Assembly: GCA_965112735.1 (NCBI GenBank)
Contig: OZ218950.1
Location: forward strand, 5,208,001 to 5,272,000
Source of the DNA: Phaeosaccion multiseriatum
Lineage: Eukaryota > Protista > Ochrophyta, other classes
Direction: 5' to 3'
Length of the DNA: 64,000 nucleotides
How positions within the stretch are numbered: position 1 is the stretch's first letter; each line of letters opens with the position of its first letter. Below are positions 1 to 64,000 of the stretch, one piece after another. The notes beneath the pieces are model-generated. The model made no database searches. It had not been told where the DNA came from and worked only from the letters and a program-made list of their open reading frames with translations. The position numbers and the translations under genes were made by a program.

Positions 1-213
1 ATCACAGTCTACCGGTGAGTTGCGATTCGTACGTGCTAAACAAGCCGTGTGCCTCAACTGATGAAGAGTTGGGATTGGGAGCGAGGTGCTTCGAGAATGC
101 TCGCCATTGCCATCCCACAACCCCTCCACCACTGTCTATGGCTCTGGCAAACCGCCAAAACAACAAGCGGCAAACTCAACCCTTCTCTCTCTCTGGGACT
201 GTGCCTTACCCAG

Positions 214-1668
214 GAGGGCCTTCCCGACTTTGACGAGGAAGATCCACTCACGCAAGTGAAAGGGGCGAGCACTGCCGTGTGGGCAGCGCCGCCCCCGCCG
301 AGCGCCGGCACCAAGAAAGGACGCAGGGCTGCACGCGGACAGGAGCAAGGGGGCTCTTCCGGGCAAACGGCCCCGGCGGTAGAAACAGTGCATGAGGCAT
401 TGGTAGCGGAAGGAGCAGCAGCAGAGGCCACAAGGGAAGCGCAGCGCCCGACCCTGACCTTGCAGGGCGTCCCCAGGGGGCAACGGCAGATCTCTCTTGA
501 TCAGGAAGTGGAAGAAGTGAGTCTACCTCCTGGGGTAGAGGACATTGACGCAGGGTCGGACATGGAGTTTGACCCGGGCTATATGAATCAGTACTACCAG
601 AACCTCCGGAGCCTCGATCGAAAGTACCCGGTCCAGCCGGTCTTGGACAATGAGGGGCTGCTGCTGCCTTGCTCGAGGAGTACTCGGCGCAGGGCCATCG
701 TGTGGATGATGAACATCTGCCGACAGGGGGATGTGGAGGGGGAGGCGATGTTCATGGCTGTGCAGCTGTTGGACAGGGCGCTGCTGAGGATGCAAGACAT
801 GACCAAGAGGGACATGGAGAAGATTGTAACGGTGTGCATCACAGTGGCCACTAAGGTGAGAGGGCTCAAGGGGCGAGCGGTGAGGTGGGGGTCGGCAAGA
901 GGCACAGGCACAGGAGGTCGGGGGCGGCGCCTTTTATCTCTCTTGTCTCTTTCTCTCTCTGTCAGGGAGTAATCCCAACGGCTTGTCTGCTTTCCCCTTT
1001 TGTTGTCTCTTGGGTCTCAAGTTTGTGTGTGAGGAGCACATCCACCCGGGCGAGATGGCCCGACAGTGGGACAACATTTACACCAAGCAGGTAAGGAGAG
1101 AAAGTATCTTTTGCCTATTTTCAATAGAGCTTGCACCGGCCTGCTGCTTCACCTTGCTTGACAACCAACGCCCGTGCCCTTTCTATTGGCCCCAACCCCA
1201 CAGGAACTGGTGTCGTCCGAGGTCGTGCTACTGGGCCTGCTGGAGTATCGCATCGTGTGCGCCTCTTCCATTCAGTTCGCGCCCCGTTACTGCCTCGCCG
1301 CAGGGTTTAACAAGGACTCGTGCCCCAAGGCCTTCCATCTTGTCCACTATCTCTTGGAGCTGGCGCTGCTCGAGTACGACTTTGTGCCCTTCAGTGCGTC
1401 TCTCAAGGCGGCCTCCGCGGTCAACCTCGCTGCCCAGACGCTCAAGACAAGTGGCCTTTTTCGGCCTGGGTGGGGCGCGCAGTGCCTGTTCTACACCGGC
1501 CACGCGCCGCCGGAGCTGGAGGAGTGTGCGCGCATGTTGCTGGAGCGACAAGCGCGGGCCGATTTTGACCTGCCGGATGCGGATGTGGTGGTGGCCAAGT
1601 ACAACACCAGGGGCTACTATTACGCCTCCGCCGTGCCCGCCATGAATCCGCGAGAGCTCACCTTCTGA
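214..1668 (+). CDS. Cyclin (A/B-like, divergent), 5' partial; exons approx. 214-855, 1022-1090, 1204-1668
   Basis: Cyclin-box-like segments RRAIVWMMNIC..AMFMAVQLLDRAL..VCITVATK|FVCEE..ELVSSEVVLLGLLEYRI and C-terminal box YLLELALLEYDFVPFSASLKAASAV; GT-AG junctions keep the frame. The start codon was not identified; a donor-like gtgagt at 15-20 suggests upstream exons. Confidence 0.85.
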
Positions 1669-2373
1669 GGGAGGCGAGGCGGACGTCTTTATGGCCCGAA
1701 TGTCCCATTGCCTGCCTGCCCCTTCCACGCCCAGTCAAGACCACCCCTTGTGTAACGAGGGGCGAGGGCGCGGAGGGGGCCTCTCTACCTGTCCGTCCGC
1801 TGAGCAGATTAAGCAGGAAGAGGTTGGGTGGGACGGGAGCTCTGAGGAGCTCCTGCAGGCGAGGCGCGGTTTCTGTTTGTAGCTGAGTGCGGCTACTCTT
1901 GTGTTGAAACGCGCCTCAAGTACAACATGTGTTCCGTGGCTCTGGGAAGGCGAATTTCCCAGATACGGCACGGACTTTGCTCCTGTTAATAACAATATCT
2001 CCCTTGCCTCACCAAGGGTACTTAAAGTAAACAACTTAAAGGAAACAATTAAAGGGGAGATCAAGAGATGGTCTAAAAGTAACGCCGGAAAGAGGGGGGA
2101 AACTTTATTGACTTAAGGGGGTGGGAAGCAGTTTCAGTTTGAGGGGCACAACCACCCCCCCTCGGACCAAATTCAAACACCATTTAGCGCATCCCCCACA
2201 GCACAATAAAGAGCAGCAGGCACCAACGATATTCCACACATACACAACCAATCCTTCTGTACTCGCAGTCACCTCTTTGAAAGAACTTGTCCGAGCACCT
2301 AGCGGCCTACAGCAAGTCCTTTTCCCTCGCTGGTTTTGAATATCTATCCTCTTCTCACCCTCCACATACCATC

Positions 2374-4199
<1,826 letters not shown>

Positions 4200-4325
4200 T
4201 CTGTCTAAATATACTATACATATGCTGTCTAAATACAAGTCTAAATTGCTGTCGAAAGAAAAAATGAAGACTTGTGATAATATTGATGTGACTTTTCTTG
4301 CTTCCATGTATTGCCATTCCATCCC

Positions 4326-4577
4326 TCAGTCCATTTCGTCAAGGTCGAGCACTTCCTCCTCATCGTCGCTGCTGTCATAACTGTCTCTTTCTACCTCCTC
4401 CTCCTCCTCTTCCTCTCCATCCCCCCCCTCATCCTCGAATATTGAGCTCCCTTCCTCGTCCATCTCCAGCCGCTTTTGTCGCTCCCTCTCCGCCTGCTTT
4501 TTGCGCAACGCAGCAATGAGCTCATCCTTGTCCATGCCCCCATAGCCGCTCTCCCCTCCCCCCCCCAGCTCCTCCCC

Positions 4578-4613
<36 letters not shown>

Positions 4614-6657
4614 CTGCTGAGGCGATGCCTCCTTCTTCGGCTTGGCCGCCTTTCTCTGCATCACCGTAGGCAGCCTAGTCACGGGCAGCTCGCCCTTGGC
4701 CAACTTTTTCTTGCCCTTGTCTGCTGCCTCTGCTGCCTCTGCTGCATCTGTTGCCCCTGCCCCTAATCGTTCATCTAACCACGCACCCACCCCCTCCCCG
4801 TCCATCTCCCCTCCGTAGGCTTGAGCAGTCCACCTTGTCGTCCCCACCTTGGGATTGGCCCCTGCCTTGGCATTCTTCTTGAAAAGCAACACCCGATGGA
4901 ACCCTTGCAGCTCCTCCAGTGGCAGGGCATCCTCCTCCTCCTGTTCTAGCTGGTCCAGCGACTTGACCGTGTTCTTCTTCCTCTTGCTCCTGCTGGACTT
5001 TTTGGCTTTGGCCCCGCTGCGCACAATGGAGGGAGGCTCAATGCCAAGCTTCTTCTCGAGGGACATTTCGTATTTGGTCGTGTCAATGTGCACGAAGCGA
5101 AGCGTCCGGTGCGTGTACATGGCGTGCTTCATCGCCGCCTTGCTTGCCTCGCCCAGCGCCCCGGCCTTGAGGATCACCGCACAGGAGGCCTGACTCAGGC
5201 ACCTAGAGGCGAGGCGAGGCGAGGCGAGGTGAGGTGAGGTGAGGTGAGGTGAGGTGAGGCACACGCAGCAGCGGCACACAAGGTGGGGCTCGGTACGCGG
5301 GTGTTGCCACCGCTGTCTCGCTCGCTCTCCACCAAGCTTTCATTCATTCACGCATGCATACCTGCTCTCCAGCTCCCTGGTGGAGGTCACGGGGTGTGCC
5401 GGGTTCTCTGCTACGCGTTTGAGCCAACTATTGAAGCCTGTTTGGCTAGACATGTGTTTCGAGTACGCCTGCGCCAAGAAAGGGGGAGTGGGCGCAGCAG
5501 CCAAGGTAACAAAAGAACGGCACGGAGGCTGAGCGAAATAGGCTGCTGCTGTGCCCCTTTCTCTCAGCGCCCTCCTCCGGTTCTGCTGCTTTTCCGCATC
5601 AGCATAGATTTGCCCAGTCTACCTCACAAACACAAGCGAAGCGCACCTGTTGGGGCTTCAAGCCAGGTCCCACGATAAATACCGGCGGTGTGGCAACACT
5701 GTCCTTCCCTTTGGCAGCCTTTGAGGCATCAGGGTCTCCCCTTTCTATACTAAACTTTGTATACACATCTTTTCCGCTGGGCAGGGTCCCGCTGCAGTCC
5801 AGCACACCTGCGTTGAGCCACGAGGTGGGGTGGGAGGAGGAGTCATTCATATTCGCAGAGGGGCGTCAAGCATCGCGGAACGAGAGCCACTCACTCGCGA
5901 GTCACTCCTTGGGCCGGGGTGCCATAAGATATGGGACGTTCAAACGAGAATGCGCACGCACACCTTGTGGCCTCTGACGAGGTGTCACAAGCCAGTAGCT
6001 GCATCGTATACGCAATTTGAGTCACTGCACTTACCGAACTTGAAAGGTATTGATGGAGAGGCGGCTACGACTTCCTTCGCCGCCTTCGTGAAGCGCTCTG
6101 GCACAGGCTCAGAAGTGTTTGAGCACAGGACGACCCATGTATCATTCCCTAAAAATACCTCTTTCATCTGCGCGGTGTTGAACGTGTTGAGGTGATGCAG
6201 GGGAGTCGCCAGGCCTGCCAAGCGGGGGAGATGCGGGAAGCTGGCGCATTAGACTTCCGCAAGTATGCATTAGTGTAGAGGTGATATGCGGAAGACACAG
6301 CTGACAGCCCCTTCCAACCCCCCCCCCTCTTCCTGTGCTTATGGGGCAACCACCACGGCCAGGTAGCACCAAGAAACCGTATCTCGAAGCACCGGCCGCA
6401 CAGACACGGCAGCCTCGCCCCCCGTCCCTTTCCCCCTTTCAAACACAGGCACAGAGCTTAGAGCTTGACAGGACGCCTCTTTCTGCGGATATGAAGAGCA
6501 CGGCTCCGCAAGAGAGCGGTCGAGCAGACTTGCCTTTGATGATGAACCCAACCACAAAGGCGATGCTCACCACTGCTCCGCCCTGCAGCCATGGCGCAAG
6601 TCTCTCGATGGGAGGAGCTCCGCTTTTCTTCGGCTTTATCGGCCTTTCCCGAACCAT
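4326..6657 (-). CDS. Hypothetical multi-exon protein: N-terminal hydrophobic segment, possible thioredoxin-like folds, acidic/charged C-terminal tail
   Basis: Chain of minus-strand ORF segments (6439-6657, 5985-6221, 5599-5850, 4326-5279) bounded by splice-like sites; GGAVVSIAFVVGFII is TM-like; MKEVFLGNDTWVVLC and AGVLDCSGTLPSGK segments. The fold assignment is tentative. Confidence 0.65.
5206..5260 (+). repeat. (GAGGC/GAGGT)n pentanucleotide microsatellite, intronic
   Basis: Directly visible. Confidence 0.9.
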
Positions 6658-7107
6658 GTTTTTCGCTTTTCACCCTTCAGGGGAAAAAAAAAAATTTAGG
6701 CTCCCCCCCCCCCCCCGAGTGTGTGACCCTATGGAAGGGTTTTGTTTACGATAGATCTAGGCAGTAGAAGGACATCTCTGAGAGATTTGTTACATGTGGT
6801 TTTGAGGTCTTTCTCCTTCTTCCTCCAAACATCTGTTCTGCTTGGTTTTGTTTGGGGTGAGAGGTGCTACCCCATTTCAACGTGATGAATCCCGCCTCCC
6901 TCCTTCTCTCCCCTTTACCATCTCGGACAAAGTAGCCTTCTTCAGACATGGTAAGTTGGGGGGGGGGAGGGGAGGGCTGTTTGGCCGCGCGTTTGTCGCC
7001 TTGCATCTTCCCCCCCCATCTCCTCTGATCTCTACTAATGCTACTCGCTCTGCTGCTCACCTATCCCACCTCCCCTCTCATTGCTGCATGAAATTCGCTT
7101 CCAGACT

Positions 7108-7251
7108 ATGCGGAGCTTTGGGGCAAGTACTCTTTTCGATAGAATAAAGCGAGGGCGAGGGAGTGCTGACGCTGCTGACCTTCCGGTGGTGCCGCCCGGC
7201 CCGTCCGGCACTCCACCAGCGCCTCCACGAGAAGGGTCGGCATTTGCTACG

Positions 7252-7282
<31 letters not shown>

Positions 7283-9617
7283 AAGCCCCCCCCTCAAGCC
7301 CCTCTTCAGAGTCCTCGCCACAATTGGGGCTACAACACCAGCACTCCTGGAGCTTGACCATCTTACTGCATCAAGTACCCTCACTTCCCAGTGCCTACGT
7401 GAGGCGGAGAGGCTATGCGGAGCGCGTAGTGGATGAGCTACTATGCCAAAGAGGGGAAGGAGAGGATGCAGTTGGGGCAGAGGGAAGCATTCGTCGTAAG
7501 GGCCCTCCCACAGTGGTGATTTATGCCAAGGAGCCGCAGGGTAAGACCACCTTGGCAGCAGCGCTGGCCACGGAAGAGGAGCGAATAGCAGAGAACTTTA
7601 CCTCAGGGGTGCTGTGGCTTAATGTCGGAAGAGGAGGTGAGAACATTCTGTGTTCTCTCCTGCGCGCTCTGGCGGTAGCCCTTAATGAGGAGGGCCGAGA
7701 CGGGGACGAGCAAGAAGGGTACATGCCTTACAGGTGAGAGGCAAGAGAGAGAGAGAGAGTGGTATATTCTGCGAATATGTGGTTCGTAAAGGGCTGGTAC
7801 AGGGAGGGAAGTGGGCAATTCCGGAAAGCCTTCTGCTGCGGTACCAGCCTGCTGTTTGGCCTGCTGTACGGTGTGGAGACCGTGGAGGATGAGCAAGAGA
7901 TGGCCGTGTGCACTGCCCGCCACGTCAGTCAGCTTCCCTCCTAGGGCCTCCGCCAGCAGACCGTCTGGCTGGCGCCCCGCGGAAGGGGGGACTTGGACAG
8001 TTTTCGCTCACGCTCACCTACCTCCCCTCACCTCTCTTTCACTCTCTCCCAACCCTCCTCCCCCCAAAGGTATGGTGACTTGGACTGCTGCATGGTGAAC
8101 CTGGCGGTGATGATCAAGACTACCAACTGGGCTGCGAAGGGCATGGTGGTACTCGACGACGTGAGCGACAGCCGTGTTGTCGAAGTGTTTCAATCCCTGG
8201 GTGTGACCTTGCTCGTCACCACCCGCAGCCGGAGCGTGGCAGAGTGGGGCTGCGCTGGTGGCGGGCTGATCGAGCTGGGGTGCTTCAGTCCGGATGAAGC
8301 CGTCGAAGCGCTCGGTCTGGCGGCCTGTGCCCCCCGCAGGTACTTTAGAGGAATAGGTTTCCCCCGCGCCTTACGTGTGTTCTGTCTGTGCTATTTTTCG
8401 TACGTTACATACATCCTCCTGGAGCGAAGCGGAGCTTGTATCACTGACCCGTCTACGTACTCACTCCCCTTCTTGCCAGGTCCGAGAGAAGCGTCGAGGG
8501 GAAGGGCATCTGCAAAGCCATTGGATTCAATCCCAGGGCTGTGGCCATCGCGGGCATGGCCCTGGAGGAGAAGAGTGTGGGCGACTGGCTGCAGCTCAGC
8601 GCTCAGCTGCAGGCTGAGAATGCCAAGAAAGGGCCAGGGGAGGGTAGTAGCAGCAGCATAAGCAGCAGCGGCAGCGGCAGCAGCAGCAGCAGCAGCAGGT
8701 ACGGAGGTACAAGAAGGTGTTTGTGAGTGTTCCTGAGTGTTCATGAGCGTAGCATTGAAGCGAATATTTGGGGTGCTCGGTGTCTGTATCTTCCCCCCTG
8801 TGTCCCCTCCTTTCTCTCTCTCCCGCTCTTCATGCCCCTCTTTCCTCGCTGCCGTGTCTCTGCTGACAGCTGTGTGGATATGCGGTCGCTTGTCGACTTT
8901 AATCTGCGGACGAACTTTAGCGCCGCAGATAGGAGCAAATTCGCGACCCTGGGAGTGCTTCCCCCGGATCTCTCCGTTACCACTGAGCTCCTCGGCCTTC
9001 TCTGGGGTCAGGAGACAAGGACAGCGCGTCTGCTCGCAGAAGGAATGAGCGCTCGAGCTTTGCTCAAGAAGACCGCCCCGGGCCTCTTTGCAATGCACCG
9101 AGAGGGGTCCGCAGCGGCCAAGGGGATGATGGAGGAAGAGGACTTACGGCGTCAGACTGTGGCAGCACCAAGCGTCAGGAAGACTGCCGTAGAAGCCATG
9201 AAGGACTACTGCTGCAGGCTCAATACGCTCAAAGAGCACGACGCTGACGGGGCTCGGGCGTGGGTGTTGCGTGAGCTTTGGAGAATTGTGCAGGAGGGCG
9301 ACACGATGGCCAAGGGCAGCGCGTTATGCTCACCGACTCCGACCCGGGGCCATGAGAGCGGTGGAAGTGTGAGCACTGACATTGACCCGAGCTCCCACGA
9401 TGCATGTAGTGCCTACCTTCTCGCTCTTTCCGATCGCCGACCGGTGTACGAGGAGCAGGGGAGGACGGGCATGCTGCTTCTCGTCAGTTGTGTGCGGTTA
9501 GTCGCGAATGAGTACCTTGAGAGAGGCTTGGGGGCGGCGGAGGAAGCGCTGACGCTGAGAGAGGAGGCCGTGGAGCTCTTACTCGAGGCTCTGGAGAATA
9601 ACATCAACAGCAGCAAT

Positions 9618-9649
<32 letters not shown>

Positions 9650-12600
9650 CAACAACATCGGCGCCGACGAGCGTGCTGACCTGCTCCGGTCGGAAAACGC
9701 CGAGACCACCTACGCACTCATTAGGGCGTACCTTGATCAGGCCAACCATCTCATGGTTGCGGGTGAGTGAGTGCAATGCCGTGCTGGCGAAGAAGAAATT
9801 CAGGCCCGCCCTTGTTTCTGGATCCCGAGCACCAGCTCAAGCATGTGTGTGTGTGTGTGTGTTTACTTCCTCCTTTCCTTGTCTGCATGTATCTCATTGA
9901 TCTTGCTTGCTTCTTGCTTTGCAGGTAAGCCTGAGCTGGCTGTAGAGCCTATACAACACGCGCTACGTCGCGTGCACAGCAGTGCCAAGTGGGGTCAAGA
10001 AGAGCGAGATATGGAGCTGGAAGGGCTCTGTCTACTCTCCTGTCAGCTCGCCGAGAGTGGCGATTTTGACTCCGCCTTGGGAAAGGTGCAAGAGATTCAG
10101 ACAACGTGGAGCCCCGCGGATGCTGCGGGGCTTGGTGGATCTGGCATTTGTGCCTGGCTTCTCACGCGGATAGGCGACGTAGCAGCCAAGGTACTGAGGG
10201 ATCGGGACGGAAACAGCGGCAGCAGCAGCGGTAGCAGCAGTAGCGGCAGCAGCGGCAGCAGCAGCGAGCCTGGTGAAACAGCGTTGGCGGCCTACGGGCG
10301 AGCTCTACTGGCCATCCAGAACATCGTAGGGGAGGACCATCCGCTCTGTGCCGTACCTCTGGAGAGGCGGGCGTCTCTGCTGCTGGGGCTGGGGAGGAGT
10401 GGGGAGGCCCTGGACGAAGTGGAGGTGTGTGCTGGAGAGGAGGGGATTGGGGGGGGGGGCAATCGGAAAGGAAGGAAGCCCCTCACCCCATGCTGGCCCA
10501 AGTGTGTGCTTCCTTCTGTGTGTTGGGTGTCGGTGCTCTTTCTAGCCTGCCATCGCACCCCTCCTTTGACTGCCATCCTGCTCATTCACTGGTCTCTTTT
10601 CTTCTCTGGTTTTTTGTTTGTCTCTGGGCGCCTCTTTTTCATGACACGGTTTTGTTATTCTCTCCTCCCCCCCTGGCCTGAAACGTGTCTATTGGAGCAG
10701 GGCATGCTGTCGATCCTTCGGAAGGCTCACGGAGACGGAAACGCTCACCCCAAAGTCGCCGCCACAGATGCCATGCGAGCGAGGCAAGTGCCTAGGGGGC
10801 TGCTGCGACTGCTCACCTCGCTTTGAGGCATACACAGACTGACTTTTACCCGGCTGACTGACCGAGGTGCTTCTCTGGCTCTCTGACCATAGAAGGACGA
10901 AGTTGGGACTGGACACCGTCTGTCTTGTTGCTTTTTGCTCATCGCCTCTGTTCTACATTCCACGCTCCTCCTCTGACCTCCTCCTCCTCCTTGAACGGGC
11001 GCTTGACTCTCCTCCACAGGGCCATGATCGAGCAGGGTGAAGCAGAACGCGCTCAAGAGATCCTGGAGCAGGCACTGGAGCAGCAAGAGGCGACCTTCGG
11101 CAAAGATCACATCTTGACCGCTCAGGTGGGCGGAGCGTTCGTTGACTTAGACTTCTTCTCCATTCCCCTTACGACCAAGCGATCCAAAAGACCGGCCTGC
11201 TCCTGTTTCATTTTGCTCTTATGGTTTCGCGGGTGCTGTTTGTTCACCCTCTTTCACTCTCCCGTCCGACTCCCCTCATGTGCATGCACAGACGATGCTT
11301 CTATTGGCCATCTGTGGGATGGGGGACAGCAGGTACGATACGCTTTTCTTCATGTTGATGTATGTGGCTTTCCCGCGACAGAGTGAGCTCAACACCGATA
11401 TTTGATTGGGCATGTACGTACACTTCAAGAGCAAAGAGATCATTAAGGAATTATCTGCGTTCTCCCGTCCCCTCTGGCACCGCAGCGAGGATATGAGCGA
11501 TGAAGACAGCAGCGCAGACGACGACGACGACGACGACGACGAGGATGAGGAGCACGCCCTAGGAGGCGGTGCTAGGAGCGGCCGTGAGAGAGACGACTTT
11601 GAGAGAGAGGAGGAGTTGTTGAGGCGGAGTGTGGCCGTCTTTGAGTCATATAGCACCACTCCTGCTACTGAAGAGAGCTCTACCAAGAGCTCTGATAGCA
11701 GCGCTGGGGGAGACTGGCGGGTATGTAGGCAGCAGCTGGGAGAGGCGTGCGGGGCACTTGGCCTACTGCTTGAGAGACGGAGTAGCAAGATGCTCAGGGA
11801 GGTGGAGACGGAGGACGAGCTGGGGATGGACTATGAGGTCAGTGTGGGAAGAAGAAGGAGGAGCCTGTGGCGGTGTGTGTGGCAAAGGCGGGGCGGGAAG
11901 GCGTATCCCCTTCTCGTCTTTTTCGTCCCGGTGACATGCGTCGTAGCTTCTCAAGAGCTCTGCCCCTTTCCCCTCTGTCTCACTCTGTCTTACTCTGTTT
12001 TTACTTTTGCCCGACCTGTCGTAACTCTTGTGTTAGGTTGTAATAGGGGAGGCGGAGGACATGCTCAAGAGGCATATGGACCTCGCCGAGGAGGCAAGCG
12101 AGGAGGAGGGGACGTTGGAGGCCAAGAAGAAACATCTCGAGGCCACCAAACGCTTCATTCACTTCCAGCAGGTGAGCCTGACGTGCGTTCGATTGCAGGG
12201 CAGGGACGAGGGATTGGCGAGCCTGACTTGTTTTCCCACGAGGCGTCATGAGCCCTAGCTAGACCGTCCGCATCTCGTCAGTTGTCTGTTGTCGTCGTTG
12301 CCTCTGTGCGGTGGGCTTTTTCAGCTACCATCTTTTCCGTCCCTCTCTTGCTTGCGGGCGGGCGTATCCCTTGTTCTTCATTCCTTCCTGCCTTCCTTCC
12401 TTCCTTCCTCGCTCTCTAGGCCAATGGCGACGAGTCCAAGGCAGAGTCTCTCATGTGGGATATTCAGCATCTCACGGCGCAGGTGTATGGGCCCAAGAGC
12501 CTGGAGATGTGCATGGATTTCGAGCGGTTGGCACGCTTCCTCAGCTCGCACGGGGCCACAAGGTACAGCGAGGCAGAACCCCTCTTCGCCAAGAGCCTGA

Positions 12601-14933
12601 GGATCAGGGAAGCGGTCCTCGGGCGGAACCATCCGTCCGTCGGAGAGGTAAGGGCCGATCTTAAATCCCCGCGCATTTCAATATCAATCCCCCCCCTTTT
12701 GTCCCGTCCAATCTCGTCACTTTTGGTGACCGACTGACCGACCGACCGACCGACCAACCGACCGACCGACTGACGATTCGTCTCTTCATGCCCCCCCAAC
12801 GGCGTTGCTCCCGTTTGCAGGTGGCCACTCGACTAGGTGGGGTGTTGGTGGAGCAGCAGTCAGTGCGGGCGGCAGAGCCTCTCTTTAAGCGCGCATTGGA
12901 CATTGTCAGGCAGCAGCTTGGAGAGGGAGCACCCATGAACCGCACACAGGTGAGTTGAGTGAGCAAGGGAGAGATGAGCCGAGCGAGAGAGACGTGCGGG
13001 CAAGCCTTTGGGAATGGTAGCCAAAGGCTTTAGGCTTTAAGGTTCGCAGGATGGGGCCCACAAGGCACGGGGTGCCGAGCAGGAGAGCGCTCGGGCAGCC
13101 TTCGGAATGAGCTTCATATATCGACTCTGACTACACCCCATATACGTGGTCGCCAGTTTCTACAAAGTGCTTTCTAGAAAGAGCGAGCGGCCCTTGTTTT
13201 CGCGCGGATGCCCTGAAAGTAACACGCCCCGGCCCGCTCCGTCCCTTCCCTGCCCCTCTGACCTTACGCATCTTCCTCCCTTCCTCCTCTCCTCTTGAAC
13301 AGGAGCTATTGAACCTCGGCATGGTGCTGAGCAAGCAGGGACGTTACGACGAGGCAGAGCCGCTCATCCGAGAGGCGGTGGACGTCGGCACGAGACTCTA
13401 TGGGGAGGAGACGGCCGAGGTCATCACGCAGCTCAACATGCTGGCAGTGCTCGTGTATGCACAGGGGAGGCATACGGAGGCGGAACCAATGCTCAAGAAG
13501 GTGTTGGATCTGAGGGAGGTGGTGCTCGGCAAGTCACACCCGGACGTGGCAGAGAGCCTGACGAACCTGGCGGCGTACTACAATTCAAAAGGTGAGTGAG
13601 AGAGAGAGACAGAAGCTCATTCCCCATCCGATCGATCGATCAAACATGGGACCGGGCCAGACAGAGCCAGCAGGCTGTCATGTCAGTCAAGCACCCACCT
13701 CACCTCCCTCTGCTCACACATTCGGTTTCACCACCGTCGACTGTGTGCTGTGTGCTACCTACCTACCTACCTACCTACCTACCTACCTACTACCTACCAA
13801 CCGACTGTGTGCTGTTTGCGCTGCTTGCTATTGTGTGCCTTATGTATGAAACGCTTTCCCCAGGCACCTATTCCATGGCGCTGCCCATGTTCGAGCGAGC
13901 CATGCACATATGTAGGGAGAGCTACGGGGAGACTCACCCTGAGACGCTGTCGTGCATGGGCTGGCTGGCAGAGCTGCACGAGAAGAGGAGGGAGTACCCC
14001 TTGGCGGGGGATCTCCTCACCAGGATGCTGCAGATGCAGGGGGCAGGGGAGGGGCAGAGCAGCATGGAGATTGCGGAGACGCTGAGCGCGTTGGCGGAGC
14101 TGCGTTGTCTGGAGGACAAGTTTGAGGAAGCGGAGCACCTGCACAAACGGAGCTTGGAAATGAGGGAGAGAGAGGTGAGACGCCTCTGCCCTGCTATGCG
14201 CGCCTCTGCCTGCCCTGCCTCGTGTCTGTTTGCCTTGAGTGAGCCTTTTGTCTTGCCCCTTTCTTTTCCCTTGCTCACCCGGGCCATCTTTCTTTCTCTC
14301 GTGGCTCCCCTCCCCTACGTGTGTGCGTGTGTGTGCGTGTGTGTGTGTGTGGGCGTGTGTGTGTGTGTGGGCGTGTGTGTGTGTACAAGGTGGGACCCAA
14401 TCACAGCAGCGTGGCAGACACCGCGCAGCTGTTGGCCCTTGTTCTGAGCAAGGCGGAGAAGCATATGGTACGTAAGGCAGCTGGGTCCTGTTGCTCCGTT
14501 GTTCCGTTTGTTCCTTTTTTGTTGTTGCCTCAACTCGTTTTTTACACCCCCAATCCATCCTTTCGGGGCATCCTCCTTGCCTTTCTATCTCCCGTCCGTA
14601 CAATGCGACTTTGATCTTCAAAAGGAGGCCAATTTCTACCAGCAAGTCGGAGTGGACGCGCGAGACGGCAATCGCGTGAGGAAGGACACGGCAGAGCCCC
14701 TCAAGACTTCTTCGAGCGGCCGCAGGGGGAGCCTGGCAAGCAGCACGAGTATGCGTATGCGGTCGTACGGCGCACCCGCGGAAGGTTCCCACTCGGGCGA
14801 CACAAGGGAAGGACGCCACGGTCAGCGGAAGCAGCAAAGGCCAGGAAAGGGCAAAAAGAGGCCTGGCCAAGTAGCCATGACCAGGGCCATGAGCCGGATC
14901 ATGTCCACCGCTGACGTCCGGCCAGCGCTGTAG
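7108..14933 (+). CDS. NB-ARC (STAND NTPase) plus C-terminal kinesin-light-chain-type TPR repeat protein, many exons
   Basis: VPSLPSAYVRR pre-P-loop, Walker A AKEPQGKTT, FTSGVLWLNVG, Walker B MVVLDDV, LLVTTR (sensor 1), ICKAIGFNPRAVAIAG (GLPL-like), FAMHRE (MHD-like). TPRs such as LGMVLSKQGRYDEAEPLIREAV and EVVLGKSHPDVAESLTNLA. Confidence 0.85.
13755..13797 (+). repeat. (CTAC)n microsatellite, intronic
   Basis: Directly visible. Confidence 0.9.
14319..14384 (+). repeat. Imperfect (GT)n microsatellite, intronic
   Basis: Directly visible. Confidence 0.9.
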
Positions 14934-15228
14934 CGCATGTATCTTTAAGTATACTTTTTTTTAAAAATTTTACTATATTATTATTTTGTTTTTAAATGAA
15001 GCTGGTCCTGGAGGGTCCTTCCTGTCTCTCTCTCTGACTCTTAGTCTCGCTGTGCGGCATCGCGCCGCTGCCTCGTGCCTGTCCTATTTCATCTTTCGGT
15101 CGGGGGGGGGGGGCGGGGGCGGATCGATCGCCGTGTCCGCGCCCACAGAGACACAGCATCGGCAATACCCACCCCACCATTCTGAGTGTGGAGAAGAAGC
15201 CTCTTTCGTTCCCCCTCACACGCCTACA

Positions 15229-15662
15229 CTAAAGCACGGGCGGGGCCGCGGACTCCTTTTCTACTTGCCGCCCCGACAGGAGAGCCTTGCTCTTCTCCTG
15301 CATGGCTTCCGTCTCGGCCACAAAAGTCGCTGGTACCCAATTGTACCTCACCTTCACCACTGGAGGGGTGGAGTCCGAGCCCCCCACCCCGTCGGTGAAG
15401 CACAGACCCTTGGTGATGGTGCCAGGCCTGCCAGGCGGACCCAAGTGGTTGGTTTTATCCTCAGGCCGAGCCAAGGCGATGGGCACACCGACCCACGCGT
15501 TCTTATCTCGGGTGGCGATGTGTACGTCGAGCTCTGTCTTTGCAGGTAGCGTAGTCTTGAGGATGCGAAGCCCTCCCTTTGGTCCTTGAGGGGGCTTCCA
15601 AATGTGCTCGAACAAGTCTTGATCCTAAAAGGAGGCGGGTTTGAGAGGGAAAGGTTTGGTCA

Positions 15663-15703
<41 letters not shown>

Positions 15704-17241
15704 GAGACTGGAGAAGAGAGACTATGCGAGAAGTAACAGAGGAGAGAGAGAGACTCACGTCCAAGAGGAAAGGGGTCGAGAATAGGGGGAACATTGGAAC
15801 GCTCAACTGACCTGGCTGATGTCGTAGGTCGGCTTCCAGCCCTCCCCTTCGAACAGGGTCCTGGCCCAAATCCTCCTTTGTACGGCGTCCTCAGCGTCGT
15901 GCGGGCCGCGCAACTGCCGAACCTTTTCCAAGGCTTCTGCGTAGCGCTTTCGCTCCAGCTCCTTTTGTGCCTTGCGACCCAGCCAATTCAGGTACCGCGC
16001 GAGTCTGCGGCGTAAGCGGTGGCCCCGCCATACCCTTTGAATGTCTCGCGCTGCCCATGGCGCCACGTAGTTGTTGATGGCCGCGGTCACAAGCTTGCCC
16101 CCGACAAAGAGTACTATGCCTCGGTATCGCTCCATCGCCAAGGCCTCTTCACGCATCCGTGCCAAGTGGTCTACCATGCCTTTTCTGTAGGCGTCACGAG
16201 CTTCCTCCCAGAGGCCGTCACGCACTCGGCGGGCTCTTGCCTGACGGAAGAAGCACTGTATCCTCGTCGCGGCGTGGAAGCCGACGACTTCCCTACCATG
16301 CGGGGCGAGCCAGTACGCCGACCACCAAGCATCGCTCCAATTGACCACGGCGTCCCTGAGGCGCGTTGCTGCCAGTCCCTCCTTTGTCATCTTTTTCCTG
16401 TCTTCATGCTCCTCTTCCTCCTCTTCCTCTTCATCCCCCCCGCCGGGGTCCCTTTTCTGTTGTGAGAGAGCGTTAGGGGTGTTCCCGAGCCAAGTATTGA
16501 AATCAGTCCAACGACTTTCCCCTAGAAAGAAGGAAAGAGAGCATGAGGGACATACCCACTGAACCACTCACTCACTCACCCTCGAAAAGCCGAATTGAAT
16601 CCTCCGCTTTACGGCCCCAATGTCCACCTTCTTCTTTAGGCCTGCGAGAAAGCCCTCCTTCTTGGGCTGGCGAAGCAATATTCAATCACCCCATGTATAT
16701 GCAGGCAGCGATAGGAGGGGGAGGGAGACGTCAGGGGGCTCTATGGCTGGAACGCGTCCCCCTTTCCTCAGACTGAACATAAGCGTAGGCGATGGGCTTG
16801 GAAAGGTGGGCGCCCATCTCAATCCCACCTTCGCTCGGCCTCGTGGGCGAAGTAACTATCCACAGAGATACTAGCTCAACTTACCTTACCCTCACTCCCT
16901 TTCGGTGTGACTTGTTGGCTACTCCAGCCTCGTGGGCTCAACATCTTCAGCCCAAGAAGACCCGCCTTGAATATTTTCGCCTCTGAGCCAGGCCCCTTTC
17001 CTGCCACATCACTACCTTGGCCCCCCTCCTTCCCGGGATATGCCTCGGCGCCTCCCTGTCCCACTGCCGGAGCTTTATCTTCTCCTTCTTCACCTAATTC
17101 CTTCGTCTCTTGGCCCTCGCCCCCTACTCCTGCAGCCACTACTTGTGCTGTTTCCCCATCGGCTTCCTTTTCCTCTTGGTTCTCTCCCTCTACTCCAGCA
17201 GCAGCTAATACCTGTGCTGCCCGAACCCTCAGTCTCTTCAT
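15229..17241 (-). CDS. Hypothetical IQ-motif (calmodulin-binding) protein, multi-exon
   Basis: IQ motifs AATRIQCFFRQARARR and AARDIQRVWRGHRLRR in ORF 15803-16567, with flanking minus-strand ORFs 16876-17256 and 15229-15615. Ends are approximate. Confidence 0.65.
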
Positions 17242-17371
17242 CGCGAGACAGCACAAAGCTAATAAAGGGATATTGTAACGGGATTTCTGAAGTCAACATT
17301 AGAATAAGTCAACAAACCCCTCGCGCGGGCCGGGGCCACTCTTGCGAATCCGATGCGCTGTTGCGCCTGCC
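17242..17371. promoter_or_regulatory. Putative bidirectional promoter between the head-to-head IQ-motif gene and WDR83
   Basis: Only about 130 bp separate the inferred divergent ATGs (17241 minus, 17372 plus). Confidence 0.4.
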
Positions 17372-19444
17372 ATGGCCACTCGATGGAACGCGAAGGACAA
17401 CACGGGCGAGAGGATAGTACAGGGACCACATCCCCAACGCGTGAGCCGCTGGGACACCACCCAGCGTATCGCGTACCCTGCCATTGTGGACACTCCAGTA
17501 CTGCCCTCCCAGAGCAGGGGAGCGGAGGAGGAGAGCGGAGGAGGAGATGAAGGGTCGGGACTGGGCCGCCTCCGTGCCACTCGAGAGCTCCGCGATCAGA
17601 CAGGGGGAGCGAAGAGCAGGACTCCAGTTTTTGTCGTGCGGATGACTGGGGATGGGAAGTACTGCATGGTGGCGGGCCAGGATAGGACGGTCCGCCTTTG
17701 GAATCCTCACAGGTGGGTCAGGGACCGGCAGGAGGAGCAGCAGGAGCTCTCCAATGGGAAGTGAGGGGAGCAGTGTGAACTGAGCCTACCTTTTCGGACT
17801 TCAAATCCTCTGGAAAAGGTTGTCTTCCTCACCTCTCTTTGGTCCTGGGTTGTGTGTGCATCTACTTTCCGCAGGAATGACCCGGGATCAGAAGGCGTGG
17901 TTGCGGTGAGGAAGGGAGACACAACCGTGCTACCGCCAGGCTTGTTGGTCAAGAGCTACAGCGGCCCGCATGGGCACGAGATCCGAGACATTGCCATATC
18001 CCCGGACAATGCGAGGTTTGCGTCCGTAGGCGGAGATCGAACGGTGAGTAGGCTTGGACAACATCGAGTTCTTCCCTCACCCTCGCCTACTCTTCTTTCT
18101 CCTTCCCTAGGGCGCTCGCATGTCAAGACTCCTTGCTGCCTATCCTCTGGGTCCACTGCCAACTCCCTCCTTACGAACAGTTCCAGCACCACCGCCCCAC
18201 CAAGCCAAAAGGGGAAACAAAGCTGACCTCGCTGAACGCTCCCCTGTCCCTACTGCGTTACACTGTAGGCTTTCTACTGGGACGTCGCTACGAGCCGGGT
18301 CCTGCGCAGGCTGCAGGGCCACGAAGCCCGCGTGAACTGCTGCGTGCTTAATAAGGACGCCACCGTACTGCTCACGGGCTCTTACGATAAGAAAATCGTG
18401 GCGTGGGACTTACGCAGCAACAGTCACGCCCCCATTCAGGTACGGAATTCAACCAACGCTAAATCTTGACGAGGCGTTTCGTTGCCAGCAGAGATGCCAT
18501 AGACGACTTGACTTGCTAGCCCTTCCGCCGTGTCGTTGCCGGTGCCTCTCGTCCCGCCTTGCCCCACCCACCCCCCCAGACTCTCGAGGGCTGCCGGGAT
18601 AGCGTCACCTCCCTCGCAATGTCGTCGGCCGGGCACGAGATTGTGTGCGGCAGTGTGGACGGGTTTGTTCGCACCTTCGACCTTAGCTCCGGCCAGTGCC
18701 ACCAGGACAATGTACATCAACCTGTTACTTGCATTCGGTGCGTTACTGTGCGTGTTGTCTAATAAGTCACTGATTAATTTCCTCCAAAGAATGGCTACTT
18801 GCTAGTATACACAGTAAGTTGGTGCTTGTTTGGTATTGACTCTCCTTCCCCGCGCTCCGCTGCTGCATGTCTGTTGCTCCCCTCCTCTCCCTTCCGGTCT
18901 GCCTCAGCATGAGCAATGACGGAAACTGCGTACTAGCGAGCTGTATGGGCAGCGCGGCCAAGGCAGGCGGCGTGAAGAGGAAGGCAGGCTTCCTCACTTT
19001 GCTGGAGAAGGACTCCGGCTTAGAGCTTGGGCGCTACCGTGGGCACACTCACGTGGACTACACTATTGGGTGCTGCTTCAGCAACTCAGATGCCCATGTT
19101 CTTAGCGTGAGTGAAGCGACGCGACGTTCAGTGTGGCATGAGTGGTGCAGGTGGACATACATGATACCATCACTGCCCCATAACATGGACCAAACGAAAA
19201 GACAAAAAAGTCGTCACCTTTGCTGACTGAAACCCCTTCCCTTTTCCCTTTCCTTTTTGTCGCTCGCGCTCCTTTTTCGCAGGGCTCCGAAGACGGGCGG
19301 GTGGTGATCTGGGATCTGGTGGAGGAGCAAGTTGTGGGTACGCTCGAGCACCACAGGAAGGCGACCTGCTCCTTGGCCTTCCACCCCGAGAAGGATGTGG
19401 TGGTGTCAGGCTCCCATGACGGCAGCGCTGTCGTGTGGACGTGA
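17372..19444 (+). CDS. WDR83: WD40-repeat protein WDR83/MORG1 homolog, multi-exon
   Basis: GDGKYCMVAGQDRTVRLWNPH, YSGPHGHEIRDIAISPDNARFASVGGDR, LQGHEARVNC, EIVCGSVDGFVRTFDL, GRYRGHTHVDYTIGCCFSNSDAHVLSGSEDGRVVIWDLVE follow the MORG1 motif order. Confidence 0.88.
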
Positions 19445-19749
19445 GGGTGTGTGCCCGTGAGGACGTGAGATCTGTGCAGTCAGTGGCAGAACGATGTACT
19501 GGTGTGTGTGCAACCCGTCTGGAGCTCTGCAGCTCTGGAGCTCTTCTTGGATGCGTCGAGGCCAACCCTGTGCCATGTTGGACACGTACGTTCTTGGAAA
19601 GAAGGCAGCGTTAATATGGAGCCTGCCATCCACGACCATCCACGAGTCCGACATCCCGAAAGAGACGAGAGCGCAAGAGGCGACGTTGCGAAGAGTAGGA
19701 CTCTTAGGAGCAGCAGCACAAGCAGTCACGACAGAGCAGTAGCAGCAAT

Positions 19750-19780
<31 letters not shown>

Positions 19781-20779
19781 TGTAGCAGTTGTCACCACAG
19801 TGGCAGTTCTGCGAGACAGAGCAGTCGAGCAGCTCTGAGTGCGCAGAGGGCCCAAAGACTGTGGTGGTACGTACCAGGGAGGAGGAGCAGAGCCTTTGAG
19901 TGCGCTGGACCTCTCCTTGCGTGGATGCTACCCTCCTCTCCTTAAGTCCATCTGTGCGTGCGTGCACCCACCGCCGCAAGCTTCAACGACTGGACAGAGA
20001 TGGGTCGTCTTGACACAAGGACGAATGAGAGTGCAAGTCCTTCCGGCAGACGCAAGGTAGTCCACAGGGGAGATGAAGAGAGAGGGGACTGAGAGGGAGG
20101 CATCGCCCCTTAGACGGCAGTTGCCACCACACCTTGGGGACGCTATTACTTTTTTTTGTATCACGCAGAGACGGTTGAGTGTGAGCCACGACTCCGAGAA
20201 GAGCATCTTCATCTCTCTCCTGGACGACGATGAGGAGCGCCACTTCGAGACCTTTAGCGTCGCACTGAGTGTTGCTGGAGTTTCACAAGGATCATTAGCA
20301 TAGGAGCAACTAGGGAGCACATGGCCTAGGGCCCGGGGGTGGGGCATCACGAAAGTGCACGCTCCTTGTTTTATGGAAATATGCTACTGATCGCGCCCTT
20401 CATCCCTCTGAGTACCGAGGAAAGTGCAAAGGCCCTGCCCCGCAGTGTATGGCCTGTCAGTCCCTGGGTGAGGGCATTTCAGAGACTCAATAGAATATCC
20501 TTCATCGGCTCATCGGTGAGAGCCCCAAGAGGGGGCTTCTGGGACTGCTTCTCCCGGCCTTCTCACTTCCGCGCCTCTTCCCTTCCAAACCCTGATCTCC
20601 GACTCTTTTATCTGTTCAGTTTAACTTTACAACAAGCAGTTCGCTTCAAGCAAATAACTTGGGTTGTATACGCTTTTCATCACCCCTTGTCTCCGTGCCA
20701 AAGCGTTGCATCTGGCCTGGCTCGCGCTTGGTTCATACTCATAGCCCCACAGCCGCCTCATCTACCATCATTCCCTCCT

Positions 20780-23700
20780 CTACCATGAGCTGCCACCGCC
20801 TTCGGTCCCCCCCCCCCTCCCCCGCCCCCTGGCCGGGCCGGACCGGGTCGCAGGGCACTCCCTCCTCCTACAGCACAGGGCATCCCACTCGGCCGGAGCA
20901 GTGAGTGAGGGCTGAAGAGATGTGGAGCAGAGCGAGCGAGCGAGCGAAGCCCCACCCTCCTTCCTACATGATGCTGCACGACCCCTTGGATTTGGTGCCA
21001 GCAATGATGCTCTCCGTAGTGTATCCTGACGGCAGGACGCTCTTGTATGCCTCTAACATATCCTCAAGATATGTGTCCGCCTCGTTCAGCACTCCTACCG
21101 CCGCTGCGGGCTTCACGACGCTGGCCAAGTGTTGGTACGAACTCTGGAAGGAAGGAAGGAAGGAAGGAGGGAGGGCACGAAAGGGAGGGAGGGAGTGAGA
21201 AAGGATGGAGGGAGGAAGTGAGGAGGGAGGGAGGAAGGAGAAAGGAAGGGCGACAACACGCATCCAGACCCACGCACGCATACGCACGCACCTGCATAGC
21301 CTTGATCTGTGAAGGCAGCCCGGCCGATGCGTCCTTCCACTCCTTCTCATACATTGCGTGTACGCTCTTCAATCTCCGGTCCTGATCGGCCACAATCTCG
21401 CATGCTACCTCGGCATCCGCTGGCAGCTCTTCCCTGGTGACCACGAGGCAGGCAGTGGAGGCCCGTGCTGCGATCCGTCCTGCGTCGCTACTCTCCATCT
21501 TCTCAAGCGTTTCGGCAAGGAGGTGTGCTGCTGCGGCGAACTTCTTGGTAGCAGGGAGCGTGGCAGCCTCGGCAATCGTCTGCGTGGGATGGGAGGTTGC
21601 GGAGGAAGGAAGAGGGAGGGGAATGCACCCAAAGGCCGAGGAGGTCAGGGGAAAGAAAACAGAAAACAGAAAACAGGGACCTGGAGAGGGGTGGAAGGGC
21701 ATGGCAACTCTAGAGTACTTCGCCATGTTCATGCGGTCTCGCCCCCCCCCTCCCCCCTGCGCTTATCAGCCTGGCTGAGGGACCGACTTAGTCTTTCTTA
21801 CGAAATCTTACTTACCATCCTGGCGACGGAGTTTGGCTCCTGCTTGCCCAGCTCCTGGAGGGGGACGCTCGATTCTCGCAAACCCACAAGAGCAGCATTG
21901 CTCGCGTCCACTTCTGCCTTCACCATGGCCTTCCCCTCCTTGTCCTTGCTTTCTGACACCGTCTTCCTCAGCTTTGCTATCTTGGCAGACCAGCCCCTGT
22001 GGAGAGAGTGTCATGAGCAACAAGCCGGAGGGGTGGAGGGGTGAAGGGGGCGGGAATGGGTCAAGAGGCTCGCGAAGAGGGCTGAGCCTCGTCCATCTCC
22101 TGAAGGAGGGAGGCATGAGGAACAGCACGTGTCGCGCAGCGTGGCGGAGAGCGAGGCCGCCTTGAGAGACTTCTGCACTTCCCTACCTGTCTGGAAGGGA
22201 AGACATCCACATGCTTCCGTCGGTGGGGGCGTAGAGGGCCTCTCTGATGATGTCAAACACGGTTTCCCCGTCCGTCATTGCTGAGACCGAGATGGTCTTC
22301 CTTCCGTAGGCACGCCTCGCCTTTTTCACACTCGTCTGGGGAGTCGTCGCCGCGGCTCCATCCTCCTCGCTGCTCTCCTTTGGCGCAGGTCGTTTGGACG
22401 GTGCCTTGGGGGCCAGTGAAAGACAAAGAGAGAGAGAGAGAGAGAGAGAGAGAAGGAGGGGAATGTGTGTGTGTTTGTGGGAGGGGGGTGGGGTTGTTAT
22501 TGGCAACCGAATGACGAGGTCAGCTGTGTGGCGTAGCACCATCCCGTGCGCTTCTGGCGCAGACGACGGAAGGCCAAGGTCAAGGCCGAAGACAAAAGCT
22601 CACTCTTCGGCCGCTTCGTGTAGCATGGCGAAGCGAAGATCGGCCAAAGCGGATTGCTATTGTCAACACTCAAGTCCATCTGATGCAGGGACCCACCACC
22701 CACCTTCGCTTTGCTTGGCGACTTGTCAGCTGCCCCAGAGACCTTTCGCCTTGCTCCTCCCTTCTTCTGCAAAATTCAAGAGGTCAAATAAAACCGGGCG
22801 AGAGCAAAGGAGGGGGCGAGAAGAGTGGGTACAGAAACGGCGGTGAAAACGTACTTCCAAGGCAATCACAAGGCTTGCCTCTCGCAGGCTTTCCCTCTAG
22901 TTCCGTCTGCTTTCGCCCTTGTTTCGAATGCTCTCATCGGCGCATTGCACATGCATCCACGACGTTCGCCAATAATCTACACCCACCTCTGCGTCGCCAT
23001 TCGCCCCCGCATCACTGTCTCCAGCGGTAGAAGAAGGAGACGTATTTGAAGCGTACGCTGCCTTGTCTGCCTTGAGCTTCTTCTCAGCCCTGGCTGCCTT
23101 GTCCTTCTCGAGCTGTGCTGCCTTGTCCTTTGCCTCTTTCTCGGCTTTTGCTCCCTTCTTCTTCGCCTCTTCCTTAGCAGCGTCTTTGGGGGCTGCCTTG
23201 GCTGAGGCTGCTCCTTTGGCTGGAGGGGCCTTCGCCGGCTTGTCTGTGAAGAAGGCTGCAAACTCCTTGGCCGCCTCTCGAATCTTGTCCCTGGCCAGGG
23301 TGGCATGGTCGGCCGCGCTGATAATGTCCTCCTTCTTCTGCAGGGTTCGCAAGCGGTCACTGTTGGAAGAGCCCTGTGCAAAGGAGACTGCTCGCTTGCC
23401 CTCCTTGAAGCGGGCGACCTGAGGAGGGGGGGTAGGAGCAGGAGCAGGAGGAGGCGCACAAGAGGAGAGCGGTACAAAGGCAACGCAACGTCTCGCTCAG
23501 ATAGATTAGAGGGACGCCACAGTAAGCATAAAAGCAGGGACGAATGGGAAAAGACGACTGACTGGGCTTTAGCAAGAACACGCATTCTGTAACGCGCTGT
23601 TGTATATCTGGAGAGGCACCCCCCTCAAGCCCGCTTGCCTCGCCAACAGACTGAGCCAGTCCTCCTCCTTTAGTCCTCTCCTCTCTCTGACCACAGCCTG

Positions 23701-24670
23701 GTGCATGCACTCACCATCCGAGGCCAGATCATGACTTCTCCCTCTCCCCCAGGAGGACCCTCTTCCTTGGCCTTGTTGGGCTCCATCCGGAACACCCCAA
23801 CAAATATGGCGTCTTCGTTCTTGATGAGCCCCTGTAGCGTGTTCTCGTCTGAGGTGTTCCACAGAGCGACGCAGCCTCCCTTGCCACTGCGGACCACGAA
23901 AGGCGTTGGACAAACAGTAGACAGGCCGCCATCCGTGAGAAAAGCGTGCTCCTCTAGCTCTGGCAGATGCACAAACTGCCTTTCCTCTTTACCCACCTGT
24001 CCTCAGCGTCGACCGCTTTGCGGGCAGCCTTCTTGGGCGTGCCCTTCTTGCCGGAAGGGGTCATCTCCTCTCTGATCCTCGACAGGTTATCCATAGCCTC
24101 ATGCACGTTGCCCATTTGTGCGCTGAAGTCCTCCAAGACGTGCTGTGGTCAATTAGTCAAAGAGGGGGAGGGACAACGACATGAGACGGACACTCGAGGG
24201 GTCAAAGGCGACGATCCTTTCCAGCCTGCAGATCCGATGGGTGCAAGCATCACTTATACAGCAGTTGTACCTGTGCCATGAGGTCAGCCTCCTTGCCCTG
24301 TCGATGGATCTTCGTCCCGAACATGTGGATCATGACCCCTTCCGAGAATGTAAAACCAAAGGGCTTGGACTTTCCCGCGCCCTCTTCGTAGTTGAACACT
24401 GGGAGGGCGAGCGTGTAAAGCGTGTAACATGCGAGCGGGAGGAACTCGCCGTGAGACAAGGTGAGACAAGGCCGAGGAGCTGGGCCAGGGAAAGGGAGGT
24501 TGAAGCCCGTCAGCCTATGTAGAACTTCACTTACTGTAATGCATCCCGATGTCGAACAAACCCCCGTCATACTTGCGATACCCCACTCTCGTGGGCAAAG
24601 GTTTAGCATCTGATGCCGCCGCTGCTGCTCCTCCAGGCGCCATCTTGTCTCCTGTGGAAGGAGCCTCCAT
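20780..24670 (-). CDS. Hypothetical Lys/Ala/Glu-rich multi-exon protein (possibly two genes)
   Basis: Series of minus-strand ORF segments with splice-like borders, including a bridging exon KKGGARRKVSGAADKSPSKAK near 22700-22770. No recognisable domain; the 3' end is uncertain. Confidence 0.5.
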
Positions 24671-25276
24671 TTGGAATTTAACTCACCCCTTCTTCCGATC
24701 GCCCACCTACTGGGGCCATAGAGAAAAAGGGCACAGTGTAACAGCCGCAGCAGTAGTAGCAGCAGAAGGGGATAAGCTTGGCGAGCGGGGGACCAATCCT
24801 TCTTGCTGCCACCCCAGCCTCTGCCTTTGGGTGCTCTACTACCTACCCCCACTTTCAAAATCTTTCATTTGCCCCCGGCAAGAAAATCTGACCGCTGAAA
24901 CAAACACTGCGAGACACACTCAGGACGCAGACGTTAATTACCTCGCGAGGTTGCTCAACGAGTTGCTGCTGTCCAACGGTGCGCTGTTCTGTCCCTATCT
25001 TCTCCGTGCGGTGCTGGCTCAAGTGCTATGGCTCCTTTGCTGCTGCTACTTGCTGCTTGTTGTTGCTGGTGCCTTGGCGGCTGCAGTAAATGCGCTTCGA
25101 AAAATGGTTGCCGTGGCAGCTGCTAAGGTGGCTGCTTTGCTTTTGCTAAGTGTTTTAAATGGCCGGATGCCACTGCGGTGAATGGAAATCGATGGGTAGA
25201 AAAATCGACGATGTTTTTTAAAACTGAAACTGAAAACTAAACAGAGGCTAGACCGGCCTGTCGCCTCAGAACCTTG

Positions 25277-27263
25277 TCAGGGGCCGACCTTGCCATGTTG
25301 GGGTGCCTGCAGCCTTCCGATCTGCGCCCGCATTATCTGAGACTGAGCTTTAAGTTCGGCGAGTTCGGCTTCCAACGTTTCCAATTCATCCTGCCCGTTG
25401 CTCTTCTGACTGGGCGTCTGCGTGGCCTGCGAGAGTGGCCGCCCCCGTAATCCCTTCGAAAAAGTGTGCACTGGGCCCTGCTGCAAGAGGTTGCTCCCCG
25501 CCCCCGCATCTCCCTTCTTCCCTCCTCGCGAGTCCAAGGACTTTGCAAACAGGTCGCTGAAGCCCTTCCTACGCAACTCTTCGACCAGCCCCAAGGCCCG
25601 CTCGTGCTGATTCGTCAAGGTGCAAACTTGTATTGCGGCCATGTAGGTCTCTTTATTGGCCTCAACCTTGGCCTTGCGCATGCTTTCCATCGTCGAAAAC
25701 ACCTGTGTGTGCCCCCCAACGAACGAGGATGGGGAGCGTCAGTCAAGAGTGCCCAATGCCGGCCCTCCCATGCGAGCAGCAACAGCAGAGCGGACAGAGC
25801 ACACTTGCCGCAACTAACCTGCTGATGCGCCCCTGCGTCGGCGCACATTTTCACCACCTTATTATACGCGTGGACGTCCGGAGGGCAAGAGTCCCACTTC
25901 ATCTGTGACAGCACCTGGAGCGCGAGGGAGTACTTGCCAGCCAGAGAACACGCGTCCAGCACAGCGTTGTAGTCCCTGTCGGAGTGGAACAGCAAACAGC
26001 AGCGGACATAAGTTATTATGACAGAGTGTCATGCCGGTACAGCGACGCCTTGTGTTGGCTCGTATAGCGACGCCTGCCGTCGCATCATTCTCTTCTCACT
26101 CACCGTCTCTCAGGCCGCAAGTCGGTGCCGGACATCATCTGAAGCACCTCGAGCGCCTTCTCACACTCCCCCTGTTGCCCGTACGCCAGCATAATCGCGC
26201 GGTAGGTGCCTCCGTCGGGCTCGAAGCCGGCCCTGCGCATCTCCTCCAGCACTTGCACCACGAGCTCCACCTCCCCGCCCGCAGCGCACGTGTGCATGAC
26301 AACATTGTAGCACGCAAGGTCTGGGGCTTTCTTCATGGCTCGCAGAAGGTCCACAGCGGGTGCGTGTTGCTCTGCGTCTCGACAAGCCCGCAGAGCGTCC
26401 AGGTAGACCGCCAGTTCCGGCTCAAACCCATTCTCCTCCATGGTCTTGAGAAGAACCAACGCCTCGCTGTAGCTGCCCAATGCAGCAAGGCCCTTCATCG
26501 CGCTGGCGAAGCCCGAGTAGGTATTTTCCGTGGGCCGGCTGGTCTGCGCGACTGCACGCATATTGGCCACCTCGCGCGCCTCCTTCAGCGCCCGTACTTC
26601 TTCGCAGAGCTCGATGACAGAGAGGTAGGCCTCGTCAGAGGGCCGCAAGTGTGTGGAGTCCGTCATATGCCGCAGAAGTTTCAAAGCATTCTGCCATCTG
26701 CCCATTTGACAAAACGCCTCCAGGGCAGCTTCGTACACCGTCAGCGGCAGGTCGAGCCCACAACTTGTGGCCAGCAGAAAACAATTTTCTACGCGTTCCC
26801 ATCCCTGTCCACGTTCACCGAGGATCCGAAAAGACTCGATTAGCCCATCGTTCTCGATAGAAGAAGTCCCTGAAGGTACCGCCTCGGAAGATGGTAATGA
26901 TAACGATAGTCGTGGCAATGCCGAAGAAGGGAGAGAGGAGGGAGGGGGGTGGTGGAAGGAGGAGGGTGGGGAGGAGGAGGAGGAGGAGGAGGAGGAGAAG
27001 GAGGAGGAAGGAGGGGGAGAGAAGGGGGAGAAGGAGGGGATGGACGAGGAGGGCGAGAAGGAGGAGAAGGACGAGGAGGAGGACCAGGAGGACCAGGAGG
27101 AGGAGGAGGAGGAGGAGGAGGAGGAGGAGGAGGAGGAGGAGGAGGAGGAGGAGGACGAGCAAGAGGAAACCTCCGCCCCACCCCCCCGTCTCAGCAGGCT
27201 GCCAGCAGCAGAAGCATCCGCTGCAGAGTATCCTGCGCGCATGATCTGATACGAGCGCCGCAT
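25277..27263 (-). CDS. Pentatricopeptide repeat (PPR) protein with N-terminal poly-Ser/Pro low-complexity tract
   Basis: Tandem ~35-aa PPR motifs: VYEAALEAFCQMGRWQNALKLLRHM, CYNVVMHTCAAGGEVELVVQVLEEMRRAGFEPD, YNAVLDACSLAGKYSLALQVLSQMKWDSCPPDVHAYNKVV. Confidence 0.9.
26924..27168 (+). repeat. Purine-rich (GAG)n tract, encoding poly-Ser/Pro on the minus strand of the PPR gene
   Basis: Long GAG runs visible directly. Confidence 0.9.
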
Positions 27264-27797
27264 GGTCGAGGAAGCAAGAGGTCAGTGCGTTAGTAAGTAA
27301 ATTATAAAAAAAGAACACAGGCTCGCGAGTTGGTTATCCAGCCCCCCCCGGGCGCCTTATTTTCCCGTTGGCTTGGATTGAGCCTAACGTCCATTGGAAG
27401 GTAAGGATGGGAGCAGGGTGCAGCAGCGGGTAGCAGCGGCACCAAGCAGCATCGAAATCAACAGTAGGATACACCACACGCCTTATCTAGCGGCGGCGGC
27501 ACAGTCTGTCGACCTGGAGCGTATAAATCAAGCCTTGATCTTCACCCGTTACACGGATCGGATCCAGGTGAGCGCGGTCGGATTGGAGACGACAAAGTTC
27601 GGTAGCAGGCAGCAAAGCAGCACAGCGGGCGGGTGGTTGAGGAACTGTGCTACTGCTGTCGACGCCTTTTACGTGAGTCTGTCTCAATGGTTTGATCTAA
27701 TTTTTTTTTTTATCCTTACTCCCTCCGTGTCCACAAAAGGCAAGCGGGATTTTGACCAAGCCTCAGTGGTCTGGCATCTGCGGCAGCAGCGGCAGGC

Positions 27798-28236
27798 ATG
27801 CCGCGGTGGCCGTGGCTCACCATGCTGCTCTATGCGGTAGCATGGTGGGCCCTGCTGTCGGCCCCGGTAGTCTTGGCACAGGTGTGCGAAGACTTTACCG
27901 GTGAGGAGAATGGCGGCTACTGGGCGCAAGTGGCCAAGTGTGGCAGCTGCAATGAGGTCGACGGGTGCGGCTACTGCTTGTCGACGCTTCAGTGCCTCAA
28001 TGGGGATGCGCAAGGCCCTTTGGATGGGTCTCCTTGCCCCAACTGGGTGGTGTCAGGGGGGGCCTGCCCCGTTGTGCCAGTGTGCAGCGCTTATCCAGAC
28101 TGCTCAACGTGCGCCCAGGACGAGGATTGCGCCTGGTGCGCGTCGGAGGCACAGTGCATGACAATCTCTGAGATCTTCAGCACGGACTGCCGCGGCACTG
28201 TCTTCGATCTGCCTTGCCCTTCTTCGTACATCGGAG
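27798..28236 (+). other. Exon 1 of the giant gene: signal peptide plus two PSI-like (plexin/attractin-type) Cys-rich modules
   Basis: MPRWPWLTMLLYAVAWWALLSAPVVLA|QVC signal-like N-terminus; CGSCNEVDGCGYCLSTLQC and CSTCAQDEDCAWCASEAQC fit CxxCx5Cx[WY]Cx5C. Confidence 0.8.
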
Positions 28237-31200
28237 GTGAGTCCGGCCTCCCGAGAGAAAGCTTATCTCAAGTCGTCTGAGGGGAGGGGGAGCTTCAGAA
28301 TTATCATCATGGCATGCAAGACTGTGTCTATTCTGCTTCAGTATCCCTATCCCAGTTTGACGCATAGCATGCGCGCAAAATTTCACCGCCTGCTGCCGCT
28401 CACCGTGGCACTTGCATGCACAGCACAGCACAGCACAGCTCAAACCCTTCGTCCTCACTCCATTTCCTCTCGCCCCATCCCCCGTGCATTTCCTTTCGCT
28501 TGCAGAGAACAAGGTGATTGGCAACCTGGTCGTCGAAGCGGATCCTCTCTTTGGAGGTGGTTCGCTGACGGCGGGAGGCCCCACGGGCACCGGTGCGTCC
28601 TTTGAATTGACTCTCAACGAGTCCGCGTTCCGCGTTGCCTCCGGAGGCGATGTCGACATGACAGCAGGGGCGTCTAACGCTGCCAATGTCAAAGGAGGCG
28701 GAGTGCACATTGGTGGCGGAGACGGCACCAATGCCCTCGGAGGGGGCGGAGGAGACATCACCTTTGTCGGTGGAGGCGGGTTCGGCCTCGAGAGCTTCGG
28801 TGGAGACATTGGCGACGGCGGCTCCGTCGAGCTGCAAGGTGGGACCAGTGTGGAGGGAAAAGGCGGCAGCGTCTCTCTCAGCGGAGGGAGCAGCAGCACG
28901 GGCACTGGTGGCGCAGTTTTGATTCAAAGCGGCGCGAGCAACACCGTGGCCAGCGGCTCCATCCTCATCCAGTCCGCCAGAAGTCTGGGCGAGGCTGCCA
29001 GCGGGGATGTGTCAGTGGGCTCAGGCACCACCGCCTTTGGATCCACCGGCTCACTCATGCTCTCCACCGGCAGCAGCACCAGTGGCACGGCGGGCCAGAT
29101 CATCATCTCTGCGGGGATGGGGAACTCTGGCAGTGGCAGCAGTGTTGAAATTTCTGCGGGAGGCACAAGCGCCGACGGAGCTGCGGGCGGAGACGCTCGT
29201 ATCGTGTCGGGCTTTAGCCAGACGGCAGGCAGCGGAGGCCTCAACTTCTTGACGGCCAATGCAGGCTCCAGCGGAGGCAGTGGCGACATTTTGTTGCGCA
29301 CGGGGACGTCGAGCTCGGGAGACTCGGGGAGCATTTCTCTGGTCACCAACGCCGCCACTGCTGGTCACGCTGGAGACATCAACTTACTCGTCGGGCCTGG
29401 CGAGAGCGGCAAGGGCGGCCAAGTCTCCTTGGAGGCTGGAGAGTCGTCTGCGCCGTCGGCAGCAGGAGGTGATGTCTTCATCTCCGCCGGAGCAGGCACT
29501 GCGGCAACCGTCAACGAGGGCGGTAAGGGGGGCCATGTCAAGATTTCTGGCGGCGATGCCATGGGTCTGGGCTCGTCGGACCAAGCCGGAGACGTCAATC
29601 TCATTGGCGGCTATGCCCAGGCAGGGCGTGGGGGAGACATTCTGATCTCCTCTGGCGTTGGCCGTGCAACTTCTAGTGGGCAGGTCCTCGTCACGACGGC
29701 CAATGCCGGCAGCGACGGAGGGAGCGGCGGCCTGTTCTTGGCTACCGGTACCTCGTCGGCTGGGAGCACGGGCGCGCTCCTGCTCAACACTGGAGACGCG
29801 AGTCAAGGGGCGGGTGGAAACATCGAGCTCAGAGTCGGAGAGGGCGATTCGGGGGTTGGTGGGTGGGTGGTCATCAAAGGCGGTACCAGTTCGGATCAGT
29901 CAGGCGGAAGCATTTTACTGGCAAGCGGGGAGGGTACCGCAGGATCTAGCGGTGACGTCATCATTCAGACCACGGACGCAGGCACCAGCGGGGTCTCTGG
30001 GTCCATCCTTCTGTCCACCGGACAAGCTACCAACGGCAGCGCAGGAGCCATTCAGTTCCAGACAGGCTCAAGCTTGGATGGAGATGCTGGAGACATCATC
30101 TTCAGCATCGGAGGCGCGGAGTCGGTGGGCGACGGAGGTGACATATCCTTCATGGCCGGAAACACAAGTGCTGTAGAAGGCGTGGGGGGAGGAGTGGTGC
30201 TCATGGGCGGAGGGGGAGAGAACCCTGACGGGGGAGAGGGAGGCTCAATCGCGCTCACCGGCGGATCAGCAGCAGGCACCGGCGAAGACCCCGGTGCCGG
30301 AGGTGGGGACGTTGGTATCACTGGAGGCAGTGCCGCTGGGGGAGTGGGCGGTAGCATCAGCATTGCTGGTGGAGCATCCACCTCCAACCAAGGTGGAGCT
30401 ATCGAGATCACGAGCGGTAGCAGTGCTCTCTCCACCAGCGGTGACGTGAGCATTGCCACTGCCGACGCCCAAAACGAAGCTGCGAGTGGAGCCCTCAGTC
30501 TCCGCACAGGCACATCGAGCTACGGAGAAAGCGGCTCGGTGCTCATCAGTTCAGGAAATGCCATGAACGGAGCTGGAGGCTCTGTACAAGTTTCTGTCGG
30601 AACGAGCAGCAGAGGCGACGGAGGAGACCTCTACCTGGCAGCAGGAGGAACCTCGGCCGTCGGAGCACGCGGAGGAACCACATACGTCACTGCTGGCGTC
30701 GGTTTCAGCGATGATGAAGGCGACGGTGGCGATGGTGGCCATGTTGTAATCCAGGCCGGAGCTTCCATGGGCACCGCTGCTGTGGACATTGGCGGTACGG
30801 TAGAGATACTCGGTGGTGACTCGATCGCCGGCAGGAGCGGCGGATTGAGCTTGCAATCTGGATCCAGCGAGCAAGGCTCGAGTGGGCCTATCGCAATGTC
30901 CACCTCCGACTCTGGCACAGACGGCGTATCGGGCAGCATTGCAGTCGTGACCGGGAGGTCGGCGGCAGGCACATCAGGCCCCATTTCTCTCCAATCGGGC
31001 CCCGCCACGGCAGGAGCCGGAGGGGCCATCTCTCTCGCAGTCGGCGACGGGGACTACGGTGACGGAGGAGCAGTCTTCATCTCTGCAGGACGAACGACCT
31101 CAGTCGCGAGTCAGGGAGGAGCAGTGGTCATCGCCGGAGGAGAGGGCTCGAGCCCTCATGCGCATGACGGGGGCGACGGCGGCCAAGTTCGCATCGTTGG

Positions 31201-34200
31201 TGGAGCGGCCATGGGCGGCTCTAGCGGGGATGCAGGAGGAGGCGTTGCTCTGGAAGGAGGGCGCTCCTACGCTGGACACGGCGGGGACCTTTCTCTCTCG
31301 TCCGGCACCAGCGATCTGAGCTCCAGCGGATCCGTGCTACTCAACACGGGCAACGCAGGACAGCAGGGAGCCAGCGGAGCGATTTCCCTCTCGACGGGCA
31401 CCTCCAGTGCGGGCTCCACTGGGCACATCCGAGTCGGTACCGGTGCCGCGCAGGGGGGCAGTGGAGGCGACATTGTCATCGCCGTTGGCCAGGGAGACTC
31501 GGGCAGCGGGGGCAACGTGGCCATCTCGGCAGGTGACACCGATGATGTCAAGTCAGGGGGCATGGTGACGCTGGAGAGTGGGTACAGCTCTCGCGCTTCG
31601 AGCGGGTCTGTCCTCCTGAGGACACCCAACGCAGGCATCGATGGTGCAAGTGGGGGCATTCTCCTGAGCACTGGCACCTCCAGTGCGGGCCAAAGCGGTG
31701 CTGTGCAGCTTCTCTCCGGCGCCGCCACCAACGGCGCAGGAGGCGACATCATGATGCGTGTGGGCACCGGCGACGAGGGTGATGGAGGCCATGTGCTCAT
31801 CTCTGCCGGTGAGACGGAAGCCGCCGAGGCCGAGGGAGGCAGCGTGGTCATTGCCGCCGGGGAGGGAAGCAGTCAAGACAGGTACCACGGAGGACAAGGC
31901 GGCAAGGTGCAGATATTTGGTGGTGCCGCTCAAGGAGGCTCGAGCTCGGACTACGGCGGGAACGTTGAGGTGGCGGCAGGCTACTCCCGAAAGGGGCGTG
32001 GCGGCTCCTTCGACTTTGTCACCGGATACGGCGAGGCCACCTCCAGCGGTGTTATCGACGTGCACACGGCCAACGCCGGCAAGGCAGGGGCCAGTGGAGG
32101 TATCTCCATCTACTCGGGGACTGCAAGCATGGGCAACTCCGGAACCATCAGCATGCAAACGGGCAGCGCAGACAGGGGGCGAGGAGGCTCCTTCGAACTG
32201 TTCCTGGGCACAGGCGACTCGGGTATGGGCGGAGAGATTGCCATGAGTGCGGGAGATACGCTGGCAGCTGACGGCACGGGAGGCAAGGTGTCTATTCAGA
32301 CAGGGCACTCCTTCCAAGGCAGCAGTGGGGGCCTCTCTCTCGAGACTGCCAACTCGGGCGTGACGGGCACCAGCGGGGGCATTGCCCTCTCCACCGGCAT
32401 TGCCAACGGGCCGCTTCCCTCGGGGGGAGTGTCGCTCATCACCGGCGCGTCAAACAAAGGCCCGGGGGGTGACATTCAGCTTCTCGTGGGCAGTGGAGCC
32501 GCAGAAGACGGAGGAGATATTGTGTTGGTGGCTGGAGAGACGACAGCAGCAGGCCAGCGGGGTGGAGATGTCATGATTGCCGGAGGGGCCGGGACTAATG
32601 CGGCCAATGGAGGGTCGGGAGGAGGGGGCGATGGAGGAAACGTGTACATTGATGGAGGAGACGCAGGGGGGCTCGATCCCACCAAAGATGTGGGGGGCAG
32701 CGTCGAGATTACAGCGGGATACGCAGCTGCCGGGGTGGGCGGGTCTCTCATTGGCCGCTCAGGACACAGCGAGGCCTCGTCTAGCGGCCAGATCATGCTG
32801 CTCACAGCGGACGCGGGCAGAGCGGGAGTGAGCGGGGAAATGGTGCTGTCGACCGGTTCCGCAACGCTGGGCAACTCCGGCTTCGTCTTCATTGGAACGG
32901 GAGAGGCCGTCTCCGGACGAGGGGGCTCCATCGACGTAGTGGTGGGCAGCGGCACCGTCGGCGACGGAGGTGACGTTGTGGTGTCAGCAGGAGAGACCTC
33001 CGCAGCAGGGGGACGAGGAGGAGACTTGCGTCTCTCCGCTGGCACCGGCAGCAACAGCCTCGTGTCCGGCGGTGGCAGAGGCGGGAGTGTCTCCATTGAG
33101 GCTGGCGAGGGGCAGGGCGGTGCCCCGAGCGACGTTGGTGGAGACGTCACCGTCCGAGCGGGACAGGCCAGTGCTGGAGACGGTGGATCAGTGCACATTC
33201 TTTCCGGCGCAAGCAGCACAGCGGGCGGCAGTGGGTCCATCAACTTGCTCACGGCCAACGCTGGCCAGACGATTGGCGACAGTGGCTCATTGTCTCTGTC
33301 GTCAGGCTTCTCTCCCGCCGGATCATCGGGCTCTCTCTCCCTCGCCACAGGTGTGGCCATGTCTGGAGCGGCCGGAGGCGTCATGATTAGCGTGGGCACT
33401 GGAAACGTCGGCAGCGGAGGTAATATCTCCCTCGTAGCTGGAGACACTGTGTCCCAGCGGGGCCAGACAGGCGGCTCCATCGTTGTGCAAACTGGAGAGA
33501 GCCTGATGGGAACGAGTGGTGGCCTCGCGCTCCGTACCGCCAATGCAGGGCTCTCGGGCCAAAGCGGTGCCATCGAGCTGTCGTCAGGCACCTCATCGGT
33601 CGGGGCGTCAGGGGGCGTCACCGTCTCTACAGGGGCTGGCCCCTCAGGCGGGTCCATTTCTGCTCTGGTGGGTGAGTCCACCGAAGGAGCAGGAGGAGGA
33701 ATCATCCTGCAAGCTGGACTCTCCCGGCGTGGAGGCGGCGGTGACGTCACCATCGCAGCAGGTGCCGCAGCTGCCACTGATGCTGACCAGCAGCACACCC
33801 TGGGGGGTGGAGGAAGCGTGCTCGTGGAAGGAGGTGCCTCTTCGCTCACAGACGGTGGATCGGTAGCGGTCAAGCCCGGTTTGGGGGCTCTCTCCAACGG
33901 CGAGGTGGTGATCCAAGCTGCAGATGGCGCCGACAGGGTGACTGTCAACGACCTCAATGTAACGCTTCAAGCAGGGGAGGGCGCAGGAGCCGTCAGAATC
34001 GAAACCGCCGACGGCACCGCATTCTTGGAGGTGGATTCGAGCGGTGTGCACTCCAACGCTGGCATGGATGGGGACATCTCCATGCGTGTCCCTGCTGGTG
34101 GCAGCGGCATGATTGGCCTCAGTGTGGGCGATGAGGATGTTTACGACTTTCGAGTGCAAGAGATGACGGGCTCGCAGCCTATGGTGGTCGCAACCGCCCC

Positions 34201-37200
34201 GTTGCAAGTGACCACACTGCAGTACTCTTCGGATGAGCGCATCAAGACCAACATCAATGATCTCGACGTCGATGACCTTCTCCAGCGCTTCCAGGCCGTG
34301 CAGATGAAGGAGTATGGATACACGGAAGAGTGGCGGCGCGTGCGTGAGCTCGAGGGCGACCCTCGTGTGCGAGGAGTCATCGCTCAGCAGCTGGCGACTG
34401 TCTTCCCCGAGCATGTGGACATCATCCCTGAGTACACACTCGAAGACAAGGACTTTACCATTGCGGGCTTCCACCAGGTGGACAAGACCTCTCTCGTTGT
34501 TGACTTGGTGGGTGCGCTGCAGTCGATGCATCGGCGCTTCTCTGTGGGAGCTAGCACGCCCTTCCGAAGCGGCGTCATCAGCATCGGCACGGACGACGCT
34601 GGCAGCTATTTCAACGCCGACGCCGACGGTACAAGCGGTGCGCTCAACCTCACGACTGGTACCTCCACAATAGGTACTACAGGAGCCATCATGATCACGA
34701 CTGGAGACTCTACACGGGGCGCCTCCGGCAACATTTCCCTGCAAGTTGGGTCTGGCTTGTCCGGCGGCGGCGGAATGATGGAGCTGAGCAGCGACGTCTT
34801 GCTAGCGGGAGGGAACTCCACCCATTTGACGGGCAGAGGAGGCTCATTGCTGCTGCAAGGTGGCGTGGACTTGTACAGCGAAACCGCCGGGGGAGGCAAT
34901 ATTACCCTCATGGCAGGTCTCTCTCACTCCGGCATTGGTGGTTCAGTGTTGATCACAAGTGGAGAAGGGCCCAGGAACAGCTCCGGTCCCATCACCATTC
35001 GATCTGCAAACGGCGGTCAGGAGGGCACCAGCGGCTCCCTCGTGTTCCAATCTGGCACATCCGGCTCCGGCAACTCAGGACGAGTCATGATTGGTTCGGG
35101 TGCCGCCGAGGGCGGACGAGGCGGTGGGCTGGAGCTCTTGGTTGGCAGCGGAACCAGCGGAATGGGAGGCCACTTGCTTGCTCGAGCTGGTCACGCTGAG
35201 ATTATGACTGGAGGAGAAGTGGTACTTTCCAGCGGAACGAGCGAGTTCACAAGCAGCGGACCCGTTCGAATCTCCACAGCAAACGCCGGTCTGTTCGGCG
35301 CAAGCGGCCTACTCTCTCTCTCCACTGGCACCTCAAGTATGGGCAACACTGGAGCCATCTCCCTGCGAACCTCCGGAGCCGCCTTTGGGACTGCGGGCGC
35401 GATATCTCTCACAGTGGGGACGGGCGCTAGCGGTGCGGGGGCAGGCGTATCACTGCAGTCCGGCACTACCAGTGCTGAAGAGAAGGCCGGAGGGAGCGTG
35501 AGCGTGAGAGCTGGTGATGGCACGAGTGCCGTGGGTGGCATGGGAGGCAACGTGCTCCTCTTCGCGGGCTCAGGGGCTTCCGCTACCGGAGGCTCCGTCC
35601 GAATCACAAGCGGCGTTGGTGAGCTGTCGTCCAGTGGGGTTGTGCGCATTCTCTCAGCCAATGCAGGCTATGACGGCGCGAGCGGCTTTCTCAGCTTCAG
35701 TTCGGGAACGTCTAGCAGCGGCAACAGCGGAGACATTCTCATCGGTAGCGGCTCTGCGACAGGTGGACGTGGCGGCTTGCTGAGTTTGACGGTCGGGACT
35801 GGAAACAGCGGAGCCGGAGGACTAGTGAGGACCTGGGCAGGGGACAGCAGTGCGGCCACTGGAGGAGCGATAGCGATATCAACTGGGTCGGGAATTGCAT
35901 CAAGCAGCGGTACCGTGTCCATTCGCACGGCCAATGCTGGATACTACGGCGCAAGCGGTCTGTTGTCATTCAGCTCCGGTACGTCGAGCTCAGGCAACAC
36001 AGGCGCTATTTTGATCGGCACAGGGACAGCTACGGGGGGCCGTGGTGGCTTGATCAGCATCACAGTCGGGCTAGCGCAGTGTGGTAGTGGTGGTAGACTG
36101 AGTCTTGCGGCAGGCCAAAGCAGGTATCTGACTGGAGGAACAGTTTGGATGCAGTCCGGCGCTGGGACCGCCACCTCCAGCGGCGCTGTCAATATACGGA
36201 CCGCCAACGCTGGACGAGATGGGACGAGTGGACTTCTTTCCTTCAGCTCCGGCACGTCAAGCTCTGGAAACAGTGGATCGGTGATGATTGGCTCAGGACC
36301 GGCGACGGGAGGCCGTGGGGGGATGCTATCACTCACTGTGGGAACCGGAACGTGTGGCACTGGCGGTGACGTGTACGTCCACGCCGGGGATGCCAAGACA
36401 GCGAATGCCTACACGGGCGGATCGATCGCTCTTGGCTCAGGTAGAGGATTCATTACGAGCAGCGGCTCAATCACAATAACCTCACACAACGCCGGCACTC
36501 AAGGCGTTAGCGGCCTGCTGGTATTTAGCTCGGGGACAACTAGCTCAGGTAATAGCGGCGCGGTGCTCATCGGCAGCGGCGCCAGCACGGGAGGACGCGG
36601 CGGCATGGTGAGCCTGACGGCGGGCAGCGGCACCAGCGGCGCTGGCGGTCTGGTGCAGATGTATGCTGGTGTGAGCACGGTACTGACGGGCGGTGTGGTG
36701 AGCATCGGGGGCGGCGAGGGTCGCGCGTCCACGAGCGGGTCTGTGACTGTGCGCTCTCTGAACGCTGGCACGGCTGGCACGAGTGGTCGTTTGGTGTTCA
36801 GCTCCGGCACGGCGAACTCCGGCAACAGCGGCGCCGTGCTCATCGGCAGCGGCGCCAGCACGGGAGGGCGTGGCGGCATGGTGAGCCTGACGGCGGGCAG
36901 CGGCACCAGCGGCGCTGGCGGTCTGGTGCAGATGTATGCTGGTGTGAGCACGGTACTGACGGGCGGTGTGGTGAGCATCGGGGGCGGCGAGGGTCGCGCG
37001 TCCACAAGCGGGTCTGTGACTGTGCGCTCTCTGAACGCTGGCACGGCTGGCACGAGTGGTCGTCTGATATTCAGCTCCGGCACGGCCAACTCCGGCAACA
37101 GCGGCGCCGTGCTCATCGGCAGTGGCGCCAGCACGGGAGGACGTGGCGGCATGGTGAGCCTGACGGCGGGCAGCGGCACCAGCGGCGCTGGCGGTCTGGT

Positions 37201-40200
37201 GCAGATGTATGCTGGCGTGAGCACGGTACTGACGGGCGGTGTGGTGAGCATCGGGGGCGGCGAGGGCCGCGCGTCCACGAGCGGGTCTGTGACTGTGCGC
37301 TCTCTGAACGCTGGCACGGCCGGCACGAGTGGTCGTCTGGTGTTCAGCTCCGGCACGGCCAACTCCGGCAACAGCGGCGCCGTGCTCATCGGCAGCGGCG
37401 CCAGCACGGGAGGACGTGGCGGCATGGTGAGCCTGACGGCGGGCAGCGGCACCAGCGGCGCTGGCGGTCTGGTGCAGATGTATGCTGGTGTGAGCACGGT
37501 ACTGACGGGCGGTGTGGTGAGCATCGGGGGCGGTGAGGGCCGCGCGTCCACGAGCGGGTCCGTGACTGTGCGCTCTCTGAACGCTGGCACGGCTGGCACG
37601 AGTGGTCGTCTGGTGTTCAGCTCCGGCACGGCCAACTCCGGCAACAGCGGCGCCGTGCTCATCGGCAGCGGCGCCAGCACGGGAGGACGTGGCGGCATGG
37701 TGAGCCTGACGGCGGGCAGCGGCACCAGCGGCGCTGGCGGTCTGGTGCAGATGTATGCTGGTGTGAGCACGGTACTGACGGGCGGTGTGGTGAGCATCGG
37801 GGGCGGCGAGGGCCGCGCGTCCACGAGCGGGTCTGTGACTGTGCGCTCTCTGAACGCTGGCACGGCTGGCACGAGTGGTCGTCTGGTATTCAGCTCCGGC
37901 ACGGCCAACTCCGGCAACAGCGGCGCCGTGCTCATCGGAAGTGGCGCCAGCACGGGAGGACGTGGCGGCATGGTGAGCCTGACGGCGGGCAGCGGCACCA
38001 GCGGCGCTGGCGGTCTGGTGCAGATGTATGCTGGCGTGAGCACGGTACTGACGGGCGGTGTGGTGAGCATCGGGGGCGGCGAGGGCCGCGCGTCCACGAG
38101 CGGGTCTGTGACTGTGCGCTCTCTGAACGCTGGTGCGGCTGGCTCGAGTGGTCGTCTGGTGTTCAGCTCCGGCACGGCCAACTCCGGCAACAGCGGCGCC
38201 GTGCTCATCGGCAGCGGCGCCAGCACGGGAGGACGTGGCGGCATGGTGAGCCTGACGGCGGGCAGCGGCACCAGCGGCGCTGGCGGTCTGGTGCAGATGT
38301 ATGCTGGCGTGAGCACGGTACTGACGGGCGGTGTGGTGAGCATCGGGGGCGGCGAGGGTCGCGCGTCCACGAGCGGGTCTGTGACTGTGCGCTCTCTGAA
38401 CGCTGGCACGGCTGGCACGAGTGGTCGTCTGGTGTTCAGCTCCGGCACGGCCAACTCCGGCAACAGCGGCGCCGTGCTCATCGGCAGCGGCGCCAGCACG
38501 GGAGGACGTGGCGGCATGGTGAGCCTGACGGCGGGCAGCGGCACCAGCGGCGCTGGCGGTCTGGTGCAGATGTATGCTGGTGTGAGCACGGTACTGACGG
38601 GCGGTGTGGTGAGCATCGGGGGCGGTGAGGGCCGCGCGTCCACGAGCGGGTCTGTGACTGTGCGCTCTCTGAACGCTGGCACGGCTGGCACGAGTGGTCG
38701 TCTGGTATTCAGCTCCGGCACGGCCAACTCCGGCAACAGCGGCGCCGTGCTCATCGGAAGTGGCGCCAGCACGGGAGGACGTGGCGGCATGGTGAGCCTG
38801 ACGGCGGGCAGCGGCACCAGCGGCGCTGGCGGTCTGGTGCAGATGTATGCTGGCGTGAGCACGGTACTGACGGGCGGTGTGGTGAGCATCGGGGGCGGCG
38901 AGGGCCGCGCGTCCACGAGCGGGTCTGTGACTGTGCGCTCTCTGAACGCTGGTGCGGCTGGCTCGAGTGGTCGTCTGGTGTTCAGCTCCGGCACGGCCAA
39001 CTCCGGCAACAGCGGCGCCGTGCTCATCGGCAGCGGCGCCAGCACGGGAGGACGTGGCGGCATGGTGAGCCTGACGGCGGGCAGCGGCACCAGCGGCGCT
39101 GGTGGTCTGGTGCAGATGTATGCTGGTGTGAGCACGGTACTGACGGGCGGTGTGGTGAGCATCGGGGGCGGCGAGGGTCGCGCGTCCACGAGCGGGTCTG
39201 TGACTGTGCGCTCTCTGAACGCTGGCACGGCTGGTACGAGTGGTCGTCTGGTGTTCAGCTCCGGCACGGCCAACTCTGGCAACAGCGGCGCCGTGCTCAT
39301 CGGCAGCGGCGCCAGCACTGGAGGGCGTGGCGGCATGCTGAGCCTGACGGCGGGCAGCGGCACCAGCGGCGCTGGTGGTCTGGTGCAGATGTATGCTGGT
39401 GTGAGCACGGTACTGACGGGCGGTGTGGTGAGCATCGGGGGCGGCGAGGGCCGCGCGTCCACGAGCGGGGCTGTGACTGTGCGCTCTCTGAACGCTGGCA
39501 CGAAGGGTACGAGTGGTCGTCTGGTGTTCAGCTCCGGCACGGCCAACTCCGGCAACAGCGGCGCCGTGCTCATCGGCAGCGGCGCCAGCACGGGAGGACG
39601 TGGCGGCATGGTGAGCCTGACGGCGGGCAGCGGCACCAGCGGCGCTGGCGGTCTGGTGCAGATGTATGCTGGCGTGAGCACGGTACTGACGGGCGGTGTG
39701 GTGAGCATCGGAGGCGGCGAGGGCCGCGCCTCCACGAGCGGGTCTGTGACTGTACGGTCTCTGAACGCTGGCACGGCCGGCACGAGTGGTCGTTTGGTGT
39801 TCAGCTCCGGCACGGCCAACTCCGGCAACAGCGGCGCCGTGCTCATCGGCAGCGGCGCCAGCACGGGAGGGCGTGGCGGCATGGTGAGCCTGACGGCGGG
39901 CAGCGGCACCAGCGGCGCTGGCGGTCTGGTGCAGATGTATGCTGGTGTGAGCACGGTACTGACGGGCGGTGTGGTGAGCATCGGGGGCGGCGAGGGCCGC
40001 GCGTCCACGAGCGGGTCTGTGACTGTGCGCTCTCTGAACGCTGGTGCGGCCGGCTCGAGTGGTCGTCTGGTGTTCAGCTCCGGCACGGCCAACTCCGGCA
40101 ACAGCGGCGCCGTGCTCATCGGCAGCGGCGCCAGCACGGGAGGACGTGGCGGCATGGTGAGCCTGACGGCGGGCAGTGGCACCAGCGGCGCTGGCGGTCT

Positions 40201-43200
40201 GGTGCAGATGTATGCTGGTGTGAGCACGGTACTGACGGGCGGTGTGGTGAGTATCGGGGGCGGCGAGGGCCGCGCGTCCACGAGCGGGTCTGTGACTGTG
40301 CGCTCTCTGAACGCTGGCACGGCTGGCACGAGTGGTCGTCTGGTGTTCAGCTCTGGCACGGCCAACTCCGGCAACAGCGGCGCCGTGCTCATCGGCAGCG
40401 GCGCGAGCACGGGAGGACGTGGCGGTATGGTGAGCCTGACGGCGGGCAGCGGCACCAGCGGCGCTGGTGGTCTGGTGCAGATGTATGCTGGTGTGAGCAC
40501 GGTACTGACGGGCGGTGTGGTGAGCATCGGGGGCGGCGAGGGCCGCGCGTCCACGAGCGGATCCTTGACTGTGCGGTCTCTGAACGCTGGCACGGCTGGC
40601 ACGAGTGGCCGTCTGGTGTTCAGCTCCGGCACGGCCAACTCCGGCAACAGCGGCGCCGTGCTCATCGGCAGCGGCGCCAGCACGGGAGGACGCGGCGGCA
40701 TGGTGAGCTTGACGGCGGGCAGCGGCACCAGCGGCGCTGGCGGTCTGGTGCAGATGTATGCTGGTGTGAGCACGGTACTGACGGGCGGTGTGGTGAGCAT
40801 CGGGGGCGGCGAGGGCCGCGCGTCCACGAGCGGGTCTGTGACTGTGCGCTCTCTGAACGCTGGCACGGCTGGCACGAGTGGTCGTCTGGTGTTCAGCTCC
40901 GGCACGGCCAACTCCGGCAACAGCGGCGCCGTGCTCATCGGCAGCGGCGCCAGCACGGGAGGACGTGGCGGCATGGTGAGCCTGACGGCGGGCAGCGGCA
41001 CCAGCGGCGCTGGCGGTCTGGTGCAGATGTATGCTGGTGTGAGCACTGTACTGACGGGCGGTGTGGTGAGCATCGGAGGCGGCGAGGGCCGCGCGTCCAC
41101 GAGCGGGTCTGTGACTGTGCGCTCTCTGAACGCTGGCACGAAGGGCACGAGTGGTCGTCTGGTGTTCAGCTCCGGCACGGCCAACTCCGGCAACAGCGGC
41201 GCCGTGCTCATCGGCAGTGGCGCCAGCACGGGAGGACGTGGCGGCATGGTGAGCCTGACGGCGGGCAGCGGCACCAGCGGCGCTGGCGGTCTGGTGCAGA
41301 TGTATGCTGGTGTGAGCACGGTACTGACGGGCGGTGTGGTGAGCATCGGGGGCGGCGAGGGCCGCGCGTCCACGAGCGGGTCTGTGACTGTGCGCTCTCT
41401 GAACGCTGGCACGGCCGGCACGAGTGGTCGTCTGGTATTCAGCTCCGGCACGGCCAACTCCGGCAACAGCGGCGCCGTGCTCATCGGCAGCGGCGCCAGC
41501 ACGGGAGGACGTGGCGGCATGGTGAGCCTGACGGCGGGCAGCGGCACCAGCGGCGCTGGCGGTCTGGTGCAGATGTATGCTGGCGTGAGCACGGTACTGA
41601 CGGGTGGAGTAGTCAGCATCGGGGGCGGCGAGGGCCGCGCGTCCACGAGCGGGTCTGTGACTGTGCGGTCTCTGAACGCTGGCACGGCCGGCACGAGTGG
41701 TCGTCTGGTGTTCAGCTCCGGCACGGCCAACTCCGGCAACAGCGGCGCCGTGCTCATCGGCAGCGGCGCCAGCACAGGAGGGCGTGGTGGCATGGTGAGC
41801 CTGACGGCGGGCAGCGGCACCAGCGGCGCTGGTGGTCTGGTGCAGATGTATGCTGGTGTGAGCACGGTACTGACGGGCGGTGTGGTGAGCATCGGGGGCG
41901 GCGAGGGCCGCGCGTCCACAAGTGGGTCCGTGACTGTGCGGTCTCTGAACGCTGGCACGGCCGGCACGAGTGGTCGTCTGGTGTTCAGCTCCGGCACGGC
42001 CAACTCCGGTAACAGCGGCGCCGTGCTCATCGGCAGCGGCGCCAGCACGGGAGGACGTGGCGGCATGGTGAGCCTGACGGCGGGCAGCGGCACCAGCGGC
42101 GCTGGCGGTCTGGTGCAGATGTATGCTGGCCTGAGCACGGTACTGACGGGCGGTGTGGTGAGCATCGGGGGCGGCGAGGGCCGCGCGTCCACAAGCGGGT
42201 CTGTGACTGTGCGCTCTCTGAACGCTGGCACGGCTGGCACGAGTGGTCGTCTGGTGTTCAGCTCCGGCACGGCCAACTCCGGCAACAGCGGCGCCGTGCT
42301 CATCGGCAGCGGCGCCAGCACGGGAGGGCGTGGCGGCATGGTGAGCCTGACGGCGGGCAGTGGCACCAGCGGCGCTGGCGGTCTGGTGCAGATGTATGCT
42401 GGTGTGAGCACGGTACTGACGGGCGGTGTGGTGAGCATCGGGGGCGGCGAGGGCCGCACGTCCACGAGCGGGTCTGTGACTGTGCGCTCTCTGAACGCTG
42501 GTGCGGCTGGCACGAGTGGTCGTCTGATATTCAGCTCCGGCACGGCCAACTCCGGCAACAGCGGCGCCGTGCTCATCGGCAGCGGCGCGAGCACGGGAGG
42601 ACGTGGTGGCATGGTGAGCCTGACGGCGGGCAGCGGCACCAGCGGCGCTGGCGGTCTGGTGCAGATGTATGCTGGTGTGAGCACGGTACTGACGGGCGGT
42701 GTGGTGAGCATCGGGGGCGGCGAGGGCCGCGCGTCCACGAGCGGGTCTGTGACTGTGCGCTCTTTGAACGCTGGTGCGGCCGGCTCAAGTGGTCGTCTGG
42801 TGTTCAGCTCCGGCACGGCCAACTCCGGCAACAGCGGCGCCGTGCTCATCGGCAGCGGCGCCAGCACGGGAGGGCGTGGTGGTATGGTGAGCCTGACGGC
42901 GGGCAGCGGCACCAGCGGCGCTGGCGGTCTGGTGCAGATGTATGCTGGTGTGAGCACGGTACTGACGGGCGGTGTGGTGAGCATCGGGGGCGGCGAGGGC
43001 CGCACGTCCACGAGCGGGTCTGTGACTGTGCGCTCTCTGAACGCTGGCACGGCCGGCACGAGTGGTCGTCTGGTGTTCAGCTCTGGCACGGCCAACTCCG
43101 GCAACAGCGGCGCCGTGCTCATCGGCAGCGGCGCCAGCACGGGAGGACGTGGCGGCATGGTGAGCCTGACGGCGGGCAGCGGCACCAGCGGCGCTGGCGG

Positions 43201-46200
43201 TCTGGTGCAGATGTATGCTGGCGTGAGCACGGTACTGACGGGCGGTGTGGTGAGCATCGGGGGCGGCGAGGGCCGCGCGTCCACGAGCGGGTCCGTGACT
43301 GTGCGCTCTCTGAACGCTGGCACGGCTGGCACGAGTGGTCGTCTGGTGTTCAGCTCCGGCACAGCCAACTCCGGCAACAGCGGCGCCGTGCTCATCGGCA
43401 GCGGCGCCAGCACGGGAGGACGTGGCGGCATGGTGAGCCTGACGGCGGGCAGCGGCACCAGCGGCGCTGGCGGTCTGGTGCAGATGTATGCTGGTGTGAG
43501 CACGGTACTGACGGGAGGTGGGGTGAGCATCGGGGGCGGCGAGGGCCGCGCGTCCACGAGCGGGTCTGTGACTGTGCGCTCTCTGAACGCTGGCACGGCT
43601 GGCACGAGTGGTCGTCTGGTGTTCAGCTCCGGCACGGCCAACTCCGGCAACAGCGGCGCCGTGCTCATCGGAAGTGGCGCCAGCACGGGAGGACGTGGCG
43701 GCATGGTGAGCCTGACGGCGGGCAGCGGCACCAGCGGCGCTGGCGGTCTGGTGCAGATGTATGCTGGCGTGAGCACGGTACTGACGGGCGGTGTGGTGAG
43801 CATCGGGGGCGGTGAGGGTCGCGCGTCCACAAGTGGGTCCGTGACTGTGCGCTCTCTGAACGCTGGCACGGCTGGCACGAGTGGTCGTCTGGTGTTCAGC
43901 TCCGGCACGGCCAACTCCGGCAACAGCGGCGCCGTGCTCATCGGCAGCGGCGCCAGCACGGGAGGACGTGGCGGCATGGTGAGCATGACGGCGGGCAGCG
44001 GCACCAGCGGCGCTGGCGGTCTGGTGCAGATGTATGCTGGTGTGAGCACGGTACTGACGGGCGGTGTGGTGAGCATCGGGGGCGGCGAGGGCCGCGCGTC
44101 CACGAGCGGGTCCGTGACTGTGCGCTCTCTGAACGCTGGCACGAAGGGCACGAGTGGTCGTCTGGTGTTCAGCTCTGGCACGGCCAACTCCGGCAACAGC
44201 GGCGCCGTGCTCATCGGCAGCGGCGCCAGCACGGGAGGACGTGGCGGCATGGTGAGCCTGACGGCGGGCAGCGGCACCAGCGGCGCTGGCGGTCTGGTGC
44301 AGATGTATGCTGGTGTGAGCACGGTACTGACGGGCGGTGTGGTGAGCATCGGGGGCGGCGAGGGCCGCGCGTCCACGAGCGGGTCTGTGACTGTGCGCTC
44401 TCTGAACGCTGGTGCGGCTGGCACGAGTGGTCGTCTGGTGTTCAGCTCCGGCACGGCCAACTCCGGCAACAGCGGCGCCGTGCTCATCGGAAGTGGCGCC
44501 AGTACGGGAGGACGTGGCGGCATGCTGAGCCTGACGGCGGGCAGTGGCACCAGCGGCGCTGGCGGTCTGGTGCAGATGTATGCTGGCGTGAGCACCGTAC
44601 TGACGGGCGGTGTGGTGAGCATCGGGGGCGGCGAGGGCCGCGCGTCCACGAGCGGGTCTGTGACTGTGCGCTCACTGAATGCTGGCACGGCTGGCACGAG
44701 TGGTCGTCTGGTGTTCAGCTCCGGCACGGCCAACTCCGGCAACAGCGGCGCCGTGCTCATCGGCAGCGGCGCCAGCACGGGAGGACGTGGCGGCATGGTG
44801 AGCCTGACGGCGGGCAGCGGCACCAGTGGCGCTGGCGGTCTGGTGCAGATGTATGCTGGTGTGAGCACGGTACTGACGGGCGGTGTGGTGAGCATCGGGG
44901 GCGGCGAGGGCCGCGCGTCCACGAGCGGGTCTGTGACTGTGCGCTCTCTGAACGCTGGCACGAAGGGTACGAGTGGTCGTCTGGTGTTCAGCTCTGGCAC
45001 GGCCAACTCCGGCAACAGCGGCGCCGTGCTCATCGGCAGCGGCGCCAGCACGGGAGGACGTGGCGGCATGGTGAGCCTGACGGCGGGCAGCGGCACCAGC
45101 GGCGCTGGCGGTCTGGTGCAGATGTATGCTGGCTTGAGCACGGTACTGACGGGCGGTATGGTGAGCATCGGGGGCGGCGAGGGCCGCGCGTCCACGAGCG
45201 GGTCTGTGACTGTGCGCTCTCTGAACGCTGGCGCGGCTGGCACGAGTGGTCGTCTGATATTCAGCTCCGGCACGGCCAACTCCGGCAACAGCGGCGCCGT
45301 GCTCATCGGCAGCGGCGCCAGCACGGGAGGGCGTGGCGGCATGGTGAGCCTGACGGCGGGCAGCGGCACCAGCGGCGCTGGCGGTCTGGTGCAGATGTAT
45401 GCTGGTGTGAGCACGGTACTGACGGGCGGTGTGGTGAGCATCGGGGGCGGCGAGGGCCGCACGTCCACGAGCGGGTCTGTGACTGTGCGCTCTCTGAACG
45501 CTGGCACGGCCGGCACGAGTGGTCGTCTGGTGTTCAGCTCCGGTACAGCCAACTCCGGCAACAGCGGCGCCGTGCTCATCGGCAGCGGCGCCAGCACGGG
45601 AGGGCGTGGCGGCATGGTGAGCCTGACGGCGGGCAGCGGCACCAGCGGCGCTGGCGGTCTGGTGCAGATGTATGCTGGTGTTAGCACTGTACTGACGGGC
45701 GGTGTGGTGAGCATCGGCGGCGGCGAGGGCCGCGCGTCCACGAGCGGGTCTGTGACTGTGCGCTCTCTGAACGCTGGCACGGCCGGTACGAGTGGTCGTC
45801 TGGTGTTCAGCTCCGGCACGGCCAACTCCGGCAACAGCGGCGCCGTGCTCATCGGAAGTGGCGCCAGTACGGGAGGGCGTGGTGGCATGGTGAGCTTGAC
45901 GGCGGGCAGCGGCACCAGCGGCGCTGGCGGTCTGGTGCAGATGTATGCTGGTGTGAGCACTGTACTGACGGGCGGTGTGGTGAGCATCGGGGGCGGCGAG
46001 GGTCGCGCGTCCACGAGCGGGTCTGTGACTGTGCGCTCTCTGAACGCTGGCACGAAGGGCACGAGTGGTCGTCTGGTGTTCAGCTCTGGCACGGCCAACT
46101 CCGGCAACAGCGGCGCCGTGCTCATCGGCAGCGGCGCCAGCACGGGAGGACGTGGCGGCATGGTGAGCCTGACGGCGGGCAGCGGCACCAGCGGCGCTGG

Positions 46201-49200
46201 CGGTCTGGTACAGATGTATGCTGGTGTGAGCACTGTACTGACGGGCGGTGTGGTGAGCATCGGGGGCGGCGAGGGCCGCGCGTCCACGAGCGGGTCTGTG
46301 ACTGTGCGCTCTCTGAACGCTGGCACGGCTGGTACGAGTGGTCGTCTGGTGTTCAGCTCCGGCACGGCCAACTCCGGCAACAGCGGCGCCGTGCTCATCG
46401 GCAGCGGCGCCAGCACGGGAGGGCGTGGCGGCATGGTGAGCCTGACGGCGGGCAGCGGCACCAGCGGCGCTGGCGGTCTGGTGCAGATGTATGCTGGTGT
46501 GAGCACGGTACTGACGGGCGGTGTGGTGAGCATCGGGGGCGGCGAGGGCCGCGCGTCCACGAGCGGGTCTGTGACTGTGCGCTCTCTGAATGCTGGCACG
46601 GCTGGCACGAGTGGTCGTCTGGTGTTCAGCTCTGGCACAGCCAACTCCGGCAACAGCGGCGCCGTGCTCATCGGCAGCGGCGCCAGCACGGGAGGACGTG
46701 GCGGCATGGTGAGCCTGACGGCGGGCAGCGGCACCAGCGGCGCTGGCGGTCTGGTGCAGATGTATGCCGGCGTGAGCACGGTACTGACGGGCGGTGTGGT
46801 GAGCATCGGGGGCGGCGAGGGTCGCGCATCCACAAGCGGGTCTGTGACTGTGCGCTCTCTGAACGCTGGCACGAAGGGCACGAGTGGTCGTCTGGTGTTC
46901 AGCTCCGGTACGGCCAACTCCGGCAACAGCGGCGCCGTGCTCATCGGCAGCGGCGCCAGCACGGGAGGGCGTGGCGGCATGGTGAGCCTGACGGCGGGCA
47001 GCGGCACCAGCGGCGCTGGCGGTCTGGTGCAGATGTATGCTGGTGTGAGCACGGTACTGACGGGCGGTGTGGTGAGCATCGGGGGCGGCGAGGGTCGCGC
47101 GTCCACGAGCGGGTCCGTGACTGTGCGCTCTCTGAACGCTGGCACGGCTGGCACGAGTGGTCGTCTGGTGTTCAGCTCCGGTACAGCCAACTCCGGCAAC
47201 AGCGGCGCCGTGCTCATCGGCAGCGGCGCCAGCACAGGCGGGCGTGGTGGCATGGTGAGCCTGACGGCGGGCAGCGGCACCAGCGGCGCTGGCGGTCTGG
47301 TGCAGATGTATGCTGGTGTGAGCACGGTACTGACGGGCGGTGTGGTGAGCATCGGGGGCGGCGAGGGCCGCGCGTCCACGAGCGGGTCTGTGACTGTGCG
47401 CTCTCTGAACGCTGGCACGGCTGGTACGAGTGGTCGTCTGGTGTTCAGCTCCGGCACGGCCAACTCCGGCAACAGCGGCGCCGTGCTCATCGGCAGCGGC
47501 GCCAGCACGGGAGGGCGTGGCGGCATGGTGAGCCTGACGGCGGGCAGCGGCACGGGCGGCGCTGGCGGTCTGGTGCAGATGTATGCTGGTGTGAGCACGG
47601 TACTGACGGGCGGTGTGGTGAGCATCGGGGGCGGCGAGGGCCGCGCGTCCACGAGCGGGTCTGTGACTGTGCGCTCTCTGAATGCTGGCACGGCTGGTAC
47701 GAGTGGTCGTCTGGTGTTCAGCTCCGGCACGGCCAACTCCGGCAACAGCGGCGCCGTGCTCATCGGCAGCGGCGCCAGCACGGGAGGGCGTGGTGGGATG
47801 GTGAGCCTGACGGCGGGCAGCGGCACCAGCGGCGCTGGCGGTCTGGTGCAGATGTATGCCGGCGTGAGCACTGTACTGACGGGTGGAGTAGTGAGCATCG
47901 GGGGCGGCGAGGGCCGCGCGTCCACGAGCGGGTCTGTGACTGTGCGCTCTCTGAACGCTGGCACGAAGGGTACGAGTGGTCGTCTGGTGTTCAGCTCCGG
48001 CACGGCCAACTCCGGCAACAGCGGCGCCGTGCTCATCGGCAGCGGCGCCAGCACGGGAGGACGTGGCGGCATGGTGAGCCTGACGGCGGGCAGCGGCACC
48101 AGCGGCGCTGGCGGTCTGGTGCAGATGTATGCTGGTGTGAGCACGGTACTGACGGGCGGTGTGGTGAGTATCGGGGGCGGCGAGGGTCGCGCGTCCACGA
48201 GCGGGTCTGTGACTGTGCGCTCTCTGAACGCTGGTACGGCTGGCACGAGTGGTCGTCTGGTATTCAGCTCCGGCACGGCCAACTCCGGCAACAGCGGCGC
48301 CGTGCTCATCGGCAGCGGCGCCAGCACGGGAGGACGTGGCGGCATGCTGAGCCTGACGGCGGGCAGCGGCACCAGCGGCGCTGGCGGTCTGGTGCAGATG
48401 TATGCTGGTGTGAGCACGGTACTGACGGGCGGTGTGGTGAGCATCGGGGGCGGCGAGGGCCGCGCGTCCACGAGCGGGTCTGTGACTGTGCGCTCTCTGA
48501 ACGCTGGCACGGCTGGCACGAGTGGTCGTCTGGTGTTCAGCTCCGGCACGGCCAACTCCGGCAACAGCGGCGCCGTGCTCATCGGCAGCGGCGCCAGCAC
48601 GGGAGGGCGTGGCGGCATGGTGAGCCTGACGGCGGGCAGCGGCACGAGCGGCGCTGGCGGTCTGGTGCAGATGTATGCTGGTGTGAGCACGGTACAGACG
48701 GGCGGTGTGGTGAGCATCGGGGGCGGCGAGGGCCGCGCGTCCACGAGCGGGTCTGTGACTGTGCGCTCTCTGAACGCTGGCACGGCTGGCGCGAGTGGTC
48801 GTCTGGTGTTCAGCTCTGGCACGGCCAACTCCGGCAACAGCGGCGCCGTGCTCATCGGCAGCGGCGCCAGCACGGGAGGACGTGGCGGCATGGTGAGCCT
48901 GACGGCGGGCAGCGGCACCAGCGGCGCTGGCGGTCTGGTGCAGATGTATGCTGGTGTGAGCACGGTACTGACGGGCGGTGTGGTGAGCATCGGGGGCGGC
49001 GAGGGCCGCGCATCCACGAGCGGGTCTGTGACTGTGCGCTCTCTGAACGCTGGCACGGCCGGCACGAGTGGTCGTCTGGTGTTCAGCTCCGGCACGGCCA
49101 ACTCCGGCAACAGCGGCGCCGTGCTCATCGGCAGCGGCGCCAGCACGGGAGGACGTGGCGGCATGGTGAGCCTGACGGTGGGCAGCGGCACCAGCGGCGC

Positions 49201-52200
49201 TGGCGGTCTGGTGCAGATGTATGCTGGTGTGAGCACGGTACTGACGGGTGGAGTAGTGAGCATCGGGGGCGGCGAGGGTCGCGCGTCCACGAGCGGGTCT
49301 GTGACTGTGCGCTCTCTGAACGCTGGCACTGCTGGCACGAGTGGTCGTCTGGTATTCAGCTCCGGCACGGCCAACTCCGGCAACAGCGGCGCCGTGCTCA
49401 TCGGCAGCGGCGCCAGCACGGGGGGGCGTGGTGGCATGGTGAGCCTGACGGCGGGCAGCGGCACCAGCGGCGCTGGCGGTCTGGTGCAGATGTATGCTGG
49501 TGTGAGCACGGTACTGACGGGCGGTGGGGTGAGCATCGGGGGCGGCGAGGGCCGCGCATCCACGAGCGGGTCTGTGACTGTGCGGTCTCTGAACGCTGGC
49601 ACGGCCGGCACGAGTGGTCGTCTGGTGTTCAGCTCCGGCACGGCCAACTCCGGCAACAGTGGCGCCGTGCTCATCGGCAGCGGCGCCAGCACGGGAGGAC
49701 GTGGCGGCATGCTGAGCCTGACGGCGGGCAGCGGCACCAGCGGCGCTGGCGGTCTGGTGCAGATGTATGCTGGTGTGAGCACGGTACTGACGGGTGGAGT
49801 AGTGAGCATCGGGGGCGGCGAGGGTCGCGCGTCCACGAGCGGGTCTGTGACTGTGCGCTCTCTGAACGCTGGCACGGCTGGCACGAGTGGTCGTCTGGTG
49901 TTCAGCTCCGGCACGGCCAACTCCGGCAACAGCGGCGCCGTGCTCATCGGCAGCGGCGCCAGCACGGGAGGACGTGGCGGCATGGTGAGCCTGACGGCGG
50001 GCAGCGGCACCAGCGGCGCTGGCGGTCTGGTGCAGATGTATGCTGGCGTGAGCACGGTACTGACGGGTGGAGTAGTGAGCATCGGGGGCGGCGAGGGCCG
50101 CGCATCCACAAGCGGGTCTGTGACTGTGCGCTCTCTGAATGCTGGCACGGCTGGTACGAGTGGTCGTCTGGTGTTCAGCTCCGGCACGGCCAACTCCGGC
50201 AACAGCGGCGCCGTGCTCATCGGTAGTGGCGCCAGCACGGGAGGACGCGGCGGCATGGTGAGCCTGACGGCGGGCAGCGGCACCAGCGGCGCTGGCGGTC
50301 TGGTGCAGATGTATGCCGGCGTGAGCACGGTACTGACGGGCGGTGTGGTGAGCATCGGGGGCGGCGAGGGCCGCGCGTCCACGAGCGGGTCTGTGACTGT
50401 GCGGTCTCTGAACGCTGGCACGGCTGGCACGAGTGGTCGTCTGGTGTTCAGCTCCGGCACGGCCAACTCCGGCAACAGCGGCGCCGTGCTCATCGGCAGC
50501 GGCGCCAGCACGGGAGGACGTGGCGGCATGGTGAGCCTGACGGCGGGCAGCGGCACCAGCGGCGCTGGCGGTCTGGTGCAGATGTATGCTGGTGTGAGCA
50601 CGGTACTGACGGGCGGTGTGGTGAGCATCGGGGGCGGCGAGGGCCGCGCATCCACGAGCGGGTCTGTGACTGTGCGCTCTCTGAACGCTGGCACGGCCGG
50701 CACGAGTGGTCGTCTGGTGTTCAGCTCCGGCACGGCCAACTCCGGCAACAGCGGCGCCGTGCTCATCGGCAGCGGCGCCAGCACGGGAGGACGTGGCGGC
50801 ATGGTGAGCCTGACGGTGGGCAGCGGCACCAGCGGCGCTGGCGGTCTGGTGCAGATGTATGCTGGTGTGAGCACGGTACTGACGGGCGGTGTGGTGAGCA
50901 TCGGGGGCGGCGAGGGCCGCGCGTCCACGAGCGGGTCTGTGACTGTGCGCTCTCTGAATGCTGGCACGGCTGGCACGAGTGGTCGTCTGGTGTTCAGCTC
51001 TGGCACAGCCAACTCCGGCAACAGCGGCGCCGTGCTCATCGGCAGCGGCGCCAGCACGGGAGGACGTGGCGGCATGGTGAGCCTGACGGCGGGCAGCGGC
51101 ACCAGCGGCGCTGGCGGTCTGGTGCAGATGTATGCCGGCGTGAGCACGGTACTGACGGGCGGTGTGGTGAGCATCGGGGGCGGCGAGGGCCGCGCGTCCA
51201 CGAGCGGGTCTGTGACTGTGCGGTCTCTGAACGCTGGCACGGCTGGCACGAGTGGTCGTCTGGTGTTCAGCTCCGGCACGGCCAACTCCGGCAACAGCGG
51301 CGCCGTGCTCATCGGCAGCGGCGCCAGCACGGGAGGACGTGGCGGCATAGTGAGCCTGACGGCGGGCAGCGGCACCAGCGGCGCTGGCGGTCTGGTGCAG
51401 ATGTATGCTGGCGTGAGCACGGTACTGACGGGCGGTGTGGTGAGCATCGGGGGCGGCGAGGGCCGCGCGTCCACGAGCGGGTCTGTGACTGTGCGCTCTC
51501 TGAACGCTGGCACGGCTGGCACGAGTGGTCGTCTGGTGTTCAGCTCCGGCACAGCCAACTCCGGCAACAGCGGCGCCGTGCTCATCGGCAGCGGCGCCAG
51601 CACGGGAGGACGTGGCGGCATGGTGAGCCTGACGGCGGGCAGCGGCACCAGCGGCGCTGGCGGTCTGGTGCAGATGTATGCTGGCGTGAGCACGGTACTG
51701 ACGGGCGGTGTGGTGAGCATCGGGGGCGGCGAGGGTCGCGCGTCCACGAGCGGGTCTGTGACTGTGCGCTCTCTGAACGCTGGCACGAAGGGTACGAGTG
51801 GTCGTCTGGTGTTCAGCTCCGGCACGGCCAACTCCGGCAACAGCGGCGCCGTGCTCATCGGCAGCGGCGCCAGCACGGGAGGACGTGGCGGCATGCTGAG
51901 CCTGACGGCGGGCAGCGGCACCAGCGGCGCTGGCGGTCTGGTGCAGATGTATGCTGGTGTGAGCACGGTACTGACGGGCGGTGTGGTGAGCATCGGAGGC
52001 GGCGAGGGCCGCGCGTCCACGAGCGGGTCTGTGACTGTGCGCTCTCTGAACGCTGGCACGGCTGGCACGAGTGGTCGTCTGGTGTTCAGCTCCGGCACGG
52101 CCAACTCCGGCAACAGCGGCGCCGTGCTCATCGGCAGCGGCGCCAGCACGGGAGGACGCGGCGGCATGGTGAGCCTGACGGCGGGCAGCGGCACCAGCGG

Positions 52201-55200
52201 CGCTGGCGGTCTGGTGCAGATGTATGCTGGTGTGAGCATTGTCCTGACGGGCGGTGTGGTGAGCATCGGGGGCGGCGAGGGCCGCGCGTCCACGAGCGGG
52301 TCTGTGACTGTGCGCTCTCTGAACGCTGGCACGGCTGGTACGAGTGGTCGTCTGGTGTTCAGCTCTGGCACGGCCAACTCCGGCAACAGCGGCGCCGTGC
52401 TCATCGGCAGCGGCGCCAGCACGGGAGGACGTGGCGGCATGGTGAGCCTGACGGCGGGCAGCGGCACCAGCGGCGCTGGCGGTCTGGTGCAGATGTATGC
52501 TGGTGTGAGCACGGTACTGACGGGCGGTGTGGTGAGCATCGGGGGCGGCGAGGGCCGCGCATCCACGAGCGGGTCTGTGACTGTGCGCTCTCTGAACGCT
52601 GGCACGGCTGGCACGAGTGGTCGTCTGGTGTTCAGCTCCGGCACGGCCAACTCCGGCAACAGCGGCGCCGTGCTCATCGGCAGCGGCGCCAGCACGGGAG
52701 GACGTGGCGGCATGGTGAGCCTGACGGTGGGCAGCGGCACCAGCGGCGCTGGCGGTCTGGTGCAGATGTATGCTGGCGTGAGCACGGTACTGACGGGCGG
52801 TGTGGTGAGCATCGGGGGCGGTGAGGGCCGCGCGTCCACGAGCGGGTCTGTGACTGTGCGCTCTCTGAATGCTGGCACGGCTGGTACGAGTGGTCGTCTG
52901 GTGTTCAGCTCCGGCACGGCCAACTCCGGCAACAGCGGCGCCGTGCTCATCGGTAGTGGCGCCAGCACGGGAGGACGCGGCGGCATGGTGAGCCTGACGG
53001 CGGGCAGCGGCACCAGCGGCGCTGGCGGTCTGGTGCAGATGTATGCTGGTGTGAGCACGGTACTGACGGGCGGTGTGGTGAGCATCGGGGGCGGCGAGGG
53101 TCGAGCGTCCACGAGCGGGTCTGTGACTGTGCGCTCTCTGAACGCTGGCACGGCTGGCACGAGTGGTCGTCTGGTGTTCAGCTCCGGCACGGCCAACTCC
53201 GGCAACAGCGGCGCCGTGCTCATCGGCAGCGGCGCCAGCACGGGAGGGCGTGGCGGCATGGTGAGCCTGACGGCGGGCAGCGGCACCAGCGGCGCTGGCG
53301 GTCTGGTGCAAATGTATGCTGGTGTGAGCACGGTACTGACGGGCGGTGTGGTGAGCATCGGGGGCGGCGAGGGCCGCGCGTCCACGAGCGGGTCTGTGAC
53401 TGTGCGCTCTCTGAACGCTGGCACGGCTGGCACGAGTGGTCGTCTGGTGTTCAGCTCTGGCACAGCCAACTCCGGCAACAGCGGCGCCGTGCTCATCGGC
53501 AGCGGCGCCAGCACGGGAGGACGTGGCGGCATGGTGAGCCTGACGGCGGGCAGCGGCACCAGCGGCGCTGGCGGTCTGGTGCAGATGTATGCTGGTGTGA
53601 GCACGGTACTGACGGGTGGAGTGGTGAGCATCGGGGGCGGCGAGGGCCGCGCGTCCACGAGCGGGTCTGTGACTGTGCGCTCTCTGAACGCTGGCACGAA
53701 GGGTACGAGTGGTCGTCTGGTGTTCAGCTCCGGCACGGCCAACTCCGGCAACAGCGGCGCCGTGCTCATCGGCAGCGGCGCCAGCACGGGAGGACGTGGC
53801 GGCATGGTGAGCCTGACGGCGGGCAGCGGCACGAGTGGCGCTGGCGGTCTGGTGCAGATGTATGCTGGCGTGAGCACGGTACTGACGGGCGGTGTGGTGA
53901 GCATCGGGGGCGGCGAGGGCCGCGCGTCCACGAGCGGGTCTGTGACTGTGCGCTCTCTGAACGCTGGCACGGCTGGCACGAGTGGTCGTCTGGTGTTCAG
54001 CTCCGGCACGGCCAACTCCGGCAACAGCGGCGCCGTGCTCATCGGCAGCGGCGCCAGCACGGGAGGACGTGGCGGCATGGTGAGCCTGACGGCGGGCAGC
54101 GGCACGAGTGGCACTGGCGGTCTGGTACGGATGTATGCTGGTGTGAGCACGGTACTGACGGGCGGTGTGGTGAGCATCGGGGGCGGCGAGGGCCGCGCGT
54201 CCACGAGCGGGTCTGTGACTGTGCGCTCTCTGAACGCTGGCACGGCCGGCACGAGTGGTCGTCTGGTGTTCAGCTCCGGCACGGCCAACTCCGGCAACAG
54301 CGGCGCCGTGCTCATCGGCAGCGGCGCCAGCACGGGAGGACGTGGCGGCATGGTGAGCCTGACGGCGGGCAGCGGCACGAGTGGCGCTGGCGGTCTGGTG
54401 CAGATGTATGCTGGTGTGAGCACGGTACTGACGGGCGGTGTGGTGAGCATCGGGGGCGGCGAGGGCCGCGCGTCCACGAGCGGGTCTGTGACTGTGCGCT
54501 CTCTGAACGCTGGTACGGCTGGCACGAGTGGTCGTCTGGTGTTCAGCTCCGGCACGGCCAACTCCGGCAACAGCGGCGCCGTGCTCATCGGCAGCGGCGC
54601 CAGCACGGGAGGGCGTGGCGGCATGGTGAGCCTGACGGCGGGCAGCGGCACCAGCGGCGCTGGCGGTCTGGTGCAGATGTATGCTGGCGTGAGCACGGTA
54701 CTGACGGGCGGTGTGGTGAGCATCGGGGGCGGCGAGGGCCGCGCGTCCACGAGCGGGTCTGTGACTGTGCGCTCTCTGAACGCTGGCACGGCTGGCACGA
54801 GTGGTCGTCTGGTGTTCAGCTCCGGCACGGCCAACTCCGGCAACAGCGGCGCCGTGCTCATCGGCAGCGGCGCCAGCACGGGGGGGCGTGGTGGCATGGT
54901 GAGCCTGACGGCGGGCAGCGGCACCAGCGGCGCTGGCGGTCTGGTGCAGATGTATGCTGGCGTGAGCACGGTACTGACGGGCGGTGTGGTGAGCATCGGG
55001 GGCGGCGAGGGCCGCGCGTCCACGAGCGGGTCTGTGACTGTGCGCTCTCTGAACGCTGGCACGAAGGGTACGAGTGGTCGTCTGGTGTTCAGCTCCGGCA
55101 CGGCCAACTCCGGCAACAGCGGCGCCGTGCTCATCGGCAGCGGCGCCAGCACGGGAGGACGTGGCGGCATGGTGAGCCTGACGGCGGGCAGCGGCACGAG

Positions 55201-58200
55201 TGGCGCTGGCGGTCTGGTGCAGATGTATGCTGGTGTGAGCACGGTACTGACGGGTGGTGTGGTGAGCATCGGGGGCGGCGAGGGTCGCGCCTCCACGAGC
55301 GGGTCTGTGACTGTGCGCTCTCTGAACGCTGGCACGGCTGGTACGAGTGGTCGTCTGGTGTTCAGCTCCGGCACGGCCAACTCCGGCAACAGCGGCGCCG
55401 TGCTCATCGGCAGTGGCGCCAGCACGGGAGGACGTGGCGGCATGGTGAGCCTGACGGCGGGCAGCGGCACCAGCGGCGCTGGCGGTCTGGTGCAGATGTA
55501 TGCCGGCGTGAGCACGGTACTGACGGGCGGTGTGGTGAGCATCGGGGGCGGCGAGGGCCGCGCGTCCACGAGCGGGTCTGTGACTGTGCGGTCTCTGAAC
55601 GCTGGCACGGCCGGCACGAGTGGTCGTCTGGTGTTCAGCTCTGGCACAGCCAACTCCGGCAACAGCGGCGCCGTGCTCATCGGCAGCGGCGCCAGCACGG
55701 GAGGACGCGGCGGCATGGTGAGCCTGACGGCGGGCAGCGGCACCAGCGGCGCTGGCGGTCTGGTGCAGATGTATGCTGGTGTGAGCACGGTACTGACGGG
55801 CGGTGTGGTGAGCATTGGAGGCGGCGAGGGCCGCGCGTCCACGAGCGGGTCTGTGACTGTGCGCTCTCTGAACGCTGGCACGGCTGGTACGAGTGGTCGT
55901 CTGGTGTTCAGCTCCGGCACGGCCAACTCCGGCAACAGCGGCGCCGTGCTCATCGGCAGCGGCGCCAGCACGGGAGGGCGTGGCGGCATGGTGAGCCTGA
56001 CGGCGGGCAGCGGCACCAGCGGCGCTGGCGGTCTGGTGCAGATGTATGCTGGCGTGAGCACGGTACTGACGGGCGGTGTGGTGAGCATCGGGGGCGGCGA
56101 GGGCCGCGCGTCCACGAGCGGGTCTGTGACTGTGCGCTCTCTGAACGCTGGCACGAAGGGTACGAGTGGTCGTCTGGTATTCAGCTCCGGCACGGCCAAC
56201 TCCGGCAACAGCGGCGCCGTGCTCATCGGCAGCGGCGCCAGCACGGGAGGACGTGGCGGCATGGTGAGCCTGACGGCGGGCAGCGGCACGAGTGGCGCTG
56301 GCGGTCTGGTGCAGATGTATGCTGGTGTGAGCACGGTACTGACGGGCGGTGTGGTGAGCATCGGGGGCGGCGAGGGCCGCGCGTCCACGAGCGGGTCTGT
56401 GACTGTGCGCTCTCTGAACGCTGGCACGGCTGGCACGAGTGGTCGTCTGGTGTTCAGCTCCGGCACGGCCAACTCCGGCAACAGCGGCGCCGTGCTCATC
56501 GGCAGCGGCGCCAGCACGGGAGGACGTGGCGGCATGGTGAGCCTGACGGCGGGCAGCGGTACCAGCGGCGCTGGCGGTCTGGTGCAGATGTATGCTGGCG
56601 TGAGCACGGTACTGACGGGCGGTGTGATGAGCATCGGGGGTGGCGAGGGCCGCGCGTCCACGAGCGGGTCTGTGACTGTGCGCTCTCTGAATGCTGGCAC
56701 GGCTGGCACGAGTGGTCGTCTGGTGTTCAGCTCTGGCACAGCCAACTCCGGCAACAGCGGCGCCGTGCTCATCGGCAGCGGCGCCAGCACGGGAGGACGC
56801 GGCGGCATGGTGAGCCTGACGGCGGGCAGCGGCACCAGCGGCGCTGGCGGTCTGGTGCAGATGTATGCTGGTGTGAGCACGGTACTGACGGGCGGTGTGG
56901 TGAGCATCGGGGGCGGCGAGGGCCGCGCGTCCACGAGCGGGTCTGTGACTGTGCGCTCTCTGAACGCTGGCACGGCTGGCACGAGTGGTCGTCTGGTGTT
57001 CAGCTCCGGCACGGCCAACTCCGGCAACAGCGGCGCCGTGCTCATCGGCAGCGGCGCCAGCACGGGAGGACGCGGCGGCATGGTGAGCCTGACGGCGGGC
57101 AGCGGCACGAGTGGCGCTGGTGGTCTGGTGCAGATGTATGCTGGTGTGAGCACGGTACTGACGGGCGGTGGGGTGAGCATCGGGGGCGGCGAGGGCCGCG
57201 CGTCCACGAGCGGGTCTGTGACTGTGCGCTCTCTGAACGCTGGTACGGCTGGCACGAGTGGTCGTCTGGTGTTCAGCTCCGGCACGGCCAACTCCGGCAA
57301 CAGCGGCGCCGTGCTCATCGGCAGCGGTGCCAGCACGGGAGGGCGTGGCGGCATGGTGAGCCTGACGGCGGGCAGCGGCACCAGCGGCGCTGGCGGTCTG
57401 GTGCAGATGTATGCTGGTATGAGCACGGTACTGACGGGCGGTGTGGTGAGCATCGGGGGCGGCGAGGGCCGCGCGTCCACGAGCGGGTCTGTGACTGTGC
57501 GCTCTCTGAACGCTGGCACGGCTGGCACGAGTGGTCGTCTGGTGTTCAGCTCCGGCACGGCCAACTCCGGCAACAGCGGCGCCGTGCTCATCGGAAGTGG
57601 CGCCAGCACGGGAGGACGTGGCGGCATGGTGAGCCTGACGGCGGGCAGCGGTACCAGCGGCGCTGGCGGTCTGGTGCAGATGTATGCTGGTGTGAGCACG
57701 GTACTGACGGGCGGTGTGGTGAGCATCGGAGGTGGCGAGGGCCGCGCGTCCACAAGTGGGTCTGTGACTGTGCGCTCTCTGAACGCTGGCACGGCGGGCA
57801 CGAGTGGTCGTCTGGTGTTCAGCTCCGGCACGGCCAACTCCGGCAACAGCGGCGCCGTGCTCATCGGCAGCGGCGCCAGCACGGGAGGACGCGGCGGCAT
57901 GCTGAGCCTGACGGCGGGCAGCGGCACCAGCGGCGCTGGCGCTCTGGTGCAGATGTATGCTGGTGTGAGCACGGTACTGACGGGCGGTGTGGTGAGCATC
58001 GGGGGCGGCGAGGGCCGCGCGTCCACGAGCGGGTCTGTGACTGTGCGCTCTCTGAACGCTGGCACGGCTGGCACGAGTGGTCGTCTGGTGTTCAGCTCCG
58101 GCACGGCCAACTCCGGCAACAGCGGCGCCGTGCTCATCGGCAGCGGCGCCAGCACGGGAGGGCGTGGTGGCATGGTGAGCCTGACGGCGGGCAGCGGCAC

Positions 58201-61200
58201 CAGCGGCGCTGGCGGTCTGGTGCAGATGTATGCTGGTGTGAGTACGGTACTGACGGGCGGTGTGGTGAGCATCGGGGGCGGCGAGGGCCGCGCGTCCACG
58301 AGCGGGTCTGTGACTGTGCGCTCTCTGAACGCTGGCACGGCTGGTACGAGTGGTCGTCTGGTGTTCAGCTCTGGCACGGCCAACTCCGGCAACAGCGGCG
58401 CCGTGCTCATCGGCAGCGGCGCCAGCACGGGAGGACGTGGCGGCATGGTGAGCCTGACGGCGGGCAGCGGCACCAGCGGCGCTGGCGGTCTGGTGCAGAT
58501 GTATGCTGGTGTGAGCACGGTACTGACGGGTGGAGTGGTGAGCATCGGGGGCGGCGAGGGCCGCGCATCCACAAGCGGGTCTGTGACTGTGCGCTCTCTG
58601 AACGCTGGCACGGCTGGTACGAGTGGTCGTCTGGTGTTCAGCTCCGGCACGGCCAACTCCGGCAACAGCGGCGCCGTGCTCATCGGCAGCGGCGCCAGCA
58701 CGGGAGGACGTGGCGGCATGGTGAGCCTGACGGCGGGCAGCGGCACCAGCGGCGCTGGCGGTCTGGTGCAGATGTATGCTGGTGTGAGCACGGTACTGAC
58801 GGGCGGTGTGGTGAGCATCGGGGGCGGCGAGGGCCGCGCGTCCACGAGCGGGTCTGTGACTGTGCGCTCACTGAACGCTGGCACGGCTGGCACGAGTGGT
58901 CGTCTGGTGTTCAGCTCCGGCACGGCCAACTCCGGCAACAGCGGCGCCGTGCTCATCGGCAGTGGCGCCAGCACGGGAGGGCGTGGCGGCATGGTGAGCC
59001 TGACGGCGGGCAGCGGCACCAGCGGCGCTGGCGGTCTGGTGCAGATGTATGCTGGTGTGAGCACGGTACTGACGGGCGGTGTGGTGAGCATCGGGGGTGG
59101 CGAGGGCCGCGCGTCCACAAGTGGGTCTGTGACTGTGCGCTCTCTGAACGCTGGTACGGCTGGCACGAGTGGTCGTCTGGTGTTCAGCTCCGGCACGGCC
59201 AACTCCGGCAACAGCGGCGCCGTGCTCATCGGCAGCGGCGCCAGCACGGGAGGACGTGGCGGCATGGTGAGCCTGACGGCGGGCAGCGGCACCAGCGGCG
59301 CTGGCGGTCTGGTGCAGATGTATGCTGGTGTGAGCACGGTACTGACGGGCGGTGTGGTGAGCATCGGGGGCGGCGAGGGCCGCGCGTCCACGAGCGGGTC
59401 TGTGACTGTGCGCTCTCTGAACGCTGGTGCGGCTGGCACGAGTGGTCGTCTGGTGTTCAGCTCCGGCACGGCCAACTCCGGCAACAGCGGCGCCGTGCTC
59501 ATCGGCAGCGGCGCCAGCACGGGAGGGCGTGGCGGCATGGTGAGCCTGACGGCGGGCAGCGGCACCAGCGGCGCTGGCGGTCTGGTGCAGATGTATGCTG
59601 GCGTGAGCACGGTACTGACGGGCGGTGTGGTGAGCATCGGGGGCGGCGAGGGCCGCGCGTCCACGAGCGGGTCTGTGACTGTGCGGTCTCTGAACGCTGG
59701 CACGGCTGGCACGAGTGGTCGTCTGGTGTTCAGCTCCGGCACGGCCAACTCCGGCAACAGCGGCGCTGTGCTCATCGGCAGCGGCGCCAGCACGGGAGGG
59801 CGCGGCGGCATGGTGAGCCTGACGGCGGGCAGCGGCACCAGCGGCGCTGGCGGTCTGGTGCAGATGTATGCTGGCGTGAGCACGGCCCTGACGGGAGGTG
59901 TGGTGAGCATCGGAGGTGGCGAGGGCCGCGCGTCCACAAGTGGGTCTGTGACTGTGCGCTCTCTGAATGCTGGCACGGCCGGCACGAGTGGTCGTCTGGT
60001 GTTCAGCTCCGGCACGGCCAACTCCGGCAACAGCGGCGCCGTGCTCATCGGCAGCGGCGCCAGCACGGGAGGACGCGGCGGCATGGTGAGCCTGACGGCG
60101 GGCAGCGGCACGAGTGGCGCTGGCGGTCTGGTGCAGATGTATGCTGGTGTGAGCACGGTACTGACGGGCGGTGTGGTGAGCATCGGGGGCGGCGAGGGCC
60201 GCGCGTCCACGAGCGGGTCTGTGACTGTGCGCTCTCTGAACGCTGGCACGGCTGGTACGAGTGGTCGTCTGGTGTTCAGCTCCGGCACGGCCAACTCCGG
60301 CAACAGCGGCGCCGTGCTCATCGGCAGCGGCGCCAGCACGGGAGGACGTGGCGGCATGGTGAGCCTGACGGCGGGCAGCGGCACCAGCGGCGCTGGCGGT
60401 CTGGTGCAGATGTATGCTGGCGTGAGCACGGTACTGACGGGCGGTGTGGTGAGCATCGGGGGCGGCGAGGGCCGCGCGTCCACGAGCGGGTATGTGACTG
60501 TGCGCTCTCTGAACGCTGGTACGGCTGGCACGAGTGGTCGTCTGGTGTTCAGCTCCGGCACGGCCAACTCCGGCAACAGCGGCGCCGTGCTCATCGGCAG
60601 CGGCGCCAGCACGGGAGGGCGCGGCGGCATGCTGAGCCTAACGGCGGGCAGCGGCACCAGCGGCGCTGGTGGTCTGGTGCAGATGTATGCTGGTGTGAGC
60701 ACGGTACTGACGGGCGGTGTGGTGAGCATCGGGGGCGGAGAGGGCCGCGCGTCCACGAGCGGGTCTGTGACTGTGCGCTCTCTGAACGCTGGCACGGCTG
60801 GTACGAGTGGTCGTCTGGTGTTCAGCTCCGGCACGGCCAACTCCGGCAACAGCGGCGCCGTGCTCATCGGCAGCGGCGCCAGCACGGGAGGGCGTGGCGG
60901 CATGGTGAGCCTGACGGCGGGCAGCGGCACCAGCGGCGCTGGCGGTCTGGTGCAGATGTATGCTGGTGTGAGCACGGTACTGACGGGCGGTGTGGTGAGC
61001 ATCGGGGGCGGCGAGGGCCGCGCGTCCACGAGCGGGTCTGTGACTGTGCGCTCTCTGAACGCTGGCACGGCTGGCACGAGTGGTCGTCTGGTGTTCAGCT
61101 CCGGCACGGCCAACTCCGGCAACAGCGGCGCCGTGCTCATCGGCAGCGGCGCCAGCACGGGAGGACGTGGCGGCATGGTGAGCCTGACGGCGGGCAGCGG

Positions 61201-64000
61201 CACCAGCGGAGCTGGCGGTCTGGTGCAGATGTATGCTGGCGTGAGCACGGTACTGACGGGCGGTGCGGTGAGCATCGGAGGCGGCGAGGGCCGCGCCTCC
61301 ACGAGCGGGTCTGTGACTGTGCGCTCTCTGAACGCTGGCACGGCCGGTACGAGTGGTCGTCTGGTGTTCAGCTCTGGCACGGCCAACTCCGGCAACAGCG
61401 GCGCCGTGCTCATCGGCAGCGGCGCCAGCACGGGAGGACGTGGCGGCATGGTGAGCCTGACGGCGGGCAGCGGCACCAGCGGCGCTGGCGGTCTGGTGCA
61501 GATGTATGCTGGCGTAAGCACGGTACTGACGGGCGGTGTGGTGAGCATCGGGGGCGGCGAGGGCCGCGCGTCCACGAGCGGGTCTGTGACTGTGCGCTCT
61601 CTGAACGCTGGCACGGCTGGTACGAGTGGTCGTCTGGTGTTCAGCTCCGGCACGGCCAACTCCGGCAACAGCGGCGCCGTGCTCATCGGCAGCGGCGCCA
61701 GCACGGGAGGGCGTGGCGGCATGGTGAGCCTGACGGCGGGCAGCGGCACGAGTGGCGCTGGCGGTCTGGTGCAGATGTATGCTGGTGTGAGCACGGTACT
61801 GACGGGCGGTGTGATGAGCATCGGGGGCGGCGAGGGCCGCGCGTCCACGAGCGGTTCTGTGACTGTGCGCTCTCTGAACGCTGGCACGAAGGGTACGAGT
61901 GGTCGTCTGGTGTTCAGCTCTGGCACGGCCAACTCCGGCAACAGCGGCGCCGTGCTCATCGGCAGCGGCGCCAGCACGGGAGGACGTGGCGGCATGCTGA
62001 GCCTGACGGCGGGCAGCGGCACCAGCGGCGCTGGCGCTCTGGTGCAGATGTATGCTGGTGTGAGCACGGTACTGACGGGCGGTGTGGTGAGCATCGGGGG
62101 CGGCGAGGGCCGCGCGTCCACGAGCGGGTCTGTGACTGTGCGCTCTCTGAACGCTGGCACGGCTGGCACGAGTGGTCGTCTGGTGTTCAGCTCCGGCACG
62201 GCCAACTCCGGCAACAGCGGCGCCGTGCTCATCGGCAGCGGCGCGAGCACGGGAGGGCGCGGCGGCATGGTGAGCCTGACGGCGGGCAGCGGCACCAGCG
62301 GCGCTGGCGGTCTGGTGCAGATGTATGCTGGTGTGAGCACGGTACTGACGGGCGGTGTGGTGAGCATCGGAGGCGGCGAGGGCCGCGCATCCACGAGCGG
62401 GTCTGTGACTGTGCGCTCTCTGAACGCAGGGGCGGCCGGAACGAGTGGTCGTCTGGTGTTCAGCTCTGGCACGGCCAACTCCGGCAACAGCGGCGCCGTG
62501 CTCATCGGCAGCGGCGCCAGCACGGGAGGACGTGGCGGCATGGTGAGCCTGACGGCGGGCAGCGGCACGAGTGGCGCTGGCGGTCTGGTGCAGATGTATG
62601 CTGGCGTGAGCACGGTACTGACGGGCGGTGTGGTGAGCATCGGGGGCGGCGAGGGGCGTGCATCCACGAGCGGTTCTGTGACTGTGCGCTCTCTGAACGC
62701 TGGCACGAAGGGTGCGAGTGGTCGTCTGGTGTTCAGCTCCGGCACGGCCAACTCCGGCAACAGCGGCGCCGTGCTCATCGGAAGTGGCGCCAGCACGGGA
62801 GGACGTGGCGGCATGCTGAGCCTGACGGCGGGCAGCGGCACCAGCGGCGCTGGTGGTCTGGTGCAGATGTATGCTGGTGTGAGCACGGTACTGACGGGCG
62901 GTGCGGTGAGCATCGGAGGCGGCGAGGGCCGCGCCTCCACGAGCGGGTCTGTGACTGTGCGCTCTCTGAACGCTGGCACGAAGGGTACGAGCGGTCGCCT
63001 GGTGTTCAGCTCCGGTACGGCCAACTCCGGCAACAGCGGCGCCGTGCTCATCGGCAGCGGCGCCAGCACGGGAGGACGTGGCGGCATGGTGAGCCTGACG
63101 GCGGGCAGTGGCACCAGCGGCGCTGGCGGTCTGGTGCAGATGTATGCTGGCGTGAGCACGGTACTGACGGGCGGTGTGGTGAGCATCGGGGGCGGCGAGG
63201 GCCGCGCGTCCACAAGTGGTTCTGTGACTGTGCGCTCTCTGAACGCTGGCACGGCCGGCACGAGTGGTCGTCTGGTGTTCAGCTCCGGCACGGCCAACTC
63301 CGGCAACAGCGGCGCCGTGCTCATCGGCAGCGGCGCCAGCACGGGAGGACGCGGCGGCATGGTGAGCCTGACGGCGGGCAGCGGCACTAGTGGCGCTGGC
63401 GGTCTGGTGCAGATGTATGCCGGCGTGAGCACGGTACTGACGGGCGGTGTGGTGAGCATCGGGGGCGGTGAGGGCCGCGCGTCCACAAGTGGGTCTGTGA
63501 CTGTGCGCTCTCTGAACGCTGGCACGAAGGGTACGAGTGGTCGCCTGGTGTTCAGCTCCGGCACGGCCAACTCCGGCAACAGCGGCGCCGTGCTCATCGG
63601 CAGCGGCGCCAGCACGGGAGGACGTGGCGGCATGGTGAGCCTGACGGCGGGCAGCGGCACGAGTGGCGCTGGCGGTCTGGTGCAGATGTATGCTGGCGTG
63701 AGCACGGCACTGACGGGCGGTGTGGTGAGCATCGGGGGCGGCGAGGGCCGCGCGTCCACGAGCGGGTCTGTGACTGTGCGCTCCCTGAACGCTGGCACGG
63801 CTGGCACGAGTGGTCGTCTGGTGTTCAGCTCCGGCACGGCCAACTCCGGCAACAGCGGCGCCGTGCTCATCGGCAGCGGCGCCAGCACGGGAGGACGTGG
63901 CGGCATGGTGAGCCTGACGGCGGGCAGCGGCACCAGCGGCGCTGGCGGCTTGGTGCAGATGTATGCTGGTGTGAGCACGGTACTGACGGGCGGTGTGGTG
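27798..64000 (+). CDS. Giant secreted Gly/Ser/Thr-rich beta-repeat fibre protein with an internal Peptidase_S74/ICA domain; at least 11,978 aa, 3' partial; exons 27798-28236 and 28506 to >64000
   Basis: Donor GGA G|gtgagt at 28236/7 and acceptor ttgcag|AG AAC at 28505/6 join in frame. Codons checked at 34229, 36602 and 63962 are all in frame with 28508, and the ORF track lists no terminated ORF in this frame, so it appears open to the window end. Repeat variation is mostly at third codon positions. Confidence 0.92.
28640..33900 (+). repeat. Degenerate coding repeats, ~15-aa unit [GS]G-x-hydrophobic-x-hydrophobic-x-[AGST]-G, acidic
   Basis: Translation such as GGDVDMTAG, GGSVELQGG, SGDILLRTG, GGDILISSG, with recurring T-[AT]-[ND]-AG landmarks. 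Nucleotide similarity between units is low. Confidence 0.85.
34229..34540 (+). other. Peptidase_S74 / intramolecular chaperone auto-processing (ICA) domain
   Basis: SDERIKTNINDLDVDDLLQRFQAVQMKEYGYTEEWRRVRELEGDPRVRGVIAQQLATVFPEHV..FHQVDKTSLVVDLVGALQSM. It shows the S-D-x-R-x-K Ser/Lys dyad, G-x-I-A-Q and a C-terminal helix. Confidence 0.9.
36540..64000 (+). repeat. Coding tandem array of about 100 near-identical 273-bp (91-aa) units, continuing past the window end
   Basis: ATG GTG AGC CTG recurs at 36605, 36878 ... 63905; 63905-36605 = 100 x 273 exactly. Confidence 0.98.

Follow-up and report, generated by a model that had tools for sequence, protein, structure and literature searches.

What might an ICA (Peptidase_S74) domain be doing in the interior of a giant eukaryotic reading frame, with fibre-like repeats both before and after it? 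To our knowledge, until a 2025 preprint taken up at the end of this account, this self-cleaving chaperone had been studied in two settings only, namely as the C-terminal part of phage fibre proteins and within MYRF, a transcription factor. On balance, we hold it probable that the locus described here, from the ochrophyte Phaeosaccion multiseriatum, is a host nuclear gene coding for a giant secreted fibre protein of the phage-tail-fibre-like kind, which follows the full assembly scheme proposed below. The window, by which we mean the whole 64,000-nucleotide stretch of DNA analyzed, contains the following elements of this gene:

27798–27878, plus strand: start codon and signal-peptide-like N-terminus, about 27 aa (sequence reading, Kyte–Doolittle)
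27879–28236, plus strand: Cys-rich PSI (plexin-repeat) region, the remainder of exon 1 (Pfam PF01437)
28237–28505, plus strand: spliceosomal intron of 269 nt, phase 1, with GTGAGT donor and TTGCAG acceptor (sequence reading, comparison with the homologue L001)
28506–33985, plus strand: N-terminal shaft of ~1,825 aa with ~23 diverged super-repeats of ~91 aa (array-unit HMM)
33986–34228, plus strand: conserved non-repeat neck upstream of the predicted cleavage site (alignment of relatives)
34229–34549, plus strand: ICA/Peptidase_S74 domain (Pfam, PDB sequence match, AF2 with Foldseek, family HMM)
34550–36553, plus strand: post-ICA linker and ~9 super-repeat units (hmmsearch)
36554–64000, running past the window end, plus strand: tandem array in the ICA frame, 100.5 copies of a 273-bp (91-aa) unit, the copy number being an assembly figure as short-read contigs end at the array start (TRF)

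The internal ICA domain and its relatives

The peptide from which a first-pass annotation had proposed an S74/ICA domain lies in frame, with its Ser (34229–34231) and Lys (34244–34246) at residues 2055 and 2060 of the gene model, and the domain assignment holds by profile, sequence and fold. Pfam PF13884 (Peptidase_S74) matches 34229–34417 (E 7.3e-13; 49 bits, gathering cutoff 22) over profile positions 1–57 of 58, beginning exactly at the Ser codon. A sequence search of the PDB retrieved the MYRF ICA (7dc3, E 1.5e-5), the sole other row being marginal and unrelated (0.021), and the family HMM scores the domain at 160 bits. Across all six frames the window holds exactly one ICA copy, at 34205–34549 (residues ~2047–2161). 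The AF2 monomer model reaches a pLDDT of 90 or more over the ICA (model residues ~211–310) and displays the characteristic fold, a β 'donut' with a C-terminal helix, the latter at about 34484–34537. Its best Foldseek match in the PDB is likewise 7dc3 (E 1.8e-7, TM 0.74 by target, rmsd 2.3 Å, 117 columns), followed by the phage ICAs 3gw6, 3gud and 4uw8.

The putative nucleophile Ser2055 and putative base Lys2060 display the S-x4-K spacing (S-D-E-R-I-K), and the 7dc3 alignment places them at MYRF S587 (Ala in the crystal construct) and K592, in agreement with the intact dyad claimed earlier. The equivalents of R590, Y615, Y617, I637 and Q639, cleavage-centre residues that affect MYRF processing by mutagenesis (PMC8326128), are all kept as well: relative to the Ser, the Arg lies at +3 and the tyrosines at +28 and +30, while the Ile and Gln fall inside G-V-I-A-Q. 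By analogy with MYRF, the window ICA would homotrimerize and cleave itself just before Ser2055, with the predicted scissile bond lying between Ser2054 (34226–34228) and Ser2055 (34229–34231). The neck that precedes this site carries the family motif Y-D-F-R-x-Q ... P-x-Q-V-T and forms strands in the AF2 model at residues 168–171, 181–186 and 190–195; many relatives align from query residue ~14–35, well ahead of the Ser.

A search of 1.84 billion representatives found 343 relatives; Tribonema, Phaeothamnion and a brown alga are among the sources named. The neck and ICA stand between ~91-aa G/S-rich super-repeats in one frame in the window, in Tribonema minus (L058), and in L001, L002, P0010, P0017 and others. 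The Tribonema locus is an open frame of at least 7,109 codons with the same repeats on both sides of a central ICA, the one copy seen there, in which both Ser and Lys are kept. In L001, the distance from the PSI junction to the first ICA is ~1,948 aa as compared to 1,907 aa in the window. We group these proteins as an 'internal-ICA fibre' family of stramenopiles, a hitherto unnamed assemblage whose criteria were set in the present analysis. The first-pass annotation had not recognized this architecture from any characterized protein, and the literature searched indeed describes no characterized protein with the window layout; however, it is no one-off, being, on sequence comparison, that of a conserved and fragmentarily annotated family in ochrophyte stramenopiles. 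To judge by AFDB accession prefixes, the family probably also includes oomycete members. Region-restricted searches of a 5.8-billion-protein set returned no relative gene models of 2,200–7,000 or 5,500–17,500 aa, and a 433-aa query yielded 4 matches, with repeat words swamping the candidate list. Since annotations split these genes, leaving no model of 2,200–17,500 aa, the family is effectively invisible in databases.

Among the 123 scorable ICA copies of the family, the Ser is replaced by Ala, Asp, Glu, Gly or Val in 24, many of them Lys-less as well, indicating that cleavage is not obligatory for family function. P0001 has three internal ICAs, of which the second and third are Ser-less, a state conserved across P0001, P0002 and P0003; the family thus uses ICAs without proteolysis. 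Additionally, the processing of MYRF is reported to be open to regulation or inhibition (PMC12803276). These points favor an alternative, in our judgement unlikely, under which the window ICA is a permanent in-line trimerization node that goes uncut in vivo, each protomer remaining covalently continuous over ~30,000 aa. Against it, the window ICA keeps the Ser, Lys, Arg, Y-x-Y pair and G-V-I-A-Q, and Ser and Lys are likewise present in the first ICA of the multi-ICA relatives and in that of Tribonema. That this copy still has a dyad which is gone from others suggests that the dyad is in use.

The repeat shaft

The N-terminal shaft is Gly/Ser/Thr-rich, each super-repeat comprising six 15/16-aa sub-repeats, and the array-unit HMM tiles it from 28598 to 33985. 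On the other side of the ICA the units approach the array consensus step by step, from hmmsearch scores of ~2–12 bits to 77 bits, and lead into the array proper (TRF period 273, 96% matches, no indels), whose units, once translated, share 99.2% identity with the consensus. A single ~91-aa super-repeat family is therefore found on both sides of the ICA, with at least 109 units after it within the window; this bears out the earlier claim of an internal, in-frame domain flanked by like repeats. Gly makes up 27% of the protein body, Ser 17% and Thr 10%.

The AF2 monomer model of the repeat, at a pLDDT of ~70–80, has no intrachain β-sheet. A Foldseek search of the PDB with this model gave no matches, and the only PDB matches, obtained with VIA, are chains from a phage tailspike and from fibres of the phage hyaluronidase HylP; their Z-scores of up to 4.7 count as weak, lying under the tool's caution line of 8. 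Three of the five solved chains resembling the model, including the top two, are HylP1, HylP2 and HylP3 (2c3f, 6wv2, 2wb3), at Z 4.3–4.7 and about 10–13% identity. The HylP proteins, which form triple-stranded β-helix fibres, are ~340-aa enzymes without an ICA. By shape, the repeat model also resembles clusters of the ESM Atlas whose names mark them as S74 proteins, one phage cluster included (TM 0.82–0.94). These model-based comparisons are consistent with a triple-stranded β-helix for the window shaft, the Ser/Thr-rich surface of which is probably heavily O-glycosylated.

Single-chain solenoids of the insect antifreeze or ice-nucleation type have 15–16-residue rungs with Gly turns, and the spacing of the window repeat is compatible with such a fold. 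Each chain could instead form its own β-solenoid of 15/16 residues per turn, with the ICA bundling three such rods or acting as a protease only. We regard this as rather improbable: AF2 as a rule readily builds such solenoids, yet the repeat model has no intrachain strands; its only PDB matches are the above-mentioned phage chains; phage S74 proteins share its predicted shape; and the characterized partners of ICAs are all intertwined trimers (PMC8326128; TLP-12).

Gene model and coding status

The predicted protein begins with a basic residue followed by a hydrophobic core, V-L-A and then Q, with Kyte–Doolittle 15-aa means peaking at 1.6–1.9 across residues 7–30 and turning negative beyond. 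The signal-peptide cleavage point was placed by eye, and the protein is predicted to be secreted. The PSI region of exon 1 has 16 Cys in 146 aa, and Pfam PF01437 matches aa 96–126 (E 7.5e-6; 26.6 bits, cutoff 23.1). The PSI-tipped, secreted-type N-terminus of the first-pass annotation is thus upheld by both the signal-like segment and the Pfam match.

The window PSI region is 70% identical to the ORF that lies upstream of the homologue in L001. L001, from a related genome, is intron-less, and a single unbroken ORF spans the position of the window's splice junction: its residues 1–24 correspond to the end of window exon 1, those from 26 onward to the window from 28508 onward, and the single Glu between these blocks to the split codon G/AG. 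As far as sequence comparison goes, this ORF confirms the junction. A single open frame of 11,880 codons, which contains the ICA, runs from 28361 to the window end, with at least 9,800 codons downstream of the ICA within the window. Pfam scans of 28361–40999 and exon 1 detected PSI and S74 alone, and the rest of the window is uniform repeat. In run searches the locus was recovered from four runs of one sample, in every case as colinear DNA contigs with the intron retained (checked over 27600–33500), one 9,461-bp contig stopping at the array start; these runs may be the source of the assembly itself.

The distinct array variants in the ICA frame comprise 86 synonymous and 28 nonsynonymous changes (75% synonymous versus 29% expected), and 65 of the 90 variable columns fall at codon position 3. 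Compared by frame, the synonymous to nonsynonymous counts are 86:28 in the plus-strand ICA frame, 75:39 in the codon-locked antisense frame and 19:95 or worse in the others, showing that the array is under purifying selection in the ICA frame. The long minus-strand ORFs of the array are by-products of a stop-free repeat, the synonymous counts favoring the plus frame. A Pfam match of the array to Arabinose_Iso_C was also discarded as spurious (20–23 bits, below the cutoff of 25, and no stretch that passed as a domain).

It is very improbable that the locus is no functional host gene, whether a fibre gene integrated from a giant virus, a pseudogene, or a satellite that is open by chance and reflects an assembly artefact. 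Such explanations could draw on the presence of the very motif S-S-D-E-R-I-K-T-N-I in fibre-like ORFs of giant-virus MAGs, the minus-strand open frames, the breaking of short-read contigs at the array edge, and an array GC of 70% versus 58% in the flanks. Against them, the high GC follows from the Gly, Ala and Ser codons, the array is resolvable by long reads as 97 of its 100 DNA units are distinct and its longest exact internal repeat is 476 bp, the synonymous excess in the ICA frame is strong, the viral ORFs have a different layout (~1,050–1,120 aa with a C-terminal ICA), and the spliceosomal intron, the PSI exon and junction conserved with another species, and the ordinary eukaryotic neighbours (cyclin, TPR and PPR genes) argue against a giant-virus insertion, which we reject.

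Proposed assembly and comparison with known systems

We propose that the signal peptide would direct the chain into the ER, where the disulphide-rich PSI head would fold. Three chains would then join at the single internal ICA, with its C-terminal helix and β 'donut' trimerizing as in MYRF and endosialidase, and the resulting trimer would set the register of the Gly/Ser/Thr-rich 15/16-aa rungs to give a triple-stranded β-helix shaft. After assembly, Ser2055, activated by Lys2060, would cut the Ser2054–Ser2055 bond, yielding an N-terminal trimer that bears the PSI tip and has ~2,027 aa in each chain, and a far longer C-terminal trimer that would start with the ICA cap and continue into the 91-aa units. 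O-glycosylation of the Ser/Thr-rich surface would make the product an extracellular glycofibril. It counts against this scheme that phage ICAs chaperone the parts upstream of them and the window fibre lies mostly downstream, so that the templating direction would be without precedent.

More tentatively, and as a less likely reading, the internal ICA may be an early registration clamp. The domain would emerge in the ER after ~2,050 residues and join three chains still in synthesis at that point; the ~10,000 to ~28,000 residues yet to come would wind N-to-C into a triple β-helix as they appear, the reverse of the C-to-N post-translational templating of phage spikes. Self-cleavage would free the PSI-tipped leader fibre, the dead ICAs of the relatives would serve as permanent register-keeping nodes in the shaft, and the MYRF ICA would descend from such a setting. 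If true, this would represent a new assembly route for megadalton homotrimeric fibres and the ancestral fibre context from which the MYRF ICA was recruited.

The proposed scheme gives a testable answer to the question of how three chains, each tens of thousands of residues long, come into register. The family as a whole points to a third, conserved use of the ICA, with one or several copies, some of which have lost the catalytic Ser, embedded in the phage-fibre-like shaft of a predicted secreted eukaryotic protein. It also supplies candidate genes for the extracellular fibrils of ecologically important algae and, instead of a lone transfer from phage, makes the MYRF ICA one of a group that includes fibre proteins of eukaryotes and giant viruses.

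Among known systems, the ICA of MYRF/MrfA (7dc3; PMC8326128, PMC3742443) is the closest to that of the window by sequence and fold. Both are internal and conserve the S-x4-K dyad, the Arg, Y-x-Y and G-V-I-A-Q, and by this analogy the N-terminal trimer would be freed while the ICA would remain on the C-terminal piece. However, MYRF is a transcription factor of the ER membrane that has a DNA-binding domain of the Ndt80 type, a TM helix and only a short, partly intertwined stalk, whereas the window protein has no DNA-binding domain and instead combines a signal-like segment and PSI with thousands of fibre-repeat residues on each side. The arrangement that defines the MYRF family, an ICA preceded by an Ndt80/PhoG-type DNA-binding domain and followed by a TM helix, is not found within the window.

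The ICAs of phage endosialidases, tail-spikes and tail-fibres (endoNF 3gw6, GA-1 3gud, T5 pb1 4uw8) belong to the same domain family, likewise follow a β-helical shaft, and share the proposed logic of chaperoning and then cleaving. Giant-virus fibre ORFs have the above-noted motif in common with the window ICA. In both the phage and giant-virus proteins (L003, L006 for the latter), the ICA is a discarded C-terminal end, in contrast to the window protein, where it lies ~7–17% along with the bulk of the fibre after it.

The TLP-12 glycofibril offers the closest precedent, being a giant eukaryotic protein of ~20,000 aa with short Gly/Ser repeats and with candidates in Amoebophrya, which cryo-EM shows to be a trimer of interwoven β-strands under a thick O-glycan coat, its ICA being credited with templating the trimer (bioRxiv 10.1101/2025.09.30.679562). 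TLP-12 is an alveolate protein with 12-aa GSxxSx7 repeats and a C-terminal ICA, neither of which is seen in the window protein; the window family, from stramenopiles, has 15/16-aa sub-repeats in 91-aa units, internal ICA(s) and a PSI head, and some of its members have several ICAs, certain of them catalytically dead. The likeness drawn here is one of architecture, and that 2025 preprint already describes trimeric β-fibrils of giant eukaryotic proteins in which the ICA is C-terminal.

The S74/ICA domain and its active-site residues

The first-pass annotation had reported a Peptidase_S74/ICA peptide in frame within a giant exon and named the codon at 34229–34231 as that of the putative catalytic serine. 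Translation of 34100–34600 yields the quoted peptide in frame, and the Pfam Peptidase_S74 profile (PF13884) matches it with an E-value of 7.3e-13 and a score of 49 bits, the gathering cutoff being 22, spanning profile positions 1–57 of 58 and starting exactly at the named serine codon. The observation is confirmed: this is a genuine S74/ICA domain, present in a single copy (34205–34549) in a search of all six frames of the window with the family HMM. In our gene model the serine is residue 2055, as had been estimated, and the lysine is residue 2060.

The suggested likeness to the ICA of MYRF, the animal ER-membrane transcription factor, holds by both sequence and fold. A sequence search against all PDB chains recovers the mouse MYRF ICA (7dc3; E 1.5e-5) at the top, the sole other row being unrelated and marginal (0.021). 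An AlphaFold2 model of window positions 33608–34907, computed from 51 aligned family sequences, has a mean pLDDT of 76, with values of at least 90 throughout the ICA, and Foldseek against the PDB again places 7dc3 first (E 1.8e-7, TM 0.74 by target, rmsd 2.3 Å, 117 columns), followed by the phage ICAs 3gw6 (endoNF), 3gud (GA-1) and 4uw8 (T5 fibre). The S-D-E-R-I-K motif aligns onto MYRF S587...K592 (the crystal construct of 7dc3 has alanine at 587), and the residues matching MYRF R590, Y615, Y617, I637 and Q639 in the sequence alignment are all identical. In MYRF, these five residues line the cutting site, the scissile bond is P586/S587, and cleavage is abolished by either S587A or K592A (PMC8326128).

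Gene model, genomic setting and flanking repeats

Features of the window around the ICA-coding gene
49–972, plus strand: ORF with a cyclin N-terminal domain, neighbouring gene
9771–10826, plus strand: ORF with TPR repeats, neighbouring gene
26100–27263, minus strand: ORF with PPR repeats, neighbouring gene
27798–28236, plus strand: exon 1, 146 codons from the ATG at 27798, with a hydrophobic signal-like start, 16 cysteines and a PSI domain
after 28236 to 28505, plus strand: intron read from the sequence, GTGAGT donor to TTGCAG acceptor
28598–33985, plus strand: about 23 diverged repeat units (91-aa unit HMM)
between 33985 and 34544, plus strand: non-repeat neck and ICA, separating the unit blocks
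34544–36553, plus strand: about 9 units with scores climbing toward the array (91-aa unit HMM)

The ICA frame runs without a stop for 11,880 codons, from 28361 to the end of the window, and is brought back at 28508 by a split codon, G|AG. The N-terminal PSI domain that had been proposed lies in exon 1 (E 7.5e-6, above the curated cutoff), preceded by a putative signal peptide whose cleavage site was placed by eye. The predicted splice junction is supported by comparison with a homologous locus in a related assembly (L001), where one uninterrupted ORF runs across its position: residues 1–24 of that ORF show 79% identity to the last 24 residues of exon 1, residue 25 is glutamate, and residues 26 onward align with the window from 28508 onward at 52% identity. 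The PSI part is also conserved in L001 (70% identity). Public runs containing the locus provide DNA contigs only, from one sample, which are colinear with the window and retain the intron; the assembly itself may have been made from them. A run of seven G at 28056–28062 in exon 1 is one G shorter in a contig from one of the four DNA runs that hold the locus; the difference probably reflects a homopolymer error there, because the length in the window keeps the frame and agrees with the conserved PSI sequence of L001.

With cyclin, TPR and PPR genes upstream, the locus is part of an ordinary eukaryotic chromosome with nuclear gene content and not of a viral island. The rise in GC content from about 58% to 70% is confined to a Gly/Ser/Ala-rich array, which extends from 36554 to the window end as 100.5 tandem 273-bp units with 96% matches and no indels, a copy number that is an assembly figure, with short-read contigs stopping at the array edge. 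Long reads can resolve the array, because no exact repeat inside it exceeds 476 bp and 97 distinct units occur among the 100 at the DNA level. Since the 91-aa unit HMM also tiles the remainder of exon 2, one repeat family flanks the ICA both upstream and downstream, in line with the beta-repeats that the first-pass annotation placed on either side of it. Gly makes up 27% of the protein body, Ser 17% and Thr 10%; Cys, Pro and Trp are nearly absent.

On the minus strand, the array is overlain by two antisense ORFs (9,159 and 2,879 codons; 36499–63978), so ORF length by itself is no proof of coding there. The variation among the units is informative in this regard: in the ICA frame 86 of 114 distinct unit variants are synonymous against 29% expected, and third codon positions account for 65 of the 90 variable columns. 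In four of the other five frames the synonymous-to-nonsynonymous ratio is at best 19:95; the codon-locked antisense frame has 75:39. Purifying selection therefore acts on the array at the protein level, in the ICA frame. The pattern of variants points to the plus strand's frame; we reject the antisense ORFs as genes and regard them as by-products of a stop-free repeat.

A family with an internal ICA

Searched exhaustively with HMMER against 1.84 billion representatives, the neck and ICA gave 343 matches at E <= 1e-3 (34 at E <= 1e-30), nearly all of them short fragments. The named relatives are all ochrophyte stramenopiles, namely Tribonema minus, Phaeothamnion confervicola and the brown alga Hapterophycus canaliculatus. 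A further, close relative (RYG63291.1; E 5e-40, 53% identity) bears the title 'MAG: tail fiber domain-containing protein [archaeon]' but probably comes from a contig of eukaryotic or viral origin that was assigned to an archaeal MAG. The best AFDB cluster matches are titled 'Peptidase S74 domain-containing protein' and bear accession prefixes that we take to be oomycete. No family gene model of 2,200–17,500 aa is found in a set of 5.8 billion proteins.

The Tribonema minus locus (GCA_017506865.1, JAFCMP010000532.1:649055-670383; 21,329 bp) is decisive for the internal-ICA architecture. Its whole length is one frame without stops (7,109 codons), open at both ends, with a central, single-copy ICA bearing an intact Y-S-S-D-Q-R-I-K, and the repeat HMM has 17 matches upstream of it and 43 downstream. 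The family architecture is hidden in databases because public annotation splits this locus into three gene models (3,224, 237 and 1,292 aa).

Features of homologous loci
L001 (related assembly), 11042, 12209 and 13304, and L002 (related assembly), 8345 and 10610: ICA copies, in clusters of two or three, about 370–390 aa apart
L002, 17,600–18,195: C-terminal non-repeat domain, about 170 aa
L003, 1451–4585, and L006, 2328–5687 (giant-virus MAG contigs): fibre-like ORFs of about 1,044–1,119 aa with a C-terminal ICA

The first ICA lies about 1,948 aa downstream of the PSI junction in L001, as compared to 1,907 aa in the window gene. L001 has two further ICAs at about +389 and +754 aa, with Ala and Asp replacing the serine. 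Across the clustered ICAs only the first copy keeps the serine, later copies having Ala or Asp with the lysine retained. Different assemblies share this arrangement. The three-ICA cluster shows 77–80% identity between related assemblies, its copies being 41–51% identical to one another. Overall, 99 of 123 scorable ICA copies have both serine and lysine; the serine is absent in the other 24, many of which also lack the lysine.

The terminal domain of L002, possibly one for binding or for the fibre tip, has no Pfam match, no TM segment and no terminal ICA. Its nearest neighbours by language-model features, which serve as a lead only, are a cluster from diatoms, hypothetical proteins of phages and the K1-lyase C-terminal domain. 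The giant-virus ORFs have an S-S-D-E-R-I-K-T-N-I identical to the window motif, and ICA fibres are, judging from such sequences, common to protist hosts and their giant viruses.

Shaft structure, proposed maturation and known systems

An AlphaFold2 model of four repeat units has a pLDDT of 67 (70–80 over most rungs). DSSP assigns it no secondary structure; therefore, there is no intrachain sheet in the model. Foldseek finds no match for it in the PDB, and a Foldseek-independent scan of 48,161 chains returned just five matches at Z >= 2. These are headed by the streptococcal phage hyaluronidases HylP (6wv2, Z 4.7; 2c3f, Z 4.3; also 2wb3), textbook triple-stranded β-helix fibres, and include a phage tailspike. 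By shape, the model matches ESM Atlas clusters that are titled as S74 proteins (TM 0.82–0.94), one cluster being from phages. As these individually weak scores all point one way, the modelled chain has the look of a strand from an intertwined trimer, not of a self-contained solenoid.

We posit that the protein would enter the ER, where the PSI head would fold, and that three chains would then trimerise at the ICA, which would set the register for a triple β-helix. Ser2055 and Lys2060 would then cut the Ser2054|Ser2055 bond, giving two trimers: an N-terminal one tipped by the PSI head, with about 2,027 aa per chain, and a C-terminal one capped by the ICA, of which 9,924 residues or more fall inside the window. 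In phages a C-terminal ICA templates what is upstream; with the bulk of the fibre downstream of the ICA, this rule cannot be the whole story. That the ICA is an early clamp for N-to-C folding is conceivable, albeit rather unlikely. The main driving force of trimerisation in the MYRF ICA is its C-terminal helix (PMC8326128).

The first-pass interpretation is thus supported in every computable part. Its contention that the layout is unrecognised from characterised proteins stands in so far as we found no description of a stramenopile internal-ICA fibre family in the literature; however, the layout is, as the family sequences indicate, a conserved trait, and a related giant eukaryotic ICA fibril, the alveolate TLP-12, is already known. 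Unlike MYRF, the window protein has no DNA-binding domain and instead displays a putative signal peptide and a PSI head, and in contrast to the phage architecture its ICA is not terminal. The nearest functional precedent is the TLP-12 glycofibril: cryo-EM has revealed that these giant eukaryotic Gly/Ser-repeat ICA proteins form trimeric, glycan-coated β-fibrils (bioRxiv 10.1101/2025.09.30.679562), from which the window protein differs in its repeat and in having an internal ICA.

Follow-up and report, generated by a model that had tools for sequence, protein, structure and literature searches.

We conclude that the long tandem repeat array in the window (the whole 64,000-nucleotide stretch of Phaeosaccion multiseriatum DNA analyzed here) is most likely the C-terminal bulk of one giant secreted eukaryotic protein, encoded by a predicted gene of two exons. 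With moderate confidence we consider a long extracellular beta-helical fibre built from three chains to be the best explanation for this protein, and a fibre of this kind seems not to have been described.

Gene structure and the homogenised array

The gene lies on the forward strand. Its first exon (27798..28236, 146 codons plus one base) starts with ATG and encodes a signal-peptide-like N-terminus of about 28 aa ending VLA/Q, as predicted from the sequence alone, as well as two Cys-rich modules. The second of these is a PSI domain (PF01437; aa 96-126, nt 28083-28175) that was found with an E value of 7.5e-6 and a score of 26.6 bits at a cut-off of 23.1. Exon 1 ends in phase 1 and is followed by a 269-nt intron (28237..28505, +) with GT-AG borders (GTGAGT...CAG), within which the upstream frame meets stops. 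Splicing restores the long frame through a Glu codon (G/AG). Exon 2 (+) extends from 28506 to the window end and is open throughout (11,830 codons, 1,070 kDa); the reading frame of the array is open already from 28361. The length encoded in the window is at least 11,976 aa, or at least 1.07 MDa, and the C-terminus of the gene lies beyond the window. The products of the two exons were queried separately in database searches.

The first part of exon 2 (28506..34222, +) encodes about 1,900 aa of diverged 15-aa repeats, which we term rungs, arranged in degenerate copies of a 91-aa unit; an HMM of this unit gives hits over aa 29-1826. The product of this part is acidic (net charge -107, pI 4.1). 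Its last ~80 aa form a stalk that is not rich in Gly and ends in a conserved P-[LM]-Q-V-T motif, directly ahead of a Peptidase_S74 domain. Diverged, charge-neutral units (34547..36550, +) restart at most about 15 aa past the end of S74 and approach the consensus towards the array, the last three being 54-60% identical to it. The homogenised array itself (36551..64000, +) consists of 100 full units of 273 nt/91 aa plus 150 nt and is cut by the window end. When it is divided in frame from 36551, the last full unit ends at 63850. Tandem Repeats Finder reported a single array at 36554-64000 with a period of 273 nt, 100.5 copies, 96% matches and 0% indels. The initial annotation had placed the repeat at 36540-64000; the repeat is real, but this span covers the homogenised part only of a gene that starts at 27798.

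On average, the units are 98.1% identical to the consensus at the DNA level and 99.2% at the protein level. The consensus unit is composed of G25 S16 V10 T10 A9 L6 R4 N3 I2 M2 Q1 Y1 E1 F1 and holds no Pro, Cys, Trp, Asp, His or Lys, exactly as the initial annotation had counted for Gly, Ser and Thr and for the absence of the first four. Its division of the unit into six rungs of 15+15+15+16+15+15 residues was likewise reproduced, since our consensus rotated by 16 residues is identical to those rungs joined, and its estimate of ~600 rungs compares with a count of ~603 in the window. Across the array (36551-64000) there is no N-x-S/T sequon, no Pro and no Cys. The encoded protein is strongly basic (net +317, pI 12), with shares of 28% Gly, 18% Ser, 11% Thr and 10% Ala; Gly, Ser and Thr together make up 56%.

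Purifying selection is acting on the repeat protein. Codon position 3 accounts for 440 of the 532 differences from the consensus (83%), the changes in the forward frame are synonymous in 423 cases and non-synonymous in 73, and 97 distinct units at the DNA level collapse to 29 at the protein level. Amino-acid changes among units are conservative. No stop occurs in the 9,150 codons of the coding frame, while 3-11 differences create stops in each of four of the five non-coding frames. Variants are scattered as a mosaic among the units and show no decay with distance, which is expected under ongoing conversion combined with selection on the protein. The array is also a clean case of a 27-kb coding repeat: the units keep their identity at the protein level, and synonymous variants are reshuffled between them.

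A non-coding satellite or an assembly artefact that is open by chance would also be in line with some of these features, as any stop-free 273-nt unit yields long open frames and two frames are open here, one per strand. However, the bias towards the wobble position, the stop-free forward frame and the recurrence of the 15-aa period upstream and in relatives place the array beyond chance. In addition, indels are absent, the same frame stays open through 8 kb of diverged repeats that include a scored Pfam domain, and protein relatives were found at E values of 5e-65 to 8e-257. We regard the probability of a satellite or artefact as negligible.

The fifth non-coding frame, which is antisense and has its wobble position in common with the coding frame, is open as well. 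It corresponds to a Pro/Thr/Ala/Leu-rich open reading frame of 9,166 codons on the reverse strand (36502..63999, -). We rejected it as a real gene: it stops at the array edge and all homologues match the forward frame. Its changes are synonymous in 399 cases and non-synonymous in 103, compared with 423 and 73 on the forward strand, and we judge it to be a by-product of the repeat.

Peptidase_S74 domain and relatives in other eukaryotes

The Peptidase_S74 core (PF13884, intramolecular chaperone auto-processing, ICA) is encoded at 34229..34417 (+), within a full conserved domain at ~34190-34564. The initial annotation of the repeat had made no mention of this domain. It was detected with E values of 5.9e-12 and 3.2e-13 (46.1 and 50.2 bits, cut-off 22), and PHROGs tail-fibre families match the same region with E values down to 2.4e-17. 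The domain is internal, spanning exon-2 aa ~1895-2020 of at least 11,830. Its motif Y-S-S-D-E-R-I-K provides the predicted nucleophile Ser (34229-34231) and the general-base Lys (34244-34246) five residues further on, at the N-terminal edge of S74, such that the dyad is intact and the predicted cut site falls ahead of the second Ser. The best sequence match among solved structures is the ICA domain of MYRF (7dc3, E 6.5e-6). In this alignment, the Ser pairs with MYRF S587 (replaced by Ala in the crystallised construct) and the Lys with K592; the equivalent residues of endoNF are S911 and K916 (PMC8326128). The alignment, which is one of sequence alone, runs on into the helix region, where L-x-x-D-L-[IV]-G-A-L-Q is conserved in the relatives. 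Self-cleavage is predicted from these features, and the Ser-Lys dyad probably cuts the chain.

Related proteins, all unnamed, were found in Nephroselmis, Ectocarpus, Phytophthora and Lagenidium and on eukaryotic metagenome contigs. The family comprises 1,851 clusters at E <= 0.001 among 1.84 billion representatives; its named members, none of them characterised, come from green algae, brown algae and oomycetes. A description of the family is absent from the literature searched. Stalk and S74 are 46-60% identical to those of the relatives. In these, S74 also sits between blocks of rungs, and some proteins have two or three S74 copies about 370 aa apart. In some of the later copies, Ala or Asp replaces the nucleophile and the Lys and the remainder are kept, which fits a role as trimer clamp apart from cutting. 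The Nephroselmis relative is derived from a transcriptome and also has a signal-peptide-like start.

Beyond these eukaryotic proteins, the searches for the rungs returned little. The rung regions match no Pfam, NCBIfam or PHROGs family, and the profiles of filamentous haemagglutinin, Chlamydia PMP and autotransporter beta-strand repeats do not match them. Searching PDB sequences with the unit profile gave antibody noise only. A word search found no equally giant kin of 5,500-17,500 aa, a metagenome scan for the codon pattern of 11 consecutive unit residues found none, and those loci of relatives that were compared share no DNA similarity with the window. No relative exceeds about 50% identity, and an exact look-up of the neighbouring PPR reading frame had no match. 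In tblastn searches of cultured phages, tail fibres matched over the S74 part only, and relative P0007 had no match. Scans of bacterial and archaeal genomes with relatives P0007 and P0052 found none, and IMG/VR scans gave no rung relatives. The initial annotation had proposed a profile search for the family across eukaryotes, bacteria and phages; eukaryotes do match, but the rungs are absent from the bacterial, archaeal and phage scans.

The gene might also be a fibre gene of an integrated polinton-like or giant virus rather than a cellular gene. Polinton-like viruses that have integrated into protist genomes commonly encode fibre proteins with an S74 tip and a length of up to 3.9k aa (PMC12220804), algal giant viruses carry genes with S74 and beta-helix, and GC climbs from 0.58 to 0.62-0.70 across the gene. 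This rise is mostly due to Gly codons, however, and the GC3 values for exon 1 (0.75) and the array (0.79) resemble the 0.72 of the adjacent PPR gene. The spliceosomal GT-AG intron, the predicted signal peptide and the PSI exon likewise argue against a viral gene. The 28 kb upstream of the gene, the left flank being the one within the window, contain cyclin, NB-ARC/TPR and PPR genes and no viral hallmark gene, the genes of the relatives adjoin ordinary cellular and housekeeping genes, and the IMG/VR scans yielded, from this subfamily, a single giant-virus S74 protein that lacks rungs. An integrated viral gene hence appears very improbable.

Fold of the rungs and the proposed fibre

The rungs follow the consensus [S/G]-G-x-[VLI]-x-[LIF]-x-[SAT]-G-x-[SAG]-x-[SAG]-[G/A]-x with a conserved turn Gly and two hydrophobic positions spaced one residue apart. 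This pattern persists in copies that are 34-60% identical to the array unit, and across phyla. Hydrophobic autocorrelation is strongest at lag 15 both in the array-free upstream part of the open reading frame and in the relatives from other organisms. For Gly, lag 15 is strongest upstream and in relative P0001, and lag 7 leads in P0002 and P0003. At the sequence level, traits of triple-stranded beta-helices are therefore present, namely the 15-aa period, the turn Gly and the alternating inward hydrophobics. S74/ICA domains trimerise and fold a beta-helical stalk in every studied case (PMC8326128), and the presence of S74 in the same chain favours a triple beta-helix over a single-chain solenoid.

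Structure prediction was less clear. AlphaFold2 monomer models of three array units (9-row alignment) had a pLDDT of 46.7 and no secondary structure, and those of four units (34-row alignment) reached a pLDDT of 65.7 and a pTM of 0.56. Strands of at least three residues (DSSP) were essentially lacking in either model, a weak test given the shallow alignments. The sole neighbour found by Foldseek in the PDB was a phage HylP chain, a triple-stranded beta-helix, at a non-significant E value of 5.8. In BFVD, two matches were significant, both to uncharacterised proteins of uncultured tailed phages and with low TM-scores. The initial annotation had read the repeats as a rigid beta-solenoid or triple beta-helix. 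The trimeric version of this claim draws support from the six-fold 15-aa rungs and from S74, although the monomer models are without strands; 'rigid' and 'beta-solenoid', on the other hand, were not borne out by the monomer models and solved structures gave no significant match. It had also suggested predicting two to three units as monomer and as trimer, with repeats both predicted and measured to be disordered counting against a fibre; by that test the monomer models are ambiguous. The hair, tether or wall filament that it suggested, and the zoospores or gametes that it named, are conjecture. Absence of intrachain strands from a monomer model was counted in favour of the trimer reading.

In a single-chain beta-solenoid, each 15-aa rung would be one flattened coil with a hydrophobic strand packed against a strand of small residues, and S74 would merely bundle three such rods at one point. 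Coils of 14-15 residues exist in some ice-binding proteins. The rung could form two strands (positions 3-7 and 10-13, residues 4/6 and 11/13 facing inward), has Gly at positions 2, 9 and 14, and shows a Gly sub-period of 7/8. Nevertheless, DSSP strands are absent and neither the PDB nor the BFVD search returned a solenoid, although AlphaFold2 usually recovers monomeric solenoids readily. Moreover, two large hydrophobics per 15 aa would make a thin core for a lone coil, and the stalks with which S74 is known to occur are all intertwined or trimeric (PMC8326128). We consider such a solenoid unlikely.

Alternatively, the chain could be secreted as a matrix or adhesive protein of flexible or silk-like nature, mostly disordered in solution and forming intermolecular beta-sheets or a gel after secretion, with no defined rod. 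The richness in Gly, Ser, Thr and Ala and the pLDDT of the pure array would agree with this, and the polycationic array would suit binding to anionic wall polysaccharides. A disordered spacer, however, would not be expected to conserve, even in distant relatives, specific positions for Gly and for an h-x-h strand every 15 aa. The absence of Pro, the strict unit length over 27 kb and a folding chaperone domain within the same chain point in the same direction, and we hold a silk-like material to be distinctly improbable.

For the three-chain fibre, we propose the following steps. The signal peptide would route the chain into the secretory pathway. The internal S74/ICA would then join three chains via its C-terminal helix and set their register, upon which the rungs on both sides of S74 would zip into a three-chain beta-helical fibre. 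Cleavage before Ser 34229-34231 would yield two fibres, an acidic one of ~2,050 aa capped by the PSI domain and a basic one of at least 9,900 aa, with the ICA trimer retained at the head of the latter. The result would be a filament outside the cell, a few hundred nanometres long, the length of which is set by unit number. With one layer per rung the array would span ~0.3 µm, and with two ~0.6 µm; the length of 0.3 µm given in the initial annotation holds only when each rung forms a single layer of 0.48 nm, and other beta-helical geometries would give up to ~2x that length. The rise per 91-aa unit would be about 2.9 nm or about 5.8 nm, depending on the geometry.

Several observations count against the three-chain fibre. 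AlphaFold2 confidence was low to moderate. A combined share of Gly, Ser and Thr like this one is typical of silk-like or flexible proteins as well. With 100 near-identical units, a trimer faces a register problem that the single clamp present here may not solve. In addition, we know of no case in which 9,800 aa fold behind an ICA; the phage ICA is C-terminal and folds what precedes it.

Comparison with known fibres and ICA proteins

So far, S74/ICA is known in the fibres of phages and viruses and, among cellular proteins, in the MYRF transcription factors. If our model is right, eukaryotic cells also use S74 for its original purpose, trimeric fibres, at 10-20 times the size and with the domain located within the chain, in some cases in several copies. 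Tentatively, and as a possibility rather than an expectation, we suggest an undescribed class of cellular eukaryotic fibres made with borrowed phage machinery, in which in-line ICAs, cutting or dead, serve as trimer clamps that set the register between blocks of 15-aa rungs and in which, in the present protein, one cut splits an acidic fibre from a polycationic fibre of >1 MDa with ~100 units. Were this so, algae and oomycetes would possess a surface filament or adhesive thread of micron scale that has no relation to known hairs, scales and wall proteins. A fibre of such size should be visible by electron microscopy and could match a structure already seen for which no gene is known.

The closest known parallels are phage tail spikes and fibres with a C-terminal chaperone (PF13884), such as the K1F endosialidase endoNF, the T5 L-shaped tail fibre and the GA-1 neck appendage. 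They have in common with our gene S74, the Ser-x4-Lys dyad and a preceding stalk, which is beta-helical in the phages; by analogy, trimerisation, chaperoned beta-helical folding and self-cleavage would be shared as well. In contrast, the phage ICA is C-terminal and discarded, while the one described here is internal and followed by at least 9,800 aa. Furthermore, the present gene is cellular, has an intron and a predicted signal peptide and is 10-20 times longer, and its rung repeat has no match in phage collections. Neither the extreme C-terminal ICA nor the viral gene context of a phage-type tail fibre was found here. The S74 fibres of polinton-like and algal giant viruses are also large and modular and are sometimes joined to a long FhaB-like beta-helix, but they carry a single C-terminal S74 in a viral context, whereas viral context is absent here and the repeat is different.

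The eukaryotic membrane-bound transcription factors MYRF/MrfA resemble our protein in having an internal ICA, and the cut by the MYRF ICA separates two functional halves (PMC8326128, PMC3742443). Pfam found PSI and S74 only and no NDT80/PhoG-type DNA-binding domain in our protein. No transmembrane segment was noted, and it is predicted to be secreted, whereas MYRF resides in the ER membrane facing the cytosol; the ICA is flanked here by thousands of residues of rung repeats.

Bacterial giant adhesins provide a parallel of another sort. Their repeats are Ig-like beads on a single chain stiffened by calcium, they have no S74 and trimers are not expected. In the 1.5-MDa ice-binding adhesin of Marinomonas, ~100 near-identical repeats of ~100 aa extend a sub-micron surface fibre, and the number of repeats sets the length of that fibre, a design that the protein described here would share.

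Repeat array and its coding strand

Tandem Repeats Finder resolved one array at 36554-64000 (period 273 nt, 100.5 copies, 96% matches, no indels), within which the window ends; in-frame cutting from 36551 gave 100 complete units plus 150 nt. The initial annotation had divided the 91-aa unit into six rungs of about 15 residues. These rungs, when joined, reproduce the computed consensus exactly after rotation by 16 residues, and the composition given there agrees with that of the consensus (25 Gly, 16 Ser, 10 Val, 10 Thr, 9 Ala, 6 Leu, 4 Arg, 3 Asn, 2 Ile, 2 Met and one each of Gln, Tyr, Glu and Phe). The open frame of the array is more than a product of chance, since 440 of the 532 differences from the unit consensus lie at the third codon position, the 100 units comprise 97 distinct DNA sequences and only 29 distinct proteins, and the coding frame is free of stops; stop-creating differences occur several times in four of the five other frames. 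Counted in the + frame, 423 differences are synonymous and 73 non-synonymous. The 21 variable residues of the unit show conservative exchanges (V/L/I/M and T/A/S), plus one two-base exchange at columns 223-225 that turns residue 75 of the unit from Ala into Lys; this variant occurs in 15 of the 100 units, scattered through 36551-63850. The unit variants form a scattered mosaic with linkage between neighbouring sites only, and divergence stays flat with distance at about nine differences per pair for any lag from 1 to 80. This suggests frequent, continuing short-tract conversion among units, combined with purifying selection on the protein.

The minus strand also carries an open frame, of 9,166 codons at 36502-63999, which is rich in Pro, Thr, Ala and Leu and shares its wobble position with the coding frame. 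Its bias is nearly equal to that of the + frame (399 synonymous and 103 non-synonymous differences), and the synonymous statistic alone therefore cannot pick the strand. The + strand was settled by the upstream sequence and the homologues, and the antisense frame was judged to be a by-product of the repeat; automated annotation might mistake it for a Pro-rich wall protein.

Gene model and surroundings

On the + strand, the frame of the array is uninterrupted from 28361 through the window end. Exon 1 starts with an ATG at 27798 and spans 146 codons (27798-28236); its N-terminus is signal-peptide-like, with one basic residue ahead of about 20 hydrophobic ones and V-L-A before Gln, and is followed by two Cys-rich modules, the second of which passed the cut-off as a PSI domain (E 7.5e-6). 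Because an intron of 269 nt (GTGAGT donor at 28237, CAG acceptor ending at 28505) joins the frame of exon 1 exactly to the long frame, exon 2 is placed from 28506 to beyond 64000, with 11,830 codons and 1,070 kDa inside the window. Across the gene, GC climbs from 0.58 to 0.70; since GC3 differs little between exon 1 (0.75), the array (0.79) and the neighbouring PPR gene (0.72), the rise stems mostly from Gly codons.

Elsewhere in the window lie microsatellites and genes of an ordinary eukaryotic kind, and no viral hallmark genes were found there. A Cyclin_N ORF (E 1.3e-10) at 49-969 on the + strand is probably one cyclin exon cut by the window start. ORF pieces at 7993-14444 (+ strand), with a clear TPR_12 match (E 9e-13) and a weak NB-ARC match (E 7e-4, below the cut-off), probably represent exons of a single NB-ARC/TPR gene; positions 14318-14384 hold an 18-nt GT-rich tandem repeat. 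The PPR-repeat ORF occupies 26103-27263 on the minus strand (PPR_2, E 9e-19). A GGA/TCC microsatellite (26930-27167) encodes the N-terminal half of this ORF, a long low-complexity tract rich in Ser.

Diverged rungs, the S74 domain and the protein family

Outside the array, the unit profile revealed degenerate unit copies that tile exon-2 residues 29-1826 and 2014-2681 and become more like the unit toward the array. Lag 15 gave the strongest autocorrelation for hydrophobic residues on both sides of the S74 domain and for Gly in the upstream part; Gly also had a secondary period of 7/8. From 112 diverged rungs with a modal spacing of 15 we derived the consensus [S/G]-G-x-[VLI]-x-[LIF]-x-[SAT]-G-x-[SAG]-x-[SAG]-[G/A]-x, and eleven full units, each 34-60% identical to the array unit, have 16 invariant Gly or Ser columns in common. 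Between the two repeat regions lies a Peptidase_S74 domain ('chaperone of endosialidase'; PF13884) at 34229-34417 (Pfam, 46-50 bits with a cut-off of 22), which PHROGs tail-fibre families match as well, and rungs restart about 15 residues past its last helix. By sequence, the best solved relative is MYRF's ICA (intramolecular chaperone auto-processing) domain, 7dc3 (E 6.5e-6). In the 7dc3 alignment, the second Ser of the motif Y-S-S-D-E-R-I-K falls on MYRF S587 and the Lys on K592, the catalytic dyad equivalent to endoNF S911/K916 (PMC8326128). In every case studied, the ICA forms trimers via its C-terminal helix, assists the folding of a beta-helical stalk and cleaves solely in the trimeric state (PMC8326128, PMC3742443). 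Judged from these residues, the single visible S74 copy of this gene can probably also cut.

Homology searches were performed with exon 1 and exon 2 as separate queries, and relatives were found by word search with the diverged part of exon 2. A Nephroselmis pyriformis transcript product of 3,798 aa matched with E 8e-257, at 33% identity along roughly 1,700 residues, and likewise has a signal-peptide-like start. A EukProt relative of 2,635 aa has an internal S74 domain. A compact photosynthetic eukaryote, represented by a metagenome contig, encodes a relative of 2,378 aa amid housekeeping genes, and a Phytophthora ramorum protein is among the short relatives. At three more loci, consecutive Gly/Ser-rich ORFs fill the contigs end to end, one of them adjoining a tubulin-tyrosine-ligase gene. 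Among the fetched relatives, the S74 subfamily is present in twelve proteins and on the Logan contig L003, every time between rung blocks; three copies occur in one relative and two in another, spaced about 370 aa apart. In two relatives, P0036 (11000-13621 on contig L004) and P0135, the nucleophile Ser is present in the first S74 copy and replaced by Ala or Asp in later ones, which retain the Lys and the remainder of the domain; a third, P0043, has a single copy with Ala at the nucleophile position.

The family was mapped with the unit profile, which returned 1,851 clusters at E <=0.001 from 1.84 billion representatives (513 at <=1e-10, 43 at <=1e-30). Members that carry names belong to Ectocarpus, Lagenidium giganteum, Phytophthora and Nephroselmis, where they are labelled 'unnamed' or 'hypothetical'. 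No rung relatives were detected in cultured phages, in bacterial or archaeal species genomes, or in IMG/VR, where a single giant-virus S74 protein lacks rungs; nor did the rungs match Pfam, NCBIfam or PDB sequences. This giant-virus protein, 515 aa long and with an S74 domain of the same S-S-D-x-R-I-K-T-N-I type, is encoded at 7080-8627 on a MAG contig (L006, GC 24%), next to a SNF2/RING-like helicase ORF.

Predicted fibre and comparison with known systems

AlphaFold2 monomer prediction of three array units (9-row alignment) gave a pLDDT of 46.7 and no secondary structure. With four units, three diverged and one from the array (34 rows), pLDDT rose to 65.7 (70-79 over the central 130 residues) with a pTM of 0.56, and DSSP again assigned no strands. 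Against the PDB, this model had no significant neighbour, the sole listed match (E 5.8) being a chain of HylP, the triple-stranded beta-helix of a phage hyaluronidase; in BFVD its matches, at E 1.5e-5 and 8e-4 and with low TM-scores, were to unnamed proteins from tailed phages that are uncultured. Since a chain pulled from an intertwined trimer would have no intrachain sheets, the strandless models are compatible with a trimer, short of demonstrating one. They also allow a flexible chain, and they count weakly against a stand-alone single-chain solenoid. The repeat itself is confirmed and its structural reading partly supported: the beta-solenoid or triple beta-helix proposed initially is strengthened by the S74 domain and not confirmed by the monomer predictions.

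Like rungs flank the ICA on both sides, and relatives repeat the domain about every 370 residues, catalytically dead copies included; this suggests that the ICA acts as an in-line trimer clamp for a three-chain beta-helical fibre. Cutting would split the basic array off from an acidic piece that bears the PSI cap. The pre-S74 part (28506-34222) has a net charge of -107 and a pI of 4.1, the post-S74 diverged units are neutral, and the array, devoid of N-glycosylation sequons, is strongly basic, with a net charge of +317 and a pI of 12. The halves that the predicted cut would separate are thus of opposite charge, which may matter for co-assembly or matrix binding. More speculatively, the polycationic array might be suited to binding anionic polymers of a wall or matrix.

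Stacked strands are spaced 0.48 nm apart. The array contains 603 rungs, in line with the roughly 600 estimated initially, and general beta-helix geometry would predict a length of about 0.29 µm with one layer per rung, or about 0.58 µm if a half-rung of 7-8 residues forms one face of an intertwined helix; in a three-faced helix, six rungs or twelve half-rungs would make a whole number of turns either way. Such a fibre may act as a hair, tether, wall component or adhesive thread.

Our literature search for comparable systems returned phage, MYRF and viral cases only. The S74 domain, beta-helical fibres and giant repeat extenders are each already known. What appears to be undescribed is their combination in a cellular, putatively secreted, intron-containing eukaryotic gene, in which an internal ICA, sometimes in several copies in relatives, is flanked by a family of rungs without Pfam, NCBIfam or PDB sequence match and followed by a homogenised terminal array of >9,000 aa.
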